NCBI GenBank assembly: GCA_045644425.1
Contig: JAZRGW010000023.1
Location: forward strand, 71,592 to 135,591
Direction: 5' to 3'
Length of the DNA: 64,000 nt
DNA from: Victivallaceae bacterium
GTDB lineage: Bacteria > Verrucomicrobiota > Lentisphaeria > Victivallales > Victivallaceae
Shown: positions 1 to 64,000 of the stretch, piece by piece
Position numbering within the stretch: the first letter of the stretch is position 1
Layout: the number at the start of each line of letters is the position of its first letter
Translations under genes and position numbers: made by a program
The notes under the pieces: generated by a model
The model's input: the letters and a program-made list of their open reading frames with translations, nothing else
Databases searched by the model: none
Told to the model about the DNA's origin: nothing

Positions 1-245
1 ACCTTGCCGGGATCAAGAATAAAAGAGATCTCTTTCAGACAATTGCCGCAGGATGTGACCACCGGAGCTGAAACGCTACCGGATACCAGTACTCCACCGG
101 AAACCAGCTGGGCAGTAAGATCGAACTTACCCTCCCCCGAAGCGGAAAAAGCGTCATCTGCAGCAAGATCAAGAAATTCCGGAGGCAATTCACCTGATTT
201 GCTGACCGGAGCTTTTTCTATAGCGGATACTGAAAAAATTATCAC
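1..245 (-). CDS. DUF177/YceD-like protein, N-terminal part only (gene runs off the left edge)
   Basis: The minus-strand frame is open from GTG 245-243 to the window edge. Its translation is VIIFSVSAIEKAPVSKSGELPPEFLDLAADDAFSASGEGKFDLTAQLVSGGVLVSGSVSAPVVTSCGNCLKEISFILDPGK. This has the layout of DUF177 N-termini ending in a C-x2-C-L knuckle. The GTG overlaps the MarR stop (GTGA). It is absent from the ORF track because it is edge-truncated and has a non-ATG start. Confidence 0.45.
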   Translation of the reverse strand, partial: MIIFSVSAIEKAPVSKSGELPPEFLDLAADDAFSASGEGKFDLTAQLVSGGVLVSGSVSAPVVTSCGNCLKEISFILDPGK

Positions 246-718
246 AACTCCACCTCGGGGAAATTATCCGGATCAGCAGTAAAAGATGCAAATTTACGGC
301 TGACAGAAACAAAATTCTCGACCTCGGAGGCACTCAACGTTTCCAGGAAACGTCCCATAAGATCATCCAGCTGATTTTCGCATTTTTCAAAACGCTGCTG
401 CAAAACTTCACCCACATAAAGCCGCACCGCACGGCGGTCATCAGGATCGCTTTTACGGAGCAACGCCCCCTTGCGGACAAGGGTATCGACCATTTCACTG
501 GCAGCAGCGGGAGTGATGGATAATTTTTCCGCAAGAACTTTCAACTGAACCCCCTTGCCAGTGTCTCGGGTAAGAGCATAAAGCGTATCTATCGCCCGCA
601 TCTGGCTCAAGGTATAATGAAATATTTCCGCCGGTACCTGACTGGCACAAAACTCTTTGATCCGGGTATTGGAAACCCGGTGATTATTCCGCAACTCTCT
701 GATCATATCATCTGTCAT
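242..718 (-). CDS. MarR-family transcriptional regulator
   Basis: 158-aa ORF with a winged-helix segment, LAEKLSITPAAASEMVDTLVRKGALLRKSDPDDRRAVRLYV, typical of MarR. It is divergent from the LacI/GH2 operon. Confidence 0.85.
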   Translation of the reverse strand: MTDDMIRELRNNHRVSNTRIKEFCASQVPAEIFHYTLSQMRAIDTLYALTRDTGKGVQLKVLAEKLSITPAAASEMVDTLVRKGALLRKSDPDDRRAVRLYVGEVLQQRFEKCENQLDDLMGRFLETLSASEVENFVSVSRKFASFTADPDNFPEVEL

Positions 719-935
719 AATCTTTCCCCCTCATTCGTCTGATTCTTACAACTGCATCTCCCTGATAATAAAATAATCCTAATAAACCAAAAATGCAAGT
801 AATTTTCTTGCAACTTTTAAAATTTCTGTAGATTTTCAATAATTTACATAAAAAAACATCCTTCAGTGCATTAAATCAACATATTTTTTAATTAACTATT
901 GCTTTTTTTTAACTTTTGCTGTATACTTATATTCG

Positions 936-953
936 AACGATTAATTAAACGTT
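936..953. promoter_or_regulatory. Near-palindrome AACGATTAATTAAACGTT, candidate LacI-type operator
   Basis: An 18-mer with 16/18 dyad symmetry and AACG...CGTT half-site ends. It lies about 20 nt upstream of the LacI start at the head of the operon. Confidence 0.3.
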
Positions 954-973
954 TTATGCGGGGATTGACGGAA

Positions 974-1984
974 ATGACAAATTATCCAACCTTGAAAGAT
1001 GTCAGTGCGGAAGCGGGAGTTTCCATGGCGTTGGCATCGGTGGTTCTGAACGGCAAAAAAAGCCGTATCAAAGCCTCACCGGAAACCCGGCAGAAAATTA
1101 TTGCCGCCGCTGAAAAATTCGGCTATGAACCCAACCGCAACGCCAGAGCATTGCGGATGAGCCGCAGTTTTCTCATCGGAGTCATCACCTATGATATAAG
1201 CAGTTCATTCATTCCGAAAATACTCACCGGCATTGAACAGGGATTCATGCACACCAATTACAGTGTACTGCCGATAAGTTACCGCAATGATGAGGAATTT
1301 GCCGAGGCTCTGGAAACTCTACGCAAAAGAAAAATCGACGGTCTGATCATCATTTCCACCCATTTTTCCGGTTTCCCGGAAGAGTTATCCATGTGGAACC
1401 GGATCGCCAAAGTCTTTATCGGCTGCAATCCGCTTCTCGATTGTACCAGCAGTGTACGGGCCGATGGTACTGCTGTCGGCAAAGCTGCCGCAGAAGCATT
1501 CCTCAAACGGGGATGCAAAAAGTTCATTTATCTTACTCACTCAAATATTAAAGATTTCTGCGGAAATTGTGCCGGGTGGAAAGAAACTTTGAAAAGTGCC
1601 GGTATTCAGGAAAAAGATATGATCATCGCAAATGCCACGATCGACCTGGAAGACAGTTATAAAACCATCAAAAATATTCTGCTGAAAAATCCGGATGCGG
1701 ATTGCGTATTTGCTGACAGCGACATCATGGCAGCGGCTGTTTTGAAAGCCGCACAGGAACTGAATAGAAAAGTTCCAGATGATCTGCAGGTGATCGGCGT
1801 GGATGATTCCATTATCTGCCAGATAACCACTCCACCGCTGACCTCAATCTGGCAGCCGAAAATCCAGCAGGGCGAAGCTGCCGCAAAACTCATGCTCAAT
1901 CTGCTCAATGAAAACAAAACTGAAGCACTGGTTTTGCCGGTGCATATCAATACAAGAGAAAGTATCAAACCTTTGGAGGAATAA
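974..1984 (+). CDS. LacI-family transcriptional regulator
   Basis: N-terminal HTH TLKDVSAEAGVSMALASVVLNGK followed by a periplasmic-binding-protein-like core. I prefer ATG 974 over the track's TTG 899, because the first 25 codons are an AT-rich, leader-like sequence. Confidence 0.9.
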   Translation: MTNYPTLKDVSAEAGVSMALASVVLNGKKSRIKASPETRQKIIAAAEKFGYEPNRNARALRMSRSFLIGVITYDISSSFIPKILTGIEQGFMHTNYSVLPISYRNDEEFAEALETLRKRKIDGLIIISTHFSGFPEELSMWNRIAKVFIGCNPLLDCTSSVRADGTAVGKAAAEAFLKRGCKKFIYLTHSNIKDFCGNCAGWKETLKSAGIQEKDMIIANATIDLEDSYKTIKNILLKNPDADCVFADSDIMAAAVLKAAQELNRKVPDDLQVIGVDDSIICQITTPPLTSIWQPKIQQGEAAAKLMLNLLNENKTEALVLPVHINTRESIKPLEE

Positions 1985-1989
1985 ATTAT

Positions 1990-4434
1990 ATGATGCAGCA
2001 AATCTATCTTGACGGCAATGACTGGGAAGCAGATTACTTCCTTTCTGAAAAAGAATATCATCAGTGGAAAGGATGGCACCGGACTATCAAAAATATGATC
2101 CGCAACTGTGCCCAGAGTGCCGGATTTGTCCGCGGCGATGCGGCTCCCGGTGCTTTGACCGGTACGGTTCCGGGGTGTGACCGTTCATTCATGCTTGAAA
2201 ACGGCGAATGCAAAGACCCTTATTTTGCAAGAAATCTGGAACATACGGAATTTTCTGAAAAATATTCATGGGCATTCCGCAAACGTTTCACCGTTCCGAA
2301 AGAGTGGGAAGGTAAACGTATTGAATTGGAATTCAAAGGTCTGGACTACTCCTGCTGGGTTTTCATCAACTGCCAATGGCTCGGACCGCATAAAGGTATG
2401 TTTATCCCCGAATCCTACGACATTACCCGCGAAATCAAATTCGGTGAAGAAAATATTGTAGCAGTGGTCTTCGATCCGGCTCCGAAGGGAAGTCCCAACC
2501 ATCTGGACGATGAACCGACCGATTTTGCAAAACTGCACCGCACCCAGATCGGTTTCGGCTGGGATTGGTCACGGGGCATCGTGCCGACCGGTATCACCGA
2601 CAGCGTGATCCTTACCGCTTACGACCAGGCTCTGATAACAGAACAGCAAGTGATTTTTGATGGTGAAAATGCTGTACTCAAAGTGGAAATTGAATCCAGA
2701 AGTGATTGTACGCTTCCCTTTTTCTGCAAACTTTCACCGGATAACTTTTCCGGTAAATCCACCTCTTTCGAGACTGCTATTGAACTGAAACACGGCGAAA
2801 ATAAATTTATTTTTGATCTGCCGCTTCCCAAAGATCTCAATCTCTGGTATCCGCTGGGTTATGGAGATCAGCCGCTTTACAATCTGGAAATGACCATCGA
2901 CGGTTCAACCAAAACCATCCGTACCGGATTCAAAACGATCACCATGTTCCGTAATCCCGGTTCTGCCCGTGGAGCGGCTGATCTCACCTATGTTTTCAAC
3001 GGCAAAAAGGTATTTGTACGGGGAGTAAACTATGTGCCGGCAGATTTGATAATGAGCAATGCCTCTGCTGCTGATTATGAGCATCTCGTGGCGACGGCGG
3101 CAATGGCGGGAATCAACTATTTCCGGATCTGGGGCGGCGGCGTTTTGGAAAAAGACGCTTTTTTCGATGCCTGCGACCGCTACGGTATCATGGTGCATCA
3201 GGAGTTTTTCCACGCCTGCAGTAAAGCTCCGAAAGATGAGGAATTTATTGCATTCAAGAAAAAAGAAGCAGTTGCCGTGATCAAAAAACTTTACAATCAC
3301 CCCTGCCTCACACTGATTTGCGGCGGTAATGAGATGCAATATTACGGTGAAATTCCGGATAGTCCGATCATCGAAAATTACCGGGAGATAGCGAAAGAGA
3401 TGGTGCCGGGAATACCTTTCCGCACCAGCAGTCCCGACCTTTCCCGTCCGGGGGAAAGACATCACGGTCCGTGGAACTATCTGGAGCACAAATTCTGGAA
3501 AACCCATTTCCGCAACTTTGCCAGTGAAGTCGGCTGCAACGCCATGCCGGAATTTTCCTCTCTTCAAAGATTCATCCCTGCTAAAGAGATCGAACTCATG
3601 TACGGCCCGTCACTGGAATATCACTTCTGCCATCTGGAAAATGAGTTTTACAGCCTGAAAAAACCGCTGAAAGTCTTTGAATACAACGGCATGAAAGAGT
3701 TCTGCGATGCTTCCATGTTTGCCCAGGCAGATGCGACACAGTGCATTTACGAGCATTACCGCCGTCTTTACCCGGAAGCATCCGGAGTTATTTTCTGGCA
3801 GTACAACGAACCGTGGCCGACCTGTTCATTCAATCTGATCGACTACTACGGCGTACCGAAAAACGCCATTTACACTATGAAACGTGCCAATGCAAAAAAT
3901 CTGCTTTCTCTGGAAGATGATTCCTGGTGTTGTGCCGATGGCAGACTGCAGGGTAAACTCTATCTGACCAGCGATGAGGGATTTACCGGTAAAGCCGCTG
4001 TAAAAGCTATAGATTGTGCCACCGGCAAAGAGATATTTGCAAAGGAGTTTGAGGGAACTTTTGCAGAAAACACCACGCTCCTTGCGGAAATCAATGAAGT
4101 TCTGCCAGCAGGTATCACGGCGGTATTTTTCTACCTCAATGGCGTTTGCACCAATGAGCGTCTCTACGGCGTACCGGATTTCAAAAAGGCTTTCGCTCTG
4201 CCTGAAACAGAGCTGAAAGCTGTTAAAGAAGGTAATTCCATCACTGTAACCAACAGCGGAAAGAGTGTGGCAGTCAATGTAAAACTCGTTTTCCCCGGTC
4301 TGCCGGATAAATCGGTCATTTTCAATGACAACTACATTTCTATCGCTCCGGGCGAGAGCCGTACAGTCTCGTTTACCGGTAACTGCGGAACTTCTGAAAT
4401 CCAAATTTCCGCATGGAATTGCAAAAATCAATAA
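1990..4434 (+). CDS. Glycoside hydrolase family 2, beta-mannosidase/exo-glucosaminidase-like
   Basis: 814 aa. GH2 sugar-binding N-terminus, an acid/base-like ICGGNEMQ and a nucleophile-like FASEVGCNAMPEF, as in GH2 beta-mannosidases. A GGAGGA RBS overlaps the LacI stop. Confidence 0.8.
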   Translation: MMQQIYLDGNDWEADYFLSEKEYHQWKGWHRTIKNMIRNCAQSAGFVRGDAAPGALTGTVPGCDRSFMLENGECKDPYFARNLEHTEFSEKYSWAFRKRFTVPKEWEGKRIELEFKGLDYSCWVFINCQWLGPHKGMFIPESYDITREIKFGEENIVAVVFDPAPKGSPNHLDDEPTDFAKLHRTQIGFGWDWSRGIVPTGITDSVILTAYDQALITEQQVIFDGENAVLKVEIESRSDCTLPFFCKLSPDNFSGKSTSFETAIELKHGENKFIFDLPLPKDLNLWYPLGYGDQPLYNLEMTIDGSTKTIRTGFKTITMFRNPGSARGAADLTYVFNGKKVFVRGVNYVPADLIMSNASAADYEHLVATAAMAGINYFRIWGGGVLEKDAFFDACDRYGIMVHQEFFHACSKAPKDEEFIAFKKKEAVAVIKKLYNHPCLTLICGGNEMQYYGEIPDSPIIENYREIAKEMVPGIPFRTSSPDLSRPGERHHGPWNYLEHKFWKTHFRNFASEVGCNAMPEFSSLQRFIPAKEIELMYGPSLEYHFCHLENEFYSLKKPLKVFEYNGMKEFCDASMFAQADATQCIYEHYRRLYPEASGVIFWQYNEPWPTCSFNLIDYYGVPKNAIYTMKRANAKNLLSLEDDSWCCADGRLQGKLYLTSDEGFTGKAAVKAIDCATGKEIFAKEFEGTFAENTTLLAEINEVLPAGITAVFFYLNGVCTNERLYGVPDFKKAFALPETELKAVKEGNSITVTNSGKSVAVNVKLVFPGLPDKSVIFNDNYISIAPGESRTVSFTGNCGTSEIQISAWNCKNQ

Positions 4435-4470
4435 TCAGTATTATATTATATAGTAAGAAAGGGAAAATCA

Positions 4471-7400
4471 ATGCTTAAGAAGTTGTTATTAAAGCAGTGC
4501 GTGTACGCACTGCTGCCGCTGACAGCGGCAGCAGCTCCGGTATTCAACAGCTCATTTGAGAAACTTGAGCCGTGGGTAAGTTACGCCCAGAAACAAAGCA
4601 AAGTCACTTTGCACAAAATCGTAACTGACAACGGCAATCCGTGTCTGGAAGCGACCGGAGACCCGTCGATCAAAGCCAATGCCTACCTCTGCCTCGGTAC
4701 GACGCTCAAAGATATCAAACCGGGAAAGACCTACAAAGTATCTTTCCGTTATCAGGCAAAAGTTGCTCCCGACCGTAAAAAATCCCTGAAAGTCAAAGTT
4801 GAGCAATTCGATGCGAAAAATAAACAGGTCGGCAGACATAACGCCCATTACTTCTTTGACAAAGAGGGTTGGAGCGAGATGGTTTTCGCTTTCAAGAGCG
4901 TGCCGGAAGCAGTGAATTCCTATTTGTATCTGGAAACCGCCAATCTCACATCCGCGGATAAAGTCCGTTATGACGATCTCAAAGTCGAAGAGTGCGAACC
5001 ATCAAACCGCGGTCTGGTGATCAACGGCAGTTTTGAACTGGGACTTTTCCCGTGGTTCAGCCATCAGCAGTCTGGCGGTTGGAGACAGATCCACCGTTTG
5101 AGTCCTGACACACCTTTCGGTAAGCACTGTCTGGAAATCATCGGCGATCCGGAAAATACCAGCAACCGTCTCTACATTCTCAATCAGGAAATGAAAAATC
5201 TGGAAGTCGGTACTCCCTACCGCCTTTCTCTGCAATTCCGTTCCAGTGTCAAAGAGGAACCCGGTCCTGCAAAAACCGCTTTTATCCGCGTTCAGCAGCT
5301 CGGCCCCAAAGGGGAATGGATCCTCGGCAATGAAGTGCGTTTCCCGCTCAACAGCGACCTCTGGACCTATCGTGAATTGACCTTTATTCCCGATGCCCGT
5401 ACTGCAACTACCGCGATTTACATCAATACCGGCAACTTCAAAAGCACCGACAGATTTTATATTGATGAAGTAACCGTACACAAAGCAGTCAGCCCCGGCA
5501 AACCTTTCGATGCTTCAAAACCGGCAAAAACTGCCGCCGTCAAGGAGATCAAAAACAAGCGTGGTGTGGCTAAACTCACTGCCGGAAACGTGCTTGCTTC
5601 TTTGAGTATCGACGGTAAAGAGATCGTGCCTGCCGCAGAAAAATCCAGTGTCATCTTCGTTCACAACAACGAAACCGAAGAGATCCTCGACGGTAAAGAA
5701 ACACCTTCCAAACTTTATCCATTCAAAGCGAAAGCGGAATATCTCTGGGATAAAGACGAATTCAAAGAGGTGATCACCTTTACCGCCACAAAAGATGCGG
5801 TCGGACCGTTTAAAATCGGTGTGCGTCACGGATTGGCACAGAAAAAGAATCAGTGGCATACACAGGTTTTCGGACTTTCCCCGGTGCGTTACATCCCCGC
5901 AGACAAAAGCACGGTTTTCACCTGGGGTATCGATCCCAACGATCTCAATCTCACCCAGCTCGACCTCTATCAGGGAGTGATCATGCCGCTGCAGGTGATG
6001 GAAGGCGAAAACTCCTACCTTTCCATTTCCAGCCACAGTTACGACGACAGTATCACTTTCCAACCCAATACTCCTGCCGGTTACAATGCCGTCATGGAAC
6101 GCAACCCGCTGCGGGTGAAAAAAGGTGAAAAATTCCGCATTGAAGTCAACTTCAACTATTTTGACCGGGAAAAATTTGTTCTCCGTGACGTCTGGCGGGA
6201 TCAGGTTTTACGGGTCTACTCCAATAATCCGATGCTGAAGCCCTATCTGCCGGTCAAAGATCCCGGTCCGAAAGTCACTGTTCCCGGTCCGCTGGGGTCG
6301 GTTACCGGTCTTTTCAAGCACCGTAAAGACCGTCTTTATAAACACAGTACGATCTGGGAAGGCTGGCACGATGAAGTTCATGAAGAATTCCCGACCGAAG
6401 GATCATGGTGGAATGGCTCAAATGAATGGCGGTTCAAATACACCGCAGAAGGATTCAAAAAACATATCGAAGAGCTGAAAAAAAGAGACATCTACACCAT
6501 CGCTTATATCCGGACTTTCTGCAACCTCGACCTCGCCGGAAAAACCTACCCTGCCGAATGGGTACGCAAAACCCCCGGCGGCGGAACCCAGCTCTATGGC
6601 GGCGGTTACCGTAAACTGCTGCCGCCTCACGTTGCAAAAGATACCGGTATCAAAGAGGTTCCGTGGGGTATGTTTGCCACATTCCAGCCCGGATGTCTGG
6701 AATTTCTGCACAAGCGTTTCTTCAAAGTGATCGAATATTACAACCCCTGGGGTATCGGCTGGGATTGTGCCGGATTTGATCAGGAAGACTTCCTCGCCGT
6801 GGCGAGTGTCACCCGCAAAATTCAGGAAAAGGGTTACAAAACCAAAGTTGTCGGCAACGAGTGTTCCGGTCCGATCACCGCATATCTTGATTGTACGATC
6901 ATTGAAAACGGATTCTTCGGCGGCAAAACTCCCTATGACTTTGAAGTTACCCGTGCCTTGAATATACCGATCGTCACTCTGGAAAGATGGCAGCTTGCCG
7001 TTGAATATCTCGATTATCACTTTGACAATAAACGCACCTGGTGCCGGCCTTTCGGTAAAGTGTGGAGCAAAAGCTATGTCGATTACAGAGTGAAAAAAGA
7101 TCCTTCATTGAAAAACAACCGGAAAAAACTTGCTCACGATCTCCATGTGACATGGTTCTACAAAGATCATTCTCTGGGTTCATCATCATTTGCTCCTGAA
7201 GAAGCTGAACCGCTCTTGAAATCTTTTATCAAGTTCACCAGTGAGATCAATGCCATTATCCGTATGGATAAAGCATTTGCCCTGCGTTTTCCCAACGGCA
7301 GGGAATCCGACGGTCCGCTGACCGCCTGTGCGTGGGCTGACAGCAAAACCAATCAATTCCGTCTTGCCGGATTCAATGAAGCTCATGAAACGAAACATTT

Positions 7401-7596
7401 CAAGCTCACTCTGGATAAAGCCGCATTTGAAAAAATGGGATGGAAAATCGAAAATATTCAGAAACACAAAGCCATTCTTGCCGATCCCGACAGCGAAAAA
7501 GAGATCACTCTCAAACAGAGCATCGTCAACGGCAATCTGGTTCTGGAGTGCGACCTGCCTCCATACGGTTTCCTGATGATTTTTGCAGATAAATAA
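4471..7596 (+). CDS. Secreted ~1040-aa protein, paralog A: signal peptide + two CBM4/9/22-like jelly-roll modules + conserved unassigned C-terminal domain
   Basis: Signal peptide ALLPLTAAAAP. Two modules start N(S/G)SFE...W and end Y(D/I)D(L/E)(K/V)V. The C-terminal blocks are WEGWHD..HEEFP..GSWW, LYGGGY, IGWDC, GNECSGP and ENGFFGGKTPYDFE. Paralogous to 8430-11528 and 11827-14958. Confidence 0.85.
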   Translation: MLKKLLLKQCVYALLPLTAAAAPVFNSSFEKLEPWVSYAQKQSKVTLHKIVTDNGNPCLEATGDPSIKANAYLCLGTTLKDIKPGKTYKVSFRYQAKVAPDRKKSLKVKVEQFDAKNKQVGRHNAHYFFDKEGWSEMVFAFKSVPEAVNSYLYLETANLTSADKVRYDDLKVEECEPSNRGLVINGSFELGLFPWFSHQQSGGWRQIHRLSPDTPFGKHCLEIIGDPENTSNRLYILNQEMKNLEVGTPYRLSLQFRSSVKEEPGPAKTAFIRVQQLGPKGEWILGNEVRFPLNSDLWTYRELTFIPDARTATTAIYINTGNFKSTDRFYIDEVTVHKAVSPGKPFDASKPAKTAAVKEIKNKRGVAKLTAGNVLASLSIDGKEIVPAAEKSSVIFVHNNETEEILDGKETPSKLYPFKAKAEYLWDKDEFKEVITFTATKDAVGPFKIGVRHGLAQKKNQWHTQVFGLSPVRYIPADKSTVFTWGIDPNDLNLTQLDLYQGVIMPLQVMEGENSYLSISSHSYDDSITFQPNTPAGYNAVMERNPLRVKKGEKFRIEVNFNYFDREKFVLRDVWRDQVLRVYSNNPMLKPYLPVKDPGPKVTVPGPLGSVTGLFKHRKDRLYKHSTIWEGWHDEVHEEFPTEGSWWNGSNEWRFKYTAEGFKKHIEELKKRDIYTIAYIRTFCNLDLAGKTYPAEWVRKTPGGGTQLYGGGYRKLLPPHVAKDTGIKEVPWGMFATFQPGCLEFLHKRFFKVIEYYNPWGIGWDCAGFDQEDFLAVASVTRKIQEKGYKTKVVGNECSGPITAYLDCTIIENGFFGGKTPYDFEVTRALNIPIVTLERWQLAVEYLDYHFDNKRTWCRPFGKVWSKSYVDYRVKKDPSLKNNRKKLAHDLHVTWFYKDHSLGSSSFAPEEAEPLLKSFIKFTSEINAIIRMDKAFALRFPNGRESDGPLTACAWADSKTNQFRLAGFNEAHETKHFKLTLDKAAFEKMGWKIENIQKHKAILADPDSEKEITLKQSIVNGNLVLECDLPPYGFLMIFADK

Positions 7597-7623
7597 CCCT
7601 TAACAACAGGAAAGGAATAGAAA

Positions 7624-8385
7624 ATGAAAAAGTGTTCCCTTAAAATGCAGTTCACCCTTATCGAATTGCTCGTTGTGATCGCGATCATCGCCATCCTCGC
7701 CGCCATTCTGCTCCCTGCTCTCAATTCTGCAAGGGAAAGAGGCAGAGCTGCAAGCTGTATCAATAACTTGAAACAGATCGGACTTGCGGTGGATTCGTAT
7801 GCAAATGATTGGGATGAATGTTATCATGTTAATGGACATGCAAATATTGATTCCGAGGCGAAATATGAATGGGCAAGAGTATTCGTCAAGCTCGGTTATC
7901 AGCCGGATGGTTTCGCGATTGTCCGTTGTCCGTCGACTACACTCTCCCCGACCGGGGCATCAGGGATCAGCACTTATGGAGTAAACGTGCGTTACCATGC
8001 CGGAATGAATCGCAACAGCACCAGCAGAGGTAGCTGGGACGACACGAATGACGCGAAGATTTACAAAGGTTTTGCAAACCGGAAAGATCTGACCCGTCCA
8101 TCTGAATATCCGACCCATGTCGATTGCGTCGGCAGTAATAACAGCTGTGAAGCAAAATATCAGGGTTATGCCTATTATCAAGTAAAAAATGTTGACGGTT
8201 ACGGAGCCGGTCTTCCCTATTGCGTTCACTCCAACAAGAGCCATGCTGTTTTTGCTGACGGTCACGCCGATGGAATCCAGAGAGAAAACTGGGCTAAAAT
8301 TTATGCCTACGGCTGTATTGACCAAAACTTTGCAGTCTACAATTACAGTAATGGAAGTTTGAGCGGTTACGTTACTCAGCAGTAA
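7624..8385 (+). CDS. Prepilin-type N-terminal cleavage/methylation protein, DUF1559-like pseudopilin (H-x9-DG)
   Basis: Leader [54 protein letters not shown]-terminal [12 protein letters not shown]. Confidence 0.9.
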
Positions 8386-8429
8386 ATCATCTTTTCGTTG
8401 AAAACAATCACTTAATCAAAGGCTGAAAT

Positions 8430-11400
8430 ATGTTTAATAAGACCCTTTTTGTGCTCGCAGCGGCGATTTCCGCATCACTTCTGCACGCTGAAAATCTGAT
8501 CAAAAACGGAGACTTTTCCTCCGGAAAAATCGCTCCGTGGCTCACTCCTCAAGCCCGGAATCTGCATATCATAAAAGACGGTAAAATTGTTGTTTCCGGT
8601 GATCCCGGCAATAAATACAATAATTTTATCACCATGGTACAGTATCTGCCCTCTCTGGAAAAAGGTAAAAGATATCTGCTCTCTGCCGAGGCTCTGCCGC
8701 AAGTAAAGAATGTCGGCAAAAAATGGGCAAAAATCGTTATCCGTCAGGCGGATAAAAAGAATGTGACCATCAACTACACCGGTAAAAATATCGATTTGGG
8801 AAGTTCCGGACTTCAGAAATTGAATACCGTTTTCACCCCCGCCCCAAATGCGGCATCATTCCAAGTATATATCCAGAGTTCCGGATTGGAAAAAAGCGAT
8901 CTGATCACCATCGACAATATCACATTGGATATTGCTCCGGAATTGAAAGCCGATCAGGGTAATTTCGTGCAGAACGGCAGCTTTGAACATCACGATCTTT
9001 CGCCGTGGAGAAGTAATTTTTTCAAGCAGAACTTTTTCAAACTTTCCGGCGATACCGCATTCGGCAAACAGTGTCTGACCGTTACCGGAGATAAAAAATT
9101 CCGCTACAACAACTTCATCACCATGATCCAGGATCTGCCGGTACTCGATCCGGATAAAGAGTATGTGCTTTCTGCAAGGATCCGTGCCGGTCTGAAAAAT
9201 ATCAAAGGCAAAAGCGTGGAAGTTTCCATCCGTCAATCCACTGCTGCCGGTCAGACCATCAGTTACAAAGGTTTTCAGGCAAATCTGTCGGATGACAGCT
9301 GGAAATATCACGAAAAAATGTTTCAGCCCTCCAAGCTCGCCGGTAAATTTGAACTCTATATCATCGTCAAAGCTCTGGATAAGGATGATCTCGCAGCTAT
9401 TGATGAAATAAAATTGACCGTCAAAGGCGGTGAAGGTGCTGCTTTTGACCCGAAAGCAGCAGTCAAAGTGCCGGTAAAAAAACTTCAGCAGGATAATATG
9501 ACCGCTGAAATCAATACCGCTACCGGACTTCTGCATAAACTTTCCGCCGGAAATCTGCTCATCCAGCCCGGAGCCAAAGCTTCCACCGTTGTTGCCGTCA
9601 GCAATAACGGCAAATCATTTGAGCTTGACGGTAAAAATACTCCCGCAGGTGGTTTTCAGGCAAAGGCAGAGTACGATTTCAAAGACGGAATGTTCCGGGA
9701 GATCATCACGGTCAAAGCATTGCAGGATTTTTCCGACCCTGTCCGCATCGCCGTCCGTCACGGTTTTGATCAGAAATCATGGCAGAAACATATCGGGGCT
9801 TTGCGTCCCTTGAGAATCCGCGACATCAACGAAGCAACGATTTTCAGTTACAGCGAAAATACCAATGACCTCAATCCGGGGATCCTTGAGCAGTATCAGC
9901 ATACCGCTTATCCGCTGATCATTCTGGAAAGTCCGGATCACTATCTGATCGCCGGATCACGTTCTCTGGATGATTTTGTCACCCTTTCCCCCAACTACCC
10001 GGCAGGATACATCCCCTCGCTCCAGCGGAATCCGGTCAAAGTGAAAAAAGGTGATGTTTTCCGTTTTGAAAGCAACTGGAAACTTTTCAGCCGCAAAGAG
10101 GTCATGCTCCGGGATGTGTGGAGATTCTATCAGGATAATCTGCAGACTTCCGATCCGGTTCTCGGCAAGTTCTTCCCGCCTGCATTCCGGGAAAGACGCC
10201 ACTTCTACCCCGGTATTTTCGGCAGTCACACCTACTTTATGAAAGAGCGGGAAGATCGTCTGCCCGATGGTGCCAATGTCTGGTTTTACAGCTGGCACGA
10301 CAATATCCATGAACGTTATCCGGTTTCCGGTTCATGGTGGAGCAACGGCAACGCATGGAAAGAAAAAATCAACGCCGATGAACTCAAAGACTATATGAAA
10401 CGGCTGCAGAGCGAAAGAAAATTCAACCTCATCTTCTATCTGCGGCAGCTCGCCAATCTGCGTGAACGTGACCGGGGTGCTTTCCCCGATAACTGGTATA
10501 AACGTACCCCCGGCGGGGCACTCCATCTTTACGGCGGCGGATACACCGTCAAACTGCCGCAGAATGTGGCAAAAGATGTCGGTTACGACTCCATTCCGTG
10601 GGGTCAGCATAACTTCGCCAACCCCGATTTCCGGAAATTCTATCTCGATGAAATCTTTACCGCCATCAACTTCTATCAGCCCCGTGCCATCGGCTGGGAT
10701 ATGGGCAGCGATCTCCATGAATTTTCCGTAATCGCCGAAACCTATACCCGGCTCCGTAACGCAGGCGGCAAAGTCAAAGCCGTTGCCAATGAAAGTGCCG
10801 GTCCCACTCAGGCGTTTGCCGATATGGTGCTTCTGGAAAACGGTCTGCTCGGCGGCAAAAGTGCCTACGACTTTGAAATCGCCCGCACCTATACGACCAG
10901 TGTGGTCTGTCTGGAAAGATGGAATATTTTCCGCCTTGCTTTCGACAATCACACCACCGGCAGAAAAGTGTGGCTCAATAACAACGGTCTCAAAGAAAAT
11001 AAACGCTACTTTGATTATATCGTCAAAAAGCATCCGGAATTGAAAGAACAGTCAAGTCGTAACGAAACAGCCCGGCTCTGCCAGCTGCGGGCAAGCATCT
11101 ACGATCTGGCTCTCGGTGCCAGCCCCGGATATATGGAAGAAGCGAAACCGGTTCCGGAAACCCTTTTCAAAGTCGCCGGTGAAGTCAACGGCTTATTTGC
11201 AGTAAATAAAAGTTTTGCCGTCACTTTCCCCAACCGCAGCAATATTGATGGTCACAAGATCGTCAGTGCGTGGAACAATGATAAATCTTTCCGGCTGGTC
11301 GCTTTCAATGATCAGGTGCAGAATGCTGATTTCACCATCCTGCTCGACAAAAAATATTTTGCCGGTGAATCGTGGAGTCTGAAAGATATCAAAAATGGTA

Positions 11401-11528
11401 TCTGCAAAGCTGTAACCCCTGAAAATGAAAAAAATATGAGTGTTGATTTCAGCGAAAATGATTCTCACATCATCCTGAAATTCAAACTCTCCGCCTTTGA
11501 AGCATTGATGCTCAGTGCCGATAAGTGA
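8430..11528 (+). CDS. Secreted ~1030-aa protein, paralog B (divergent) of the CBM-CBM-unassigned-domain family
   Basis: Signal peptide and the same architecture and conserved blocks as paralog A: WFYSWHD..HERYP..GSWW, LYGGGY, IGWDM, ANESAGP, ENGLLGGKSAYDFE. It ends in SADK, like its paralogs (FADK). Confidence 0.85.
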   Translation: MFNKTLFVLAAAISASLLHAENLIKNGDFSSGKIAPWLTPQARNLHIIKDGKIVVSGDPGNKYNNFITMVQYLPSLEKGKRYLLSAEALPQVKNVGKKWAKIVIRQADKKNVTINYTGKNIDLGSSGLQKLNTVFTPAPNAASFQVYIQSSGLEKSDLITIDNITLDIAPELKADQGNFVQNGSFEHHDLSPWRSNFFKQNFFKLSGDTAFGKQCLTVTGDKKFRYNNFITMIQDLPVLDPDKEYVLSARIRAGLKNIKGKSVEVSIRQSTAAGQTISYKGFQANLSDDSWKYHEKMFQPSKLAGKFELYIIVKALDKDDLAAIDEIKLTVKGGEGAAFDPKAAVKVPVKKLQQDNMTAEINTATGLLHKLSAGNLLIQPGAKASTVVAVSNNGKSFELDGKNTPAGGFQAKAEYDFKDGMFREIITVKALQDFSDPVRIAVRHGFDQKSWQKHIGALRPLRIRDINEATIFSYSENTNDLNPGILEQYQHTAYPLIILESPDHYLIAGSRSLDDFVTLSPNYPAGYIPSLQRNPVKVKKGDVFRFESNWKLFSRKEVMLRDVWRFYQDNLQTSDPVLGKFFPPAFRERRHFYPGIFGSHTYFMKEREDRLPDGANVWFYSWHDNIHERYPVSGSWWSNGNAWKEKINADELKDYMKRLQSERKFNLIFYLRQLANLRERDRGAFPDNWYKRTPGGALHLYGGGYTVKLPQNVAKDVGYDSIPWGQHNFANPDFRKFYLDEIFTAINFYQPRAIGWDMGSDLHEFSVIAETYTRLRNAGGKVKAVANESAGPTQAFADMVLLENGLLGGKSAYDFEIARTYTTSVVCLERWNIFRLAFDNHTTGRKVWLNNNGLKENKRYFDYIVKKHPELKEQSSRNETARLCQLRASIYDLALGASPGYMEEAKPVPETLFKVAGEVNGLFAVNKSFAVTFPNRSNIDGHKIVSAWNNDKSFRLVAFNDQVQNADFTILLDKKYFAGESWSLKDIKNGICKAVTPENEKNMSVDFSENDSHIILKFKLSAFEALMLSADK

Positions 11529-11552
11529 TTTCATTCGAGGAAAAGATCGGCA

Positions 11553-11720
11553 ATGGAAAATTTTTACTTTGTTCAATTCACCGATATCCACATCGGTACG
11601 ATCGTCATACCGGAAATCGTTGAATTGAATCTGCAATGGGCGTTGAATGAAGTCAACAGCTTTGATCCGGCTCCCGGGAATCATCCTCTGCGGTCCGCGA
11701 AATGCCCCCAGAGGAACTGA
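11553..11720 (+). pseudogene. Relic of a metallophosphoesterase N-terminus (55 codons)
   Basis: The ATG 11553 ORF reads MENFYFVQFTDIHIGTIVIPEIVELNLQWALNEVNSFDPAPGNHPLRSAKCPQRN*. FVQFTDIHIG matches calcineurin-like phosphoesterase motif I (D-x-H), but the ORF stops before motif II (GD). It sits in the otherwise unexplained 298-nt gap between paralogs B and C. Confidence 0.4.
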
Positions 11721-11826
11721 TCCGGTAGTTTCCGGAGCATTGCAGGTACATCAGACTTTCCGGATACCTTTTGATTGATAAAAATCTGATTTATAATCTT
11801 CCATCGTAACAAAGAAAGGGAAAACA

Positions 11827-14800
11827 ATGAAAAAATTACTCGCTTTCATGCTGGCGGCTGGAACTGCCGCGGCAGCCGGTGCCGCCGATAATTTCGGTAT
11901 CAACGGCACTTTTGAAAAACTTGCCCCGTGGCGGTCTGCACAGCAGAGCGACGGCAAGGTCGTACTGCACAAAATCGTGCAGGATAACGGAAATCCCTGT
12001 CTGGAAGTTTGCGGTGATCCCCTGAACCGCCGCAATGCCAATATCATCATCGGTTCACCGATCAAAAATCTGGAAGCTGACAATACTTACTCCGTTTCCT
12101 TCCGTTACAAGCCTCAGGTCAAACCCGGAAAGAAAAAAGGATTGAAAGTCCGTGTTCAGCAGCACGATGCCAAAGGCAAAACCGTCGGTTACAACAACAC
12201 CAGTTACTTCTATGACAAAAATGAATGGCAGGATTTTATTTTCTCCTTCAAAAGCCATCCGGCTGCAGTCAAAAGTTATCTCTACATCGAAACCATTAAT
12301 CTGGAAACCACCGATAGAGTCTGGTACGATGATATCAAAATCGCCCAGACCGATCCGGCTGACCGGGGCGTGGTGATCAACGGCGGATTTGAACTGGGCG
12401 TTTTCCCGTGGATGAGCCATCAGCAGGGCGGCGGATGGAGACAGATCCACCGTATCAGTCCGGATACTCCTTTCGGTAAAAAATGTCTGGAAATCACCGG
12501 TGATACGGAAAATACCAGCAACCGGCTGATCATCCTCAATCAGAAACTTGCCGGTCTCAAAATCGGTACTCCTTACAAACTTTCCCTGCAGTTCCGTTCC
12601 AGTGTCAAAAGCGAACCCGGCCCGACCAAAGTCGTCTACGCCCGGCTCCAGCAGCTCGGTCCGCAGGGTTCATACATCATCGGTAATGAACTCCACTTTG
12701 CCCTCAACAGCGATCTCTGGACTTACCGGGAACTCACCTTTATCCCCGATAAACGTGCTTCCCAGTTCCTTATCTACATCTGCAGCGGAAATCTGAAATC
12801 CACCGATAAATTCTATATCGATGAAGTGACTATCAGTGAAGCCATCGCTCCGGGAAAACCCTTTGATGCTTCCAAAAATGCCAAAGCATTTTCCGCACAA
12901 GAGTTGAAAGATGCCCGCGGTCTGGCAAAAATCAATACCGCTGACAATACCCTCGCCGCACTGACTATCGACGGCAAAACCATCATCCCCGCCGCCGAAA
13001 ATGCCACGATGATCTTCGCCCAGCAGAATAATTATGAGGAGTACCTCGATGCCAAAGGTACTGCCGGGAAAAAACTGCCCTTCAAGGCTTCAGCAGAATA
13101 CAAATGGGTCAATGGCGAATTCCGTCAGCTCGTGACCATCACCGCCACTGCCGATGCCAGAGGACCATTTAAAATCGGTGTCCGTCACGGTCTTATCCAG
13201 AAAGATTGGAATAAACAGCTTTTCGGTCTTTTCCCGATGCGTGTTCTGCCTGCCGGTGAAGAAACTGTTTTCACTTTCAACGGTGATACCAACGACCTCA
13301 ATCTTACCCAGATGGATCTTTATCAGGGCGTGATCATGCCGCTGCAGGTCATGGAAAGCGAAAAAGCCTATCTCGCTGTTTCCAGCCACAACTACGATGA
13401 TACCATCACTTTCCGCCCCAATATCCCCAATGGTTACACTGCGGCATTTGAACGCAACCCACTGCGGGTGAAAAAGGGTGATAGCTTCCGTTTTGAAGTC
13501 AACTTCAAACTCTTTGACCGCAGCAAATTCATGCTCCGCGATGTGTGGCGTGACCAGATCTTTGCCCTTTATTCCAACCGTCCGGAACTCAAACCCTATT
13601 TCCCGGTCAAAGATCCCGGTCCCCGTGCCGTCGTTTCCGGTCCGATGGGTTCAGTTACCGGTATGATTCCCTCCCGGATCAACCGCCTTTATCCCAACAG
13701 TGCCATCTGGGAAGGCTGGCACGATACCCCCAATGAAGAATTCCCCACTTCCGGTTCCTGGTGGAGCGGAAGCAACGGCTGGGAAAAACCCTTTACCGCC
13801 GGAGCATTCAGAACACATGTAAAAAATTGTCAGGATAGAGGCTTATCCATCATCGCTTACATGCGTACTTTCTGCAATCTGGACTACGCAGGAAAACGTT
13901 TCCCCGCCAACTGGACCAGAAAAACTGCCGGCGGCGGTCTCCAGCTCTACGGCGGCGGCTACCGTGTGCAGCTGCCCAAACATGTGGAAAAAGATACCGG
14001 ACTCAAAGAAGTGGTCTGGGGTATGTTTGATACCTTCCAGCCCGGATGTCTGGATTTCCTTGTCAAACGCTTCACTAAAGTCGTCGATTACTACAAACCG
14101 TGGGCGATCGGCTGGGATTGTGCCGGTTTCGGTCCGGAAGATTTCCTGATGGTCGCCGCCATGACCCAGAAACTCCGTACCAACGGCTACAAAACCAAAG
14201 TCGTCGGCAACGAGTGTACCGGTCCCATCAATGCTTATCTTGACTGGACAATGATCGAAAACGGTTTCTTCGGAGGAAAAACTCCTTACGACTATGAAGC
14301 GATCCGTGCTTTGCCGCTGCCGGTCGCATGTCTGGAACGTTTCAACCTTTCCCGTGACATGGTCAATTTCTACCTCTACAACAAACGCACCTGGTGCCGC
14401 CCCTACGGCAAAGAGTGGAGCTGCCGCTATCTGGACTACCTCACTGCAAAACAGCCGGAATTGAAGCAGAAAGCCAACCAGAAAAAACTGGAACACCACA
14501 TGCAGCTGACCTGGTACTACAAAGACCTCTCTCTCGGTGCCCCCGGCGGTTATATGGAAGAGTGCAAACCCATTCCCGCTTCCATGGTCAAAATGTGCAG
14601 CGAAGCCAACGGTATTATCCGTATGGATAAAAGTTTCGCCATCCGTTTTCCCAATGGCAAAGAAGATGATGGCCCTCTGACTGCCTGTGCATGGGCTGAT
14701 AACAAGACCAAAAAGTTCCGTCTCGCAGGTTATAACGAGGCAAAAACCACGCAGAAATTCCGTCTGACTCTCGACAAAGCCGCCTTTGCCGACGTCCAGT

Positions 14801-14958
14801 GGAGCATGGAAGATATCGCCCGCAATCTGAAAGCTTTCATCGCCGATGTGGAAGGTGAAAAAGCGATTCAGGTCAAAACCGAAATGGTCAACGGCAATCT
14901 GGTAATTTCCTGCGATCTGCCTGCCTATACTGCACTGCTGCTTTTTGCAGACAAGTAA
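11827..14958 (+). CDS. Secreted ~1040-aa protein, paralog C (close to paralog A)
   Basis: Collinear with 4471-7596 along the full length, at roughly two-thirds identity by eye. Same motif blocks (WEGWHD, LYGGGY, IGWDC, GNECTGP, ENGFFGGKTPYDYE). Confidence 0.85.
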   Translation: MKKLLAFMLAAGTAAAAGAADNFGINGTFEKLAPWRSAQQSDGKVVLHKIVQDNGNPCLEVCGDPLNRRNANIIIGSPIKNLEADNTYSVSFRYKPQVKPGKKKGLKVRVQQHDAKGKTVGYNNTSYFYDKNEWQDFIFSFKSHPAAVKSYLYIETINLETTDRVWYDDIKIAQTDPADRGVVINGGFELGVFPWMSHQQGGGWRQIHRISPDTPFGKKCLEITGDTENTSNRLIILNQKLAGLKIGTPYKLSLQFRSSVKSEPGPTKVVYARLQQLGPQGSYIIGNELHFALNSDLWTYRELTFIPDKRASQFLIYICSGNLKSTDKFYIDEVTISEAIAPGKPFDASKNAKAFSAQELKDARGLAKINTADNTLAALTIDGKTIIPAAENATMIFAQQNNYEEYLDAKGTAGKKLPFKASAEYKWVNGEFRQLVTITATADARGPFKIGVRHGLIQKDWNKQLFGLFPMRVLPAGEETVFTFNGDTNDLNLTQMDLYQGVIMPLQVMESEKAYLAVSSHNYDDTITFRPNIPNGYTAAFERNPLRVKKGDSFRFEVNFKLFDRSKFMLRDVWRDQIFALYSNRPELKPYFPVKDPGPRAVVSGPMGSVTGMIPSRINRLYPNSAIWEGWHDTPNEEFPTSGSWWSGSNGWEKPFTAGAFRTHVKNCQDRGLSIIAYMRTFCNLDYAGKRFPANWTRKTAGGGLQLYGGGYRVQLPKHVEKDTGLKEVVWGMFDTFQPGCLDFLVKRFTKVVDYYKPWAIGWDCAGFGPEDFLMVAAMTQKLRTNGYKTKVVGNECTGPINAYLDWTMIENGFFGGKTPYDYEAIRALPLPVACLERFNLSRDMVNFYLYNKRTWCRPYGKEWSCRYLDYLTAKQPELKQKANQKKLEHHMQLTWYYKDLSLGAPGGYMEECKPIPASMVKMCSEANGIIRMDKSFAIRFPNGKEDDGPLTACAWADNKTKKFRLAGYNEAKTTQKFRLTLDKAAFADVQWSMEDIARNLKAFIADVEGEKAIQVKTEMVNGNLVISCDLPAYTALLLFADK

Positions 14959-14977
14959 TTTTCTGATAAATCACAAT

Positions 14978-15018
14978 ATCAGCCGTTTTTACGCAATTGG
15001 AGAAACGGCTGATTTTTT
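14978..15018 (+). terminator. Rho-independent terminator closing the 1-15 kb operon
   Basis: Stem ATCAGCCGTTT / AAACGGCTGAT followed by a T6 run, 20 nt after the paralog C stop. Confidence 0.8.
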
Positions 15019-15133
15019 ATCCATGAATAGACGGTGACGGACAAAATATCACACTTTTTTCAAAAGTTATACTTGTTATATAACAATGGATAAATTATAT
15101 TAATGAGATGTATAATTTTGACATGGAGACGTT

Positions 15134-17134
15134 ATGAATAAACTCAATAAATTTCTGGTTCCATATTATCTTGCAATCTTCATTATTTTTATTTTGTCCG
15201 ATACCCTTTTTACCCTGCATATCCAGTCATGGGGGATTGCGACACTGCTGATAATCCTGCCCTCGCTGATATTTTATCCATTCATCCAACTGCTTCCAGC
15301 GGTGATAATTTCACAACTTGCCGGAGTTCTCACCCGTAAACAGGAAAAAATGCAGAAAATCCTGACCGGAATACTAACCGTAGTACCGGTATATTTCATA
15401 CACCTGTTTTTACTGCTGGATGCAGGATTGTATTTCCGTTACGGATATCATGTAAACCCCCATGTGATAAATATTTTTACCACTCCCGGCGGTTTTGAGG
15501 GTATGGGGATGCGTCCCAATGAAATCGCCATGCTGGCAGCGGGAATCGTGATACTGGCCCTTGTACATGCCGGTATTTTCATTCTCTTTTCGAAAGTGGA
15601 AAAACTGCATTCCCGCAAACTTTCATCATGGAAAACCATAGTATTTCTGCCGGTGCTTGCGGCATTATCCTTTGCAATATCTTATTTCACCTATACATAT
15701 TCCCATTATACCATGGATTCAGCCCCGCTTCTTGCTGCAGAAAGCATTCCCTATTATATCAAAGGAACTTCCGGTTCTCTCTATAAAGCCCTGGGAGTAA
15801 GGAAACCGGAAAGGGAAACTCTCGTTATCAGAGTCAACCGTGATTCCGCTTTACAGGCATATCCGGCAGTACCGGTCAGCCGGAAAAAAGAATACAAAAA
15901 ATATAATGTTTTATGGCTTGCCTGTGAATCATGGGCAGCACGGCTTTTTTCGCCTGAAATCATGCCCAATACGGCAAAATTTGCGAAAAAGGGAATCATT
16001 TTCAAAAAACATTATTCCGGCGGCAATGTCACCCGTCAGGGAGTTTTTTCCATGTTCTACGCTCTGCCCGGCAGTTATTGGCACTCTTTCCTCGCCGCCC
16101 GCCGTTCTCCGCTATTTATCGACTGGCTCAAGGAAGACGGTTATGAATTTGAGTGTATCACCTCCAGCAAATTCACTTATCCGGAATTCGATCAGACAGT
16201 CTTTGCTTCCGTGAAACAGAACGATCTGCACAGCGATTACAGCGGCTTTTCCTACGAAAGAGATCAGCGTAATGTAAAAAGATTGATAAAATCTATTGAA
16301 GAAAGTGCCGTTTCCGGAAAACCGGCTTTCAACTTCATGTTTTTTGAATCCTGCCATCACCCTTACAGTTTCCCGGCAGATGCGGAACTTTACAAAGATT
16401 TCATAAATCCTTTCAATGCAGTAAATGCCACGGCGGATAATAAAGATGCCATATTCAAGCGTGCTGCCAATGCCGCACATCATCTGGATATGCGTCTGGG
16501 GGAAGTTTTCAAAACTCTTGAAGAAAAAGATCTTCTGAAAAATACCATTGTTGTAATCGCCGGTGATCACGGGGAGGAATTTTTTGAAAAAGGCCGCCTC
16601 GGTCACAGTTCAGCATTCAATAATGAACAAACCCGAACCACCCTGATCCTCTACTATCCCGGAATCAAACCCGGAATTTATGAAAAAATAAGCAGTCATC
16701 TGGATATCGTGCCGATGCTGGCGGGATTTTTCGGAGTGGAAAATCCTCCGGAAGATTACTCCTGCGGAATAAATCTGCTTTCTCCGGATGCACCGGAAAG
16801 AAATTATGCCCTCATCGCAAACTGGGATGAACTCTTTTTTGCCGGCAAAAAATATAAATCATACATACCGCTGGATGCCGATGATTATGCAAAGCAGATC
16901 ATTACCGATGCGGATGACCGAGAACTTGCTGATGTGACTCCTTTTTACAAAGAATACAAAAATGAGTTGATCAAAGTTCAGAAAGATGTAACCAGATTTA
17001 CTGCTCCGGTCAAAAAATCCGGCAATTCCGGAAAATCCGGTTTACCGCTGCCGGTAATCGCAGTGATCGCTGTTGCAGTGACCGCTGCATTGCTGACCGC
17101 GATACGCATTTTGAAGAAAAATAAACTTAAATAA
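15134..17134 (+). CDS. Membrane-anchored sulfatase/alkaline-phosphatase superfamily protein (YejM/DUF3413-like)
   Basis: About 5 N-terminal TM helices, then a sulfatase-fold domain (ESCHHPYSFP, IAGDHGEEF). There is an extra C-terminal hydrophobic helix, LPLPVIAVIAVAVTAALLTAIRILKKNK. Confidence 0.75.
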   Translation: MNKLNKFLVPYYLAIFIIFILSDTLFTLHIQSWGIATLLIILPSLIFYPFIQLLPAVIISQLAGVLTRKQEKMQKILTGILTVVPVYFIHLFLLLDAGLYFRYGYHVNPHVINIFTTPGGFEGMGMRPNEIAMLAAGIVILALVHAGIFILFSKVEKLHSRKLSSWKTIVFLPVLAALSFAISYFTYTYSHYTMDSAPLLAAESIPYYIKGTSGSLYKALGVRKPERETLVIRVNRDSALQAYPAVPVSRKKEYKKYNVLWLACESWAARLFSPEIMPNTAKFAKKGIIFKKHYSGGNVTRQGVFSMFYALPGSYWHSFLAARRSPLFIDWLKEDGYEFECITSSKFTYPEFDQTVFASVKQNDLHSDYSGFSYERDQRNVKRLIKSIEESAVSGKPAFNFMFFESCHHPYSFPADAELYKDFINPFNAVNATADNKDAIFKRAANAAHHLDMRLGEVFKTLEEKDLLKNTIVVIAGDHGEEFFEKGRLGHSSAFNNEQTRTTLILYYPGIKPGIYEKISSHLDIVPMLAGFFGVENPPEDYSCGINLLSPDAPERNYALIANWDELFFAGKKYKSYIPLDADDYAKQIITDADDRELADVTPFYKEYKNELIKVQKDVTRFTAPVKKSGNSGKSGLPLPVIAVIAVAVTAALLTAIRILKKNKLK

Positions 17135-17136
17135 CC

Positions 17137-17736
17137 ATGCTTATCCTGCAAAAAATCTCATCTGCAGAAACCAGAGTCAAAAATTCCCGTTTTCTGGCAG
17201 AAGCCATTCCGGTATCATCACCGGAAGAGGCAAAAGATTTGTGGCACTGGCGAAAAGAAAATTATGATAATGGCGGACATATCGTCTACGCATTTACGAC
17301 CGGAAATCAGCAGAATATTTCCGGCTGTTCTGATGACGGCGAACCATCCGGAACCGCCGGAAGACCGGTGCTGGCGGTTCTGCTGGGCAGCGGATTGACC
17401 AATACTCTTATCACTGTTGCCCGCTGGTTCGGCGGCACGAAACTCGGTACCGGCGGTCTGGTCCACGCTTACAGTGAAGCGGCAAAAGCTGCCATCGAAG
17501 CGGCTCAAACCATCGAATTGATCCCGATGAACCGGATCAGTTTCTGTGTATCTTACAATATTTATGCCAGCTGCAAAAAATTTCTGGATTCCATCGGCTT
17601 CAATTCTGAAAATGAGGAGTTTGCCGCAGAAATAAATATTACCGGCACCATTCCCCGTGACGCCGCAGCATCCCTTGAGGATTTTTTACAGGAACTCGGC
17701 AATGGAAAAATCATCTGCCGCCAATTGGAACTTTGA
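17137..17736 (+). CDS. yigZ: IMPACT/YigZ-family protein
   Basis: SRFLAEA...GGHIVYAF...CSDDGEPSGTAGRPVLAVL...TVARWFGGTKLGTGGLVHAY matches the UPF0029/YigZ signature. Confidence 0.75.
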   Translation: MLILQKISSAETRVKNSRFLAEAIPVSSPEEAKDLWHWRKENYDNGGHIVYAFTTGNQQNISGCSDDGEPSGTAGRPVLAVLLGSGLTNTLITVARWFGGTKLGTGGLVHAYSEAAKAAIEAAQTIELIPMNRISFCVSYNIYASCKKFLDSIGFNSENEEFAAEINITGTIPRDAAASLEDFLQELGNGKIICRQLEL

Positions 17737-17748
17737 TCGGTAATTTTT

Positions 17749-18477
17749 TCAGAAACGACCTTCAATAAAGAACTTACGGATCAAAAGTGCAGTTTCTTTA
17801 TCATACTGCATGCCCACATGATGAGCTTTCACATAGACCGCAGCTTTGGCATCAGGAGCGTGAGCGGAGGAACTTTCCACCAAACCGTCGGAATCCGGGC
17901 TGAGAAAAAGTTTCCCGGGCCAATGGCCGTTATTGGTGCTGATGATCACACCGATTTCCAAACCGGGGATATCCGGAGTGGTCAGCTTCTTTCTTGCGGC
18001 AAGTTTCAAGGCGTGCAGCGGCTTCCAGATTTTTCCCGCACCGGGGATCATCAGGGCGATATCCGCAAGTTTCGATCCGGCATGCGGAGTCCCGACACAC
18101 ACCAGACGCTTCACATTCGGCAGTTTGCTTTTTTGCAGATATTCCCTTGCAAGCAATCCGCCCATGCTGTGACCGGCAATATAAACGGCAGAATATTTTT
18201 CCGGCTCCTTTGCGGCAATAACATCGCTCAGGACTTCCAGACAACGCTCAAAACTTTCAAAAACCGTCGGCAGATCGGGGGTCAACACATCAGTATTTTC
18301 CATAGACAGGTGTTTTTTCCAGAACTGCATATCCACTGCTCCTTTATGAAAACCGTGGATCAATATCACCAGGTTTCTGCCATTTGCCGACATGTTTTTA
18401 TTCCCCCCCTGCTCTGCTGCCTGAATTTGAAAAACAAGTGAAAATAAAAAAATTATTCCGAAAAACAGACGGTTCAT
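17749..18477 (-). CDS. Secreted alpha/beta hydrolase (lipase/esterase, PGAP1-like)
   Basis: Signal peptide, LVILIHGF, the nucleophile elbow GHSMGG, and VGTPHAGS. Confidence 0.75.
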   Translation of the reverse strand: MNRLFFGIIFLFSLVFQIQAAEQGGNKNMSANGRNLVILIHGFHKGAVDMQFWKKHLSMENTDVLTPDLPTVFESFERCLEVLSDVIAAKEPEKYSAVYIAGHSMGGLLAREYLQKSKLPNVKRLVCVGTPHAGSKLADIALMIPGAGKIWKPLHALKLAARKKLTTPDIPGLEIGVIISTNNGHWPGKLFLSPDSDGLVESSSAHAPDAKAAVYVKAHHVGMQYDKETALLIRKFFIEGRF

Positions 18478-18525
18478 CTTATTTATTCCCCCTTTTCAAT
18501 ACCTTTTGCAAATAATGTAGCATCA

Positions 18526-18833
18526 TTAAAAAATCTTTTCAAGCAATGCTTTGAATATTTCCGGATTACGGCGATCCATCGCTTCTGGAAGCGTGGATTT
18601 TGCGACAACTTCAATTCCGAGATGATAAAGGCGTTTGTGATCAGCAGGCAGAGTGCTTTCAATTTCACGCAAAGAATCCTTACCGGAAATTTTAGCAATG
18701 AGCAAAGTCAGAAATTGTTTCCATGCGGTGAAATGCTTGCAATATCGGTCTTCGCCGGACTTTTTACGATTTTTTCAAAACGATATCGGGATACGAAGTT
18801 GAAAAGTTGAGAATATATGCTATTGTAATACAT
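18526..18833 (-). mobile_element. IS4-family (DUF4372-type) transposase relic, frameshifted and 3'-truncated
   Basis: The minus strand reads ATG 18833 MYYNSIYSQLFNFVSRYRFEKIV. After a -1 shift in an A5 run (~18762-18766) it continues KKSGEDRYCKHFTAWKQFLTLLIAKISGKDSLREIESTLPADHKRLYHLGIEVVAKSTLPEAMDRRNPEIFKALLEKIF*. The D-x-Y-x-K-x-F-T-x-W ... SLR-x-I ... LYHLG ... STL pattern is the N-terminus of IS4-type transposases. Only about 100 of the expected ~370+ aa remain. Confidence 0.65.
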
Positions 18834-18967
18834 CGTTCTGGACTTTCGTGTTAAATATTAAAGATTTGAGCGTTTTTAATATATAACAAGTCCCGACAAT
18901 TTCAATTAACTCCGGTAATTTTTACCGGACAGTAGTGGCTTTGAATAACTGTTTTACTGTTTACAAA

Positions 18968-20152
18968 ATGAAAAAAATTCTTGGACTTTTATCTCTGGCA
19001 GCGGCAACTGTTTTGGGTGCCGGTGATTTACGACATCAGAAACCGGATGTTTACTGGGATCTGGATATACTGAAAGTAAAACCGACTTACCGCAAAGCTG
19101 ATTTCCCCGACAGTCAGGTAGATGGTTTGCAGGCGATTCTGATCAAAGGTTACGGCACAGCTCCCGGTGACAAAACCATCAAAGGAAATAAACCCAATCC
19201 GTTATCAACCAAAATCAGTGCCGAGTTTTTCGCTTATATGGGTTTCCCCGACAAACCGGTTCCCACCGGCGGCTTTCCCGGTGTAGTGATGATCCACGGC
19301 GGCGGCGGAACCGCTTACCCGAAATATGCAAAAAAATGGATAGATAAAGGTTATGCGGTGATCATGCTTGACTGGTACAACTGCCGGCCGGTTCCGCAGA
19401 AAACAGGAAAAACCAAAAAAGTTCCGCTGGATGGCGGTCCGCGGCAGGACCATGTGGCAAATGTGGCAAATATGATCCTTTCCCACACTGTTCTGCGGTC
19501 ACAGCCGAATGTGAATCCCGATAAAATCATCTTTGCCGGACTTTCATGGGGCAGCTGGTACGGGGCAATGGTCGCCGCCATCGACCACCGTTTCAAAGCC
19601 GGTATTGAAATCTACTGCGGCGACATCAAAGAGAGTGACATTTTTACCAACGGCAGATTCCATCAGGATATCAAAATACCGCTTTACTGGATCGTCGGCA
19701 CCAATGACAAACATACGACCGTACCGACGATCACCAAAGCATTCAAAGTCTGTCCCAAAGTCTACAACCGTTCGATTGTTATCAAACTGCCGCATTCACA
19801 TGTGGGATTTGACTTTGAATGTTGTGAACGTATGGCGGCTCATTTCCTCAAAGGAGAAGTAAATCTGCCGAAATTGAGCGATATCCGATACAAAGACGGC
19901 ATTGCAACAGCTACGATCCTCGATCATGGCAAAGGGATCAAAGAAGCTTATCTCTGCTACACCGATTCCACCGATCCGGTCTATTACAAACGGGAATGGA
20001 AAAAAATCCCCGCTGCGGTCAAAGGTAATTCGATCTTGGCAAAAGTTCCGGAAAATGCAAACTCCTTTTATCTGACCGCTTTCGACGAAAAATCCCGGTT
20101 CAACACCCTTTGCGGTTCAACCAACGGAATTGTGCTTGAGAACCAAAAATAA
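18968..20152 (+). CDS. Secreted alpha/beta hydrolase, acetyl-xylan-esterase/dienelactone-hydrolase-like
   Basis: Signal peptide from ATG 18968 (the track's GTG 18935 is less likely). VVMIHGGGGTA, nucleophile elbow GLSWGSW, and a late PHSHVGF. Confidence 0.75.
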   Translation: MKKILGLLSLAAATVLGAGDLRHQKPDVYWDLDILKVKPTYRKADFPDSQVDGLQAILIKGYGTAPGDKTIKGNKPNPLSTKISAEFFAYMGFPDKPVPTGGFPGVVMIHGGGGTAYPKYAKKWIDKGYAVIMLDWYNCRPVPQKTGKTKKVPLDGGPRQDHVANVANMILSHTVLRSQPNVNPDKIIFAGLSWGSWYGAMVAAIDHRFKAGIEIYCGDIKESDIFTNGRFHQDIKIPLYWIVGTNDKHTTVPTITKAFKVCPKVYNRSIVIKLPHSHVGFDFECCERMAAHFLKGEVNLPKLSDIRYKDGIATATILDHGKGIKEAYLCYTDSTDPVYYKREWKKIPAAVKGNSILAKVPENANSFYLTAFDEKSRFNTLCGSTNGIVLENQK

Positions 20153-20191
20153 AATCAGAGGAAATCTGCTCCGGATTTTCCCTGATTTTTT
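20153..20191. terminator. Bidirectional terminator between convergent genes
   Basis: Imperfect stem AATCAGAGGAAATC / GATTTTCCCTGATT, flanked by A4 on the left and T6 on the right. Confidence 0.65.
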
Positions 20192-20200
20192 ACACCGGTT

Positions 20201-21310
20201 TCATAAACCGTTTTCTTTTGCCCATTTCGCCAGAGATGATAGATGGTACGGAATATCCAGATGCTGCGGGCAGACATTGGCACAGCAGGAACAATTCACG
20301 CAATCATCGGGAGAGTGTTTCGCCGTATGTGCCTTGTAGCCATTGGTTATCCGCGGGATCGCTCCAAAAATTCTGGTGTTGTTGAGCAGGCGGATGAAAC
20401 CGGATATCGGCAATTCCAGCGGGCACTCCGCAAGGCAGTAACCGCAACCGGTACACTCAACCATCGGATTTCTATTCAAAAACGCCCGGAGTTGACCGAG
20501 AGTCTGCAGTTCTTCGTCACTTAACGGTTCAAAATTTTCCATCAATGCGATGTTATCCTGAAGCTGCTCCATATTGGACATGCCGCTTAAAACGGTATCC
20601 ACTGCATCAAGTCCTGCAACGAAACGGATTGCCCACGAAGCAATGGAAAGTTCAGGAGCAGCTTTTTTCAAGATGGCAGCTCCCGCTGACGGCAATTCCG
20701 CCAGCAAACCGCCTTTGACCGGTTCCATAACCAGAATCTTTTTCCCGTATTTCCGGGCAGTTTCATAACATTCTCTGGAACGCACTGCCGGATTTTCCCA
20801 GTCGATATAGTTGATTTGCAGCTGAACACAATCCATTTCAGGATATTCAGCAAGAATTTTATCCAGAAGTTCCGGTTTACCGTGAAACGAAAATCCTGCT
20901 TCGAGTATCAAACCCTTTGATTTTTTTTCCAGAACAAAGTCGAAATATCTTTTCGCTATGATATCCGGATAAAGTTTTTCTTCCACCGAGTGTACCAGAT
21001 AGCGGTCGAAATATTCCAGACCGGTAACTTGAAGCTGATTGTTGAAAAACTTTTCCGCAGTGGAATCTTCCGCGATCCGCCATGATGAAAGTTTATCGGC
21101 GATTTCAAAAGCATCGCGGGGATGCCGCTTAACGATACACTCTTTGACCGCAACTTCAGAAAATGTATCATGATATATTTCTGCGGTATCAAATCTGCGG
21201 AATCCATGTTCCAGAAAATAATCAACCATCCGGTCGGTCTGAATATGATCGATTTTTTTATCAGCATCCACCGGCAGCCGCATCATTCCGAAGGCAAGTT
21301 CTTTTTTCAT
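20201..21310 (-). CDS. Aldo/keto reductase fused to a C-terminal 2x[4Fe-4S] ferredoxin domain
   Basis: AKR core (FGMMRLP..., YHD, DRYLVHS) plus CTGCGYCLAECP and CVNCSCCANVCP. Start ATG 21310 has a GGAGA RBS; the track start 21358 is unlikely. Confidence 0.85.
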   Translation of the reverse strand: MKKELAFGMMRLPVDADKKIDHIQTDRMVDYFLEHGFRRFDTAEIYHDTFSEVAVKECIVKRHPRDAFEIADKLSSWRIAEDSTAEKFFNNQLQVTGLEYFDRYLVHSVEEKLYPDIIAKRYFDFVLEKKSKGLILEAGFSFHGKPELLDKILAEYPEMDCVQLQINYIDWENPAVRSRECYETARKYGKKILVMEPVKGGLLAELPSAGAAILKKAAPELSIASWAIRFVAGLDAVDTVLSGMSNMEQLQDNIALMENFEPLSDEELQTLGQLRAFLNRNPMVECTGCGYCLAECPLELPISGFIRLLNNTRIFGAIPRITNGYKAHTAKHSPDDCVNCSCCANVCPQHLDIPYHLSSLAKWAKENGL

Positions 21311-21666
21311 AAATAAATCTCCGTTTTCAAAACATAAATATAACAGAGGTAATTGCAAAAGTCAATCAAAAAAAGATAGAAAAACAGCGTCGTCGAGCAG
21401 AATGTGGCAATCAGACGGTGCTGATCCAAGCGGGACCCCAAAAAATGCTCCTGTTTCAGACTGCAACGGAAATTTTTCAGAACTTTTGAAATTGCCTCAT
21501 AATACAGCACCCCCGAAAAACGGTTTGCAGTATCCCGGCACCTGTTTTTAAGAAAAAATTTTCAAAAATTTGAAATTTTTCCGCAAATACCAGGGGTCAC
21601 CGGATGCTGAAAATGTGGTCATGCGGCCCGATGAGATGGCGGTATACCGCCAGTTCCGGAAAAAGT

Positions 21667-23574
21667 TTATTTGATTTTTAAAATGGTCAATTCATAACAT
21701 GCCATACTGCGGTCAGTTACTGCAACACCATCGGTATATTGAAAATCAATCTTCTCCCATTTTCCTTCCGGAGTCAAATACCGGATTGCTGACGGTTTTA
21801 CGGAACAACGGATCGAGAGATTTTCAACCGGATCAAAATTGAGATTAAGTATTGCCATAATAACCTCGCCTTCCGGATTTTTCCGGGTGAGTGCGGCAAA
21901 ATTCTGTTCATGTTCCACACTGAAATCGACAGTTTTACCACCAATCCTTTCCAGAACATTCAACATCCACAATTTTCTTTTCAGATTATGGGTATCATTG
22001 GTAAAAACTCCGACACAAAAGCCTGTGGTACAAATCACCCCGCCGAGAGAGTTTCGGAAAATCACCGTCGCCGGAGCAACTTTTTCCAATTCATCTGATC
22101 CGGCAGACGGAGAATATCCATACCAGGTCAACACTTCTGCTCCTCCGGCAAGGGCAGATAAATAAGGCGTGTATTGATTTTTGCCGCTGCCGATAAAATC
22201 ACCGGGAGTAAAATATTCCCGGTTGAAACGGAAAGATTTGACTTCTGCCTTAACACCAAGATATTCGGCAAATCCTCTTTTTGTAATGGCAACTGCGGCC
22301 TGCCCATCGACCAACAGTTTTCCGGAAAGCATCTTTTTCAACTCATCATCGGAAAAACGGGCAACTGCCTTTTCTCCGGCAAGCATGTAAATTCCGGGTC
22401 TATCCAGTTCAAAAGAGCAGTAAAACGGTATACCGAATACTGCACACATCACTTCTGCCCAGTTGCTTTCATCTATAAATTTTTCACTGGGATCGGCAAT
22501 ATGCCAATTCTTAAATCTCCTGGTACCCGGCAGAATCAGACCGGTAAATTCAGAATTATCGACTTCGTTGACAAGAGTCTGGTATAATTTCTGATTTTCA
22601 GCAATGATATCGGTATAATTTCTGGAAACGGGCAATCCATATCTCCGGGAATTGACCAGCCATATTTTTGCTCCCTGCATTCCCGCCATGATGCTGGTGC
22701 AGAGTTTGGCATGCATACTTGTCGCAGAACGGCTGTATGGAGTATGAGGAAATGTATCCGCTTCATCCAACACCACCGGCACATCTTTATGAGCAGCACG
22801 CAGAGCCAGAGAACGAACAAGAACAATCGGAAAAATTTTTGCTCCGGCTTCCATGTAATTGGCATTGCAAACCCGCATGACTGCCGGATGATTTTTCCCG
22901 GCAAATGCTTTTGCCACCTGATCGTTAAATCTTCTTTCCCATCCAGGCATGCAGCTGCCGGCTGGTATCGCCGGATTGACAGAATCTATCGCCTGCCGGA
23001 CAAGTGATGCCACACCGTTGACCATTTCACGCTGAAGTTTGAGAAAAGTTTCAAAAACCACATCTCCCGGCTTGGAATCCTTTACCGCCTGACGCAATTC
23101 ATCTGCAGTAAAATTTTTGCCGGTACGTTCGTTAAAAAGTGCTACATGACGGGCACAGAAACACTCTGCTGCGGGAGAATAAGCCCTTACATCATCATCA
23201 CCAAGCATGAATACCGGATTTTCCTTTGCCAATTCTGTGACAAAGTAAATGATATATTTTTGAAAATCAGGATCAAGTGGACAGAAACGGGAAGCTTTAC
23301 CATTAATATCCACCGCACGCATCCATGCTTCTTCATGGCTGTCTGTTCGCGGCCAATGTCCCAAAATGCTTTGCAGCAGCACACCGAGTTTTACCCCGCT
23401 GCCATTAAGTTCCGCCTTTAATTTACGGTAACTTGCGATCATCCGGTCAGCTTTTTTCCGGGCTGGAAATCCTTCGGGATGCAGGGTCATGCTGTAAAGC
23501 ACGATTTCATTACCTGTACGCCGGCAATATTCGATCATATCCTTTGCCGCCTGATCCTCTGAATCAATCGACAT
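21667..23574 (-). CDS. GH42-like/GHL-type TIM-barrel protein of unknown specificity (N-terminus probably detached, see 23600-23707)
   Basis: 635-aa ORF. It has an AECFCARHVALFNERTGKNFTADEL segment resembling the GH42 C-x-C-x2-C zinc site. There is no RBS before ATG 23574. Confidence 0.7.
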   Translation of the reverse strand: MSIDSEDQAAKDMIEYCRRTGNEIVLYSMTLHPEGFPARKKADRMIASYRKLKAELNGSGVKLGVLLQSILGHWPRTDSHEEAWMRAVDINGKASRFCPLDPDFQKYIIYFVTELAKENPVFMLGDDDVRAYSPAAECFCARHVALFNERTGKNFTADELRQAVKDSKPGDVVFETFLKLQREMVNGVASLVRQAIDSVNPAIPAGSCMPGWERRFNDQVAKAFAGKNHPAVMRVCNANYMEAGAKIFPIVLVRSLALRAAHKDVPVVLDEADTFPHTPYSRSATSMHAKLCTSIMAGMQGAKIWLVNSRRYGLPVSRNYTDIIAENQKLYQTLVNEVDNSEFTGLILPGTRRFKNWHIADPSEKFIDESNWAEVMCAVFGIPFYCSFELDRPGIYMLAGEKAVARFSDDELKKMLSGKLLVDGQAAVAITKRGFAEYLGVKAEVKSFRFNREYFTPGDFIGSGKNQYTPYLSALAGGAEVLTWYGYSPSAGSDELEKVAPATVIFRNSLGGVICTTGFCVGVFTNDTHNLKRKLWMLNVLERIGGKTVDFSVEHEQNFAALTRKNPEGEVIMAILNLNFDPVENLSIRCSVKPSAIRYLTPEGKWEKIDFQYTDGVAVTDRSMACYELTILKIK

Positions 23575-23599
23575 CGGCAGAATATTGTAAAAAGTAAAT

Positions 23600-23707
23600 T
23601 CAGTTTTTTTTCATTGGTTCCTCCTTTTTAAATCCGCCACGTCCGGCACATGCGGAAAATCCGAGCATGATACACACCACCGAAATATTTATAATATTTA
23701 TTCTCAT
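23600..23707 (-). CDS. 35-codon ORF encoding only a lipoprotein-type signal peptide; probable detached 5' end of the 21667-23574 gene
   Basis: AAGGAG lies 8 nt upstream of ATG 23707. The product is MRINIINISVVCIMLGFSAC-AGRGGFKKEEPMKKN*. The ORF ends in ATG-A8-C-TGA. With A7 it would be in frame with MSIDSEDQ... Confidence 0.5.
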   Translation of the reverse strand: MRINIINISVVCIMLGFSACAGRGGFKKEEPMKKN

Positions 23708-23868
23708 AAACAAAACTCCTTCAGCATGATCAAATGTTATCCGCAATGTTCCATTACAGCACGGCGAAGAAACAAAAAAGCAAATTCAAACTTATTTTCG
23801 CAGATGCAAGCGGACACGAAAACAATATTGATGATATGATCACCAATTTTTTCATCCGCGTTCTCCTT

Positions 23869-26800
23869 TTATTTTGTCAAGCCGACACCTTCCTGTTTGA
23901 CCCCATCCCCGGAACACCATACCGCATCTTTTCCACGCTCCTGACGCTCTAGAAAACCAAATGCCGGATCAGGAAGTATTGAATGTCCACCCTCAAACAA
24001 TGTCAAACGCACCTTACCGGAAACCCGTCGGAAAAGCACCTTGCTTTTTCCGAAAGCCGGATCATCTGCCTCACGGAATTTCAGATGTTCTGGAACAGCT
24101 TCATTTTTATCCATATAAGCCATATCTGCCTCGGAAACCCGATCTTCTTCCGCTGCCAGAGCATTGAATGCACGTACTGCATGAGATACGGGAACTCCGG
24201 GGTGTCCGTCGTGGATACCGGTGGCGATATCAACTATTCCTTTGCCTTTCGCCCCCGGCAGATGAGTCAACGGGGAACGGTGCCGTGCCTCTGCTGCTGC
24301 TTTTTCATCCTTTGCCGGATCACCGCCGCAGGCACACATGATGTTGTAATCATAACTTTTATCTTCCGGGTTGGGTTTCATTTTGCTGATTTCCGCACAC
24401 CACTTTGCCACATCGGTAATAGGACACCACGCTGAAACCGCCGTCCAGATCTCCGGACGCCGCCCTGCCATAAGCAATGCCGCATGACCGCCGCCTGAAC
24501 CGCCGACCAGATAAATTTTTGACTCATCCACTTTGTAATTTTTCCGCACAAATTCAACAGCACACTCCAGATCGGAAACAACCAGATCCGAACCGCACGC
24601 TTCCGGAGTATTATTCGGTCCCCGGAAGTAGGGAAAAATAAAGTGCCAGTTACGCTCTTTGCACCGCTCAAGAAAATGCTCATACGCTTTGTCTATACCA
24701 TAACTCCAGGTATGCAGACAAACTGCCAGCGGTCGCGGATCATTTCCGGAAGCCGGCAGAAAAAGTGCAGGCTGCATAGTGTTATCTTTTTTGGAAAGAT
24801 AATGTATCGTTTGTAATTTTTCTATTTCTTTTTCTTCAACACCCTCAATAAACACCGCCCGCCATGGTGCGATCGACGGGATTTCCAAAATTATTTCTTC
24901 TTCATTTTGAGATATGACTTTCAAATCAACCGGTTCCGCCATCTGCCGCTGTAAGCGGTACTTTTTGTATGCCGGACGCCGCAGAGCCACCTGCAGTTCA
25001 GGAGTATCTCCGGCTGCAGAATTGAGCAGAAATACTCCGGCTGCTTTGCCGTCAGGAGTGATCCTTGCAAAAGGACATACCGCATAACCGGATGTAAGAA
25101 TTCTGACTGCCATTTTTCCGGGAACAACCTTATCCAAAGCATCTAAAATACACTCTCTGCGGTAACCTGTCCAGCCATGCCAGATATTCAGGAACTGCAC
25201 CAGTACGATTTTGCCGCCGAATTCGGTCGGAATTATTGCAGAAGCTCCCACATCGGCATCATCAACACCCTGAATTTTGCTGGTGAAGATCACATCATTG
25301 CTCATCCGCCGAAGCATCTTGAAGACATTTTCCGCTCTTTTGCCGTTGGGAAATAGTTCAATGGCACAATCGGAAATCAAATGGAAATTCTTTTTCGGCT
25401 CATTCAGTTTGACTTTTTTGACGAAAGCCAGTTCAGGGAATTTTTCACTGATGATCTCAAAGGCTTTCACATCCATCAGTACCGGTTTTGCAAAACATTT
25501 TGCCAAGTCTTCTTTGCCCAGAGAAAGGGCGGAGCGTTCACTCAATGCGAAAACTTCCGGTGCCGCTCCGGGAAGTGACATGGGCAGACCGTTTTCCATC
25601 AGCCGCTCTTCGGTTTCATCGGTTTTGCCCTGCCACTCAGGCAAAGCAAGAGCTTCATTGCCCATATAAACGGCACAACCGGCAAGTTCAGTTTTGACGG
25701 TGGTATCCCGCACCGCTTTAATGAAAGGACGGTGCAAAGAAGCAGTACGCATGAAAAAATCGTAATTTTCTTCGGATTCCATATTATCCGGTCCATGCCA
25801 GTAGATCGAGGAGAATTCCGCACCGGCAGCGATGACCATTGCCGCTTCCGTCATGAGCGTACCCGGACTTTTCTGAACGGAAATATGGGGATAATTCTCA
25901 CCTTCGTTGCAGACCGCACCTTTGAAGCCGAGGGCTTTCATCCGGGCAGCTTCCCTGCCGACATCAAATGACTTGCGGATCATATCTCTGGGAAAAAGGT
26001 CATGGTAAAATCCGCCGCCGGCTCTGACTGCGATCTTTTTATTATCTTTCCCCGCAAGACCGCGGTAATATTGCAAACCATCTTCGTTATCATATTTATT
26101 GGTGGAGCGTGTCCTTTGCAGTGCCAACAGGCAGGAGGGGTGTGCTTCATCAACTGCCCTGCGGAATGCGGCACAGCACTCTTCGATCATTTCAGCGTTG
26201 AATTTCACCCATCTGCGGCGGATATCCAGAGGATTTTTTCCGTTTTCAAGCTCATTGACCAGCGTTTCTCTGGTAAATGCAGTTCCGTTTTTATCATTGA
26301 AAAGTTTCAGACAGCGGGGGCAGAAACAGATCATTCTCTCTCTTGCTCCGAGACGCATATCATCATCCGGCCAGAGAGAATCCAGTTTCAATATCCGCAA
26401 ATATATCGCCGCTGAATCGTGCAGATACTGCCGGACTTCGGAAGAAGATGGACACAGATAACCATATATTCTGTTACCGTCTTTGTCGATACTCCATGAC
26501 TCCTCTTTAAAGGGATAACCATTGGGGTTCGGGGTACTTCTCACGGAGTGCCCCAGTGCCATGACCTGCAATCCCACTTTGATATTGCGTTTACGGAACT
26601 CATTCACCAGCGGGAGCAGATGTTTTGCATGTGCTTCCACCTCTTTCAGGTCACGCATATTGCTCCAGGATCCAGATGCCAGCCAAACGTCATCGAAAGA
26701 ACCGGGATAGCGATCTAAATCACGCAGAATCTGATTGGTCACTTCTCCGATATTTGCCGACATCAGCCGCAAACTCATCAGAGGAATATCCATGATTGCA

Positions 26801-27063
26801 GGTTTTTCCCCGATAAATACATTTTTAACGATCTTTTTTTCTCCGGTTGCCGGAGCCGAGACGGTCAAATCGTATGGACCTCCGGCGGGAAGAGTCGGTA
26901 ACTTTGCCATAAATTCGCCATCGGCTGCAGCCTTGACGGAAACTTTTTTACCGGCAAGAGAAACTTCCAATTGTGCATTCGGGGCAGCTTTGCCGTATAC
27001 CGGAATATCACTTCCGGATCGTAAAACCATTCCATCCTGAAAGAACAAATTCAAATTTATCAT
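23869..27063 (-). CDS. Multidomain protein: Ig-like (sialate-O-acetylesterase N-terminal-like) + GH42-like barrel + C-terminal S9/esterase alpha/beta hydrolase
   Basis: Start ATG 27063 has an AGGAG RBS (the track start is 27132). The N-terminus is FFQDGMVLRSGSDIPVYGKAAPNAQLEVSLAGKKV...DGEF...LPAGGPYDLTV. The middle has ICFCPRCLKLFNDKNGTAF. The C-terminus has YLVGGSGGGHAALLMAG plus GIHDGHPG. Confidence 0.75.
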   Translation of the reverse strand: MINLNLFFQDGMVLRSGSDIPVYGKAAPNAQLEVSLAGKKVSVKAAADGEFMAKLPTLPAGGPYDLTVSAPATGEKKIVKNVFIGEKPAIMDIPLMSLRLMSANIGEVTNQILRDLDRYPGSFDDVWLASGSWSNMRDLKEVEAHAKHLLPLVNEFRKRNIKVGLQVMALGHSVRSTPNPNGYPFKEESWSIDKDGNRIYGYLCPSSSEVRQYLHDSAAIYLRILKLDSLWPDDDMRLGARERMICFCPRCLKLFNDKNGTAFTRETLVNELENGKNPLDIRRRWVKFNAEMIEECCAAFRRAVDEAHPSCLLALQRTRSTNKYDNEDGLQYYRGLAGKDNKKIAVRAGGGFYHDLFPRDMIRKSFDVGREAARMKALGFKGAVCNEGENYPHISVQKSPGTLMTEAAMVIAAGAEFSSIYWHGPDNMESEENYDFFMRTASLHRPFIKAVRDTTVKTELAGCAVYMGNEALALPEWQGKTDETEERLMENGLPMSLPGAAPEVFALSERSALSLGKEDLAKCFAKPVLMDVKAFEIISEKFPELAFVKKVKLNEPKKNFHLISDCAIELFPNGKRAENVFKMLRRMSNDVIFTSKIQGVDDADVGASAIIPTEFGGKIVLVQFLNIWHGWTGYRRECILDALDKVVPGKMAVRILTSGYAVCPFARITPDGKAAGVFLLNSAAGDTPELQVALRRPAYKKYRLQRQMAEPVDLKVISQNEEEIILEIPSIAPWRAVFIEGVEEKEIEKLQTIHYLSKKDNTMQPALFLPASGNDPRPLAVCLHTWSYGIDKAYEHFLERCKERNWHFIFPYFRGPNNTPEACGSDLVVSDLECAVEFVRKNYKVDESKIYLVGGSGGGHAALLMAGRRPEIWTAVSAWCPITDVAKWCAEISKMKPNPEDKSYDYNIMCACGGDPAKDEKAAAEARHRSPLTHLPGAKGKGIVDIATGIHDGHPGVPVSHAVRAFNALAAEEDRVSEADMAYMDKNEAVPEHLKFREADDPAFGKSKVLFRRVSGKVRLTLFEGGHSILPDPAFGFLERQERGKDAVWCSGDGVKQEGVGLTK

Positions 27064-27244
27064 AACTGCAGCTCCTAAAAAAGATTTCTGTAAAAGTTTG
27101 TGCTTATGCAAAAACTGTATAAAAAAGTTCATTTTGTAAACTCCCTGTTAAAATATGCAACTATATCATCAATTTCCGGCATGGCAAGCACTTCCCGGTA
27201 ATCATAATTGCGTTTGAAATTTGATGATCTTCAAACACCCCATA

Positions 27245-30200
27245 TTATTTTGTACTGTGGATAACTTCAAAAGATTTGAGTTTACCTTTGAAGTAATGGA
27301 TATTCCCGTTTTTGGATGTGGTTCCATCACCACCAAACCCGCCGACAGCAAACCAGCGGGAAAGTCCGGTACAGGGGAAAGATTCGGTTTTTCCATTAAG
27401 CGTTACATAAATACGGTTCAAATCATATTTGAATTCGATTTTGTTCCATTTTCCTTCGACCGGATCAAGATTGGTCTTGAATTCCTTTTTGCTTTCCTTG
27501 TTTGCTTCGGCAGACTGGCGGCAGTAGAAATCAAGTACCAGCCGGTAATCTTCGGTACGCATACGGAATCCGGCAATATCATGTTCGGCATGAACAAAAT
27601 ACACCTGATCATTATCCACATCTAACGGCATGAATTCAAATTTAACCGTATATCCGGCACGCTGAGGGAAAAGTGACGGCGGAAAGCCGATAAATTCACC
27701 TTTACCGGTAAAATTCAACACCCATGAGCCATCGGCAAGTTTTTCATACTGCGGCACGACTTTTCTGCCGTCTCCGGCTTTGGATGCACGACGGAAGGAG
27801 TAAGGTACACTGTAAACAGAACAATGATACCCCTCGTATCCAGTCGGGACCAGATCATAACCGCCGATATTGGCATAAAATTCCCTGCCCGCGGCAGTTG
27901 TCAGGATATTTCCGGCGATCGCAGGATCAAAACGGTATCTGATATGCGGCACGCGTGAAGAATCAACTTTCAAATCACAAGCCCCGTTATAGTTGCTGAA
28001 TCCGGAAACGGTTTTTTGGGTTCCGGCAGCGGGCAATGCGATCACTTTCGGGGCACTCCAATAAACTTTGCCGGTACGCGTAACTGCACGCACTGCAAAA
28101 ACTCCGGAGGGGAAACCGGTATGCAGTGTGGTTGAAAATTCAGCTTTACTATCCATTACCGGCAACGGCAGACGGTCGAGATGCTGGGGAATTTCCAGCG
28201 CGACCTGAAGACCGTTTTCAAAGATTTTATTGCAGACACCGGCAGCGTTGAGATCTTTCAGCGGCAAACTCCATTCAAAAGTTTTACCTTTGAATTGTCC
28301 GGAAGTATAGGTGATTTTGATTTTGAATACCGCCTTGTCAAATTCGGACTTTTTCAGCACGATCATGCGGGCATTTCTCCATGAAGAAGCACTGGTGTTT
28401 TTAATTTCCGGATTTTCAGCGATACTCAATGACTCCTGTTTAACACTGACATTGGCGAGATAGGTGTATTTCGGATCTTTCGGTGCGGCAAAACGGAGTG
28501 CGGAAGGAGCATTTTTAACCTCAATGACAGCATCGAATTTGCCGCTGGGAATGAATTCAAGCTGATAAAAAGTCAGAATGAGGTTCATCCATTCCGGATC
28601 ATTCTGTTTGAATTCATTTGCCGGATCATAGCTGTAGCGATTGTCTCTGCCGTCCTGAATGATCTCTACTGAACTCAACGGATCACTGAAAACCAGTTTA
28701 GCAACAGCAGGAATTTCGATACGTTCCGGCAAAGCTCCCCCGGGATTGACCGGGTTACCGATATTTATTTCGGCAACTTGCGGAAAAATCACATTTCGCA
28801 GCGGAGTGGAGTACCATGTCTGATCGTTGGCAACAGTGGGACGTACCACGGTAAAGGGCAGACCTTCCTGAATCACCCGGCGATGCCCGCAGTAGTCAAT
28901 GCTCAGACGGGTGATCAGAGCCTGCACATTGATATAATCTTTGCCGGGAATGGAAAGGGTATATTCTTTCAACTCAGCACGGTTGAATTGCAGATTACGA
29001 CTCAGAATCACTCTGCCTTTTTCATCGATCACCTCTGCCAGTACGGAGTATTCCTTTTTCTCCCTGCTATCCGGCACATGGAGAATTTCCAATTCATAAT
29101 CCAGACCGCCTGCGACCTGTTTGCGATGGGAAAGAATCAGATTCGGCAAGGAAAGATCATCACCTTTATTCGGAGTAATTTCCCGGTTGTGATTGCGGTC
29201 ATTCCAGTATTTCAGAATACGCTGATACGCCATCGGTTTATTGACGGTGGGCTGGAAATGGGAATCTTCATTGTATTCATCCCACTCAAAAGCTTTGAGG
29301 ATATCCAGATTGAATTTATTGGCGATTTCAAGGTAGCTGCGTAACGTTTTGGTTCCGTCTGCGGAAAGCCGCTGCCGTCCGCGGTAGTTGTTGTATCCGG
29401 TAAGTATCTCCAGACCGCAGAGCTTTTTACCATTGTATTCTTCCCGGGCACAAACCGCGGCAAAAAGCGGCATGATGATCTCGTGATAATATCTGGCACA
29501 GAACCTGCCGTCATCTTCGGTAAGGTAGTTGGAATACTCCACTCCGGCACAGAAAGTAAGAATTTCACTGAGGTAATCGAACCAGAAAAGTAAACTGGTC
29601 GCAGGAACGCCCTTTCCGGAAATATAAGATACGAATGGATCTGTCACACCACTGGCATTTACTGTGCCGCAGCTGTAGATGAATGCGGCGGGCTGACCGG
29701 TCATTTCCTCAAGCTGCCTGATGAATTCTTTAGTTTTGGGAATATCGACCCATGACCAGCAGAGATAGAGGATTTTTCCATCCAAACGCATGGTATGCGG
29801 ACTCTGACCGATAACTTTCATATTCGCAGGAGACAGTTTACCATTGTAACCAGCAGGTGTGACCGTGGGAATTATTTTCAGATCGGGATTGAATTTGGCA
29901 ACACTTTCATAGTACCGCATAGCATGTTCGCCATAGGAATAAAAATTGAAAGTCTTGATTCCGTAAAGATTGAAAATATCGAAAGTTTTTCTGTGGCTTA
30001 GTTTTTGAAACTGACTGGGACCACCTTCCCAGAGATCACGGGAACAGAAAAGCTGCCGGTCAGTATAGTTGAAATCGGTAAACCACATTCTTCCGGCGGA
30101 AGAAAGGGCTTCAAAAGAGATGATGGGAGCGGGCACAGCAGGCTTCTTCTTTGCCGCCAATTTACGGATTTCGACCATCAATTCTTCGCCGAGCTTATAG

Positions 30201-30337
30201 TCTTCACGGGAAAGTTTGACCACTTTTGCTGCCTTTTCCCGAATATCGCTGAAATATATTTTTCCTGCATCAACAGTCGGTAAAAACCAGGAAAAAAGAG
30301 ACAATAATACCACTATTTGAAATTTTTTCGCTTTCAT
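27245..30337 (-). CDS. Secreted 1030-aa protein: N-terminal GH99/WbsX-like barrel (tentative) + beta-sandwich repeats + C-terminal LamG/concanavalin-like domain
   Basis: Signal peptide VVLLSLFSWFLPTVDAG. AFEWDEYNEDSHFQPT resembles the NAWNEW(T/H)EG strand of GH99/WbsX proteins. The C-terminus NKIEFKYDLNRIYVTLNGK...YFKGKLKSFEV is LamG-like. Confidence 0.7.
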   Translation of the reverse strand: MKAKKFQIVVLLSLFSWFLPTVDAGKIYFSDIREKAAKVVKLSREDYKLGEELMVEIRKLAAKKKPAVPAPIISFEALSSAGRMWFTDFNYTDRQLFCSRDLWEGGPSQFQKLSHRKTFDIFNLYGIKTFNFYSYGEHAMRYYESVAKFNPDLKIIPTVTPAGYNGKLSPANMKVIGQSPHTMRLDGKILYLCWSWVDIPKTKEFIRQLEEMTGQPAAFIYSCGTVNASGVTDPFVSYISGKGVPATSLLFWFDYLSEILTFCAGVEYSNYLTEDDGRFCARYYHEIIMPLFAAVCAREEYNGKKLCGLEILTGYNNYRGRQRLSADGTKTLRSYLEIANKFNLDILKAFEWDEYNEDSHFQPTVNKPMAYQRILKYWNDRNHNREITPNKGDDLSLPNLILSHRKQVAGGLDYELEILHVPDSREKKEYSVLAEVIDEKGRVILSRNLQFNRAELKEYTLSIPGKDYINVQALITRLSIDYCGHRRVIQEGLPFTVVRPTVANDQTWYSTPLRNVIFPQVAEINIGNPVNPGGALPERIEIPAVAKLVFSDPLSSVEIIQDGRDNRYSYDPANEFKQNDPEWMNLILTFYQLEFIPSGKFDAVIEVKNAPSALRFAAPKDPKYTYLANVSVKQESLSIAENPEIKNTSASSWRNARMIVLKKSEFDKAVFKIKITYTSGQFKGKTFEWSLPLKDLNAAGVCNKIFENGLQVALEIPQHLDRLPLPVMDSKAEFSTTLHTGFPSGVFAVRAVTRTGKVYWSAPKVIALPAAGTQKTVSGFSNYNGACDLKVDSSRVPHIRYRFDPAIAGNILTTAAGREFYANIGGYDLVPTGYEGYHCSVYSVPYSFRRASKAGDGRKVVPQYEKLADGSWVLNFTGKGEFIGFPPSLFPQRAGYTVKFEFMPLDVDNDQVYFVHAEHDIAGFRMRTEDYRLVLDFYCRQSAEANKESKKEFKTNLDPVEGKWNKIEFKYDLNRIYVTLNGKTESFPCTGLSRWFAVGGFGGDGTTSKNGNIHYFKGKLKSFEVIHSTK

Positions 30338-30436
30338 AACTTCTCTCAGGAAATATCTTAAATAATTATAAGACAGTGCCTTACATCTCAGGCTGCCGTT
30401 TTTTTATTTGCAGCAAGCCTGAATTGTATCATTTTT

Positions 30437-31216
30437 TTATTTATTGCCGGATTGCGGGAGAATGATGGTAACTTTCGGATCAATCATTTCCATTTTGGCT
30501 TCTTTATTGTGTCTCCAGTTGGCAAGCACCAGAAAACGGACATATTTAACATGGGGCCAGATCGCCTTTTTGTTGGTATTGCGTGGCGGATTGGCAAAGT
30601 TGTTCGCGGTGGTGACAAAAGTATAGTACATGTAACCGCCGGGTTCATGCATACGCACACCGGTATCTTTGGCAATATTCACCGGAAGAACTTTTTTGAA
30701 AGTAACTTTCCACGCCTCACCGGATTTTTCGATTTTGTCGACAGCCGGCAGAGTATTGTAGTTGGGCAGATCGCTCAAATCATCTTTGGCACCCCAGACA
30801 ACGGATTTGCGGTTATTCCATTTGGAAGCATCGGCAACCATGATGAAAGTATCGCCTTTTTTGGCATCGGCAACAACTTTGGTCGCAGTTCCGACAACCG
30901 GATGGACATTGACATGCTGAAATTCTTTGCGGTTGGCATCATAGGTACGGAAACCGATATAAACGGTATCTGCAGGAGTACCGGATACAGCACGGAAAAT
31001 ACCGGTGATTTTAAGATCGCCGCCTTCAGGAACTTTGATAAGTTTTTTACCGACGAGCTGCTTGGGACCGTTAACAACCAGAGAATTTCCTTTAACTTCA
31101 AGCATTTTCGGATTCTGCCACGCTTCAGCTGCGGCAAAGGAAAATTCTTCCGCCGCTATAACACTTCCACAGCAAACCAAGCCTGCTGCCATTGCCATAA
31201 TTCTGTTGATTTTCAT
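30437..31216 (-). CDS. Secreted 259-aa protein, CBM/jelly-roll-like, unknown function
   Basis: Signal peptide MAMAAGLVCCGSVIAAEE. Beta-rich sequence. Co-directional within the operon, directly after a pseudopilin gene. Confidence 0.7.
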   Translation of the reverse strand: MKINRIMAMAAGLVCCGSVIAAEEFSFAAAEAWQNPKMLEVKGNSLVVNGPKQLVGKKLIKVPEGGDLKITGIFRAVSGTPADTVYIGFRTYDANRKEFQHVNVHPVVGTATKVVADAKKGDTFIMVADASKWNNRKSVVWGAKDDLSDLPNYNTLPAVDKIEKSGEAWKVTFKKVLPVNIAKDTGVRMHEPGGYMYYTFVTTANNFANPPRNTNKKAIWPHVKYVRFLVLANWRHNKEAKMEMIDPKVTIILPQSGNK

Positions 31217-31302
31217 AATTTTTTCCTGATTTTTTGTTAGTTTAAAAATTCTTGTATTTTTCGAATTTGACTATATCTTTTGATTCTTGTGTATTAAAAA
31301 TA

Positions 31303-32079
<777 letters not shown>

Positions 32080-32098
32080 TTTCAATTTCTCCTTTTGG

Positions 32099-33712
32099 TT
32101 ACTTTTTATCTGCAAGCAGTGCAGTCACTGCGTTCCAAGCAAGTTTGGGGCGACGGTACTCATCGAGGATACCCTTGTTGTTGAATCCTCTTGCCCGCCC
32201 GAAAATATGGGGGCCGGAAACATAGCTGCGGGTATCGGCAAAATGCCAGATACTTATTCCGGCACAATCATCATGCTCCAAAGCGTATTCCACACATTCA
32301 GTAAGCAATTCCGCCTGATATTCCTCTGACCAGTAAGTCTTGAGAGGATCGCGGAAACCGAGCAATGCTTCAGCACCGATCTCGGTAATGAGGAAAGGTT
32401 TATCTTTGGGCATCGCATCGGAAAGTTCCTGCAAACGCGGCTTGACCTTGTCATTGGTGTTGATACAGCCCCACTTTGAATCATACCAGCCCGGATAAGG
32501 GTTCATCGCCACGATATCCACGATATCGGTGCAGACACACTTTTCATAGCGGTTGCTGGCAAAGGTTATCGGAGTATGCGGATCGATGGAACGGATCTTG
32601 TCATACAACGCCTGAATGATCACTCTGGTTTCGGGCTTCTCACTTTCATTTTCATTGAGATAACCTTTGATGATGATACAGGGGTGATTGTAACTTGAAA
32701 TGGTGAGTTTTTCCGCCTGATCGAGCTGGGCAGCCTGAAATTCAGGAGAGTGCAGTTTGGGTGCTTTAAAATCCCAGCCGAGAGTTTCTTCCCACACATA
32801 GATACCCATTTTATCGCAGAGATCGAGCAGGGTTTTCCGCTGGGCATAGTGACTGCCGCGGACATAATTGAATCCCCCCTGCTTCAGCATCCGCAAATCT
32901 GCTGCGATCAGCTGCGGCGGCATGGCGGCTCCGGTCTGCGGATGACTTTCGTGACGGTTGAAACCGACCAGTTTGATCTTTTCGCCGTTGACAAGAATAT
33001 CTCTGCCGGATAATTCGATTTGGCGGATACCGAAAGTTTCAGTAACCTCATCGGCGGCAGTCTTGACGGTCAATGAGTGCAGATTCGGAGTTTTTTCACT
33101 CCAGAGTTTGAATTCCGGCAGTGTAACTTCCACATCCATTGCCCCATCGGCGAATTCCGCTTCAGTAACGAAACCGGTATTGAAAATAAGCTGTGCTTTA
33201 CCGGAAAAGTTCTGTGCGGCACTTGCCCGAACCCGGATTTTACCGGTACGGTAATCTTCGGTGGAGATCATCACGCTGTGAATATATTCCGCTGGAATGG
33301 ATGTCAGCGTAACATCGCCGTAAATACCGCCGTAACCGTGGAAATCGAAATACGGCTCAAAAACCTCATTGTACTTATTGCATAGAACAATGGCAAGTTC
33401 ATGTTCCTTTTCTTCACCGGCATCAAAAACGAAATTCTCCGGCAGATAGGCATATTTGATCACGCCGACACTTTTGCCATCCCAGAAAACCTCGCCGTCA
33501 AGTCCGGCCCCGTCAATAAAAAGTTTCACCAGCCCACCGGCAAAAACTTTGCGGGAAGTCACCGCAAAACCGCGTTTGCCGCAATGCGGCTCCATCAGAT
33601 CATAGCATCCGGGCACAGGCATAAATTCCGTGGTCGTAAAAGGATACTCCGGACGGGTCTCGCCGTAATAGGCGAAATCCCAAATTCCATTCAAATTATA
33701 ACACTTTCTCAT
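32099..33712 (-). CDS. Glycoside hydrolase family 2, beta-glucuronidase/beta-galactosidase-like, no signal peptide
   Basis: NLNGIWDF start region, NRHESHP, acid/base YLNENES and nucleophile ITEIGAEA, parallel to E. coli GUS NRHED / NE / TEYG. Start ATG 33712 is preferred to 33757. Confidence 0.8.
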
Positions 33713-34057
33713 AATATTTGCACCATAAATAAAACAAATACTTTTGTTCTCTATCATATTATACTCAATAAGTCCACTTTTTGCAAGAGTAATTTTTTAA
33801 CACTCAATAGCAATTTTGTCACACCTCGCATAAAATTCTATTCCCGGTACAGATCAATAAATTAAGCTGTAAAAACTCCCGGAAGAACTTGAAAAAAACA
33901 TATTCACGACTGATCTATTCGCAAATATGAAAAATTTTTAATGTTTTTTGATTTAAATACAAAAAAATCCGTAAAGATCGGAATAATTCTGCCTCTCTGC
34001 TTGATTCTGCATTGAAAATGCATTTTTTCGATTAAATCAGAGAATCAGGAGTTCAAT

Positions 34058-34183
34058 ATGATTGAAATAATAACCGCCGACATCACAAAATTGGAAGTGG
34101 ATGATATTGTCGATGCCGCCAATTATCCGCTTCCAGGCGGCGGTGGTGGTGGTGTGTATGGGGCAATTCCGGATTTTTTATAA
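34058..34183 (+). pseudogene. Macro-domain (YmdB/O-acetyl-ADP-ribose deacetylase-like) N-terminal relic, 41 codons
   Basis: An AGGAG RBS precedes MIEIITADITKLEVDDIVDAANYPLPGGGGGGVYGAIPDFL*. The pattern (I-x-G/A-D-I-T-x-x-x-V-D-x-I-V-N/D-A-A-N...GGGGV-x-GAI) is the start of a macro domain, cut off about 8 nt before the next gene's stop. Confidence 0.6.
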
Positions 34184-34190
34184 AAATCAG

Positions 34191-34775
34191 TTAAAAAGCC
34201 TGATAAATTTTTTTGATTGTTTCTGACACTATTTTTTCCGGATCATTTCCAAAGATATCCAAACCTTCAGCACAGAAAAAATAGATCTCGTCAATGCCGA
34301 AAAGAGTAGAAAAAAGGCCATTGATATAATCAAAACCAAAGTTATTTTTTCCGATATACCCGCCGGAAGTAGTCAGATAAACCACCTTTTTTATATTGGT
34401 TAATCCGCAGGGCATTCCCTTTTCATTATAATAGAACGTCAATTTATTGACACAGAGTTGTTCCATGTAAAGTTTAAGTGAAGCCGGAAAACTCATATCC
34501 CAGTACGGAGCGGCAATAACAACTTCATCTGCTGCGGCAAAATTTCTGGCAAGCTCAAAGGCAGTACCGGAAAAATCATTATCGGCTATCGCTTTTTCCC
34601 GTTCTGCCAGAGATTTCCCGGTGAGCGGATGCATTACAGTATCTTCCAAATTTACGGTTGACAACTTGCAAGATTGTGTTTCAAGAGTTTTTTTCAAATA
34701 AGCTTGTGCCAAACGATCGGTTCTGGAAGCGACATCACGCTTCACACATGCATTTACATAGAGAATATTTTTCAT
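34191..34775 (-). CDS. Flavodoxin-like fold NAD(P)H-dependent oxidoreductase (azoreductase/quinone reductase-like)
   Basis: 194 aa. MKNILYVNACVK...SRT, and VVIAAPYWDMSFPASLK, typical of the FMN-dependent NAD(P)H oxidoreductase family. AT-rich relative to its neighbours. Confidence 0.7.
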   Translation of the reverse strand: MKNILYVNACVKRDVASRTDRLAQAYLKKTLETQSCKLSTVNLEDTVMHPLTGKSLAEREKAIADNDFSGTAFELARNFAAADEVVIAAPYWDMSFPASLKLYMEQLCVNKLTFYYNEKGMPCGLTNIKKVVYLTTSGGYIGKNNFGFDYINGLFSTLFGIDEIYFFCAEGLDIFGNDPEKIVSETIKKIYQAF

Positions 34776-34892
34776 TTAAAATTTTTGCTTTACTTAATTT
34801 TAATTGTTTCAATAATAACATAATTATCTTTCACAAAAATACAAATACCGGAGGCAGAATTAAAGCATTATTTTTCAATGGAATCAGAAAAA

Positions 34893-34913
34893 TGGTGGAG
34901 GTTAACAGGTGGC
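34893..34913 (-). repeat. Degenerate copy of the tmRNA 3' terminus (candidate distal att site)
   Basis: TGGTGGAGGT-TAAC-AGGTGGCG here versus TGGTGGAGGTGGCG at 37547-37560, in the same orientation. This is the 14-mer acceptor/CCA end with an 8-nt interruption. Confidence 0.4.
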
Positions 34914-35103
34914 GAAACCGAAAATCTCTGCTCCGGACTCTTATAAGTGAAAGAAATGGAAGTGAAAAAAGTTGGTTTTTACAGGGCAATGCCTGTCAAG
35001 AGAATAGCAGTAAACTCCAATCCTTGACAGCGGAAGTTTTTCACACTTTTACTGGAATGCAGAGTTGATATTCCGACAAACTTTCTGCTCAAAATATGCA
35101 AAT

Positions 35104-35173
35104 AAGTCCTTGCGGAATTATCATTTTTCAAGGACTTGACGGCACTTCCGAAACGCTCTTTTTTAAGTCCTTG
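35104..35173. repeat. Cluster of three AAGTCCTTG / CAAGGACTTG motifs, left flank of the zinc-ribbon gene
   Basis: AAGTCCTTG at 35104-35112, CAAGGACTTG at 35129-35138 and AAGTCCTTG at 35165-35173. The first two form a 9-bp inverted repeat. Confidence 0.8.
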
Positions 35174-35259
35174 TAGTTTTTAGTAGTTTTCGTAGTTGAA
35201 AAAAAATTTTTTAGATTTATATTACAACAATATCAAAATTTAATTTCAACAGAATCAGT

Positions 35260-37158
35260 ATGAAAACAAAAATAGAAAAAAGTAGTTTTTCAAGTCAATA
35301 CCCTGATATTGCGGCTGAATGGAACTATGAGAAAAATGCACTCTTGACTCCACAGATGATTTCATACGGAAGTGGTAAAAAAGTTTGGTGGAAGTGTTCC
35401 TGTGGGCATGAATGGCAATCTACTGTGTCTAATAGAGTTTTAGGGAATGGTTGTCCTTATTGCTCCAATCAAAAAGTATTGCCTGGTTTTAATGATTTGG
35501 TTACTACACATCCCAATCTTGTCAAAGAATGGGATAGTGTAAAAAATGGGGATTTTACCCCAAAAATGATTGTGGCTGGATCTGATATCAAAGTTTGGTG
35601 GATGTGTAACATTGGGCATTCATGGCGAGCTAGGATTAAATCCAGAGCAAGAGGCTCAAAATGTCCAATTTGTCAAGGGCGGTCAATCTTGCCTGATTTT
35701 AATGATTTTGCTTTTAAATTTCCCGAAATTGCCAAGCAATGGAATTACGAAAAGAATGGAGATTTGTTACCCGAAATGATTTCTCCGGGAAGTCATAAAA
35801 AAGTATGGTGGGTATGTGAGAAAGGGCATGAATGGCAAGTTGCTGTTTATCATCGTAGCAGAGGGAGTCGTTGTCCAATATGCTCTGGACAAAGAATTCT
35901 TCCGGGATACAATGACCTTCAGACACAAAATCCATTATTAGCACTAGAATGGAATTACGAGAAAAACGGGATTTTTACTCCGGACAAAGTTGCACCAAGT
36001 AGTAATATGAAAGTTTGGTGGAAATGTGCAAAAGGGCATGAATGGGAAGCTGCGGTAAATAGTCGTAACAACTTAGGTAATGGTTGTCCAATTTGCGTAA
36101 ATCAAGTTGTCATTGCCGGAGTGAACGATTTGAAAACAACGAATCCAGAATTGGCTGCGGAATGGGACTATGAAAAGAATGGTAGTTTAACGCCACAAAT
36201 GTTTAGTGTTGGAAGTGGCAAAAAGGCTTGGTGGAAATGTATAAATGGACACGAGTGGTTTTCTAGTATTTCTCACAGACATAAAGGTGCTGGTTGTCCA
36301 TATTGCTCCAATCAAAAAGTGTTGCAGGGGTTTAATGATTTGTCAACAACAAATCCAGAATTTGCCGCAGAATGGAACTATGAGAAGAATGGTAGTTTAA
36401 CGCCACAAATGTTTAGTATTGGAAGTGGCAAAAAAGTTTGGTGGAAATGCTCAAAGGGACATGAATGGCAAGTCGCAATCGCAAGCAGGTTAGGGTGTCC
36501 AATATGTTCTCATAAGCAAGTTTTGAAAGGCTATAATGATCTTGCTACTCTCAATTCAAAAGTCGCCGAAGAATGGAATTATGATAAAAACGGGACTCTT
36601 ACACCAGAAATGGTTACTGTCGGAAGTAACAAGTATGTTTGGTGGCGTTGTAAAAATAATCATGAATGGCGAGCACAGGTTAATGCACGAACACAAGGAA
36701 TTGGCTGTGCTAAGTGCTCAGCTCATTTAAGAACATCATTTCCAGAACAAGCAATATTCTTTTATGTCAAAAAAACTTATCCAGATGCTATTAGTGGATA
36801 TAGAGATTTATTTAAAAGGCAGAAAACAGTAATGGAATTAGATATTTTTATTCCGTCAATAAAAACTGCCATTGAATATGATGGAATAGTTTGGCATTCT
36901 TCCGAGAAAACAATGTTACGGGAAAGAAAGAAGTATCGTATTTGTAAACAAAATGAAATTCATTTGATTCGTATAAAGGAAAAAATTACAGCATCCTCTA
37001 ATTTAACAGGCGATGTGATAATTGCTTCAGATTATTCTGCCAATTATAGAAATTTTGGGAAAACACTAGATGAATTGAGAAAATATATTCATCTGACAGA
37101 AGATATTGATATTACAAGAGATCGCAGTGCAATTGTAGCAAGTTACATGCCGATTTGA
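35260..37158 (+). CDS. Seven-fold zinc-ribbon (DUF4379-like) repeat protein with C-terminal Vsr/DUF559-like PD-(D/E)XK endonuclease-fold domain
   Basis: Seven ~70-aa repeats of W(N/D)YEKNG.LTP......GS.KKVWWKC..GHEW.........G.GCP.C..Q.VL.G.NDL. The tail ELDIFIPSIKTAIEYDGIVWH...IHLIRI resembles the D...E-x-DG-x2-H nuclease core. The gene is markedly AT-rich. Confidence 0.8.
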   Translation: MKTKIEKSSFSSQYPDIAAEWNYEKNALLTPQMISYGSGKKVWWKCSCGHEWQSTVSNRVLGNGCPYCSNQKVLPGFNDLVTTHPNLVKEWDSVKNGDFTPKMIVAGSDIKVWWMCNIGHSWRARIKSRARGSKCPICQGRSILPDFNDFAFKFPEIAKQWNYEKNGDLLPEMISPGSHKKVWWVCEKGHEWQVAVYHRSRGSRCPICSGQRILPGYNDLQTQNPLLALEWNYEKNGIFTPDKVAPSSNMKVWWKCAKGHEWEAAVNSRNNLGNGCPICVNQVVIAGVNDLKTTNPELAAEWDYEKNGSLTPQMFSVGSGKKAWWKCINGHEWFSSISHRHKGAGCPYCSNQKVLQGFNDLSTTNPEFAAEWNYEKNGSLTPQMFSIGSGKKVWWKCSKGHEWQVAIASRLGCPICSHKQVLKGYNDLATLNSKVAEEWNYDKNGTLTPEMVTVGSNKYVWWRCKNNHEWRAQVNARTQGIGCAKCSAHLRTSFPEQAIFFYVKKTYPDAISGYRDLFKRQKTVMELDIFIPSIKTAIEYDGIVWHSSEKTMLRERKKYRICKQNEIHLIRIKEKITASSNLTGDVIIASDYSANYRNFGKTLDELRKYIHLTEDIDITRDRSAIVASYMPI

Positions 37159-37217
37159 TGTTCTATGCTCTTTGAAAAATCATTGTATTGAGTAGAAAAA
37201 CAAGTAGCGGAGAAGAT

Positions 37218-37359
37218 AAGGACTTACCTTTGGCAAAATGAAAGACGGAGCAGGAGTGGCGGAAAACCAACTTTTGCACTGTCTATTTTTTACATCAAGT
37301 CCTTGTATTACCACTTTTTGTAAATCATTGATAATAAACAATAATGCTCCAAGGACTTG
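37218..37359. repeat. Cluster of three AAGGACTT / CAAGTCCTTG / CAAGGACTTG motifs, right flank of the zinc-ribbon gene
   Basis: AAGGACTT at 37218-37225, CAAGTCCTTG at 37296-37305 and CAAGGACTTG at 37350-37359. The segment CAAGGACTTGCGTCCAGAGCGTTTC mirrors AAGTCCTTG...GAAACGCTC of the left flank in inverted orientation. Confidence 0.8.
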
Positions 37360-37488
37360 CGTCCAGAGCGTTTCAGAGACTTTTGCCGAAAAAGTGGTGC
37401 AAAATGCTGTTGCTGGTATGGTTGAGTATTGAGAATAGCAGTCTCCTGCTCTCCGCAGAAAAGCCGCAAGTGCCTGCAACTGTAAGCA

Positions 37489-37537
37489 CTATAAAAAGAA
37501 AATTGCCAGGGACTTTATAGTCAAGTCCTTGGCAATT
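37489..37537 (-). terminator. ssrA rho-independent terminator
   Basis: 15-bp stem AATTGCCAGGGACTT / AAGTCCTTGGCAATT (1 mismatch, 7-nt loop) starting 10 nt after the CCA end. On the minus strand it is followed by TTCTTTTTAT. Confidence 0.8.
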
Positions 37538-37546
37538 AGAAAGTTC

Positions 37547-37904
37547 TGGTGGAGGTGGCGGGAGTTGAACCCGCGTCCCAACGGGGAGCTGTGAAGATCT
37601 CTACATGCTTGTTCCATCTTCAAGTGTTTTTCGTCCTCAGTTTCGCCAATGGACAGGCAATCCCTCAGAACAGGCATTCTTTAATCTCGCCGGAAATCCG
37701 AATGCCGGAACTTCCAGCCAGGGTATTAACACGCGCCGCTTATACCTTAGTACCCGATCAGGCACAGCGACGTGGCGGGATTATGCCGCCAGAGCAAACT
37801 CTTCGTTCGCAGTTATTGTTTTAACCGGTGATTTACGAGGCCAACGGTCATCCTCGGCATGCAATCAACCCAAGTCCAGCGCCGGTCGAATCCGGAACAC
37901 CCCC
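37547..37904 (-). ncRNA. ssrA: tmRNA (SsrA), 358 nt, CCA encoded
   Basis: The minus strand reads GGGGGUGUUCCGGAUUCGACCGG...GCAUGCCGAGG...GGCCUCGUAAA...GGACGCGGGUUCAACUCCCGCCACCUCCACCA. The acceptor stem has a G3:U wobble and a tRNA-like T-arm. There is close collinearity with E. coli SsrA. Confidence 0.95.
37781..37810 (-). other. tmRNA tag reading frame: (A)ANEEFALAA-stop
   Basis: GCG AAC GAA GAG UUU GCU CUG GCG GCA UAA follows the GGCCUCGUAAAUCACCGGUUAAAACAAUAACU resume context. It has the canonical ALAA C-terminus. Confidence 0.8.
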
Positions 37905-38166
37905 TGAATCATAACATTCTGATACGACGTTTAATATAGTTCATTATGTCTTTTTTTCAATCTTTTTTATGAAAATTTACGTTTTTTTCGTAGCCGGATG
38001 TGTTTTTTGACTCTTTATTGCCGGATGATAAGAATTTCCCGCATCTGATAACGCATTTGAAAAAAATTTTCCTTTGATAACAGTAAAGTATTGTTTTTTT
38101 ACGGACTGTGAAGTATATTTATTCTCAGCAAGTCTTCAATCACAAGTTTTTTAAGGAGTTTTTATT

Positions 38167-39264
38167 ATGTTCAATAGAATTTCTGCTGTTATTCTGTTTA
38201 TTTGCACTGTTTTTTCAACACTTTCCCATGCCGCCGGAAATAAAAACGTTTCACCTGAACCGGCTCTCGAAAATCCGGATTCATGGACAATGATCGTCGT
38301 TCCCGATGTGCAGGGCTACATCAAGCTCCCCCGCAACCACGGCATCCTTGAGATCATGAATGCATGGATCGTCGAAAATATCGAAGCCATGAAGATCCGT
38401 CAGGTGCTTTTTACCGGAGACCTCACCAACCGCAACGATCTTTCCCGGGTCTGGCCCGAATACGACCAGCTTATCAGTTCCGAACAGTGGAAAGCCTTTT
38501 CACGTGCCGCAGAACGTCTTGACGGTCAAATCCCCTACATTCTCTGCACCGGCAATCACGATCACGGATACCATTCCGCTGAGAACCGCCGGTCTCATTT
38601 CAGCACCTTTTTCCCAACTGACCGCAATCCCCTCACCCGCCGTCAACTCATCGCCTGCGACTGGAATGCTTTCGGTATTGCAACTTTGGAAAATGCCGCT
38701 TATGAATTTACCGCCCCTCACCCGGACAACCGCAAATTCCTCATCATTTCTCTGCAATTCGCTCCTACCGATAAAAATCTTGAATGGGCGAAAAAACTTG
38801 CCGCAGAACCCAGATTCAAAAACCACTTCGGAATTGTTTTGACCCACTCTTATCTTGACCGTCATGGCAAACGCATCGAAAAAGAAAACTACGGCATAAA
38901 TAAACAGGGCGGCAATGCCGGAGAAGCTATTTTTCAGAAACTGGTCTACCCCTCTGCCAATATCCGCATGGTCGTCTGCGGACATATTGCCATACCGGAT
39001 AAATGGGAAGGCGGGATCTCTTTTTCAATGGACAAAAACTCCGCCGGAAAATCTGTTGCTCAAATGGCTTTCAATACACAGGCGATCGGCGGCGGATGGC
39101 ATGGTAACGGCGGCGACGGATGGCTCCGGCTGCTCGAATTCATGCCCGACAAAAAAACCATCAAGGCACGAACCTTTTCGCCGTTCTTCTATCTTTCGCC
39201 ATCCACCCGTCATCTGGCGTGGAAACATGATGAGCTCAGTGAATTTTCATTCACTCTCGAATAG
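38167..39264 (+). CDS. Secreted calcineurin-like metallophosphoesterase
   Basis: Signal peptide, then GDLTNRND, GNHDHG, VLTHSYL and VCGHIA motifs. Confidence 0.8.
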   Translation: MFNRISAVILFICTVFSTLSHAAGNKNVSPEPALENPDSWTMIVVPDVQGYIKLPRNHGILEIMNAWIVENIEAMKIRQVLFTGDLTNRNDLSRVWPEYDQLISSEQWKAFSRAAERLDGQIPYILCTGNHDHGYHSAENRRSHFSTFFPTDRNPLTRRQLIACDWNAFGIATLENAAYEFTAPHPDNRKFLIISLQFAPTDKNLEWAKKLAAEPRFKNHFGIVLTHSYLDRHGKRIEKENYGINKQGGNAGEAIFQKLVYPSANIRMVVCGHIAIPDKWEGGISFSMDKNSAGKSVAQMAFNTQAIGGGWHGNGGDGWLRLLEFMPDKKTIKARTFSPFFYLSPSTRHLAWKHDELSEFSFTLE

Positions 39265-39284
39265 AATTCCGGTAACTTTCCATC

Positions 39285-39322
39285 GGGCTGAATGCAAATA
39301 TTTGCGTCAGCCCGATTTTGTT
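39285..39322 (+). terminator. Rho-independent terminator
   Basis: GGGCTGAATGCAAATATTTGCGTCAGCCC hairpin followed by GATTTTGTT. Confidence 0.7.
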
Positions 39323-39493
39323 AAAAAACAGATCAACACCAAGTAATACGGATGAAAACTGAAACCGGAGAATTGTAAAACGCACTGTTTTTTGTGATAT
39401 ATCAGTAAAAAAACTTGATTTTTTGCACTTTTAATATATATTATCTAATTCAGCAGCATAGTTTGTAATCCATCTTATTTCAAGGTAAAATAT

Positions 39494-40105
39494 ATGTCAG
39501 AAAATAAAGAAAATACCACACAGGAAAATATCACTTCAGAACTCCCTCCGCAGGAAAATGAAGCTCAGGAGTGGAAAGATGCTTCCGGCGAAGCGGAAAA
39601 AGAGGAAAAAGCTCTTTCCGAAGTGGATAAATTGAAGGCGGAACTTGCCGCCCAGCAGGAAAAATTTGTCTATCTGCAGGCAGAATATCAGAATTTCCGT
39701 AAACGTGCCGCAAGAGATATCAGCGATGCCAGAAGTCATGCCATCGCCGATACGCTCACCCCTTTCCTCTCGGTTTCCGATTTTCTTGGCATGGCACAGA
39801 CCGCCGCTGAAAAAACCGACAATCTTGATGCCATTAAACAGGGTTTGACTATGATCATCGCCCAGTTTGATAAAGCTCTGGAAGAAATGTCCGTGCGGAA
39901 ATTTTCCAGCATCGGTGAAAAATTCAATCCCGACCTGCACGATGCCGTCGGCAGGGAATCTTCAGATTCTGTTCCCGAAGGTATCATCACCAAAGAGTGG
40001 AATTGCGGTTACAAGATCGGCGAAAAACTTCTCCGCCCTGCCCGGGTCATGGTATCTGCCGGTCCGGAAGTGCCGGCGGAAAAGGAAAATCCGGAAAAGG
40101 AGTGA
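39494..40105 (+). CDS. grpE: Nucleotide exchange factor GrpE
   Basis: Acidic N-terminus, coiled-coil, YLQAEYQNFRKRAARD and a C-terminal beta domain ...GYKIGEKLLRPARVMV. Confidence 0.9.
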   Translation: MSENKENTTQENITSELPPQENEAQEWKDASGEAEKEEKALSEVDKLKAELAAQQEKFVYLQAEYQNFRKRAARDISDARSHAIADTLTPFLSVSDFLGMAQTAAEKTDNLDAIKQGLTMIIAQFDKALEEMSVRKFSSIGEKFNPDLHDAVGRESSDSVPEGIITKEWNCGYKIGEKLLRPARVMVSAGPEVPAEKENPEKE

Positions 40106-40111
40106 TCCATC

Positions 40112-41245
40112 ATGGCTGATTATTACGAAACACTCGGCGTAAGCAAGTCCGCTTCTGCTGATGAAATCAAAAAAGCATACCGCAAACTTGCTGTAAAATA
40201 CCATCCGGATAAAAATCCGGGCAACAAGGAAGCGGAAGAAAAATTCAAAGAGGTTTCCGCCGCTTACGAAACCCTCTGCAATCCCGATAAACGTGCCCAG
40301 TACGATCAATTCGGTCACGATGCCTACACCCGCAGCGGCGGCGGTGCAAATGCCGGCGGATTCAATGCCCAGGATATTTTCAGCCAGTTTTTCGGCGGCG
40401 GTGGCGGTTTCGGAGGATTTGAAGATCTTTTCGGCGGCGGCAGACGTCACGATCCCAACGCTCCCCAGGCCGGTGAAGATCTCCGTTACGCGTTGGAAAT
40501 CGATTTTGAAGATGCCATGTATGGCGTGGATAAAAAAATCAATGTTTCCCGTTACGAAAATTGTGATGAGTGCCACGGTTCCGGTTGTGCTTCGGGCTCC
40601 GGGAAAAAACGTTGTACCCGTTGCGGCGGAAGCGGTACGCTCAATATTTCCCAGGGATTTTTCAGTGTCCGCCAGCCCTGCCCGACTTGTTCCGGAACCG
40701 GGGAAATCATCGAAAAACCCTGCCCGAAGTGTCACGGTCAGAGCCGGATCAAGGTCACTGCACCGCTGCAGTTCCATATTCCTGCCGGTGTGGATACCAA
40801 TTCCCAGATCCGACTTTCCGGCAAAGGCAATGCCGGTTTGCGCGGCGGACCGGCAGGTGATCTTTATGTGATAATCCGTGTCCGCAGCAGCAATGTGTTT
40901 GAAAGAGAAGGTACGGATCTGCTCTGTGAAGTGCCGATACCATTTGCCGTCGCCGCAGCCGGTGGTGAAGTCGATGTGCCGACGATTTCCGGAAAGGCAA
41001 AAATCCGGGTTCCTGCCGGTACTCAAAGCGATACTATTTTGCGGCTCAAGGGCAAAGGAGCCCCCTCGCTCCGGGGTGGCGGCAGAGGTGATCTGCATAT
41101 CCGGATCATCGTTGAAACCCCGGCAGATCTTTCAGCTGAACAGTTGGAACTGCTGAAAAAATTCAACGAATCCCTGACCGGAAAAAATAATAAACGTCAG
41201 CAGGAATTTGCCAAACGGGCAAAGAATTTCCTGCAGGGAGAATAA
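40112..41245 (+). CDS. dnaJ: Molecular chaperone DnaJ
   Basis: J-domain DYYETLGV...[16 protein letters not shown], a G/F region and four CxxCxGxG repeats ([32 protein letters not shown]). Confidence 0.95.
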
Positions 41246-41251
41246 GCACTT

Positions 41252-41713
41252 ATGCCCAGAAAAGACCCCAAAGATCCGGTGCTGGCGACCAACCGCAAAG
41301 CGTTCCACGATTACAATGTGCTGGAACGCTTTGAGGCGGGTATCCAATTGGTCGGTACTGAAGTAAAAAGCTGCCGGGACCGGGCGATCCAGCTGCAGGA
41401 GGGGTTTATCAAGATCGAAAAAAATCAGGCGTTTCTCTACAATGTGCATATCGCCGGATACGATTTCGGCAACCGCTTCAACCACAATACCAGACAGACC
41501 CGCCGTCTGCTGCTGCACAAAAAAGAGATCCTTAAACTCGGTCAGTGGCTCAGCACCAAAGGCGGCACATTGATCCCTTTGAAGTTCTACCTTTCCAAAG
41601 GTCTGGTAAAAGTGGAAATCGCTTACTGTCAGGGAAAAACCCATGCCGATCAGCGGGAAACGCTGAAAAAACGGGAAACGGAACGGGAATTGCAGAGATT
41701 TGTCCGCAAGTAG
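41252..41713 (+). CDS. smpB: SsrA-binding protein SmpB
   Basis: NRKAFHDYNVLERFEAGIQLVGTEVKS...HIAGYDFGN...RRLLLHKKEI...KGGTLIPLKFY. Confidence 0.95.
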   Translation: MPRKDPKDPVLATNRKAFHDYNVLERFEAGIQLVGTEVKSCRDRAIQLQEGFIKIEKNQAFLYNVHIAGYDFGNRFNHNTRQTRRLLLHKKEILKLGQWLSTKGGTLIPLKFYLSKGLVKVEIAYCQGKTHADQRETLKKRETERELQRFVRK

Positions 41714-41743
41714 ACCTTTCCGTAAAAAATCACAAAATATATC

Positions 41744-42703
41744 ATGGCTGAAAAACCGGCAAAAAAAGCAAAAGTCACTCTGCGTTCTCTCGCAGCAGAG
41801 CTGGGAATTTCCCCGGCGACGGTCATGCGCGCTTTGAATAATCACCCCAACGTGACTCAGGGCATCCGCAGAAAAGTGGTCACTCTGGCTATGAAACGCA
41901 ACTATCAATTGCCGGAGCATCACGCAAAACATGTGGCCATCGTCATTTCGCCTGCCTCTTTAGAGGGCTATACTGCTCAGATTCTGGACGCACTTTCCAG
42001 TGAATTGAATTCCCGGAATATAGGTTTTGAAATCATTCCAAGCAGCAATATAAATTCTTTGCACGAACACAGCTGTTCCGGAGTAATCTCCACCATCTGG
42101 GAGTCCGGACTGGAAAAATTCTGGCCCACAGAACACAGTCTGCCGCTGGTGGTGCTGAATGCAGTCCCGAATTTCCGGGAAGGTATTTATCAGGTTTGCA
42201 GCGATGAAAAACAGGGCATAAATATGGCGATGGAATACCTCTTTGCCAAAGGTAAAAGAAAAATTGCCCTGGTGTCGACTCCGTTGAAAAAAAATCACGT
42301 CGCCTGTGAAAGAGTTGATGAATTTCACACATTCTGCCGGAAACATCAGCTTACGGAATGTTTTCACGAAGAACATACCGTAGACAATCCTTTGGAAAAA
42401 ATTGCCGGAACTATCGCATCGCGTCACCCGGAAGCTGTCTTTGTCGCCTGTGAAACCTACGGTTTTGCCATGCTGCATTATCTGCAGGAGGCGGGGGTCG
42501 ATATTCCCCGGGAAATGTCGATCCTCTCTCTGGAAATGTCGCCCTACTCCGCTTTCGCCTCACCGCCGCTGACAACAATTTGTCAGAATTTTCAAATGCT
42601 CGCTTTTCATGCTGTAGAAACCCTTATACAGCGTATCCGCAAGCAGGCATGTAAACAGCAAATCACAGTACCTTATATTTTCAAAGAAAGAAAAAGCGTT
42701 TGA
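41744..42703 (+). CDS. LacI-family transcriptional regulator
   Basis: [29 protein letters not shown] plus a sugar-binding core. It heads the next pseudopilin cassette. Confidence 0.85.
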
Positions 42704-42827
42704 ATTTTGTTTCAAATGTTTCAAAGCATTTCCTCTGAATAAAGTGGAAAAAATAATTCTTCCGGGCTATATTTATAGCACAGGAAAAACTTTTCCACAA
42801 AAAAACGATTACCATAGGAGGTGCTGT

Positions 42828-43577
42828 ATGATGATTTGCAACCATAAATTTTCCAGTTGTTTCCTGAATGTCAGAAAATCCCGTTTCACACTCATTGAGC
42901 TGTTGGTGGTAATAGCGATTATCGCCATTCTGGCGGCAATACTGCTTCCGGCACTGAACTCCGCCCGTGAAAGAGGCAGAAGTGCCGCCTGCCTCAACAA
43001 CCTCAAGCAACTGAGTACAGCCAACAGTTCATACGCGGATGATTTCGATGATTATTTTATTACTGCCAATTACAGAAATACCATCTGGATAAATATCGTC
43101 GGTCCCACTCTGCAGTATATCAACAGTTATCAGGTGGCACAGTGTCCTTCGGAAGCAGAACTGAAATCATTTTACGATAACGGCAACAAGACCTGGGAGG
43201 CATCAAACTACCGTTACAACACTCTGCTCGGCAACAGTTACGATGTGACCAACAGCGGTTATCAGATCCCCAAACGCGGTCAATTTTCCCATCTGAGCCG
43301 TCTGACGGTTTTCGCTGACGGTAAAGTGGCAAGTACCCGTTCCGGAATGCTTTTCTGGTCACTGCTCAATGCGGATGAATATATTGCCGGCGGTTTCATT
43401 AAAAATAACAAGAGCTACGGCTTGCGGCTGGTGGATTTCACCAGTCCGACTCTCGACCTGCATGCCCGCCACAATAACAGTTGCGGACTTGCTTTAGGTG
43501 ACGGTCATGCGATCATGAGAAATGCTGTGGCAGATGTCAGCTGGAACGGTACTCCGGCAGTTTATCCGTGGCAATAA
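42828..43577 (+). CDS. DUF1559-like pseudopilin (prepilin leader, H-x9-DG)
   Basis: An AGGAGG RBS lies 6 nt before ATG 42828 (the track's GTG 42744 is unlikely). [48 protein letters not shown]-terminal [12 protein letters not shown]. Confidence 0.9.
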
Positions 43578-43612
43578 TAATTTGAAAAATATAAATCAGG
43601 GAGAAAAACAAG

Positions 43613-44440
43613 ATGTTCAATTTCAAAAAAATATTTCTTGCCGCCTTTGTACCTGCGGCGTTATTTGCCCAGGGAAATATTTACAAATTTGATAAAAAGG
43701 ATAATTACACCGCCGTTTACAGCGGATACGACCTGCTTATCGCGGCTACTGCCAAAGGAAATTACACTATAAGTTCATTTCAGTACAAACATAAGCCCCA
43801 TTTGTATTTTGCCGGATTGTCTGTTTACGAAAAAGGAGTGAAAAAGTCCTGCAGTGAAAGCTCAACTCCTGCAGGTAAATGCACCGAATTGCTTGCCGAA
43901 GCCAAAGACGGCAAAACTGTGTGGAAAGTAAAATACCAGTGGCGTAATATGGATGTGGTGAGAACTATCGAAACCGGTGATTTCCCCGGCTTCAAACTCA
44001 CCTACGATATCGAAGTGACCAAAGATTTTCAACCTGACCGGGTCTATTTGAGTTTCCGGCTGCCCCAGAATAATCTCTACACCCGCACCGGATATTTCAA
44101 AAACGGTGTCATCCAGTTCCGCCCGGTAAAGAAGTCGGAGTGGTTCGGTATCCAGCGGAGCAGTAATTTCCCCTGCATATCTTTTTCCGGCGATACGGTA
44201 AAAGAAGCGGTGATGATCATGGCCGGAGATATGAAAAGCTGGAATAGGCTCCCCAAAAACCTGCTCTATGCCACTACTTCCAAATGTTACTGGACCGTTG
44301 AATTCATGTATAATTTAGGCAAGGAATTGAAAAAAGGTGAAAAATACACCGTTTCCGCCTATGTGATCCCGGCAAAAAGCAACAGTATTGCCGCTGATAT
44401 GCAGGAAAATTTCCTCAAACTCAAAGAGCGTATCCAATAA
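43613..44440 (+). CDS. Secreted 275-aa protein, unknown function
   Basis: Signal peptide AAFVPAALFAQG, beta-rich, immediately downstream of the pseudopilin gene. Confidence 0.7.
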   Translation: MFNFKKIFLAAFVPAALFAQGNIYKFDKKDNYTAVYSGYDLLIAATAKGNYTISSFQYKHKPHLYFAGLSVYEKGVKKSCSESSTPAGKCTELLAEAKDGKTVWKVKYQWRNMDVVRTIETGDFPGFKLTYDIEVTKDFQPDRVYLSFRLPQNNLYTRTGYFKNGVIQFRPVKKSEWFGIQRSSNFPCISFSGDTVKEAVMIMAGDMKSWNRLPKNLLYATTSKCYWTVEFMYNLGKELKKGEKYTVSAYVIPAKSNSIAADMQENFLKLKERIQ

Positions 44441-44452
44441 GGTCTTCCGACG

Positions 44453-47200
44453 ATGAAAAAATTGATCTGTCTACTGGCTTTGGCAATTTGCGGCACCGCA
44501 CTTTTTGCCAGAGGTGTAACTGAAATGCACCTTTTTCCCGCCGATTTTCAGCGGGGAAACTATCCTTTGACGGAAAATTATCCATACCGGATAATCGTCA
44601 AATTCAAGGGTGAAGCGTGGAAATTGCAGAAAAATCAGGCAAAATTCATCTTTGAACTGCCCTCATACATCTCACTTATCCGTGCCTGTACCAAATTGGT
44701 TCCACAAGTGAATATTCCCTTTACCACCGAAAAAATTTCCGGAAACAATGGGGAAATCACCCGTTACACACTTTCTATTCCTTACAACAAACTCAATATT
44801 TCGCCCAAAAGTTACATCTGGCGGAGCGGATTTGATCTTTACATCGAAGCCGGAAAAGGAAGTGCCGGAAAAAATTGGACCATGCCTCTTTACTTCGATG
44901 TGAACGGGGAAAAATTGTGTAACCGCTCCATTTATTTATCCATCCTGCCGGAAATTCCGGCAAAACGGCAGGCTCTTAAAAAATTCCGTTTCAGTATCAA
45001 AGAACTCCCCAGTGCCGGAAATCCCGATGAATCACTGCTCAAAAGACAGCTGGAAATGTGGAAATCTTTTTCCGGGAAACAATATATGTCCTGGGGCTGG
45101 GAACAGTATCTCTATCCTGAAAAGAGCCGCAAACTGCTCAATGAATATGCGGAATTTTTCTTCTACTCCCATGCATCGGATCACTCGACCATGATATTGC
45201 AGAATTCCGGAACTGATGATCTGGGATTTTATGTGGCAAATAAAGTCACCCGTCCCTGGGTACCGCTTTACCACGATGCCAGAGGTAAAGTCAATCCCGG
45301 AGCGATCTGCCCGCAATATCTGATGGAAGACCCGGAAGGATTGTTTTACGGCGACTATTTACGCCGGGCAATTGAAAAAAGTAAAAAATATTCACCCGGC
45401 ATCAATAGTTTTGTGATCGATTATGAACCGATTGCCGCCGGCGGGACATGTCCGGAATGTATGAAAGACTTTGCCCGTTTTGCCAAATTGAAAAACGTTC
45501 CCGCCCGCAAAGATATTCAGCCGGGAAAACCGCTCAACCGCAGCTGGCAGCTTTATAAGATCCATCAGAATAAAATCATTATGACAAAAATCGCCGATGG
45601 AGTGAAAAAGCATTTTCCGGATATGAAGTTCTCCTTCTGTTCCACTGAATTGCGTCCATCCAAAGATGTGGTCAATACCTGGGATGCCGTCGACGTCGGA
45701 GCAATGGAAAAGAAAACTGATTTTTACAGTTTTATGATCTACTCTACCGGCTTAACCTACTACGATCATCTTGCTTATGCCGCAAAAACACTGACCACTG
45801 CCGAAAGTTTCCCGTGGATCGACCCGTCGGAAGAGATTGAACGCTTCTTTTCCCGTTACACTCCGGAAAAAGTTCAACAGAATATCGTCGCTTCGATCGC
45901 TCTGAATGCCCGGGGATTGATGATCTACCCCACTGACACTCTTGACGGCAGATATATGACCATGTTTGCCAAAACCTGTGATATTCTCGCCGGTGTGGAA
46001 GATATTTATTACGGCGATAATCTTTCCGCCGAAGTAAAATGCGGGGTGTTGAATACCGCAAAAATCAAGATCCTCGACGAAAAAGGCAATCTTAAAATAA
46101 CCGAATATCCTGATTTGAATAGTCAGGTAAAAACTCATCTTCACCGGAAAAATGATGTTTATCTGCTCTCCATTCTGAATTACGCCGATGATAAAGCGGT
46201 CTGTGAAATCGCCATTCCCGGTTATCAGGAAGGCAAAACGACCGCTACCGACCTTATAAATCAGAAAAATTATCCTGACCTGACAACGGAAAATATCCGC
46301 AGCGGCTTTGCGGTGGAAGTTCCCGCCGGTGGTTGTGCAGTGATCAAACTCGGAGGCAAAGCTGAAACTTTTCCGGCGATCTTGCAGACTGAACTCCGCC
46401 AAACCGGTAAAAAAGCCGCTGAATCAGGAAAAACCATTCCGGTTACCACCATCAATCGCGGCAATGCAGCGATCCAGTGGCGGATATTTAAAAAGCATGT
46501 GATGCTCACGCTGATTCACGGCGAAAACTACATCACCGTCAATCCCGGTCATAACGGCAGGATCGAAGAGTGGGCAGTCGGTGAAAACATTCCCACCGGC
46601 AGACCATCCGGCACTCTCGGAGAAGTGATCTTTTACGATCCGGCACAGAGCGAAAAACGGGAATATTCCATCGAAAAAATCGATATTGATGGAACTGAAC
46701 CGTCAATCACCCTCAAATCTGCCGTCAAAGCCGATACCAATGCCGGTGGTTCAGGCAATCCGCTTGCCGGATTGATTATGGAAAAACGTATTTCTCTCAA
46801 TCTTGACGGCTCTATCGTAATCACCGATACATTCATCAATCCGACTGCTAAAGATATGCCCTTGGGATTCCGGATCAAACATCTGCCATTCAGTGCATGG
46901 AAATCCGGAACTCCTCTGGAAATCAAACTCGGCAGCAAAACTCTCGATCCGGGCGTCTATCTCAAAAAAGGAGCTTCTCTCAACTGGTATGCCGCTAATG
47001 GAGCAGGAGAACTTGCCGGAGAACCGCGCTTTTCACTCAAAGCCGGTTCCAACAGTTACAAATTTGATTTCCCTCAAGCTTCCGGATTATATTTCTGGCG
47101 TAATCAGATCTGTCACACTGCGGAAGCTCTTTATGCTCCGGTGATACTCAAGCCGGGTAAAAAATATCAGATAACAGAAAAAATCTCTTTCGGTAAATAA
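44453..47200 (+). CDS. Secreted 915-aa protein, glycoside-hydrolase-like barrel (tentative) + C-terminal beta-sandwich/mutarotase-like region
   Basis: Signal peptide. FVIDYEPIAAGGTCPECMKDFARFAKL resembles the GH42-type Cys segment seen in two other proteins of this window. No family could be assigned by eye. Confidence 0.7.
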   Translation: MKKLICLLALAICGTALFARGVTEMHLFPADFQRGNYPLTENYPYRIIVKFKGEAWKLQKNQAKFIFELPSYISLIRACTKLVPQVNIPFTTEKISGNNGEITRYTLSIPYNKLNISPKSYIWRSGFDLYIEAGKGSAGKNWTMPLYFDVNGEKLCNRSIYLSILPEIPAKRQALKKFRFSIKELPSAGNPDESLLKRQLEMWKSFSGKQYMSWGWEQYLYPEKSRKLLNEYAEFFFYSHASDHSTMILQNSGTDDLGFYVANKVTRPWVPLYHDARGKVNPGAICPQYLMEDPEGLFYGDYLRRAIEKSKKYSPGINSFVIDYEPIAAGGTCPECMKDFARFAKLKNVPARKDIQPGKPLNRSWQLYKIHQNKIIMTKIADGVKKHFPDMKFSFCSTELRPSKDVVNTWDAVDVGAMEKKTDFYSFMIYSTGLTYYDHLAYAAKTLTTAESFPWIDPSEEIERFFSRYTPEKVQQNIVASIALNARGLMIYPTDTLDGRYMTMFAKTCDILAGVEDIYYGDNLSAEVKCGVLNTAKIKILDEKGNLKITEYPDLNSQVKTHLHRKNDVYLLSILNYADDKAVCEIAIPGYQEGKTTATDLINQKNYPDLTTENIRSGFAVEVPAGGCAVIKLGGKAETFPAILQTELRQTGKKAAESGKTIPVTTINRGNAAIQWRIFKKHVMLTLIHGENYITVNPGHNGRIEEWAVGENIPTGRPSGTLGEVIFYDPAQSEKREYSIEKIDIDGTEPSITLKSAVKADTNAGGSGNPLAGLIMEKRISLNLDGSIVITDTFINPTAKDMPLGFRIKHLPFSAWKSGTPLEIKLGSKTLDPGVYLKKGASLNWYAANGAGELAGEPRFSLKAGSNSYKFDFPQASGLYFWRNQICHTAEALYAPVILKPGKKYQITEKISFGK

Positions 47201-47211
47201 AAAATATTTTA

Positions 47212-47247
47212 CGGGTAAGAAACCTTTTCAAAAAGTTTTCTTACCCG
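47212..47247. terminator. Hairpin terminator between convergent genes
   Basis: 11-bp stem CGGGTAAGAAA / TTTCTTACCCG with T-rich sequence on the + strand side. Confidence 0.6.
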
Positions 47248-47281
47248 CATTTCGTTTCTCAAAAACTTCCGGGAGCCATAT

Positions 47282-48901
47282 TCATCTGGCGACGATCAAG
47301 GCTCCGTCGTGGGCATTGAGGATCAATTCACGGGAAATTGCACCCAGCGGGTGAAGCAATTCCATTACGCCGTTTTCAAAACCCAGTTCGGCAAGGTCAT
47401 AACGGCGGGTCTCTTCCGAATCATTGAAGATTGCCGCCGCCGGTTTACCATCCAGCGTACCGGTGAAAACCTGTGCCCAGGTATCCGGAACCCATTTTCC
47501 CGGGCGGACATTACGCATACGGTATTTTGCCGATCTTTCCAGAAGTGCCATCCTTTCCGGAGAAATCGTACCCAGATTGTCACTGGTGATGCACACACCC
47601 GTAAGTATACCGGTCAAAATCGACATGCGTGCCTCACCCAATGTATAAAACGCATTATCCGCACGTGCCATCATCGTATCCGGATCGGCACGGAAATAAC
47701 GGTCATACATGAACCAATTTGCCAGAGTGCTGTGATGGGAATTGACCATACAGGGGGCTCCGGGATTACTGTCGCAATTCACCAGTTCCGGATAAGGACA
47801 ACGCCAGTAACGCGAAGTATCCGGTCCGATACGGCAGGAGTCAACAAATCCCAGACACGCCATAAATGGCGGGCAGCAGCCGAGCAGAAATGAATCCGGA
47901 ACCGCTTCCCGGATCGCTTTCAACCCCATCCGGAATGCTTCCAGCGGAGTTACCGACGGATCAGAATATTTTCCTTCCGGCATGCAGAAACCGAGTCCAT
48001 CCATCTTGAAGTAATCATATCCCCATGAATGCAGAGTCCGGAAAACATATTTGAGATGTTCACGCACTTCCGGTATCGTTGAATCCAGACAACACCAGAG
48101 GTGATCCGGTTCCGGAGACCAGCCTTTCATTGCCAAAGCATTACCGTCGGCATCTTTAACGAACCACTCCGGATGGTTCCGGAATGTTTCACTGGCTGTT
48201 GACGCCAGAAACGGCATCAGCCAGATCCCCGGAATCATATCCGCCGCCATGATCTTTGCCGCAACCTCTTTCATCGGAGATTTCCACCGGTTGTTGCATT
48301 TGAGCCAATCACCCTGAAACGGCTGATAACCATCATCTATCTGCACCACCTGCGGGGCAAAAGGACTATCCTTGTGAGCTTTTGCCAATGCTTCAAGATT
48401 TTCGTTGAAATCATTTTCGGTCACATTGGCATAATAATAGTACCATGAACAATATCCGGTCAGATTTTTTTCTGCAGCGATGGGAGATACTCCCATTTTT
48501 TTCGCAGTCGTTTCAGCATACCGGATCATCAGTTCCCGCCAATCATCACCGGTGAGGACCACCACCTCTTCCGGAGTCATCCCCTCCTTGATATGGGGCT
48601 GGTGCATGATCACTGAATGGAATCTGCCTCTTTTGACCAGTTTGAAGTACGTCATGGAGCGGAACGCCGTGACTGCACCGGCAAGAATGTATTTTTTACT
48701 TGCCTCATCACCGACTACGATCAAATCCTGACTCTCATATTCACCCTCAAATCCGGCAGGTGTAAATACACATGAGCCGGATAAAAGCTGAACCATATTA
48801 TTGCTCGTGCGATACATAAAACCGGCTGACGGCGGCAAATCCAGCAGCAATTCCACACAATAGCCCATTTTGACCGGCTGCCAACTCATCTGCATAATCA
48901 A
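47282..48901 (-). CDS. Alpha-galactosidase-like glycoside hydrolase (clan GH-D, GH36-like), cytoplasmic
   Basis: GYCSWYYYY, VVQIDDGYQPFQGDW, MIPGIWLMPF, GYDYFKMDG and CRIGPDT blocks, as in melibiase/GH36-type enzymes. No signal peptide. Confidence 0.65.
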   Translation of the reverse strand: MIMQMSWQPVKMGYCVELLLDLPPSAGFMYRTSNNMVQLLSGSCVFTPAGFEGEYESQDLIVVGDEASKKYILAGAVTAFRSMTYFKLVKRGRFHSVIMHQPHIKEGMTPEEVVVLTGDDWRELMIRYAETTAKKMGVSPIAAEKNLTGYCSWYYYYANVTENDFNENLEALAKAHKDSPFAPQVVQIDDGYQPFQGDWLKCNNRWKSPMKEVAAKIMAADMIPGIWLMPFLASTASETFRNHPEWFVKDADGNALAMKGWSPEPDHLWCCLDSTIPEVREHLKYVFRTLHSWGYDYFKMDGLGFCMPEGKYSDPSVTPLEAFRMGLKAIREAVPDSFLLGCCPPFMACLGFVDSCRIGPDTSRYWRCPYPELVNCDSNPGAPCMVNSHHSTLANWFMYDRYFRADPDTMMARADNAFYTLGEARMSILTGILTGVCITSDNLGTISPERMALLERSAKYRMRNVRPGKWVPDTWAQVFTGTLDGKPAAAIFNDSEETRRYDLAELGFENGVMELLHPLGAISRELILNAHDGALIVAR

Positions 48902-49021
48902 ATCCCTTTCTCAACTATATCAAACTTTGAAAATAATATAGCATCAATGCCTGATTTATCAATCTTAAAAGTTCAACAAAATACAACTTCAGACATTTTT
49001 ATAAACAGCTTTTGGCTGATA

Positions 49022-49060
49022 TAAAAAAGCGGTGCTGCAAACATTGAGTTTTGCAGCACC
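49022..49060 (-). terminator. Rho-independent terminator after the LamG gene
   Basis: GGTGCTGCAAA / TTTGCAGCACC stem, followed on the minus strand by GCTTTTTTAT. Confidence 0.8.
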
Positions 49061-49083
49061 ACCTTCCGGAAAAATTATTCAGA

Positions 49084-49842
49084 TCACTCTTTATCTTCCA
49101 GAACTTTCTGACCGGCTTCCCAGATCTGAAGCAATTCGGCGTCGGAAAGTTTTTTGCTGTAGATACGGAAATTATCCACAAGGAAGTTTTTATTATAGTT
49201 ACTGCCGACTGAAAAACGGTTGCAATGGGCAAATTCAGCATTTGAAAGCGGCAGCTGCAGTTTGAATGATTTGTACGGAGCTCCATCGTAGCTCAGTGAG
49301 ATATACTCCTTATCCCATGCCACGGAAACCATGTGCCAACCCTGGCAGAGTTTGGTCAGAGCCGGGGGAGTGATGATATGGCGGACATTTTTCCGCACTT
49401 TGGAGTGAAGCAGATAGAGTTCCAGCGGCTGACGGCAGGGACAGGCCCCATCTTTACCGCTGGCGGTCTGGATCATGATCAGACCACCGGCATTGCCCAA
49501 TCCCCACAAACCGACACCTCTGCCGCTTTTCTGGCCGTGCCAGTTGTCACCTTTGAACCAGAGAACAACTGAACCCGGTTTATCAAAATCAAGAGTATCT
49601 TTGGTGTAATAAAGAGGACATCCGGCTTTTTCACCAAGACGGATGGCTTTACCGAAAATACCCTCTTCAAAAACTTTGGTTCCGCGGAACTCGGCGGCGG
49701 CGGCACGACCGGCAGACTTGACCGCATCGGTGGTGTCATCAAAATCAACGGCAAAATAGAGAGCATCTTCAGCGACTTCTGCGGCGGTAACACAGAAAGC
49801 GGAAATGCAAAGCAACGCTGCAAAAATAAAACTTTTTTTCAT
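49084..49842 (-). CDS. Secreted LamG/concanavalin-A-like lectin domain protein
   Basis: Signal peptide. SVVLWFKGDNW..., WHMVSVAWDKEYISLSYDG and NFRIYSKKLSDAEL (the classic LamG tail). Confidence 0.75.
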   Translation of the reverse strand: MKKSFIFAALLCISAFCVTAAEVAEDALYFAVDFDDTTDAVKSAGRAAAAEFRGTKVFEEGIFGKAIRLGEKAGCPLYYTKDTLDFDKPGSVVLWFKGDNWHGQKSGRGVGLWGLGNAGGLIMIQTASGKDGACPCRQPLELYLLHSKVRKNVRHIITPPALTKLCQGWHMVSVAWDKEYISLSYDGAPYKSFKLQLPLSNAEFAHCNRFSVGSNYNKNFLVDNFRIYSKKLSDAELLQIWEAGQKVLEDKE

Positions 49843-49860
49843 AATAATCTGATTCCTTTA

Positions 49861-50607
49861 TTATTTCTGAACGAGGAAGAACAAAGCCCCCTCGCTGCCA
49901 GCGGTAGCACTGGAGTCAGCATAACTCTGAAGCGTATTGCGGTTCAGAGAGTCAACATGACCATCAAGTTTCAAAATATTAGCACTGTCATTGTGACGGG
50001 GATTTATCGACTGATTGGCTTTGGCTGGATAAATATACCCGGGAGAGAAATAGGGATGAGTGATAGCATCCATTTCAGCATCAACCGCATAGGCAATGGT
50101 ATTATAGTTTTTGAAACTTGCAACTTTGCGGGTGCTTGATTCAAAAGCATAAGTTGTGTCAGCCGCACCATATCCACCGGCAACTGCATAGCTGAAGAAG
50201 GGATAAAGATTAGCCAAATCGGTGTCATTCATACGGTCGATTTGGGCCAAGGCGGCTTTTGCCTTGCCTTCCACTGATGCAGGAGAACTCGGACAGCCGA
50301 AAATATCAATAGTTCCGGCATATTTAGTCATTGTTCCCGACCAACGCAGAGAATTGGTAGTGACCGTTGGAGACTGACAAAAACCCGGTATGTAATCTTC
50401 ATTACCCTGCGAATACATGACTACATTAGTTCCAAGTTGTTTCAGATTGTTGATACAGCTTGCAGTACGACCGCGCTCGCGGGCAGAGTTGAGTGCCGGC
50501 AGCAGGATCGCTGCCAGAATCGCGATGATCGCGATGACCACGAGGAGTTCGATAAGGGTGAAGCATTGCTTCACCCGCCAGCTGGCGGCAAAATTTTTCT
50601 TTTCCAT
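49861..50607 (-). CDS. DUF1559-like pseudopilin (prepilin leader, H-x9-DG)
   Basis: [51 protein letters not shown]-terminal [12 protein letters not shown]. Confidence 0.9.
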
Positions 50608-50643
50608 TTTTACTTTTCCTTTCTTTTTTGGTTTTGGAAAGTT

Positions 50644-51513
50644 TTATTTTCTTAAAACACCGATATCTTTAAGCCAGTAAATCAATTCATCCGCCCACGG
50701 GTGGCGGGGATTGCCCAGACCCAATCCGTGACGGCCGCTGTAATAGATGTGGAGCGAAAACGGTACTTTATTCGCTTCCAGAGCATTGACAAAATCCAGT
50801 GCGTTGCGTACCGGCACGGATGCGTCGGCAAAGGTGTGCCAGACAAAACACGGCGGCGTATCCTCATTGACAAATTTATATGCCGCCACATCTTCAATTT
50901 TAGCATCAGTGCCGCCAATAAGATTATTGCGGGAACCGCAGCACTCACCGTAACGCTGATCCATAGATGTCTGGGCATAGCAGAGGATCGCAAAATCCGG
51001 ACGGCTGCTCTTTTTATCCACCGGATCTTTGGCATCTTTGATACCGAAATCATTTTTCACCGCCGTCATCGCCGCCAGATGTCCTCCGGCAGATGATCCC
51101 ATAATGCCGACCAGTTTGGCATTTATATTCCACTTTTTTGCATTGAATCTTGCCAGACGGATGGCACGTTTGGCATCCAGCTGCGGTGCGGGATAGCGGT
51201 AGGAACCATTGGACTTCGCTCCGGTACGGTAACGCAGAACCAGACCGGCAATACCGTGCTGATTGAGAAATTTCGCGTAATTGGTTCCCTCATGCCCGTA
51301 GGCAAGTCCGCTGTACGCACCACCGGGGCAGATGATCACTGCCGGAGTGCGTTTGCCGGAATTCGGCGGCAGAAAAACTTCCAGCATCGGAATATCCCGG
51401 GGTTCTTTCCCTTTGGCAAGTGGAGCATCACCCTCCCAGAGCCGGACTTTTTCCGCCCCGGAAAGGAGCAACGCAACGCAGGCAAAGGTGAAAATAAAAA
51501 ACTTTTTCATCAC
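50644..51513 (-). CDS. Secreted alpha/beta hydrolase fold-3 esterase (carbohydrate acetyl-esterase-like)
   Basis: Signal peptide, ICPGGAY, the nucleophile elbow GSSAGGH, and a late ...HGLGL. Confidence 0.75.
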   Translation of the reverse strand: MMKKFFIFTFACVALLLSGAEKVRLWEGDAPLAKGKEPRDIPMLEVFLPPNSGKRTPAVIICPGGAYSGLAYGHEGTNYAKFLNQHGIAGLVLRYRTGAKSNGSYRYPAPQLDAKRAIRLARFNAKKWNINAKLVGIMGSSAGGHLAAMTAVKNDFGIKDAKDPVDKKSSRPDFAILCYAQTSMDQRYGECCGSRNNLIGGTDAKIEDVAAYKFVNEDTPPCFVWHTFADASVPVRNALDFVNALEANKVPFSLHIYYSGRHGLGLGNPRHPWADELIYWLKDIGVLRK

Positions 51514-52646
51514 TTTTTCAATCCCTCTTTGAATTTTTTCAGTGTTTCAAGCAGGATCATGCCGTTTTTCTCATCCGGTTCGAGATAGCTGCCCTCGGTC
51601 CACTCATTCCACGCATTGATAAAGATCGCTTTCGGAGCGTATTCGGCAAGAGCTTCAAGCAATTCGCCGAAACCCTCTGCATCCGGATCCATCACCGGCA
51701 AATAGGGATAACCAATAAGCTCATAAACATCGCTCTGGATCGTCCGCGGGGAAGAATCCCATCCGGCAGTCACCACCGGCAGATAGGGTGCAGGCAGGGT
51801 TTTGAATGCTTTTTCCGCCAGTTCCAGATAGATGCGGTTGGAATCTTTGAAATCAACTTTCAAATCCTTATCCCAGAGCGGATGGGGAAAAAGGCAGTTG
51901 TAACTGGTATAACTGTCAAACCCCGCCCGGGTACTCCACTCGGCAGTGGTACAGGGAGAAGAGGGAGCATTATCCAGATTGTCGTACCATACAGCATTGA
52001 TATGCAGACCGGGAAGACCGGCAGCTTTCACCTTTTCACGCAGAGAATTCAGCACTTCGGCACAATCTTCCACTCCGCCCATCTGTTTGATGAAACGGTT
52101 GGTGGCATAGATGGAAAAATACGGTACTCCATCAAGATACCAGTAGTTTTTATGAGTAAAATATTTTTCAATGAGCATATCCCAGATCTCACCGACATTC
52201 TCTTTGGTACTATTCCACCGGTAGAGCATTTTCGGATTGTAAACATCCCTGCCGCAGGGATGGCGGTCAAACCAGTCATGGTTCGCCCACATGATGGCAA
52301 ATTTGAAATCTTTATCTTTGACCGCAGGCAGAAATCCTTCATCCAACGCCCGCTGCAAATACGGTCCATCATACCAGTACCAGTCAAAAATAAACGCATC
52401 CAATCCGTGAGCTTTGGCAGTGTCGATCTTTTTTGCCATCACTGCCGGATCAGCTTCATCCTCATAACCCCATACCGGAATTTTCGGCTGCTGATGACCG
52501 GGAAAACGGGAACGGGCAAGCTTCATAAGCTCCCACTCCGTCCACCCTTTGCCGTGATACTCCTCATTTTTGGTATCGGCATGGTAATTGGGGAAATAGT
52601 AGGCGGTAATATCCATGATTCTGAAAAAACTCCAACTTTTTGTCAT
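51510..52646 (-). CDS. GH99-like / WbsX-family domain protein, no signal peptide
   Basis: AYYFPNYHADTKNEEYHGKGWTEWE and FINAWNEWTEGSYLEPD are hallmark WbsX/GH99-like strands. A 4-nt ATGA overlap joins it to the esterase gene. An alternative start exists at ATG 52616. Confidence 0.75.
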   Translation of the reverse strand: MTKSWSFFRIMDITAYYFPNYHADTKNEEYHGKGWTEWELMKLARSRFPGHQQPKIPVWGYEDEADPAVMAKKIDTAKAHGLDAFIFDWYWYDGPYLQRALDEGFLPAVKDKDFKFAIMWANHDWFDRHPCGRDVYNPKMLYRWNSTKENVGEIWDMLIEKYFTHKNYWYLDGVPYFSIYATNRFIKQMGGVEDCAEVLNSLREKVKAAGLPGLHINAVWYDNLDNAPSSPCTTAEWSTRAGFDSYTSYNCLFPHPLWDKDLKVDFKDSNRIYLELAEKAFKTLPAPYLPVVTAGWDSSPRTIQSDVYELIGYPYLPVMDPDAEGFGELLEALAEYAPKAIFINAWNEWTEGSYLEPDEKNGMILLETLKKFKEGLKK

Positions 52647-52811
52647 TCTTACACATAATTGTCCGATATATAATTATACTGCAAAAACATCGCATATACC
52701 TTAATTGTATTGCAAATTTATAGTACAATTTTGCAAAATCGCCTTTTTTTCAATAAAAAATATAAAAATCAGTTTGCAATACTTTGAGTTCGGTTGTAGA
52801 GTAAAAACATT

Positions 52812-53699
52812 ATGGAAGAAATAAAGAAAATAATCCGTTTTAAAAATCTGTGGCCCCAGGGAACTTTTCCGGTGATGGTGCGTGACACCTATCAGGATGA
52901 GTTCGCGGCGGCACACTCCCACGACTATATCGAAATAGCTCTGGTGCATAACGGCAGAGGTACTCATTTAAATCATTTTCCAGACGGCAGAGTGATTGCC
53001 AATACCATCATCAAAGGCGATCTTTTTGTCATCCTGCCCGGAGAGATCCACTCCTACGCCAACTGCCGGGCATATCAGGTCTACAACCTCTGTATCGGAG
53101 TGGAGTTTTTCCATACCCTTTATCCGGAATTGGTTAATCTGAAACATTACAAGCAATTCTTTTCCGGAAACCGTCTGCCAGAGGTCAATCAGCTCCATCT
53201 GCTCCCCAGCCGTTTCAGCAGTGCCGAAGATAAACTGCGGCGTCTGGCAACTGCACTGCGGTCAACTGCACCAAGTGCTTTGCTGGCAGTGAAACTCGCT
53301 CTGACCGATTTCCTTTTCACCGTATTTGATGATGATTCAGGTAACTGGAAACTGCTGGAAAATGATCTCAATTACCGCCTTTCCCAATCAATTATCCAGA
53401 TGGAGGCAAATCCGGAAAAGAAGTTCGATCTGAAAACATTTGCCCGTAAAGCGGGAATGAGTGCTTCAGGTTTTTCCCACCAATTCAAAAAAGTTATCGG
53501 CGTACCGCCGGGGGATTACTGCCTTTTTCTGAAACTGGATAAAGTTCGCAAGCTGTTGGAAAATAAATCATTGAGTATGACCGAAGTCGCTATCACCTGC
53601 GGTTTTACCGACAGCAACTACATGATCCGGGCTTTCAAAAAACGTTTCGGGATCACCCCCGGGAATTACCGTGCCGGATTACTGCAAATCGATAATTGA
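52812..53699 (+). CDS. AraC-family transcriptional regulator (cupin sensor + HTH)
   Basis: An N-terminal cupin-like region (HSHDYIEIALV) and a C-terminal AraC HTH pair (...AGMSASGFSHQFKKVIGVPPGDY...GFTDSNYMIRAFKKRFGITPGNYR). Confidence 0.9.
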   Translation: MEEIKKIIRFKNLWPQGTFPVMVRDTYQDEFAAAHSHDYIEIALVHNGRGTHLNHFPDGRVIANTIIKGDLFVILPGEIHSYANCRAYQVYNLCIGVEFFHTLYPELVNLKHYKQFFSGNRLPEVNQLHLLPSRFSSAEDKLRRLATALRSTAPSALLAVKLALTDFLFTVFDDDSGNWKLLENDLNYRLSQSIIQMEANPEKKFDLKTFARKAGMSASGFSHQFKKVIGVPPGDYCLFLKLDKVRKLLENKSLSMTEVAITCGFTDSNYMIRAFKKRFGITPGNYRAGLLQIDN

Positions 53700-53821
53700 G
53701 AGACACTGAAATTTTGATGCCGCCTGCGGCTTGCTCTCTCTTTGGGAGCAGCACTATGGGATTTTTTGAGAAGCTTTGAAATTTTTATTTGGGGTGCTGC
53801 TTCCGGGTCAGTGCCATTCAT

Positions 53822-53863
53822 AAAAAATCAGGCTGCTGCAAAAAAAATATTTTTACAGCAGCC
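53822..53863 (-). terminator. Rho-independent terminator (usable in both directions)
   Basis: GGCTGCTGCAAAAA...TTTTTACAGCAGCC stem. The minus strand continues TGATTTTTTAT. It lies 17 nt after the stop of 53880-55049. Confidence 0.75.
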
Positions 53864-53879
53864 CAGACTTGTTTTCGCA

Positions 53880-55049
53880 TTACCTGATAACGTCAAGCAG
53901 TTCAAATTTTTCACTGCCGAGAGTTCCGGAAAATTTGCCTTTCATCCCGGCTTCAGGCAGTTTGAAAGTCAGCGTATAAGCTTTACCGGGAATCAATGCG
54001 GGCAGATCAGCCGATCCCAGAGCAATGGAAGGTTTGCCGGGTTGAGTGATTTTCAACGTCACCTTTCTCGCCGGTGCAGATTTGTAAGCAGAAAAGGTCA
54101 GATTTGCCTCTTTGTCATTGATTTTCAACTCCATTGCCGTTTCACCGATGATCTCACGCAAATCGGAAATTCCGGGAAAAACCGCAAGTTTGTAACTGTA
54201 AGAACCGGCAAGATCCTTATCCAGAGCCAGCTGCGGCATGATCACTTCGATCGTGCGGCAGACTTTACCGCTGAAATTATTGCTGAACCATGAGTAAAAG
54301 GTACATTTTTTTCTGTCATCCTTGAAAAGCAGTGCCATTGCCACCTTTTCCGCCGGAGCAGATACGGCGATCCAATTTCTTTCCGGAGCGAAATAGGTAT
54401 TCGGAGCATGCCAGCCGCCACGGTAAATACCCGTTGCAGGAAAATCGGTCTTATTCCCCAGACCATTGACCGCATCACCGCCGACAGTGGGAATGGCAGC
54501 GACCCACTTCACCTCGCCGGATGGCATCATATTCAGCCACGGAGCAGTATATCCTTGCCGGGGATGAGTGCGGAATTTCACATTCACATCGAAATTGACC
54601 GCAAAAGCATCTTTTTCAAGCGTCACTTTACGGGTCAATTCAGCTGACAGATTACCGTATTCCGGACAATAAAGGGTGATCGAATCCGGGGTGGATTCTT
54701 TCACTGTCATATTGGAAATGATTCCGTCATTGCCGCGCCAGAACTTTTCCTGGAAAAGCACTCCGGAAGCCTGCGGATAAACAATCAGCGGTCCCCGGGT
54801 AATCTGCAGAAGTTTTCCACCCCAGAGCAGCGGAATATTGCCATTTTTCAGCGTGATATTCTCAATACCGCCGCTGAGTCCGGGGTAAAGGGAAAGACAG
54901 AAAATTTCATTTTCAATAACGCTCCGGTCGGAAGCAAGTGTCAAAACTTCTTCCTTATCCATCCGGACGGAGTGTTTCACCGACGGATGCTCAGATGTGC
55001 AGCCTGCCGCAAGAAGCAGCAATGCCAGAAATCCGGTAACTTTTTTCAT
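53880..55049 (-). CDS. Probable lipoprotein, 389 aa, beta-sandwich/mutarotase-like, unknown function
   Basis: MKKVTGFLALLLLAAGC lipobox-like leader. A 4-nt ATGA overlap joins it to the upstream 935-aa gene. Confidence 0.7.
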   Translation of the reverse strand: MKKVTGFLALLLLAAGCTSEHPSVKHSVRMDKEEVLTLASDRSVIENEIFCLSLYPGLSGGIENITLKNGNIPLLWGGKLLQITRGPLIVYPQASGVLFQEKFWRGNDGIISNMTVKESTPDSITLYCPEYGNLSAELTRKVTLEKDAFAVNFDVNVKFRTHPRQGYTAPWLNMMPSGEVKWVAAIPTVGGDAVNGLGNKTDFPATGIYRGGWHAPNTYFAPERNWIAVSAPAEKVAMALLFKDDRKKCTFYSWFSNNFSGKVCRTIEVIMPQLALDKDLAGSYSYKLAVFPGISDLREIIGETAMELKINDKEANLTFSAYKSAPARKVTLKITQPGKPSIALGSADLPALIPGKAYTLTFKLPEAGMKGKFSGTLGSEKFELLDVIR

Positions 55050-57853
55050 TTGTCACCCCCGTTTTCAAAACAGCGTTTGACCGGCAGGTGTTTGCCGCGC
55101 ATATTGAACTTTTCCAGCACCTCCGCCGGACAACCGTCAGTGGCTCCCATGCCGCTGTAAATCTCAAAACGTCTATCCATCACATGTGAAAGATCACGCA
55201 CCATCATATCTCCGGAGTAACTGTCACGGGCATTAATGGTGATCGCATTGCCCTTGCGGGAAATACCGCATTTGGCAGGATCTTTTTCTTTGAAGTTCAA
55301 GAGGATATAGGGTTTATTCTGCGGTATTTTGCCGGAAATCACCACATTGCCGTATTTGCAGAGTTTATTCTGTGCCGCATATTGGAAATATTCCTGGAAG
55401 TTTTCCGCCAGAAGCAGGGCATCTTTATCACCGTTTTCCGGCACGACCACGACAAAATCCGGAACTTTTTTCTCATTCAGGAAGGGGAATGAAAGATATT
55501 CCGCCGCCGTATTTCTGAACTCGGTGGAATTGTAGGTCAGAGTTACCACAGATTCCGGAACGAATTCCACGTCGCTGTCAGTTTTGACGATTTTGCCGTT
55601 CACCTTGATCTCTGCCGGAGCGAAGTTGCGGATCTTGCGGGGAGTGACCGATGCGGTGAAAGCGGAACTGTTTTTGAGTTTGACGGTAAAAACCTCTTTA
55701 TTCAGATCTTTGACCGAAGAAACTTTCACATCGCCGTCGGGCAGAAAGGAAAATCCGCACACCGCTTCAAAAAGCACCGGAATACGGGAGGGAATTTCAA
55801 AATCAAAAAGAGTTTCTTTGCCGTAAACCGACTGCTCAAGCGATCCGGCATCACGCATTTTACGCACGAAAACATACGATTTATCACCGAGCAGATCATT
55901 GCTTACTGCAAAGCGGGCAGGCATCGGTTCCTCATAGGGATTACCATAGAAAAGAATGGTGTTTTCACCTCTGCCGTAACGTGCCTGATAGGCGATTTTG
56001 CCATCATTGTCGCAAGCGACCGGAACAACGGCCTGCCAGCCGTGACGGATACACTCCAAAAGTTCCGGCATGGCATACTGGGCTGTGGCATTGCCGCTGT
56101 AAAGCTGGGCACTGGAGGTCATGCCGTAACGGAATTCGGTGAAAATCGCATAATCCATCATCTTGCCCAGACGGACGAGAAATTCACTCTTTTTCAGTGA
56201 ACGCCAATCCGGGATCAGCTGCGGGATCATGTAGCCTTTGCCGTGGATAATGGCAGGCAAAGCACCGAAAGTGTAACGCCAGTGCGGCATTTTGTCGTGG
56301 AAACCACGCTCAAACGGAGTTTTTTCCATCATGATCACGTCGGCATTCATCGTACCGTTGGCAGCAATAAAAGGACGCTTGTAAGCCGGAAGCGTGGGAG
56401 CAAGTTTTTCCCGGATGTATTCAAAAAGCACCGTCTGGGCAACACTGGAGTCGATATAGACTCCTTTTTTATCATAAGCTCTGCCGGGCAGATCGTAATT
56501 TTTTACCGCCGGTCCGCGATAGTAGCAGCCGCTGCCGGAACAATCGAAGCTGAATCCGGGCATAGTAAGTTCATCATAGACCAGTTTCAGGTCTTTATAA
56601 TACTGTTTGGCAAAACTGGTTCCCATCGGGAAAACACGGGCATCCTGATCGTGATAATTTGTCCAGCCGGTTTTATAAATAGCAACCACGCCGCCGTCGG
56701 TATCGGAGACAAAGGAGTCGGGATATTTGCTCTGAACCAATCCCCAGTCACAGAAAGTGCCGCTGGCACTGGGATAGAAGGCAAAACCGAACTTTTTACC
56801 GTACTTATCGAAGACACCTTTGCGGTTTTTGTGGAAATCTTCCACGGAAAGTTTCCTCCAGTCAAAAGGACCGAATTCGCCGCCGACGATCTGGTTGATG
56901 TAGCCCAGACGGAAATTTCTGGCAAGCGGTTTATAGTTCCACAACTCTTTGTGTCCGTAAATATCACCGCTGCGTTTGTAGGGGGCGTATGCCCAATCCC
57001 ATGCCATATAAAGACGGCGGAAAAATTCATAATTGGGTTTGTAAGTCCATGCACGGTACATGGCGTGAGCATACCAGATATATTTATTATCCTGACCGAC
57101 GTAGGGAGTCCACTTTTCAGGGAATGAGTCAAACATCGCCTGAATAGCATTGACTTCCCAGCCGAAACGGTTTTCGACTGAACCAATGAGAAAACGGAAA
57201 GTGGTTTTGCGTTTCGGACCGAGAGCTGTTCTGCCGGAATAACGGAGATTGGCATTGTCAGATGTGAATTTATCCACTGCGGAACCGAGCCATGAGTATT
57301 TGTCATACATCACACTGCCGAGAATGAAACTGCGTTTGGCATCGCCGTAAATGGCAAGAGATACCGGCATTTCAAAGGCTGAAATATTGGCAACGGCACT
57401 GCCGCTTTTGAATCCGCCGCGCGACATCGCTTTGCCGGTAACGGGGATCTTACTGAATCCGTCGTAGAAGAAATCTTCTTTGGTGCGGGGTACGGTCAGA
57501 TTCAGAGCCGGTTCGAGGAAAAGTTCCTTATCCTGAGTATTGGCAATGGTCAATTCAGTGAGGATCAACCGGTTGCGTGCAGAAAATTTCACGCTCACAT
57601 CCGAGGTACCGGCTTTGAATTTCACCATACCGGTATTATCGGCGAAAAATGCTTCCCCCGGCATGATCGCTTCAAATTTGCCGCTTTTACCGTTGAGAAC
57701 GGAAATCGAACCATTCAAACGCTGGCCGTCAGGAGTTTCAATGGTATATTTACCATCAGGTTTGAGTTCAGTAAGAGTAACTTCCGGCACGGTGACTGCG
57801 GCAGAAAGCAGCAGCGGAATAAGTGCCCCGATCAAAGAAATTTTACGGATCAT
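55046..57853 (-). CDS. Secreted 935-aa protein of unknown function, possibly distantly related to the C-terminal domain of the 4471/8430/11827 family
   Basis: Start ATG 57853 has GGAGG 7 nt upstream (the track start is 57877). Signal peptide MIRKISLIGALIPLLLSAAV. Blocks YPDSFVSDTDGG..IYKTGW and GFSFDCSGS echo YPAEWVRKTPGG..LYGGGY and GIGWDCAGF. Confidence 0.75.
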   Translation of the reverse strand: MIRKISLIGALIPLLLSAAVTVPEVTLTELKPDGKYTIETPDGQRLNGSISVLNGKSGKFEAIMPGEAFFADNTGMVKFKAGTSDVSVKFSARNRLILTELTIANTQDKELFLEPALNLTVPRTKEDFFYDGFSKIPVTGKAMSRGGFKSGSAVANISAFEMPVSLAIYGDAKRSFILGSVMYDKYSWLGSAVDKFTSDNANLRYSGRTALGPKRKTTFRFLIGSVENRFGWEVNAIQAMFDSFPEKWTPYVGQDNKYIWYAHAMYRAWTYKPNYEFFRRLYMAWDWAYAPYKRSGDIYGHKELWNYKPLARNFRLGYINQIVGGEFGPFDWRKLSVEDFHKNRKGVFDKYGKKFGFAFYPSASGTFCDWGLVQSKYPDSFVSDTDGGVVAIYKTGWTNYHDQDARVFPMGTSFAKQYYKDLKLVYDELTMPGFSFDCSGSGCYYRGPAVKNYDLPGRAYDKKGVYIDSSVAQTVLFEYIREKLAPTLPAYKRPFIAANGTMNADVIMMEKTPFERGFHDKMPHWRYTFGALPAIIHGKGYMIPQLIPDWRSLKKSEFLVRLGKMMDYAIFTEFRYGMTSSAQLYSGNATAQYAMPELLECIRHGWQAVVPVACDNDGKIAYQARYGRGENTILFYGNPYEEPMPARFAVSNDLLGDKSYVFVRKMRDAGSLEQSVYGKETLFDFEIPSRIPVLFEAVCGFSFLPDGDVKVSSVKDLNKEVFTVKLKNSSAFTASVTPRKIRNFAPAEIKVNGKIVKTDSDVEFVPESVVTLTYNSTEFRNTAAEYLSFPFLNEKKVPDFVVVVPENGDKDALLLAENFQEYFQYAAQNKLCKYGNVVISGKIPQNKPYILLNFKEKDPAKCGISRKGNAITINARDSYSGDMMVRDLSHVMDRRFEIYSGMGATDGCPAEVLEKFNMRGKHLPVKRCFENGGDK

Positions 57854-57858
57854 TTTTA

Positions 57859-58479
57859 TTACCTCCATGGTGTCCATAATTGATTTTTTACATTGAAGTG
57901 TCCATTCGGCTTTCTGCCGCCGAGATCTTTTTCGGTGTAAAGCCGGATATTACCGGCGGCTGTGATATAATGGAAACGGTTGCTGTGCCGTTTGGTTCCG
58001 GGATTCTGAACCGGCTGCAGCATCGGGATTTTGGCATCGCCGAAAATTATCAACTTTTCCGGATTGATAAAATTGTGCATGGTGGCACGCCGGGTTTTAC
58101 TGTTGTAAGTGTGCATTCTTTCATTCATCCCGTAACTGGAAACAGAGGTACAGTGCAGCTGGGGAACCAGCGGATCAGGTTTCTCTTTATACATATGAGC
58201 ATTGCGGTAATCTTCCGGACAGGCGGCAAATTGACGGGTTCCGTAATACGGATCGATCTTGCCGCTCCAGAATGTCCAGAGCGGTTTTTCCTCTGTCCAC
58301 ACCGGAGGCATCACCCCGTAAGTTTCGGCATAATTCTGCATAAGACGCAGGATCTGCCGCAAATTATCCGCACAAAGAGCCTGCTTCGCATCTTTCCGGG
58401 GTGCCGCTCCGGTAAAAAGCAGAAACAACAGCAGCAATACCGGCAGACATAACAAAAGTTCTTTACAGCTTTTCATCAC
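57859..58479 (-). CDS. Degenerate DUF1559-like protein (ordinary hydrophobic leader, H-x9-AG)
   Basis: LCADNLRQILRLMQNYAETYGVMPP aligns with the [10 protein letters not shown]... region of the pseudopilins. The G/FTLIE cleavage-methylation site is absent and the C-terminal motif reads HSNRFHYITAAG. Confidence 0.7.
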   Translation of the reverse strand: MMKSCKELLLCLPVLLLLFLLFTGAAPRKDAKQALCADNLRQILRLMQNYAETYGVMPPVWTEEKPLWTFWSGKIDPYYGTRQFAACPEDYRNAHMYKEKPDPLVPQLHCTSVSSYGMNERMHTYNSKTRRATMHNFINPEKLIIFGDAKIPMLQPVQNPGTKRHSNRFHYITAAGNIRLYTEKDLGGRKPNGHFNVKNQLWTPWR

Positions 58480-58671
58480 ATCTCCTTTTTAAGTTGGTTG
58501 AATTAAATTATCCGATGAATGCAAAAATATAATATCCGGAAAAATATTTTTCAACAGACGATTACAAAAAATACGGAATTTTACCTATGGCAATAAATAA
58601 TCCTGAATTGACATACCCTGCTTTTTGTATATCAGAACGGAGATTTACTGACAGAAACGGACAATCTCCGG

Positions 58672-58710
58672 AAAAAACGTAGGGGCTGCTGCAAATTTTG
58701 CAACAGCCCC
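58672..58710 (-). terminator. Rho-independent terminator after the acetyl-xylan-esterase gene
   Basis: GGGGCTGCTGCAAA / TTTGCAACAGCCCC stem, followed on the minus strand by TACGTTTTTTCC. Confidence 0.8.
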
Positions 58711-58733
58711 GCGGCTATAATTTTTAATTCAGC

Positions 58734-60008
58734 TTACTTGATGATGTCGGCTTTTATTTTATTGACCGCTCTGGAATAATCACCCCAAACCTGATGGCCC
58801 ATCGAGGGGATCGTCACCAGTTTTTTACGGCTGCCCGGAATATTATTGTACATGGCTCTGGTCGATGAGGGGGCACAAGTGGTATCGGCGTAACCCATAA
58901 TCACTGTGACATCGGCATTTTTGATGCGGCGGGCAAAATTGGCAGCATCAAAATAGAGCATATTTTTACGGGATAATTCACTCATGGGAGTTTTTTCATC
59001 CACATTCGGCCAGCCGCTGTTTCTGCCGGCACGGAAACCATTGAGGTCACAAAGGGCGGTAACGTTGCTGACGACCGCCTTGAATCTGCCGGGAACCAAT
59101 CCGGCAAGGATGATCCCGAAGCCGCCGCCCTGACTGCTGCCGGAATAGATCAGTTTATTTTTGTCGATCTCCGGCAATGCGGCGACACATTCGATCAGAC
59201 GGTTGATACCGATGATGGAGTTATACATCTGATTATTTTCCAGATTTTCATAACTTTTGTGCATATAGTGACCTTTGGCAGCGATCTCGATGTAATGCTG
59301 TTTGGTACTCTTTGCAGGATCAAGCGGATCATATTTATGCACATTACCGAAAAGTCCGGCAATGCTTCCCTCTGCGGGGATGCTCGAATAATTTGGTCCC
59401 GCACCGGGAACCGTGACCATCATCGGAACCGGTTTGCCGCTTTTGGGGATCCGCAGCGTGCCGTAGATCCTGCCGCCGCCGGGAGCAGCGACACTGACTT
59501 TGTATGCAGTGGATTTTGCAGTGGAAAATTTATCCAGCTTTTCCATTTTGAAATCCGCTTTGACTGCAGCTTCTTTTTTCAGGGCATTTTCCCAGAATTT
59601 ATCAAAATCTGCCGGAGCAGGAACGGCGGGAAAGATTTTTTCCACATCAAATCCGGCACCGATCACGGCACCGACCCGTTTTTTGTTGTGGATAAGTGAT
59701 GCATTCAAACGGAGAAAACCGGGTTTATCAAGGGTTCCGGAAATGGTTGCCTGACCGTTTTTATCCAGAGTCGCCGTTTCGTTTTTGATGATAGTTTTAC
59801 CGTCATAAGTCAACTTTAAAGTAATCTTGCTTCCGGCAAGAGCTTTGCCGTCATCTTTGGCTGTAACAGTAAAAGTGACTTTTTCACCACTTTTGTAGTG
59901 ATATGAACCGCGATCGGCTTTTACACTCATTTTCACTGCTCCGAAGAGCAATTGCGACAACATAAGTGCGGCACAGATAAACAGATTTTTCATAGATTTT
60001 CCTTTCAT
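58734..60008 (-). CDS. Secreted acetyl xylan esterase (CE7/AXE1-like) with N-terminal Ig-like domain
   Basis: Signal peptide, an Ig-like KVTFTVTAKDDG...LKLTYDG, FDKFWENAL, the nucleophile elbow GSSQGGG and a terminal SMGHQV. An alternative start at ATG 59993 has an AAGGA RBS. Confidence 0.8.
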   Translation of the reverse strand: MKGKSMKNLFICAALMLSQLLFGAVKMSVKADRGSYHYKSGEKVTFTVTAKDDGKALAGSKITLKLTYDGKTIIKNETATLDKNGQATISGTLDKPGFLRLNASLIHNKKRVGAVIGAGFDVEKIFPAVPAPADFDKFWENALKKEAAVKADFKMEKLDKFSTAKSTAYKVSVAAPGGGRIYGTLRIPKSGKPVPMMVTVPGAGPNYSSIPAEGSIAGLFGNVHKYDPLDPAKSTKQHYIEIAAKGHYMHKSYENLENNQMYNSIIGINRLIECVAALPEIDKNKLIYSGSSQGGGFGIILAGLVPGRFKAVVSNVTALCDLNGFRAGRNSGWPNVDEKTPMSELSRKNMLYFDAANFARRIKNADVTVIMGYADTTCAPSSTRAMYNNIPGSRKKLVTIPSMGHQVWGDYSRAVNKIKADIIK

Positions 60009-60148
60009 ATTTTCAAGCCTCTGGATTAAATATACCCCATATCAGCGGAAAATACAATAGTCGAACTGTTACCAATAAAAATTTTTCTCCCGGACTGTTT
60101 ACAATAATAGAGTGATCCCCCTGCCCTGTTTTCAAAAAAATATGGCAA

Positions 60149-60185
60149 TTTCTGAAAACGGATTGACATAACTATTTTTCAGAAA
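60149..60185. promoter_or_regulatory. 10-bp inverted repeat TTTCTGAAAA-N17-TTTTCAGAAA in the GRE/esterase divergent promoter region
   Basis: Perfect 10-nt arms at 60149-60158 and 60176-60185. The spacer contains TTGACA. Confidence 0.35.
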
Positions 60186-60212
60186 AAAGTATGCATACAC
60201 CTTATATCCGGC

Positions 60213-60240
60213 TTGAAAAAAGATTTTTCCAGACTATATT
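60213..60240 (+). promoter_or_regulatory. Sigma70-like promoter candidate for the GRE operon
   Basis: TTGAAA-16 nt-TATATT, 46 nt upstream of the GRE start. Whether this lineage uses the E. coli consensus is unknown. Confidence 0.3.
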
Positions 60241-60286
60241 ATGCCTGAATCAGCAGCAAAGTCAACTATTGTAAGCGGAGGTAAAA

Positions 60287-62332
60287 ATGCTTGATGCCAG
60301 ACTGAAAGAGTTGCGGGAAAAGACCCGTTCTGGGTACTATCATCAATTCCGGACACAGACACTGGATTTTGATGCTCTTTTGAAAAAGTGCGGTCAGCTT
60401 TCCACATATCAGAAACAATTTCAGGCATTCAGTTGTTATACATCCATTGAAAAACCGGTGATCATTCCCGGAGAAAAGCTGCAATTCACCCGTACTCTTG
60501 GAATCATCATCCCCCGGGTCGAAGACGGATATATACTGGAAAATCTTTCCCCTGATTACGGCATGCTGCTTAAAAACGGCATTGCCGGACGTATCGCCGT
60601 TGCGGAAAAAGGGTTGAATGATCCGGCTGCCACCAGCGAGGAAAAAGATTTCCTTTCCGCCGCCATCGGTTCACTCAAAGCGGCTCTTGATCTTGCCCGC
60701 CGTTATGCTGAAGCGGCTGAAACTGCCGGTGAAACGGAAATGGCGGCAATTTTACGGAAAGTGCCGGAAAATCCTGCGGAAACTCTGCATGAAGCATTGC
60801 AGATGATCGTTTTCTGCAACGCTATGATCCGTTTATCCGGCGGCTGCCATTCCGGATTCGGCAGAGCAGATCAATATCTGCTTGAATATTACCGCCGTGA
60901 CCTGGCTTCCGGTAAGGAAACTGAAGAATCCGCCCGCGAATTGCTCACTGAATTTTTTATCATGCTCAGCAGAGATTACGACCTCTACAACGGTGTGCAG
61001 AAAGGCGACAACGGTCAATCCATGGTTCTCGGCGGCATCCTGCCCGACGGCAGTAACGGTGACAACGAGCTTACCATACTTTTGATGGATATTGCCGCTG
61101 ATCTGGCGATGATCGAACCGAAAATCAATCTGCGTCTGTCAGATAATACTTCGCAGGAGGTTCTGAAAAGTGCCGTCCGCCTTTCCGGATGCGGTCTTGG
61201 ATTCCCCCAGTACAGCAACGATGAAGTAGTGATCGACGGTCTGGTAAAATTCGGTTATCCATTGGAAAAAGCCAGAAATTACATTATGGCAGCGTGCTGG
61301 GAGTTTGTGATCCCCGGCGGCAGGGATATACCGAACCTTTTTGCCATGAATTTTGCTCTTGCTGCCGACCGGGCGATCCGTGCCGGATTACGGGAAAAAG
61401 ATGATTTCAACGCCATTTTAAATCGCTTGCCGGGAGTGATGAAAGAACTTTTTGAAGAGGAAAAAGAACGGCGTACCCGCTGGCTGGAATTTGTCTGCAA
61501 TCCCCTCTTTTCATCATTCTGTACCGATTGCCTTGAAAACCGGCAAGATCTGAATATTTCCGGCGGAACCCACCGCAACTTCGGATGTCACGGTTGTGCT
61601 TCAAGTACGGCTGCCGACTCTCTTGTTGCTGTAAAAAAACTGGTGTTTGAAGAAAAAACCATCGCCCCGGAAATGCTGCTGAAAGCTCTGGAAAAGAATT
61701 TTGAGGGATTTGAGGATATCCGTCAAAAGCTCAAAGCCTGCGAAGAACGTGTCGGCTGCGACAGTGCTGAAGCTGACGGAATGCTCAAACTGCTCTTTGA
61801 TACTTTCGCCGATACGCTGGAAAAATCTGTTCCGACCAGATTCGGTGAGAAAGTCCGTCCGGGAACCGGTTCAGCGATGTACTATGTGATTTTGACCAAA
61901 GATAAAAATCATCCTGCTTACCTTGCCGCAACTGCTGACGGCAGAAAAGAAGGTGAATATATTTCTTCAAGTCTTTCCCCTGCCCCGGGGGTGAAAGCTG
62001 CCGGTATGCTCAGCGTGCTTGAAAGTTACTCAAATATCGACTATTCAAGAGTATGCAACGGCGGACCGATCACCATGGAAGTCGATCCGGTCTACTTCAA
62101 AAGCGATGAAGCTCGGGATAAAATGACGGGATTTTTAAAAGCATTCCACCGTTCCGGATGTCAGCAATTACAACTCAATACTCTGGATGCCGATCTGCTC
62201 CGCGAGGCACAAGCTCATCCGGAAAACTACCGTGACCTGATCGTGCGGGTCTGGGGCTGGAGCGGATATTTTGTGGAACTGGAAAAGGTCTATCAGGATC
62301 AGATCATCAACCGGCAGGCTTTCCGGGGATAA
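60287..62332 (+). CDS. Glycyl radical enzyme (PFL-like fold), compact 681-aa form, C-x-E eliminase-type active-site loop
   Basis: C-terminal glycyl radical motif LIVRVWGWSGYFVEL..QDQIINR. Cys loop IMAACWEFVIPGG. A GGAGG RBS precedes the ATG. Confidence 0.85.
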   Translation: MLDARLKELREKTRSGYYHQFRTQTLDFDALLKKCGQLSTYQKQFQAFSCYTSIEKPVIIPGEKLQFTRTLGIIIPRVEDGYILENLSPDYGMLLKNGIAGRIAVAEKGLNDPAATSEEKDFLSAAIGSLKAALDLARRYAEAAETAGETEMAAILRKVPENPAETLHEALQMIVFCNAMIRLSGGCHSGFGRADQYLLEYYRRDLASGKETEESARELLTEFFIMLSRDYDLYNGVQKGDNGQSMVLGGILPDGSNGDNELTILLMDIAADLAMIEPKINLRLSDNTSQEVLKSAVRLSGCGLGFPQYSNDEVVIDGLVKFGYPLEKARNYIMAACWEFVIPGGRDIPNLFAMNFALAADRAIRAGLREKDDFNAILNRLPGVMKELFEEEKERRTRWLEFVCNPLFSSFCTDCLENRQDLNISGGTHRNFGCHGCASSTAADSLVAVKKLVFEEKTIAPEMLLKALEKNFEGFEDIRQKLKACEERVGCDSAEADGMLKLLFDTFADTLEKSVPTRFGEKVRPGTGSAMYYVILTKDKNHPAYLAATADGRKEGEYISSSLSPAPGVKAAGMLSVLESYSNIDYSRVCNGGPITMEVDPVYFKSDEARDKMTGFLKAFHRSGCQQLQLNTLDADLLREAQAHPENYRDLIVRVWGWSGYFVELEKVYQDQIINRQAFRG

Positions 62333-62345
62333 CGGAATAAGCAAA

Positions 62346-63107
62346 ATGGATGGAGTAATTTTCGACATAGCCGAATGCAGTATCCATGACGGTCCGGGAA
62401 TGAGGATAACCGTTTTTTTCAAAGGATGTCCTTTAAGATGCCGCTGGTGTCACTCTCCGGAAGGGCAATCACCGGAAATCGAACTCCTCCATCCGGCAAA
62501 CCTCGCTCCCCGTCAATGCGGAAAAGTGTGGAGTGCGGAAAAACTTGTTTCCTATTTGAGCAAAAGAGCCAAGCTGCTCGACGGCGGAATAACTTTTTCC
62601 GGCGGTGAACCTTTGATGCAAAGTGATTTCCTTCTGGAAGTGCTGGAAAACCTTTCCGGTATCCACACCCTTGTCGACAGTTGCGGCTTTGCCCGGCAGG
62701 AAAAATTCCTGAAAGTCGCTTCCAAAGTTTCCATGTTCTTTTTCGGGCTGAAACTTATCAATGATGATGAATCACTATTCTGGACCGGGCAGAAAAGTAA
62801 CATCGTACTGAAAAATCTGCTCGCTCTCGACCGGGAAACATCTACTCCTTATCATCTGCGTATACCATTTTTGGCCGGTGTCACTGATAGAAAAAGTTAC
62901 CTTGGGGAACTGGAAAAATTCTGCCGTCAGCTCCACCGGGCTGCAAGTATCGACTTTCTGCCATCCAATCCCGAAGCCGGAGCGAAGTATGCTTCATGCG
63001 GCAAAACCTTTTTCCCCGGCTTTGATGTTGAAAAAAAAGCGACCCTGCCCGGCTGGTTCGATCCAGGTTTTCCGGTCAGGGTACTTTCAGCCGGTCAGAT
63101 AAGCTGA
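62346..63107 (+). CDS. Glycyl-radical enzyme activating protein (radical SAM), minimal form
   Basis: MDGVIFDIAECSIHDGPGMRITVFFKGCPLRCRWCHSPE (CxxxCxxC) and GGITFSGGEPL. Start ATG 62346 lies 13 nt after the GRE stop (the track start 62271 overlaps the GRE). There is no ferredoxin-like Cys insert. Confidence 0.85.
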   Translation: MDGVIFDIAECSIHDGPGMRITVFFKGCPLRCRWCHSPEGQSPEIELLHPANLAPRQCGKVWSAEKLVSYLSKRAKLLDGGITFSGGEPLMQSDFLLEVLENLSGIHTLVDSCGFARQEKFLKVASKVSMFFFGLKLINDDESLFWTGQKSNIVLKNLLALDRETSTPYHLRIPFLAGVTDRKSYLGELEKFCRQLHRAASIDFLPSNPEAGAKYASCGKTFFPGFDVEKKATLPGWFDPGFPVRVLSAGQIS

Positions 63108-63134
63108 CCGGCACGGTTTATTTTCAGCGATCCG

Positions 63135-63986
63135 TCAGATGGCACGGATTTTCAAATGGGCATTATCCTCGTGGATGATCCGTTTGCCGGTCTTGCGTGC
63201 CTCTTCGGCATCGGCGATCGCTTTCTGAATTGCCGGAACAGCATTTTCCAGAAATTCCGCTTCGATTTTCTTACCGGTTTCGGCACAGGCTCTTTCAGGG
63301 AAACCCATCACACCGACTTTCACATCGGCACGCTGGCTGGTCTGAATGATCTCCTGCTTGAGGTTAGTGAAAGATTCGCGGAGCTGGAAGCTGTCGGGAT
63401 CTTTACGGAGACGGGCGGCAACTTCCGGCTCATCCATGACGATTTCATCACGAACAACTTCCGGTGACCAGTGAAGCAGAAGTGAACCCTCGGCATCAGC
63501 TGCGTGGTAATCCTCTTCATCGAAAAATTTTGTCCAGGTCGGCGAAAAATCCCAGATCTGGGTCAAAAGGATGAGTGTATCACGCAACGCCGGGTTGAGC
63601 CATTTGAGAATACGCAGAGATTCTTTAAGGTGAAGCAAACTTTCACTGCCGCCGTGACCGGGCAGGATGATGATGTTGCGGAAACCCTGCAGCACCAGAG
63701 ATTCAATGATCTCACCGACAAGGTTGGCAAAGGTATTGGGTTTCACATTGATCGTACCCTGAAGCATGCCGCCGCTGAAAGTGTAGTTGAGTACGGGGGC
63801 ACAGATACAGCCGAGCTTTTCCGCCAGGGCTTTGGAACAGAATTCCGCATTGCGGATATCGGTATCCAGCGGCAGATGGAACCCATGCTGCTCGCAAAGA
63901 GCATAAGGCAGAATAATGGTCTGATTGGTTTTGAGGTACTCCTGCAATTCACGGACAGTGAAATCCTGCATACGGTAATGTTTCAT
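63135..63986 (-). CDS. Creatininase-family amidohydrolase
   Basis: ILPYALCEQHGFHLPLDTD and IILPGHGGS match the creatininase/MftE-family metal-binding blocks. A GGAGA RBS is present. Confidence 0.75.
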   Translation of the reverse strand: MKHYRMQDFTVRELQEYLKTNQTIILPYALCEQHGFHLPLDTDIRNAEFCSKALAEKLGCICAPVLNYTFSGGMLQGTINVKPNTFANLVGEIIESLVLQGFRNIIILPGHGGSESLLHLKESLRILKWLNPALRDTLILLTQIWDFSPTWTKFFDEEDYHAADAEGSLLLHWSPEVVRDEIVMDEPEVAARLRKDPDSFQLRESFTNLKQEIIQTSQRADVKVGVMGFPERACAETGKKIEAEFLENAVPAIQKAIADAEEARKTGKRIIHEDNAHLKIRAI

Positions 63987-64000
63987 AATAAAATTCTCCG

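Follow-up and report, generated by a model that had tools for sequence, protein, structure and literature searches.

A triplicated family of secreted, carbohydrate-binding-module proteins from Victivallales as a probable new family of retaining-type glycosidases

A 64,000-nucleotide stretch of a Victivallaceae genome (hereafter the window) contains three related genes for large secreted proteins, raising the question of whether these constitute a new glycan-active family, as the original prediction proposed, and, if so, how and on what they might act. We consider it probable that the three paralogs, A, B and C, represent a new family of retaining-type glycosidases within a known superfamily, located in mannoside-utilisation loci, while the assignment of a particular substrate carries far less certainty.

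The paralogs and their operon

Paralogs A (4471..7596, 1041 aa), B (8430..11528, 1032 aa) and C (11827..14958, 1043 aa; the copy used for modelling) are full-length and co-directional on the + strand, with the predicted coordinates confirmed exactly. Each of A, B and C comprises a predicted Sec-type signal peptide, two CBM_4_9 modules and a β-sandwich, (β/α)8 barrel, β-sandwich arrangement. A MAFFT alignment gave 62% identity between A and C and 34% between A and B, bearing out the earlier by-eye estimate that A and C are about two-thirds identical and B far more diverged; domain by domain, the values were 54–71% for A–C and 25–41% for A or C against B, which forms a diverged subtype (IGWD-MG, ANES). 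Where AC-type and B-type copies occur together, they probably have different preferences for linkage or substrate. All conserved blocks listed previously were found in each of the three copies, namely W..WHD, LYGGGY, IGWD(C/M), NE..GP, ENG..GGK..YD(F/Y)E and the (F/S)ADK C-terminus. Paralog B is also a cluster representative in the protein collection.

The predicted export and glycan-binding features held up as well. By a hydrophobicity heuristic, the N-termini of A, B, C and every full-length homolog resemble signal peptides, with K/R followed by a 10–18 residue hydrophobic stretch, and Pfam assigned CBM_4_9 (PF02018) twice to each of the three proteins, above the gathering score (E 1e-15 to 1e-19). 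The two modules of paralog C (residues ~25–156 and ~181–340; 11899..12846, + strand) were detected as two stretches with E 1.2e-19 and a score of 71.5 against a cutoff of 25.9, and this region had no relative among PDB sequences. The modules should anchor each enzyme on a polysaccharide.

The genetic setting agrees with the original description, with a LacI-family regulator and a GH2 gene upstream and a terminator downstream. The LacI gene (899..1984, +; Pfam LacI HTH, Peripla_BP_1, Peripla_BP_3) ends 5 bp before the gene for a β-mannosidase-like GH2 enzyme (1990..4434, +; Pfam Glyco_hydro_2_N2, Ig_mannosidase, Ig_GlcNase), whose top PDB matches are β-mannosidases (5n6u, E 3e-73; 2vjx, 9e-51) and which is predicted to be cytoplasmic, having no signal peptide (N-terminus MMQQIYLDGNDWE). 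Between A and B lies a gene omitted from the earlier description (7624..8385, +), encoding a pseudopilin-like protein with a prepilin N-methylation motif and DUF1559 (Pfam N_methyl, SBP_bac_10/DUF1559) and weak NCBIfam matches to GspG/PilA across its N-terminus. Gaps between the operon's genes measure 5–44 bp, the exception being the 298-bp B–C spacer, which holds a 55-codon ORF outside the enzyme family (11553..11720, +). Its translation starts MENFYFVQFTDIHIGT, which we take to resemble metallophosphoesterase motif I; the related loci yielded no homolog, and the ORF is possibly a gene relic. Downstream of C, an intrinsic terminator (14978..15019, +) consists of a hairpin with a 12-bp stem (14978–15013; ΔG −19.9 kcal/mol, z −6.3), matched in stability by 0 of 200 shuffles, and a U tract; it was probably overlooked by the consensus scan because its loop exceeds the scan's 8-nt limit. 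A perfect palindrome upstream of the LacI gene, TGCAAG-N7-CTTGCA (794..812, no strand assigned), is a candidate operator. It occurs as a single exact copy in the window and does not fit the generic LacI/CcpA consensus; its count at ≤2 mismatches lacks statistical support, since 85 of 100 shuffles equalled or exceeded it. The window's own operon contains no transporter, isomerase or DUF4434 gene.

Fold and distant relatives of the catalytic unit

The ~700-residue catalytic region had no match in Pfam, NCBIfam or PDB sequences, whether the query was a single sequence or a profile of 23 family members, in support of the proposed new secreted, CBM-bearing, triplicated family. Members are scarce, numbering 105 among 1.84 billion representatives at E ≤ 1e-3; a search of 5.8 billion proteins, covering 8000 word-sharing candidates, yielded at least 21 clusters at 90% identity, and all named members belong to Victivallales/Lentisphaeria.

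We modelled the catalytic unit of C with AlphaFold2 (pLDDT 88.9, pTM 0.87), obtaining a β / (β-α)x / β layout. The N-terminal β-sandwich (residues ~345–565; 12859..13521, +) is all-β, with pLDDT mostly 89–97 over model residues 1–220; the (β/α)8-type barrel (residues ~566–944; 13522..14658, +) was delineated from DSSP strand/helix order, Foldseek and conservation; and the C-terminal β-sandwich (residues ~945–1043; 14659..14955, +; model residues 600–699, pLDDT 92–98) ends in a last strand formed by FADK. The β-rich middle region and the ~450-aa C-terminal region of the original prediction are thus both present, but the model joins them in one three-domain catalytic unit rather than separating them; the barrel modelled alone reached a pLDDT of 76, below the whole-unit model. 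By DSSP, WHD follows strand 1 and the LYGGGY loop follows strand 2, while IGWD, VVGNE, IENG and LER form strands 4, 5, 6 and 7, respectively. The LYGGGY loop, among the most conserved motifs, was modelled with low confidence.

Foldseek comparison of the whole unit, as suggested originally, matched retaining α-glycosidase structures with probability 1.00, including GH36 (3mi6, 5.7e-15), GH129 (5opq, 1.7e-14), GH101 (5a59, 3.2e-14), GH31 (4ba0, 1.2e-13), GH66 (5axh, 1.2e-13) and GH97 (8wg1, 1.4e-12), while the barrel alone matched GH66 (1.4e-7) and GH31 (1e-6), then GH129, GH36 and GH13. Identity to these solved structures was only 8–14%, and global TM-scores were modest (0.3–0.48). On the basis of the model, the catalytic unit has the fold of the α-galactosidase/α-glucosidase superfamily (GH31, GH36, GH66, GH97, GH101, GH129; distantly GH114 and GH168), with none of the first six families clearly closest.

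A sequence bridge to these enzymes runs through 56 distant relatives (alignment A4, including P0037 of a Victivallales MAG), which share a WD...N...D...E(N/G)G core with the family and are likewise uncharacterised. Core family and distant relatives aligned across all three domains with an hhalign probability of 100 and E 7e-81, at ~19% identity (~10–24% in the core-segment alignment). Where the family has CBM_4_9, many distant relatives have F5/8 type C or DUF7402 modules, and the gene context at the one locus examined (L025) differs. Six of the 56 gave a weak Pfam GH31 match, and their profile reached GH31 YicI (3.6e-6, barrel strands 1–3), GHL15 (1.6e-5), GH168 (2.5e-5), GH66 (9sjf, 3.5e-5) and GH114 (1.5e-4); the widened profile reached GH31, GH168, GH66, GH114 and GH36 structures at E 4e-6 to 1e-3. 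The description of the C-terminal region as unassigned therefore stands at the family level and falls at the superfamily level, where fold and widened profile both place it; we found no confident match to a characterised family, only superfamily-level matches at ~10% identity.

Candidate catalytic residues and comparison with named families

Two acidic residues, an Asp at strand 4 and a Glu at strand 6, are invariant in 23 of 23 core sequences, as are some 70 other positions within the barrel and around it. Across a core alignment of 42 sequences, the Asp of IGWD never varies, and N795, D806 and the ENG Glu are ≥90% conserved. The original suggestion that the acidic residues of WHD, GWD, NE, ENG and YD.E are all catalytic is consequently upheld by superfamily-wide conservation for the GWD Asp and ENG Glu only, the NE Glu varying among distant relatives. 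HMM alignments pair the family Asp with the DGVF(I/M)D Asp, and the Glu with the DAxM(F/I)EH Glu, of GH168, GH114 and GHL15 structures, and additionally the Asp with that of GH36 KWDMN. In GH114, the matching pair has been verified as nucleophile and acid/base (Ega3 D189/E247; PMC12054363), and in GH27 and GH31, strand 4 ends with the nucleophile and strand 6 with the proton donor (PMC1249566); D764 and E811 occupy these strand ends in the model of C.

Strand positions, together with HMM alignments of weak significance (E 1e-5 to 1e-3), suggest that the invariant Asp and Glu are the catalytic pair of sugar-cutting enzymes. The predicted nucleophile, the IGWD Asp, is D765 in A (codon 6763–6765), D757 in B (10698–10700) and D764 in C (14116–14118), and the predicted acid/base, the ENG Glu, is E812 (6904–6906), E803 (10836–10838) and E811 (14257–14259), respectively, all on the + strand. 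The reaction would be a retaining double displacement on an axially linked (α-type) glycosidic bond, with the WHD Asp after strand 1 and the remaining invariant residues probably serving in substrate binding.

Each candidate family shares part of this arrangement. GH31 (E. coli YicI α-xylosidase, Agd31B, sulfoquinovosidases) and clan GH-D (GH27/GH36 α-galactosidases) have the same sandwich–barrel–sandwich order and an acidic residue ending strand 6, and IGWD(C/M) resembles the GH31/GH36 nucleophile motifs ending strand 4. However, the strand-6 residue is Glu in the family and Asp in GH31/clan GH-D, the Lys before the nucleophile is missing, W..WHD, LYGGGY, NE..GP and GGK..YD.E are invariant motifs of the family's own, and identity to these enzymes is ~9–10%; the window proteins matched neither the Pfam GH31 nor the Melibiase model at E ≤ 0.1. 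Unlike GH31, GH27 and GH36, of which we know of no member that cleaves mannosides, the family has a gene context pointing to mannosides. GH66 (dextranases and cycloisomaltooligosaccharide glucanotransferases) gave the best barrel-only matches (3wno, 1.4e-7; 8iu8, 3.8e-7) and has Asp as its nucleophile and Glu as its acid/base, the residue types predicted here; yet TMq was only 0.41–0.43 at 10% identity, Pfam GH66 had no match in the window proteins, and its α-1,6-glucan substrate contrasts with the β-mannoside and mannose enzymes of the family loci. GH101/GH129 (endo-α-N-acetylgalactosaminidase, α-GalNAc-ase, Zobellia 3,6-anhydro-D-galactosidase) resemble the family in multi-domain organisation (whole-unit Foldseek 1.7e-14 to 1e-13), but at 9–12% identity and TMq 0.31–0.45, with a lower rank for the barrel alone and no sequence-profile link found with the widened profile. 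Conversely, GH114/GH191/GH168/GHL15 (endo-α-1,4-galactosaminidases, endo-α-1,3-fucanase) gave the best sequence-profile matches across strands 3–6 (8ya6, 4.6e-5; 9jom, 8.3e-5), seen with the widened profile and not with the 23-sequence core profile, and their catalytic pair comprises the residues aligned with the family Asp and Glu; these enzymes are endo-acting on α-linked polymers and, unlike the family, are stand-alone barrels of ~350–420 residues that lack flanking β-sandwiches.

Related loci, alternative readings and a proposed pathway

We compiled a tblastn matrix of 24 related loci plus the window. In 18 loci the family gene has a DUF1559 pseudopilin gene as its neighbour, and in 13 a LacI homolog takes the position it has in the window; DUF4434 occurs in 8, a D-lyxose/D-mannose isomerase in 6 (L001, L002, L013, L014, L018, L023), and 5 of these 6 (L001, L002, L013, L014, L018) also have a class II aldolase. 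Twelve loci contain GH2 and three (L019, L020, L024) GH130, but none contains both.

This context, with its GH2 β-mannosidase and mannose isomerase, could also fit α-galactosidase-type debranching of plant galactomannan, in which α-1,6-galactose would be removed and GH2 or GH130 would finish the β-mannan fragments, instead of depolymerisation of fungal or microbial mannan. The hosts live in the rumen and colon, where they meet plant mannans, the top whole-unit fold match is a GH36 α-galactosidase, and the nucleophile motif aligns with KWDMN. We nevertheless regard this as unlikely: no endo-β-mannanase (GH5, GH26, GH113, GH134) was found in the conserved loci, the alternating GH130 is nearest to β-1,2-mannobiose and 1,2-β-oligomannan phosphorylases (E 2e-55) rather than β-1,4-specific ones, the family lacks the Lys of the GH27/GH36 K-x-D motif, and secretion, two CBMs and three paralogs suit attack on a polymer.

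Alternatively, the proteins could be active without being simple hydrolases, as transglycosylases or cyclising enzymes (compare GH66 cycloisomaltooligosaccharide glucanotransferases and GH31 transglucosylases) or as α-glycan lyases (compare GH31 α-glucan lyases), in which case a polymer would be remodelled or unusual oligosaccharides made. Glucanotransferases of GH66 head the barrel-only matches, the transglucosylase Agd31B is among the whole-unit matches, and transglycosylation is common in retaining enzymes of this superfamily; against this, the neighbours are catabolic (β-mannosidase or phosphorylase, isomerase, aldolase, LacI repressor), which fits depolymerisation for feeding and makes this reading distinctly unlikely, although no sequence feature separates these options.

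It is improbable, in turn, that the proteins are ordinary members of a family already described, in CAZy or in print, under a GH number too recent to appear in Pfam, NCBIfam and the PDB. CAZy does grow faster than Pfam, as illustrated by GH191, defined in 2025, but no similar PDB chain was found with a single protein (E ≤ 1) or the family profile (E ≤ 10), the family is not covered by any model in NCBIfam release 20.0 (June 2026), and the only annotations at NCBI are "carbohydrate binding domain-containing protein" and "hypothetical protein". Nothing relevant emerged from full-text searches covering Victivallales, new GH families and GH31/GH66-related founding members. A non-catalytic role, in which surface proteins with a degenerate glycosidase fold would bind glycan and capture it together with the pseudopilin, draws on the constant DUF1559 neighbour and the two CBMs per protein, but is highly improbable given the invariant pair at the catalytic strand ends, its Asp conserved in 42 of 42 superfamily sequences, and the additional invariant positions, which exceed the needs of a binding scaffold.

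Returning to a new family of retaining-type glycosidases, the gene neighbourhoods suggest a pathway in which these enzymes would make the first extracellular cut on a mannose-containing glycan and the fragments would be taken up. The cytoplasmic GH2 β-mannosidase-like enzyme, replaced in other genomes by a GH130 β-1,2-mannoside phosphorylase-like enzyme, would then complete the breakdown, and the isomerase and aldolase, where present, would send mannose to glycolysis, with the operon under the control of the LacI-family repressor. The fold predicts cleavage of axial (α) bonds, whereas the conserved partner enzymes act on β-mannosides, and the connection to mannose comes from gene association alone; most likely, the family would provide the outermost step in feeding on a mannose glycan.

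Three paralogs and their operon

Paralogs A (4471–7596, 1041 aa), B (8430–11528, 1032 aa) and C (11827–14958, 1043 aa) are co-directional open reading frames that align end to end, with exactly the boundaries of the original prediction, and every motif block listed there was found in all three proteins. Full-length identity is 62% for the pair A and C and 34% for A and B; by domain, it ranges from 54 to 71% between A and C and from 25 to 41% between B and either of the others. The two CBM-like modules proposed from the sequence correspond to tandem Pfam CBM_4_9 domains (PF02018; CAZy CBM4/9/16/22-type) within the N-terminal ~340 residues of every paralog, scoring 56.9, 62.0 and 71.5 bits against a gathering cutoff of 25.9; Pfam recognized no other domain in A, B or C. 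The CBM region had no relative among PDB sequences, so no ligand can be deduced from these modules. By a heuristic assessment, the N-termini of the three paralogs and of all full-length homologs have the form of a Sec signal peptide. We also considered a 1030-aa ORF at 27245–30337, which has no Pfam match, as a fourth paralog and rejected it, as BLASTP was negative and the HMMs of three of our alignments (A3, A4 and A6) matched nothing in the window except A, B and C.

The genes lie between a GH2 gene and a terminator under a LacI regulator, as anticipated, and the layout includes a DUF1559/N-methyl pseudopilin-like gene that the earlier account had missed. The LacI gene (899–1984) is separated by 5 bp from the GH2 gene (1990–4434), which ends 36 bp before A; the pseudopilin-like gene (7624–8385) follows A after 27 bp and precedes B by 44 bp. 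Past C lies a strong terminator hairpin with a U tract (14978–15013; dG −19.9 kcal/mol, z −6.3). The spacer between B and C is unusually long (298 bp) and holds a 55-codon ORF (11553–11720) beginning MENFYFVQFTDIHIGT, a start that we take to resemble the first metal-binding motif of a calcineurin-like phosphoesterase; no homolog was found among the fetched loci, and the ORF may be a gene relic of a rearrangement. The perfect palindrome TGCAAG-N7-CTTGCA (794–812), some 90 bp before the LacI ORF, has no other exact copy in the window. It is a possible operator, or possibly the terminator of the upstream minus-strand gene; a terminator scan also marks it on that strand. The palindrome lacks statistical support, and the generic LacI/CcpA operator consensus had no match near the operon.

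Directly past the terminator, a gene with its own promoter-like sites (15134–17134) encodes a 666-aa membrane protein with Sulfatase and DUF3413 domains, presumably akin to phosphoethanolamine or phosphoglycerol transferases and probably unrelated to the operon. Elsewhere in the window, a second locus of the same logic occupies 21667–33757 on the minus strand, comprising a GH2 gene (32099–33757), a DUF1559 pseudopilin gene (31303–32115), a gene for a 1087-aa esterase-like protein (23869–27132) and three ORFs without a Pfam match, of 259 aa (30437–31216), 1030 aa (27245–30337, unrelated to A, B and C) and 635 aa (21667–23574), which may encode further undescribed glycan-active proteins. The stretch at 34000–38000 is low in GC (0.37–0.40 versus ~0.46 elsewhere) and may be foreign or mobile DNA; an ORF at 35260–37158 encodes a 632-aa protein with seven DUF4379 treble-clef zinc-finger repeats (E 2.6e-145).

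Predicted fold and catalytic residues, and relation to known glycosidases

As single sequences, the last ~700 residues of the paralogs gave no match in Pfam, NCBIfam (E ≤ 0.1–1) or PDB chain sequences, and a 23-sequence family profile likewise found no PDB chain for this region. These negatives bear out the original prediction that the C-terminal region belongs to none of the GH, PL or CE families its author knew, and a full-text literature search found no description of the family. An AlphaFold2 model of protein C residues 345–1043, computed on the family alignment (mean pLDDT 88.9, pTM 0.87), comprises an all-beta sandwich (model residues 1–220), a barrel of alternating strands and helices (~226–590) and a second beta-sandwich (600–699), with a LYGGGY loop that is highly conserved yet poorly modelled. 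In the model, the beta-rich middle region and the ~450-aa C-terminal domain of the earlier parsing form one catalytic unit.

A Foldseek search of the PDB returned 421 matches at E ≤ 1e-3, and the best 50 of the 421 were all three-domain alpha-glycosidases. They included GH36 alpha-galactosidase (3mi6, 5.7e-15), GH129 (5opq, 1.7e-14), GH101 (5a59, 3.2e-14), GH31 (4ba0, 1.2e-13), GH66 (5axh, 1.2e-13) and GH97 (8wg1, 1.4e-12), each with a probability of 1.00 but with identities of only 8–11% and TM scores of 0.3–0.45. A barrel-only model, less confident than the three-domain one (pLDDT 76) and used solely to rank folds, placed GH66 first (1.4e-7) and GH31 second (1e-6), followed by GH129, GH36 and GH13. 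The AlphaFold and Foldseek comparison that the original prediction had proposed as a check thus yields a modelled likeness at the level of the superfamily, at 8–11% identity, among whose families none stands out.

Among 1.84 billion representative proteins, an exhaustive search with a profile (E ≤ 1e-3) recovered only 105 relatives: 16 are full-length family members, and most of the others belong to a remoter group whose similarity covers the first beta-sandwich and strands 1–6 of the barrel. An alignment of 56 of these distant relatives (A4) proved homologous to the core family in each of the three domains (hhalign probability 100, E 7e-81), and a few of its members weakly match Pfam GH31, GHL6, GHL15 and Melibiase. 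Compared with sequences of known structure, the A4 profile found GH31 YicI (3.6e-6), a GHL15 protein (1.6e-5), a GH168 endo-1,3-fucanase (2.5e-5), a GH66 CITase (3.5e-5), GH114 (1.5e-4) and GH36 (0.018).

We also built a joint alignment of 42 core and distant sequences over a segment that begins shortly ahead of strand 3 and extends into the helices past strand 7. The Asp of IGWD is the one invariant residue of this segment, and N795, D806 and the Glu of ENG (protein C numbering) are conserved in at least 90% of the sequences. HMM alignments place the IGWD Asp on the Asp of DGVF(I/M)D and the ENG Glu on the Glu of DAxM(F/I)EH in GH168, GH114 and GHL15 structures, and the former also on the KWDMN Asp of GH36. 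In the model, IGWD forms the fourth barrel strand (416–420) and IENG the sixth (463–467). The corresponding residues of the GH114 enzyme Ega3, D189 and E247, are the experimentally verified nucleophile and acid/base (PMC12054363), and in GH27 and GH31 strand 4 ends with the nucleophile and strand 6 with the proton donor (PMC1249566). Taken together, the weak profile alignments, the strand positions and these precedents point to D765/E812 in A, D757/E803 in B and D764/E811 in C as the predicted nucleophile and acid/base pairs. Of the five motifs whose acidic residues had been proposed as catalytic, the alignments and strand positions thus favour two, the Asp of GWD and the Glu of ENG, and not the others. 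The WHD Asp follows strand 1 directly and aligns near HFD of YicI; substrate binding is a likelier role for it than catalysis. GH101 and GH129 have a 32-residue spacing between Asp and Glu, an analogy that had first pointed to E796 of the strand-5 NE motif as the acid/base. This candidate was rejected because its Glu varies among the distant relatives in the 42-sequence alignment; the Glu of strand 6, by contrast, is conserved there and aligned with the GH114/GH168 acid/base.

GH114, GH168 and GHL15 give the best sequence-profile matches, but they are single-domain barrels with DG(V/I)F(M/I)D and D.VM(I/F)EH motifs, whereas our proteins carry IGWD(C/M) and (I/L)ENG at the aligned positions and have two flanking beta-sandwich domains; Pfam GHL15 and GH114 left A, B and C unmatched. 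GH31 shares the order of beta-sandwich, (beta/alpha)8 barrel and beta-sandwich seen in the model of C, with Foldseek E-values of 1e-13 to 1e-11 when the whole unit is compared and of 1e-6 with the barrel alone, and the distant relatives and GH31 align chiefly over barrel strands 1–6. The GH31 catalytic-domain HMM (PF01055), however, matched none of A, B and C at E ≤ 0.1 and only 6 of the 56 distant relatives, weakly (best 6.9e-4). GH31 has an Asp nucleophile at the end of strand 4 and an Asp acid/base at the end of strand 6; at these places the family has an invariant Asp (IGWD) and an invariant Glu, both with a predicted catalytic role. Likeness to GH66 is confined to the fold and the widened profile (3.5e-5), as there was no Pfam match and the core-family profile retrieved no GH66 chain. 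For clan GH-D (GH36/GH27), Pfam Melibiase did not match A, B or C, and despite the alignment to KWDMN of 3mi6 the family has Gly at the Lys position of the K-x-D motif. GH101 and GH129 match at the fold level only, with no Pfam or PDB-sequence match by single sequence or profile.

At ~10% identity, with no HMM match and with signature motifs of its own, the family falls outside GH31, GH36 and GH66, yet its sequences and model suggest that it works like a retaining glycosidase of that kind. It shows the features that define, by sequence and fold, the alpha-galactosidase/alpha-glucosidase superfamily of Naumoff, whose members are retaining enzymes for axial glycosidic bonds: a (beta/alpha)8 barrel, a conserved Asp at the C-terminal end of strand 4, a putative proton donor at that of strand 6 and a better-conserved N-terminal half of the barrel (PMC1249566). 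Judged against Pfam, NCBIfam and the PDB, we regard it as a new family inside a known superfamily, the main residual risk being that the CAZy/dbCAN classification already covers it.

Distribution and gene neighbourhood

A word-indexed search of 5.8 billion proteins returned 21 clusters, and 18 loci came from a scan in which each of 185,579 species was represented by one genome; this set is biased to close relatives, since the scan used two narrow peptide patterns. All 18 lie in metagenome-assembled genomes labelled Lentisphaeria, Lentisphaerae, Victivallales or Victivallaceae and sampled from the sheep colon, the goat rumen, the human gut and the like. Word-indexed searches with the A4 profile and a further one, A8, returned close relatives of the first sequence only, with almost no names, and did not widen the taxonomic range. 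Exact copies of A and B are present in an NCBI contig of 154 kb, and source databases name family members only 'carbohydrate binding domain-containing protein' or 'hypothetical protein'. The gene order A, pseudopilin(s), B, C is kept in the nearest relatives (loci L006 and L007), and other loci have B plus C or one copy with a single CBM. The sequences fall into an AC-type (IGWDCAG with GNEC) and a B-type (IGWD-MG with ANES), whose co-occurrence in the same genomes suggests that they differ in specificity.

Neighbourhoods were compared by a tblastn matrix of 24 related loci and the window, supported by Pfam and NCBIfam annotation. In 18 loci the immediate neighbour of the family gene is a DUF1559 pseudopilin gene, at times present twice. 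This constant pairing suggests a functional link, for example in secretion, anchoring or glycan capture, for one protein of the very large DUF1559 expansion of PVC bacteria, which is otherwise unexplained. LacI is present in 13 loci and a GH2 beta-mannosidase-like gene in 12. GH130 occurs in 3 (L019, 13038–13946; L020, 13032–13940; L024, 10751–11665), where it takes the position of GH2 next to the family gene, and no locus has both. The GH2 of the window, which lacks a signal peptide, best matches beta-mannosidases (5n6u, E 3e-73); the GH130 proteins best match beta-1,2-mannobiose and 1,2-beta-oligomannan phosphorylases (E 2e-55). A D-lyxose/D-mannose isomerase gene is found in 6 loci, adjoined in five of them by one for a class II ketose-bisphosphate aldolase. 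This exchange of a beta-mannoside hydrolase for a beta-mannoside phosphorylase, along with the isomerase, points to mannose as the end of the pathway, so that the secreted, CBM-bearing enzyme would be the step that makes the imported fragments; annotation of the loci found no known endo-mannanase family.

In 8 loci, a DUF4434 gene absent from the window lies immediately downstream of the family gene (among them L001, 12756–13691, and L013, L014, L015, L017, L019 and L020). It encodes a protein of ~313 aa, probably a further enzyme of the same pathway, that matches 4h41 (E 4e-107), an uncharacterized structural-genomics entry labelled 'putative alpha-L-fucosidase'; searches for DUF4434 gave only this entry and one irrelevant paper.

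A proposed route of mannose-glycan harvest

In the scheme that we propose, the CBMs would anchor the exported family enzyme to its polysaccharide, where it would break an axial glycosidic linkage in a double-displacement reaction, the Asp serving as nucleophile and the Glu as acid/base. The resulting oligosaccharides would be imported into the cell, their beta-mannosidic bonds cut by GH2 or GH130 and the mannose isomerized to fructose, and a pathway intermediate would relieve LacI. The target predicted from the fold is an alpha-type bond, yet the partner enzymes act on beta-mannosides, so both linkages are probably present in the substrate. It could be a fungal or yeast mannan capped with beta-1,2 units, a galactomannan (by debranching) or a microbial exopolysaccharide that contains mannose.

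A more far-reaching reading, which we consider unlikely, is that this is the first glycanase of GH31/GH66-like retaining alpha-glycosidase fold to depolymerize a mannose-rich glycan and feed GH130 or GH2 in a PVC-specific, SusC/D-free mannan-utilization system that includes the always-adjacent DUF1559 pseudopilin. Its substrate would be, for example, the mannan of fungal or yeast cell walls, whose alpha-linked framework carries beta-1,2-mannoside caps, the released beta-mannoside oligosaccharides passing to GH130 beta-1,2-mannoside phosphorylases or GH2 beta-mannosidases. If true, part of the large DUF1559 expansion would thereby gain a function.

D764 and E811 of protein C offer precise targets for mutagenesis. 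The interest is moderate for specialists, and would be higher if the substrate is mannan and the pseudopilin partnership is functional. To our knowledge, the physiological source of substrates for beta-1,2-mannoside phosphorylases is poorly defined outside Bacteroides, and the family is a candidate natural source. If this is confirmed, the alpha-galactosidase/alpha-glucosidase superfamily would gain a new GH family, probably one of new substrate specificity. The glycan metabolism of the Victivallales, which inhabit gut and rumen, is, as far as we know, almost unstudied; here the mini-operon of LacI, pseudopilin, new enzyme and GH2 or GH130 provides a functional handle on DUF1559 proteins and a compact, testable model of polysaccharide harvest in diderm PVC bacteria without SusC/D.

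Follow-up and report, generated by a model that had tools for sequence, protein, structure and literature searches.

Why should a gene resembling those of type IV pilins recur beside genes for large exported proteins in a genome described as gut-type Lentisphaeria? The window analysed here is the whole stretch of 64,000 nucleotides. A preliminary description had placed five such genes in it, one inside every large operon for secreted CAZymes, and five open reading frames were indeed found at the positions given (Table 1).

Table 1. Pilin-like genes, cassette components and transcription signals in the window
Feature	Position	Strand	Content	Residue -1	Basis
pp1	7624..8385	+	prepilin-type DUF1559/H-X9-DG, 253 aa	Gln	PF07596 36.3 bits + N_methyl, TIGR02532
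pp2	31303..32079	-	prepilin-type DUF1559/H-X9-DG, 258 aa from ATG	Ser	PF07596 41.9, N_methyl 32.1 bits
pp3	42828..43577	+	prepilin-type DUF1559/H-X9-DG, 249 aa	Arg	PF07596 24.3 bits, N_methyl, alignment
pp4	49861..50607	-	prepilin-type DUF1559/H-X9-DG, 248 aa	Cys	PF07596 37.4, N_methyl 29.7 bits
pp5	57859..58479 (or 58476)	-	'leaderless' DUF1559-like, 205/206 aa		PF07596 23.5 bits, no N_methyl
Cassette 1 head	899..4434	+	LacI regulator 899-1984; GH2-type glycosidase 1990-4434		Pfam
Cassette 1 large proteins	4471..14958	+	4471-7596, 8430-11528, 11827-14958; ~1040 aa, flank pp1		Pfam CBM_4_9
Cassette 2	21667..33757	-	GH2_C 33757-32099; pp2; 259-aa secreted 31216-30437		Pfam
Cassette 2, continued		-	1030 aa 30337-27245; 1087 aa 27132-23869; 635 aa 23574-21667		Pfam
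Cassette 3	41744..47200	+	LacI-like 41744-42703; pp3; 275-aa secreted 43613-44440; 915-aa secreted 44453-47200		Pfam
Cassette 4	47282..53699	-	WbsX-like 52646-51510; BD-FAE esterase 51513-50644; pp4		Pfam
Cassette 4, continued		-	252-aa LamG_3-like secreted 49842-49084; melibiase-like 539 aa 48901-47282		Pfam
Cassette 4 divergent AraC regulator	52812-53699	+			Pfam
Cassette 5 unit	53829..58710	-	pp5; 943-aa secreted 57877-55046; 389-aa lipoprotein 55049-53880		
Cassette 5 signals		-	terminator of upstream AXE1 gene 58710-58682; promoter-like site 58554-58526; terminator 53865-53829		terminator/promoter scan

All five genes reached the cut-off of Pfam family PF07596 (SBP_bac_10/DUF1559; 23.5-41.9 versus 23.3 bits), the matched part being confined to the first 30-65 of the profile's 268 positions. 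An N_methyl match (PF07963 / TIGR02532), one identical protein segment and the C-terminal H-X9-DG motif are common to pp1-pp4, the four genes credited earlier with a class-III leader, and a six-frame motif scan of the window returned exactly their four prepilin motifs; the TIGR04294 cut-off (19) was passed by pp2 alone (19.6). Gene pp5 differs, since profile and motif checks revealed neither FTLIE nor N_methyl, the N-terminus reads M-KSCK-E-LLL... and the C-terminal motif is H-X9-AG instead of H-X9-DG. It belongs to a leaderless subfamily (N-terminus M-x4-E-L; 117 representative clusters) in which Met and four residues precede a Glu kept at the position equivalent to E+5. Among 86 homologues, the N-terminal motif residues F, T, L, I and E were invariant and the remaining alignment had a mean column identity of 23%; a single search returned more than 8000 candidates. 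Membership in a very large PVC-type (Planctomycetota, Verrucomicrobiota, Lentisphaerota) type-IV-pilin-like family (N_methyl + DUF1559/SBP_bac_10 + H-X9-DG), built from a near-invariant hydrophobic N-terminal helix with Glu at +5 and a hypervariable beta-rich head, is well supported. Domain matches, the invariant helix followed by ...ARE.ARR..C.NNLKQ, the C-terminal motif and massive paralogy are all shared with that family. The novelty first claimed has to be tempered, as the family and its H-X9-DG motif (NCBIfam TIGR04294) were already catalogued. A further likeness is that genes of this family in the planctomycete Tuwongella were reported in 2021 to be often flanked by signal-peptide genes, and planctomycete N_methyl+SBP_bac_10 proteins to fractionate with membranes (PMC8567305).

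In the AF2 model of pp1 (pLDDT 87), residues 12-62 form a long N-terminal helix that carries a beta-rich head. The match to solved pilins and to GspG, the T2SS major pseudopilin, is confined to this helix, which aligns to positions 3-59 of the GspG model. The head, roughly double the size, resembled neither GspG nor any solved pilin at a significant level in Foldseek (best E=0.07). Identity with GspG was rejected for the window proteins, which score 30-33 bits with the GspG model where the cut-off is 88.85.

All five genes lie in tight co-directional runs, as had been described. Gaps to upstream and downstream neighbours are 27/44 (pp1), 19/86 (pp2), 124 (or 40)/35 (pp3) and 36/18 nt (pp4), the spacing to the downstream gene ranges from -19 to 86 nt across the five cassettes, and a terminator scan detected no strong terminators inside cassettes 1-4. 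The two LacI-type regulators and the AraC regulator mentioned earlier were all found, pp3 being the first structural gene behind one of them. Embedding does not extend to pp5: an upstream gap of 254 nt, a strong terminator and a promoter-like site precede it, so that it heads its own three-gene unit. Within this unit the 943-aa gene overlaps pp5 by 19 nt and the lipoprotein gene overlaps the 943-aa gene by 4 nt, and both terminator hairpins carry a common arm, TTGCAGCAGCCC. By home-made heuristics for gene and signal-peptide calls, every gene directly 3' of a pilin gene has a signal-peptide-like N-terminus; the proposed succession of downstream proteins breaks down in cassette 4, where the gene after that for the small protein encodes a melibiase-like protein of 539 aa lacking a signal peptide. 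The window has no genes for such a machine, as stated before: domains of T2SS/T4P ATPase, platform, secretin and peptidase were absent from the 40 proteins scanned, and core genes of these systems were also absent from the commonest families near sampled loci.

The label of CAZyme operon is borne out for part of the neighbours only, in cassettes 1, 2 and 4, and no enzyme was recognisable in cassettes 3 and 5. The three large proteins of cassette 1 are paralogous (33-62%), each with a signal peptide, two CBM_4_9 modules and a glycosidase-like body. The AF2 model of the 8430-11528 protein (pLDDT 75.5) matched a CBM22/CBM16 tandem (E=5e-11), GH101 (3ecq, E=9e-9), GH31, GH36 and GH27 in Foldseek, and the protein is predicted to fold as CBMs joined to a GH-D-clan-like glycosidase. 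GH2, esterase or lectin-like genes occur in cassettes 2 and 4, an esterase domain forming the C-terminus of the 1087-aa protein. Searches of Pfam, NCBIfam and PDB sequences yielded no match for the 1030-, 915- and 943-aa proteins and no family for the 275-aa protein of cassette 3. Partner proteins from different cassettes are unrelated to each other, in keeping with the cassette-specific character proposed for them. Within two genes of sampled pilin genes, CBM_4_9, GH2, LamG_3, LacI/GntR, DUF4838 and rhamnosidase were enriched, and distant genes were of housekeeping type.

Four of the four co-directional runs holding a protein of at least 900 aa also hold a pilin gene, a coincidence with P≈0.05. 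By itself the window is weak evidence, and support for the linkage comes from other loci. [quoted passage not shown] Three gene orders are nevertheless kept. The order LacI-GH2-[CBM protein]-DUF1559-CBM protein-CBM protein of cassette 1 recurs in other Lentisphaeria (pilin identity 47-74%), the LacI + GH2 pair also heading orthologous loci L001, L005 and L007. Likewise, the cassette 2 order GH2_C-DUF1559-256 aa-~1030 aa-~1024 aa is kept in loci L086-L089 (small-partner identity ~52%), and the small-partner family has 15 members only, all from Lentisphaeria. In other Lentisphaeria the triad of cassette 5 (a pilin-like protein, one of ~910-940 aa and a lipoprotein of ~370-400 aa) is found again, with identities of 31-40% for the pilin, 36-44% for the large protein and 26-28% for the lipoprotein, and on a Ratteibacteria contig two pilin genes adjoin a gene whose product is 24% identical to the 943-aa protein.

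In loci independent of the window, 16 of 36 Lentisphaeria-type pilin runs (44%) were followed by a signal-peptide protein of at least 500 aa, against 17% expected (p=1.4e-4); Gly/Ala-type copies preceded a large exported protein in 19% of cases. The suggested association with secreted proteins was recovered as an enrichment, but only ~44% of independent members fit it. Signal-peptide-like N-termini were found in 52% of downstream neighbours versus 31% of distant genes (p=0.004), an enrichment that was not significant in independent Lentisphaeria loci taken from the genome scan alone. Pilins with similar heads tended to have partners of the same family: of 11 independent pairs, 9 exceeded the 80th percentile (P=2e-5), and the trend held for partners of 20-40% identity. 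The partners are extremely diverse, with at least 49 BLAST clusters sharing a single pilin scaffold. Since the pairings recur in distant relatives, they are real modules, and the claimed synteny is more than a chance effect of a high-copy family. Gene orders kept down to 31-52% identity, the independent enrichment, the co-variation of head and partner and the overlapping stop and start codons of cassette 5 make mere scattering very improbable. It is well supported that each copy in this Lentisphaeria genome sits in a small conserved module, usually with a LacI or AraC sugar-type regulator, comprising the pilin-like gene, optionally a secreted lectin-like or other protein of ~250-275 aa, and then at least one Sec-exported protein of ~900-1050 aa. 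The partners found in these modules are large proteins of glycosidase-like, CBM or LamG type, whereas in sampled Planctomycete loci tandem arrays and a 165-214-aa lipoprotein partner take their place.

As the main alternative to an export role, the variable head may bind the target polysaccharide of the operon, as a functional analogue of SusD or surface glycan-binding proteins, the pilins being assembled in or on a fibre capable of retraction or a short pseudopilus that spans the periplasm, and would concentrate or import substrate for the enzymes. Sugar regulators and glycan enzymes surround the genes, hypervariable heads sit on a constant stem, and a domain scan found a transporter or known binding protein in none of the five cassettes. 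Pili or pili-like fibres are tied to polysaccharide capture or glycan use in two further cases: in planctomycetes, the pili-like fibres of crateriform structures bind dextran (PMC5394234), and the pilus of the Firmicute Caldicellulosiruptor is xylan-regulated and adjoins CAZyme genes, as one complete type IV pilus locus by a glucan-degradation locus and not as dozens of single pilin genes spread over separate operons (bioRxiv 10.1101/614800). Bacteroidota PULs also group a regulator, glycoside hydrolases and non-catalytic accessory proteins per substrate, but the domain scan detected no TonB-dependent transporter or SusD-like protein in any cassette, the recurring accessory being the pilin-like protein rather than SusC/SusD. 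Glycan capture by itself predicts neither the strict order, with the pilin directly 5' of the exported protein, nor a triad coupled by gene overlaps that includes a lipoprotein and a protein without CAZyme signature, nor co-variation of the head with partner family. Foldseek comparison detected no carbohydrate-binding fold in the head either, and we consider this role rather unlikely.

The residue preceding FTLIE, canonically Gly, is Q, S, R or C in the window copies. Its loss in Lentisphaeria (Gly in 6 of 51 copies from sampled loci and 27 of 120 in a homologue list) was unexpected and sets these copies apart from those of Planctomycetes and Verrucomicrobia, 100% of which have Gly/Ala. With pp5 being leaderless as well, it is doubtful that these proteins undergo the canonical prepilin processing on which assembly normally depends. 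The helix might serve only as an uncleaved inner-membrane anchor, with the head in the periplasm helping the large exported neighbours to fold, or handing them over, in the manner of a dedicated chaperone or scaffold. The initiator Met as sole leader in a conserved subfamily, the tight coupling of gene pairs and the planctomycete members in membrane fractions (PMC8567305) are consistent with such a role. A precedent is given by the cargo-specific, membrane-associated T2SS chaperones of Acinetobacter (PMC4713064), small N-terminally anchored proteins encoded beside the exported enzyme with the machine elsewhere; they are of other families, lack a pilin-type helix with Glu+5, and homology is not expected. 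However, the invariance from F+1 to E+5 and the Glu retained in the leaderless subfamily resemble selection for pilus or pseudopilus assembly, beyond the needs of a simple anchor, and no likeness to known chaperone families was found. An unprocessed anchor is improbable.

The explanation that we tentatively prefer, at somewhat less than an even chance, is that a pilin-like adaptor specific to each operon links its cognate exported proteins with a common machine, of the type II secretion or a pilus-like kind. Family identity, tight spacing, conserved order, independent enrichment, head-partner co-variation, the glycan context and the planctomycete precedent (PMC8567305) argue for it. Against it count the absence of T2SS/T4P core genes from the window and from the commonest families near sampled loci, the signal-peptide enrichment that lacked significance in the Lentisphaeria loci of the genome scan, the non-Gly residue and the leaderless pp5, the fit of only 44% or 19% of copies, the structurally unmatched head, and planctomycete copies that often form tandem arrays without large neighbour.

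In Klebsiella pul, pullulanase is encoded beside its own T2SS genes under maltose control. There as here, a large exported glycan enzyme shares its regulation with a pilin-like gene; however, one pseudopilin set serves all cargo in that system, whereas each cargo operon has one pilin-like gene here, and unlike pul-type loci the window pilins have no GspC-F, L, M or D genes near them. In type IVb pili, the minor pilin heads of the CofB-CofJ and TcpB-TcpF pairs bind a secreted protein of the same operon and are needed for its release. The pairing of head and cargo proposed here may be analogous in joining a pilin head to a specific secreted protein of its operon; CofB/TcpB-type pilins, unlike the window genes, lie in a pilus biogenesis operon, are single-copy and have the canonical Gly at -1.

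Under the adaptor reading, the invariant helix would dock all paralogues into one shared T2SS or type IV pilus-like assembly machine encoded elsewhere, while the module-specific head would bind the co-expressed exported protein or proteins. Each operon would thereby bring its own adaptor, and its cargo would be handed to the machine for passage through, or tethering at, the outer membrane. The unit of inheritance would then be the module rather than the lone pilin.

All five DUF1559-type genes named in the preliminary description (pp1 to pp5, held by the co-directional gene groups termed cassettes 1 to 5, respectively) were recovered as open reading frames, and all reached the gathering threshold of PF07596 (SBP_bac_10/DUF1559; 23.3 bits), the alignment being limited in each case to 30-65 positions at the start of the 268-position profile. 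The class-III leader ascribed to four of them was found as well: the N-terminal methylation/cleavage motif (N_methyl, PF07963; TIGR02532) matched pp1 to pp4 and gave no match in pp5, and a six-frame scan of the window detected no further prepilin motif. These four genes also had in common an identical 32-residue segment, a pair of conserved cysteines and, at the C-terminus, H-X9-DG(H). The segment was about 77% identical at the DNA level, with synonymous differences, and was thus kept by selection on the protein and not by recent gene conversion. The H-X9-DG motif is an existing NCBIfam domain (TIGR04294; a C-terminal His, nine residues and Asp-Gly); it was visible in four of the five genes, and the 19-bit cut-off of the model was reached by pp2 alone (19.6 bits). 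The closest homologue of pp1, 98% identical, was labelled "MAG: Lentisphaeria bacterium", and the next genome match was a Victivallaceae MAG.

Comparison with 86 homologues revealed a constant stem followed by a variable head. FTLIE was invariant at the start of the stem, with Glu at position +5 within a hydrophobic helix of about 20 residues, while residues C45, C102, Y118, G119, D167, H202, D212, G213 and H214 of the head were invariant or nearly so, which would point to a disulfide and to a His/Asp site that may bind metal. The models of GspG, ComGC, PilA and Verru_Chthon proteins all stayed far under their cut-offs for the window proteins. The major pseudopilin model GspG (TIGR01710) scored 30-33 bits versus a cut-off of 88.85 and aligned over positions 1-59 of 134; the models of Verru_Chthon cassette proteins C and D (TIGR02599 and TIGR02596) scored 15-22 bits versus cut-offs of 256.5 and 70, over the N-terminal helix only. 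An AF2 model based on the alignment of 86 homologues (pLDDT 87, pTM 0.83) displayed an N-terminal helix of about 50 residues (residues 12-62) and a beta-rich head. In PDB sequence searches, the helix alone matched the pilins of Geobacter, Neisseria and Pseudomonas and GspG, and the top Foldseek matches of the model were the pilins FimA (E=0.07), CofA and TcpA, all weak (E=0.07-1.7). From these helix-only matches, weak structural matches and sub-threshold scores, the protein is predicted to be type-IV-pilin-like, its head resembling none of those solved. A GspG-like C-terminal homology of the H-X9-DG region was rejected, since the GspG model stops at position 59 and Foldseek returned no GspG match.

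Pilin-like genes (pp1 to pp5), their cassettes and other features of the window; the residue at -1 and its codon precede FTLIE
Feature	Position (strand)	PF07596 (bits)	Residue at -1	Codon at -1	Gene order of the cassette	Recognisable enzyme
pp1, cassette 1	7624-8385 (+)	36.3	Q	7648-7650	LacI, GH2, CBM protein, pp1, CBM protein, CBM protein	yes
pp2, cassette 2	31303-32079 (-)	41.9	S	32029-32031	GH2_C, pp2, 259 aa, 1030 aa, 1087 aa (esterase domain), 635 aa	partly (GH2_C, esterase domain)
pp3, cassette 3	42828-43577 (+)	24.3	R	42882-42884	LacI-like, pp3, 275 aa, 915 aa	no
pp4, cassette 4	49861-50607 (-)	37.4	C	50563-50565	WbsX-like, BD-FAE esterase, pp4, LamG_3-like 252 aa, melibiase-like 539 aa; divergent AraC	yes
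pp5, cassette 5	57859-58479 (-)	23.5			pp5, 943 aa, 389-aa lipoprotein	no
GH2	1990-4434
635-aa protein	21667-23574 (-)
1087-aa protein	23869-27132 (-)
GH2_C	32099-33757
DUF4379 protein	35260-37158 (+)
tmRNA gene	37547-37904 (-)
smpB	41252-41713 (+)
Terminator	53829-53865 (-)
Terminator	58682-58710 (-)
Glycyl-radical enzyme and activase	60287-63107 (+)

The ORF list, combined with Pfam scans covering 40 proteins, gave a gene map of the window (GC about 46%) in which 5 of 42 genes were pilin-like. Each of these was tightly placed in a co-directional group ahead of exported proteins: as previously described, all five immediate downstream proteins started with a signal-peptide-like sequence. The sugar-type regulators reported for three of the groups were likewise present, and the reported lack of a T2SS/T4P core agreed with the absence of any such domain (GspD, E, F and others) among the 40 window proteins. 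Nor did any window protein match the Pfam family of a SusC-like TonB-dependent transporter or a SusD-like protein. The view that every group is a secreted-CAZyme operon was supported by domains and folds for cassettes 1, 2 and 4, but not for cassettes 3 and 5, where no recognisable enzyme was found. The catalytic or carbohydrate-binding domains detected were those of the GH2, GH2_C, BD-FAE esterase and melibiase-like proteins and of three CBM_4_9 proteins.

The proteins of about 1040 aa from cassette 1 were three mutual paralogues. An AF2 model of one of them (pLDDT 75.5) contained a pair of CBM sandwiches, a third sandwich, a (beta/alpha)8-like barrel and, at the C-terminus, another sandwich, and was matched by Foldseek to tandem CBM22/CBM16 and to GH101, GH31, GH36 and GH27 enzymes. 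Because of the CBM_4_9 domains, the modelled folds and these matches, the three proteins can credibly be regarded as new CBM-bearing glycosidases. The 1030-, 915-, 943-, 259-, 275- and 389-aa proteins had no match in Pfam, NCBIfam or PDB sequences, and PDB sequence and profile searches with four large partners, the small-partner profile and the profile of the 389-aa family returned no matches. The 943-aa family profile yielded only weak protein A matches in the PDB, considered spurious. A single small-partner family conserved across cassettes 2, 3 and 4 was rejected (hhalign probability of at most 8%), LamG_3 recurring sometimes, as was a docking motif or domain common to the large partners, which formed at least 49 unrelated BLAST clusters. 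The 635-aa protein, without Pfam match, had about 500 residues in common with the adjoining 1087-aa esterase-domain protein (21% identity, E=1e-12).

Other genes of the window were also recorded. A tmRNA gene (tag peptide ANEEFALAA) lay inside a seemingly empty 1-kb gap, 3.3 kb from smpB, itself located after grpE-dnaJ and directly upstream of the LacI-like gene of cassette 3. A 632-aa protein made of seven DUF4379 treble-clef zinc-finger repeats (E=2.6e-145) was encoded in a low-GC stretch (about 32-40 kb, GC 41-42%), and its gene may be foreign DNA because its codon usage was so atypical that the gene caller rejected it. A PFL-like glycyl-radical enzyme and its radical-SAM activase directly followed the pilin-rich region, their frames overlapping or separated by 13 nt depending on start-codon choice.

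The gene order of cassettes 1, 2 and 5 was conserved outside the window. The order of cassette 1 was kept in four other Lentisphaeria (pilin identity 47-74%), often with two tandem pilin genes, and that of cassette 2 in three or four contigs, with a small partner about 52% identical belonging to a family of only 15 members, all from Lentisphaeria. The triad of cassette 5 was kept in three further lineages (identities: pilin 31-40%, large protein 36-44%, lipoprotein 26-28%) and was preceded by a canonical DUF1559 gene in two instances; on a Ratteibacteria contig, a homologue of the 943-aa protein (24% identical) was found next to two pilin genes. No close orthologues of pp3 and pp4 were found in the metagenome scan, and tblastn of the cassette 3 and 4 partners gave none in any fetched locus. 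One metagenome contig (L002, 1103-2690) carried a tandem pilin pair identical to that of two others (L001 and L003) without the two CBM genes located after the pair elsewhere, an opposite-strand epimerase gene being found instead; this exception corresponds either to a recent module break-up or to a mis-assembly.

Further arrangements were observed among the fetched loci. A pilin gene, a LamG_3 lectin-like secreted protein of about 250-265 aa and then a secreted protein of 1171-1454 aa recurred in unrelated contigs (L010, 6686-7462; L053, 958-1755; window, 49084-49842). In six Planctomycete loci (L045, L046, L055, L065, L070, L083), a lipoprotein of a conserved family (165-214 aa, motif ...HPPVYPVKGKV..., no Pfam match) came after the DUF1559 gene or array; this family may be a different, lineage-specific small partner. 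In six Verrucomicrobia loci (L049, L060, L068, L069, L073, L079), a signal-peptide protein of about 890-980 aa stood upstream of the pilin and a protein of about 360-440 aa after it, a polarity of large protein and pilin opposite to that of Lentisphaeria.

Inside the window, the arrangement hardly exceeded chance: the probability that all four co-directional runs with a protein of at least 900 aa also hold a pilin was about 0.05. An enrichment analysis was therefore based on 80 genome and 80 metagenome loci around family members, these being the best 80 matches of each kind and not random draws, with the window and all cassette-1 and cassette-2 orthologues left out. Genes were called with a simple codon-bias caller that reproduced the window map and pilins were found with an HMM, gene and signal-peptide calls being heuristic; genes four or more positions from a pilin provided the expected rates. 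A first test on Lentisphaeria genome-scan loci only was not significant, for large exported proteins (7/24 versus 17% expected, p=0.11) as for signal peptides (45% versus 36%). Once the metagenome sample was added and pilin runs were split by the residue at -1, and only then, significance was reached in Lentisphaeria: a signal-peptide protein of at least 500 aa lay within two co-directional downstream genes in 16 of 36 runs of the non-Gly/Ala (Lentisphaeria) type (17% expected, p=1.4e-4). The corresponding proportion was 13/69 for runs of the Gly/Ala type (11% expected, p=0.03). With phyla pooled, the first downstream gene had a signal-peptide-like start in 52% of cases, compared with 31% for distant genes (p=0.004). 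The linkage to large exported proteins is real but partial. That pilin and neighbours have no specific link is very improbable.

The context was one of glycan enzymes. Among 75 non-window Lentisphaeria genes at most two positions from a pilin, the commonest Pfam families, drawn largely from cassette-1 orthologues, were CBM_4_9, LacI/PBP, GH2, LamG_3, GntR, DUF4838 and rhamnosidase; those of 86 distant genes were housekeeping families. The 49 non-redundant large downstream proteins still displayed DUF4838, GH123_N, GH2, GH42, GH3, CBM9, LamG_3 and arabinofuranosidase, together with some unrelated genes. Heads also co-varied with partners: with the N-terminal 50 residues of the pilin removed, 9 of 11 independent pairs (homologous partners less than 50% identical, from different loci) had a head similarity above the 80th percentile of the same-type background (P=2e-5). 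Such co-variation arises because whole modules share ancestry, pilin and partner being inherited together.

Genes that overlap and whose adjacency is conserved usually encode physical partners. Owing to this feature, to the head-partner co-variation and to the diversity of partners on a constant scaffold, an operon-specific pilin-like adaptor linking cargo to a shared machine is tentatively preferred as the best explanation. The stem would dock into a T2SS/T4P-like machine encoded elsewhere, and the head would bind the exported proteins of the module and couple them to export or surface display. A similar role in export, display or tethering had been put forward in the preliminary description; it is plausible and, as regards the association of the genes, partly supported by the conserved modules and the enrichment, with a putative mechanism. 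Another explanation can be based on the head binding the glycan itself, as a capture pilin analogous to SusD. Dextran-binding fibres of planctomycetes (PMC5394234) point in this direction, and this reading is possible, if doubtful.

Features of pp5 and its relatives were particular. With H-X9-AG and no FTLIE motif, pp5 differs from the other four genes but is not a wreck. An exhaustive search retrieved 117 representative clusters of relatives (among them proteins P0150-P0195), of about 200-220 aa and starting with M-[RKN]-x-x-[KR]-E-L-hydrophobic; the leader was reduced to the initiator Met, and Glu was kept where +5 would be, counted from Met. Wherever context was retrieved, this leaderless subfamily always preceded a protein of about 910-940 aa and a (lipo)protein of about 370-400 aa. 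In the window, the unit was cleanly delimited: behind the AXE1 gene located upstream came a strong terminator, then a promoter-like site, pp5, the 943-aa gene, the gene of the 389-aa lipoprotein and a second strong terminator, with overlaps of 19 nt between pp5 and the 943-aa gene and 4 nt between the latter and the lipoprotein gene. The bracketing terminators had palindromic arms in common (TTGCAGCAGCCC), with five arm matches in the window versus 0.24 expected by chance.

Canonical prepilins have Gly, rarely Ala, at -1, as needed by the prepilin peptidase. None of pp1 to pp4 had Gly at this position. Among Lentisphaeria loci, Gly was found in only 6 of 51, the others having N, S, Q, H, C, K, R, T, Y and further residues, and among the best 120 homologues in 27; Planctomycete and Verrucomicrobia members in the sampled loci (among L001-L176) had Gly or Ala in 100% of cases. 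Leaders were as short as two or three residues, and F+1 and E+5 stayed invariant despite the non-Gly residue at -1. Since Gly has mostly been lost in Lentisphaeria, this implies that either the peptidase of the lineage would be Gly-independent or the proteins would function without cleavage. An uncleaved, membrane-anchored chaperone or scaffold would agree with the missing Gly but not with the conservation of Glu+5, and is improbable. A wider extension of the adaptor reading appears rather unlikely as a whole. It would consist of a modular export or display code in PVC-type bacteria, with one adaptor per glycan-induced operon, whose invariant stem enters one shared T2SS/T4P-like machine selecting, exporting or tethering the large enzymes of the operon, as a non-SusC/D route to substrate-specific polysaccharide use; Lentisphaeria would be free of the Gly-1 rule (leader ending in any residue, or Met only), which would involve either a non-canonical peptidase or an assembly process that needs no peptidase.

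In Planctomycetota, Verrucomicrobiota and Lentisphaerota, each genome carries dozens to hundreds of DUF1559/H-X9-DG genes, which places this paralogue family among the largest there. The same three phyla play a major part in breaking down complex and sulfated glycans in the gut, the rumen, soil and the ocean, and to our knowledge they have no SusC/D systems. Earlier work has described the expansion of the family in PVC bacteria (PMC4807772, PMC10632474, PMC2754498); its database entries are PF07596 and TIGR04294, and two of its proteins are essential in Planctopirus (PMC10632474). In the literature searched, no published function was found for these proteins and no mention of Verru_Chthon; a 2025 review of the phylum was silent on pilins, and the nearest prior statement on the arrangement came from the Tuwongella proteome paper (PMC8567305), where such genes were noted to be often flanked by signal-peptide genes. 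The initial observation is partly confirmed, and the pilin-like family would serve each operon as a specific accessory. New features are the conserved modules of Lentisphaeria, whose large partners are glycosidase-like, lectin-like or unknown, the head-partner co-variation, and N-termini that are leaderless or independent of Gly. With the loss of Gly-1, a rule considered universal among type IV pilin-like proteins is called into question. A role of these proteins as operon-specific adaptors or binders would, if correct, account for the way in which substrate-specific secretion or capture is organised in these bacteria. It would also provide a practical guide to new glycan-active enzymes, many of the large partners having no match to a known family. 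The modules formed by pp2 with the 259- and 1030-aa proteins and by pp5 with the 943-aa protein and the lipoprotein represent small, concrete targets for work on one of the largest PVC-specific gene families.

Follow-up and report, generated by a model that had tools for sequence, protein, structure and literature searches.

A free-standing DUF4379-array gene with a Vsr-like nuclease domain at the 3′ end of ssrA in a Victivallaceae bacterium: a putative homing-type selfish insert

Described systems and the present gene

In 2025, phage group II introns were reported to carry homing endonuclease genes (HEGs) whose products combine 3–5 CapR/DUF4379/DUF723-like domains with an EDxHD/Vsr-like nuclease (PMC12350094). 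The same report termed such genes a large unrecognised outgroup, with thousands of unannotated relatives. The prototype of the EDxHD nucleases is I-Bth0305I (PDB 3R3P), whose N-terminal region consists of two NUMODs around a putative HTH and whose active-site residues, including those aligned below, have been named (PMC3239194). A related domain combination occurs in the Marseilleviridae (Lausannevirus and Insectomime virus), where four DUF4379 modules are joined to a restriction-endonuclease domain; these giant-virus genes are annotated as putative restriction endonucleases (PMC5513546). As for genomic position, Islander-type tRNA/tmRNA islands offer the closest parallel.

The gene described here is located in a window of 64,000 nucleotides from a Victivallaceae bacterium (GenBank assembly GCA_045644425.1, contig JAZRGW010000023.1, positions 71,592–135,591 of the forward strand), and all coordinates below refer to this window. 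It is an open ORF at 35260–37158 on the plus strand, encodes a protein of 632 residues (P0001), as established by ORF calling and Pfam, and is present in a single copy in its own genome. The product is a CapR/DUF4379-array EDxHD/Vsr-like nuclease, an unremarkable representative of a family that is very large and has come to attention only recently. Judging from sequence and models, it is probably a DNA-cutting enzyme in which zinc-binding modules precede a nuclease of the Vsr/homing-endonuclease type. The general plan, several zinc modules of ~60–70 residues and a Vsr-like nuclease of ~100–150 residues, is common to this protein and to the phage intron HEGs (PMC12350094). Yet the present protein has seven canonical DUF4379 modules instead of 3–5 CapR/DUF4379/DUF723-like domains, and its gene is free-standing and chromosomal, located in an islet next to the 3′ end of ssrA, whereas the phage HEGs are borne by group II or group I introns. 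The likeness to the Marseilleviridae genes lies in the domain combination. With Islander-type islands, the locus shares the ssrA 3′ end, a candidate distal repeat, foreign composition, and absence from relatives; it differs in that the islet has no integrase and holds a single cargo gene of ~2 kb, exchangeable inside conserved non-coding blocks.

We favour a reading in which the gene encodes a site-specific homing-type DNA endonuclease and lies on a small foreign cassette with the behaviour of a selfish insert; its probability is put at roughly 0.6. The preliminary description had considered the family essentially uncharacterised. This is true in part, for the nuclease domain groups with the characterised EDxHD enzymes (I-Bth0305I, PMC3239194), and the architecture is already in print (PMC12350094).

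Zinc-module array and nuclease domain

The N-terminal part of the protein consists of seven zinc modules arranged in tandem. Pfam DUF4379 (PF14311) matches the protein seven times, with an E-value of 2.6e-145 and a score of 473.1 bits (gathering cut-off 24.5), and the unit-to-unit spacing in the DNA is 210, 210, 210, 213, 210, and 201 nt. All seven units contain the motif WW.C...H.W...C..C, which provides Cys-His-Cys-Cys ligands. Modules 1 (residues 9–78; 35284–35493), 2 (residues 79–148; 35494–35703), 3 (residues 149–218; 35704–35913), and 4 (residues 219–289; 35914–36126), all on the plus strand like the remaining ones, are delimited by their DUF4379 matches, the unit register, and the ligands; module 4 is one residue longer. 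Unit comparison together with the ligands places module 5 at residues 290–359 (36127–36336) and module 6, which has a deletion of three residues, at residues 360–426 (36337–36537). Module 7 (residues 427–488; 36538–36723), placed by unit comparison, is the best conserved unit with respect to the relative P0012 (81%). The seven repeats of ~70 residues with four ligands each, noticed earlier from the sequence, are thus recovered; they are predicted zinc modules, annotated as treble-clef fingers and not as classical zinc ribbons. No Pfam match to NUMOD or HTH was obtained in the N-terminal 485 residues, where these modules lie, and an NCBIfam search of the protein gave nothing above threshold.

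Modules 5 and 6 are unusually alike. They share an exact 33-nt tract (36175–36207 and 36385–36417), and the near-identity around it, given previously as ~65 nt, is real and extends further: 90 of the first 100 nt agree, while the remainder of the two units agrees at ~46%. The N-terminal halves of the two units are 89% identical and the C-terminal halves 55%. The array had been described as still duplicating, with modules 5 and 6 the product of a recent unit duplication. However, P0012, which is 63% identical, has positional counterparts for all seven units; together with the low identity of the C-terminal halves, this rejects a recent duplication of the whole unit. These counterparts and the half-by-half contrast indicate instead a partial gene conversion between old neighbours, in which the first ~100 nt were homogenised. 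Another protein, P0003, represents a six-unit allele, 96% identical and lacking exactly one unit. Logan contigs break at the exact 33-nt tract of modules 5 and 6, and the Logan k-mer length of 31 is shorter than this tract. P0003 may therefore be an artefact of repeat collapse, and it is not counted as evidence for copy-number polymorphism.

The C-terminal 147 residues (residues 486–632; 36715–37155) form a Vsr-like nuclease domain of the EDxHD/Hef type, as shown by modelling and conserved columns. An alignment-based AF2 model of this tail has a pLDDT of 91.7 and a pTM of 0.86; it was used in place of a single-sequence AF2 model of module 7 plus tail, which was unusable (pLDDT 33). Comparison with VIA-align found only three PDB representatives with Z ≥8, namely Vsr (1CW0, Z 8.6; another PDB entry for Vsr is 1VSR), the DUF559-like protein 3HRL (Z 8.6, with an rmsd of 2.3 across 87 residues), and I-Bth0305I (3R3P; Z 8.4). 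The last is also the best Foldseek match (probability 1.00, E 2e-3) and the sole match of a tail-only profile against the PDB (E 0.006). The Vsr/DUF559-like character first suggested by the motifs ELDIFIP and AIEYDGIVWH (residues 526–546) is therefore borne out by fold and conserved acidic and histidine residues alike. Pfam Vsr (PF03852) and DUF559 gave no match in the protein, and MTES_1575 (15.1 bits, cut-off 38.2) and DUF2726 (13.1 bits, cut-off 24.7) scored below threshold. A phmmer search of the tail against the PDB returned chance-level matches only (an XkdQ-related protein at 0.019, and NDUB subunits).

The candidate catalytic residues are E496, D528, E539, D541, H546, E555, and K558, whose codons, checked in the DNA, start at 36745, 36841, 36874, 36880, 36895, 36922, and 36931 on the plus strand, respectively. 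In the profile alignment, E539, D541, H546, E555, and K558 correspond to E206, N208, H213, D222, and K225 of I-Bth0305I; D528 lies outside this alignment and, by position, presumably corresponds to D196. The tail thus shares with I-Bth0305I both the fold and the pattern E...D...E-x-(N/D)...H...(D/E)...K (PMC3239194), although the sequence identity is only ~13%, position 208 is Asn in I-Bth0305I and Asp (D541) in the tail, and the last acidic residue is Asp in the former and Glu in the latter. The EDxHD signature is in place as E496, D528, E539/D541, H546, and E555. E496, D528, and H546 are invariant among relatives, and the final position (E555), although Glu and not Asp, is always acidic (E or D). 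In tail numbering, E41, D43, E54, D56, and H61 do not vary, whether 27 or 37 relatives are compared. Vsr and the DUF559 proteins likewise share the catalytic Asp and His positions. Unlike them, the present gene encodes a large zinc-module array and is accessory and foreign, with no sign of mismatch repair. Prediction of a homodimer of the nuclease domain gave a score of 0.00, which speaks neither for nor against dimerisation. Overall, the idea of a modular array fused to a nuclease stands, as a DUF4379 array joined to a Vsr/DUF559-like tail of the PD-(D/E)XK superfamily.

The islet at the ssrA 3′ end and its variable slot

The tmRNA gene ssrA (tag ANEEFALAA) occupies 37547–37904 on the minus strand, with its 3′ end towards the nuclease gene, and was identified by ARAGORN and Rfam (RF00023, 172.8 bits). 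Two conserved non-coding blocks lie on this side of it. Block 2 (37218–37546) is 87–90% identical in the sister species G001 and in G017, contains three exact and two degenerate copies of AAGTCCTTG, and includes the ssrA terminator hairpin (37501–37537). Block 1 (34890–35181) is 93% identical in G001 and carries three copies of AAGTCCTTG in alternating orientation. Only short motifs are shared by the two blocks, so they were rejected as copies of each other, and no further copy of either was found in the genome. Since Rfam detected only the tmRNA in 33700–38200, neither block matches a described RNA family. In RNA runs, only ~5% of words matched, probably from the tmRNA.

Between the blocks lies a variable slot (35182–37217), filled here by a cassette of 2.04 kb that comprises a promoter-like site, the ORF, and ~55 nt of 3′ sequence. 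The promoter-like site, TTGAAA-16-TATATT (35196–35223, plus strand; a 10/12 match to the consensus only), is located 37 nt upstream of the ATG. Homology to G001 ends at 35181 and returns at 37218, and the slot of G001 holds a 194-aa Sel1-repeat gene instead. Metagenome contigs likewise show loose ends at 35181 and 37218, and they reveal different cargo in the slot of other strains. A search of 24 same-genus genomes did not recover the tail. These results place the gene in a variable position next to the 3′ end of ssrA, within the ssrA islet named earlier.

At the far side, the sequence at 34893–34914 repeats the ssrA 3′ terminus directly but imperfectly (TGGTGGAGGT, then GTGGCG after a gap of 6 nt) and is a candidate distal boundary of the islet. 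It consists of 10 exact nt plus 6 nt past the gap. The genome contains the 10-mer five times, and when scored as a generic local alignment the copy falls short of significance, as 38 of 300 shuffles score as high. Two metagenomes have a contig joint at 34895, in support of a boundary at this point. The gene has a GC content of 37.3% (GC3 27.6%) in a genome of 46.4%, which puts it among the 1.3% of 1.9-kb windows of the genome with the lowest values; its AT-richness relative to the host, pointed out before, is thus substantiated, and the gene appears to be foreign to the host and horizontally acquired. The preliminary description had regarded it as the only intact cargo gene of the islet, which is true within 34893–37547; an intact flavodoxin-like gene (34191–34775), equally AT-rich, lies just past that limit.

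No integrase was found between the end of the GH2 gene (33757) and ssrA (37547). The genome contains five Phage_integrase matches, all elsewhere, and the nearest is ~36 kb away on the same contig, just outside the window. The gene might accordingly be regarded as a decaying remnant, i.e., the immobile last cargo of an old ssrA island that lost its integrase, with a nuclease that is inactive or being lost. The degenerate distal repeat, a truncated macro-domain ORF near the cassette (~34059–34183), and blocks 1 and 2, whose presence in the sister species marks the framework as old, are compatible with this. Nevertheless, decay is highly improbable: the 632 codons are intact, with every zinc ligand and conserved catalytic residue kept, and four gut metagenomes, each from a different study, contain near-identical copies in which both junctions are intact. 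Moreover, sister species carry different cargo in the slot, so exchange postdates the framework, and several phyla show the same single-gene layout at many different t(m)RNA genes, which would be hard to obtain by independent decay.

Homologs and possible roles

For the tail alone, 2,890 representative relatives (E ≤1e-3) were obtained from 1.8 billion cluster representatives, and at least 8,000 array proteins were found within one length band. Members of the family occur in phages and giant viruses as well as in many phyla of the gut and rumen. Among annotated sequences, the tail matches phrog_3339 (5.5e-13) and phrog_9084 (6.8e-4), both "homing endonuclease", and tblastn with module 7 plus tail retrieved a "homing endonuclease" of Bacillus phage PBS1 (1e-11) as well as "Hef-like" endonucleases. 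The role had been left as defence, homing or selfish. The last two are favoured because of these phage annotations, the architecture reported in PMC12350094, the lack of a PADLOC match to the tail, and the absence of any defence-island or partner-gene pattern around the homologs.

In the favoured homing-type reading, the seven DUF4379 modules would stand in for the NUMOD/HTH region of I-Bth0305I and read a long DNA target in a modular fashion. With a target of such length, a lone nuclease without a methylase may be tolerable to the host. The 2-kb cassette would have been acquired horizontally into the variable slot of the integrase-less islet 3′ of ssrA, either by nuclease-initiated recombination or through an integrase supplied in trans. 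Some observations argue against homing. The present gene lies outside any intron or intein, the last motif position holds Glu in place of Asp, and direct repeats of t(m)RNA 3′ ends are a classic signature of integrase-mediated integration rather than of homing. Furthermore, no empty allele joining 35181 to 37218 was seen among the contigs of four metagenome runs, although contigs cannot show absence, so homing into a defined site is putative.

Defence genes are common at t(m)RNA hot spots, and a solitary, accessory, AT-rich gene in such a place could also be a stand-alone nuclease against phages or plasmids, either modification-dependent or selective for foreign DNA, and the cargo of a small integrative islet. 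The fold of the tail is found in restriction enzymes and CRISPR-ancillary nucleases as well (Z 6–7.8), the Lausannevirus relative is annotated as "putative restriction endonuclease" (PMC5513546), and one EcoRI-type methylase and one PLD-like protein occur among the 64 distal neighbours of the homologs. The wider survey makes this reading unlikely. No family of PADLOC-DB 2.0 matches the tail, the only match being a weak one of PDC-M01B (1.3e-06) over one zinc module, and no recurrent partner (methylase, ATPase, or sensor) was present among 117 immediate and 64 distal neighbours. The flanking genes are mostly unrelated housekeeping genes rather than defence islands, and the nearest annotated or characterised relatives are phage-borne homing endonucleases.

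What the neighbourhoods do show is an association with t(m)RNA 3′ ends, in place of the defence-island enrichment that had been envisaged. A t(m)RNA gene lies within 600 bp at 24 of 80 homolog loci (30%), compared with a baseline of 4.3% of ORFs, and 23–24 of these 24 homologs face the RNA 3′ end, compared with 34% of baseline cases. At eight of the 80 loci, direct repeats of 12–26 nt of the RNA 3′ end bound islets of 2.1–4.5 kb without an integrase inside; integrases account for 2 of the 117 immediate and 2 of the 64 distal neighbours.

This position would be explained if the protein were directed at RNA, with modules that bind structured RNA and a Vsr/RAP-like domain that binds or cleaves tRNA or tmRNA precursors. 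Indeed, all solved DUF4379 structures are kinetoplastid mitoribosome parts or an assembly factor (mS66 and mt-SAF33), so RNA or protein binding by the modules is possible, and RAP-type domains are among the fold matches of the tail (T. gondii mitoribosome, Z 7.9; FASTKD4, Z 7.0). An RNA-directed role is nonetheless very improbable. The adjacent RNAs are highly diverse (Arg, Met, Pro, Ser, Thr, Glu, Leu, Gln, Lys, Ala, Gly, and tmRNA), and 56 of the 80 loci have no t(m)RNA gene nearby. One third of the adjacent homologs are convergent with the RNA gene and are thus not co-transcribed. Nor is the present protein a housekeeping processing factor, as searches of other genomes of the genus did not recover its gene. 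Finally, the 3′-end direct repeats point to insertion events and not to a functional linkage, and the closest sequence relatives are DNA endonucleases.

A bolder form of the selfish reading, tentative and rather unlikely, holds that the cassette is an autonomous, recombinase-free mobile element that enters t(m)RNA genes across phyla by a nuclease-driven "target-healing" process. Here the zinc array would recognise the conserved t(m)RNA 3′ end and the Vsr-like nuclease would cut there, after which the cassette would be copied in with its own replacement of the last 10–26 nt of the RNA gene. The essential RNA gene would thereby be kept intact, and the displaced end would be left as a distal direct repeat. 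If true, such entry would be distinct both from tyrosine-integrase islands and from classical intron or intein homing.

By itself, the present locus is an ordinary example of its family. The wider interest lies in the integrase-less single-gene cassettes at many t(m)RNA 3′ ends, which raise a testable question as to how they move. If the modules were each to read a few base pairs, these proteins would amount to modular nucleases of natural origin whose targets are long and evolvable, of interest for the engineering of specificity. Across relatives, the number and position of the zinc modules vary freely, and one relative of the tail, P0125, bears CapR modules.

Zinc modules of P0001 and their history

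The ORF at 35260–37158 (+ strand) is open and encodes a protein of 632 residues, P0001, so that a decaying remnant seems very improbable. Pfam assigns seven stretches of this protein to DUF4379 ("probable treble clef zinc finger"; E-value 2.6e-145), and seven units are also found at the DNA level, with spacings of 210, 210, 210, 213, 210, and 201 nt. All seven retain the Cys-His-Cys-Cys set in WW.C...H.W...C..C, as expected from the preliminary description, which proposed tandem zinc modules with four metal ligands each in a gene more AT-rich than its host. Indeed, this single-copy gene is foreign: its GC content is 37.3% (GC3 27.6%) versus 46.4% for the 2.43-Mb genome, which places it within the lowest 1.3% of the genome's 1.9-kb windows.

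Units 5 and 6 had been attributed to a recent unit duplication on account of two 33-nt tracts, which are exactly identical as claimed. The high identity is confined to the first ~100 nt, of which 90 match, whereas the rest matches at only ~46%; correspondingly, the protein units share 89% identity in their N-terminal halves and 55% in their C-terminal halves. In P0012, a relative with 63% identity to P0001, each of the seven units has a positional counterpart, with common markers in units 3 (VYHR), 5 (SHR), 6 (LGCPICS.KQVL), and 7 (GCAKCSA.LRTSFPEQ), and its own units 5 and 6 share 57% and 55% identity in the two halves. The positional counterparts and the half-unit identity pattern indicate that both units are old. 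A fresh duplication is thus not supported by these counterparts and the divergent C-terminal halves, and the identical tract instead reflects a recent partial gene conversion. A Logan protein 96% identical to P0001 (P0003) has exactly one unit fewer; since Logan contigs end at the 33-nt tract, this six-unit form may be an assembly collapse.

Fold and relatives of the nuclease tail

The tail (residues 486–632), which had been likened to Vsr/DUF559 endonucleases, yielded only sub-threshold matches in Pfam (MTES_1575 at 0.025 and DUF2726 at 0.08); a domain-only profile matched a single PDB sequence, the homing endonuclease I-Bth0305I (PDB 3r3p, E-value 0.006). The alignment-based AlphaFold2 model of the tail (pLDDT 91.7, pTM 0.86) shows a nuclease fold. 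Among 48,161 PDB representatives, only three chains reached a Z of 8 or more to this model, namely Vsr (1cw0, 8.6), the DUF559-like NGO0050 (3hrl, 8.6), and I-Bth0305I (3r3p, 8.4), the last of which is also the top Foldseek match. The tail has 2,890 representative relatives at an E-value of 1e-3 or better, and E41, D43, P47, E54, D56, G57, H61, and K73 (tail numbering; add 485 for P0001 numbering) are invariant in an alignment with 27 relatives, in agreement with a second alignment of the nuclease domain only (37 relatives). With Vsr and 3hrl as top structural matches and the catalytic residues conserved, the model supports the suggested Vsr/DUF559-like nuclease.

In the profile alignment, E539, D541, H546, E555, and K558 of P0001 correspond to E206, N208, H213, D222, and K225 of I-Bth0305I, respectively. 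The active site of the latter consists of D196, N208, H213, D222, and E170, and E539 corresponds to an additional conserved acidic residue described in the same work (PMC3239194). The aligned active-site residues and the fold indicate that the EDxHD signature is present, its predicted members being E496, D528, H546, and E555; the final position is Glu in P0001, a conservative change.

This architecture is already known and belongs to a large family noted in the literature. Phage group II introns carry homing endonuclease genes in which three to five domains of the CapR/DUF4379/DUF723-like kind precede a C-terminal nuclease of EDxHD/Vsr-like type, with thousands of unannotated relatives described as "a large unrecognized outgroup" (PMC12350094, 2025), and Marseilleviridae combine four DUF4379 domains with a restriction-endonuclease domain (PMC5513546). 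P0001 matches PHROG families labelled "HNH endonuclease", "endonuclease", and "homing endonuclease", and the tail alone matches phrog_3339 (5.5e-13). A tblastn search with module 7 and the tail matched 140 phage records, including Listeria A511/P100-like phages ("DUF4379 protein"), a Bacillus PBS1 "homing endonuclease" (1e-11), and several "Hef-like" endonucleases. Among the relatives of P0001, the nuclease is placed before, between, or after the modules, whose number varies widely. An RNA-directed protein is a far less probable reading than a DNA endonuclease.

As a separate observation, the solved DUF4379 domains among the PDB matches (6yxx_E2, 6sga_Fd, 7aor_at, and 6hiv_DS) all come from kinetoplastid mitoribosome or assembly proteins, and organellar RNA-binding proteins contribute RAP-type Vsr-like domains to the fold matches of the tail (9g6k_L9 and 9gek_A). 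Both halves of the bacterial architecture therefore have relatives in organellar RNA machines.

The variable slot and t(m)RNA 3′ flanks

The tmRNA gene ssrA (37547–37904, − strand) has its 3′ end towards the P0001 ORF, which lies on a 2.04-kb cassette (35182–37217) in a variable slot. Comparison with the sister species G001 revealed conserved non-coding blocks on either side, block 1 (34890–35181, 93%) and block 2 (37218–37546, 87%), which in G001 flank a 194-aa Sel1-repeat gene in the opposite orientation to the nuclease gene. Block 2 is also common to a third species (G017), as far as its contig end. Searches for the tail gave no match in 24 further congeneric species; of 16 genomes at a greater distance, only two matched, both weakly. 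Logan contigs from four animal-gut metagenomes (four studies), aligned to the region, span both cassette junctions with few differences. The summed contig depth of the blocks is five- to ten-fold that of the nuclease gene, which, together with loose contig ends at 35181 and 37218, indicates other cargo in the slot of other strains or species. At 34893–34914, the ssrA 3′ terminus recurs as a degenerate direct copy, which is statistically suggestive at most. A contig joint at 34895 in two metagenomes, which bypasses a flavodoxin-like gene, nevertheless agrees with a real boundary of the cassette. No integrase is present between the GH2 gene and ssrA, the five integrase matches of the genome all being located elsewhere. 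The cassette contains a promoter-like site.

The family is biased towards such flanks. In 24 of 80 homolog loci, taken from one-genome-per-species contigs, mostly gut or rumen (Clostridia, Elusimicrobia, Alphaproteobacteria, Spirochaetota, Saccharibacteria, Acholeplasmatales, and others), the ORF has a tRNA or tmRNA gene, of diverse identity, no more than 600 bp away, which in 23 (arguably 24) cases is oriented with its 3′ end towards the ORF. The corresponding share in the genome that contains the window is 4.3% of ORFs, 34% of which face the 3′ end of the RNA gene. Because relatedness varies among the species, the binomial value of 2e-14 overstates the significance, but the effect is still large. 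At eight of the 24 loci (L025, L052, L058, L070, L074, L082, L089, and L094), a direct repeat of 12–26 nt straddles the RNA 3′ terminus (tmRNA or tRNA-Leu, Thr, Lys, Met, or Ala) and recurs just past the nuclease gene, bounding islets of 2.1–4.5 kb with the homolog gene alone; the 2.1–2.9-kb single-gene islets contain no integrase.

The homolog neighborhoods show no defence-island pattern: the 117 immediate neighbors, two integrases among them, fall into 131 Pfam families without a recurrent partner, and the 64 distal genes of RNA-adjacent loci are mainly housekeeping apart from two integrases and one resolvase. PADLOC likewise found nothing matching the tail, and a stand-alone defence nuclease is considered unlikely. 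We favor, at a probability of roughly 60%, a homing-endonuclease-type, site-specific DNA nuclease with long-target recognition by zinc modules, whose gene resides on a 2-kb cassette without a recombinase, in the variable ssrA 3′ slot. That the modules bind DNA, that the protein cleaves it, and how the cassette moves are inferences: the array would recognize a long DNA target, and the Vsr/EDxHD-type tail would cleave it site-specifically. A doubtful route is self-insertion, in which the nuclease would cut at a t(m)RNA 3′ end and the cassette would enter there with its own replacement for the severed end. How integrase-less single-gene cassettes reach these ends is a testable question.

Other features around ssrA

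Blocks 1 and 2 are as well conserved between species (87–93%) as tmRNA itself and match no Rfam family; a recombination framework, an ncRNA, and a regulatory region are all possible. The 9-mer AAGTCCTTG occurs six times in the window in alternating orientation (35104, 35129, 35165, 37297, 37350, and 37523), against 0.5 expected and 11 copies in the whole genome, with degenerate copies at 37217 and 37507. The variable slot has copies at either edge, and the stem of the ssrA terminator consists of one such pair. In G001 (locus L018), a compensatory double substitution in this hairpin (37501–37537), GGACTT/AAGTCC to GGGTTT/AAACCC, supports the stem.

In contigs of the gut metagenomes X2 and X6, 34895 is joined to 34055 through five other letters, so that the AT-rich flavodoxin-like gene (34191–34775) is missing. 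It appears to be a further present-or-absent cassette beside the one with the nuclease gene, and the ssrA 3′ flank may therefore be a row of cassettes. What is probably the remnant of a truncated gene lies at 34059–34183, a short ORF whose macro-domain-like start (MIEIITADITKLEVDDIVDAAN...) gives way to a Gly run and then a stop. On the ssrA 5′ side, 37911–39608, including a Metallophos gene (38167–39264), has no counterpart in two congeneric genomes (G020 and G015), where grpE-dnaJ lies within about 275 bp of ssrA, indicating that both sides of ssrA are variable.
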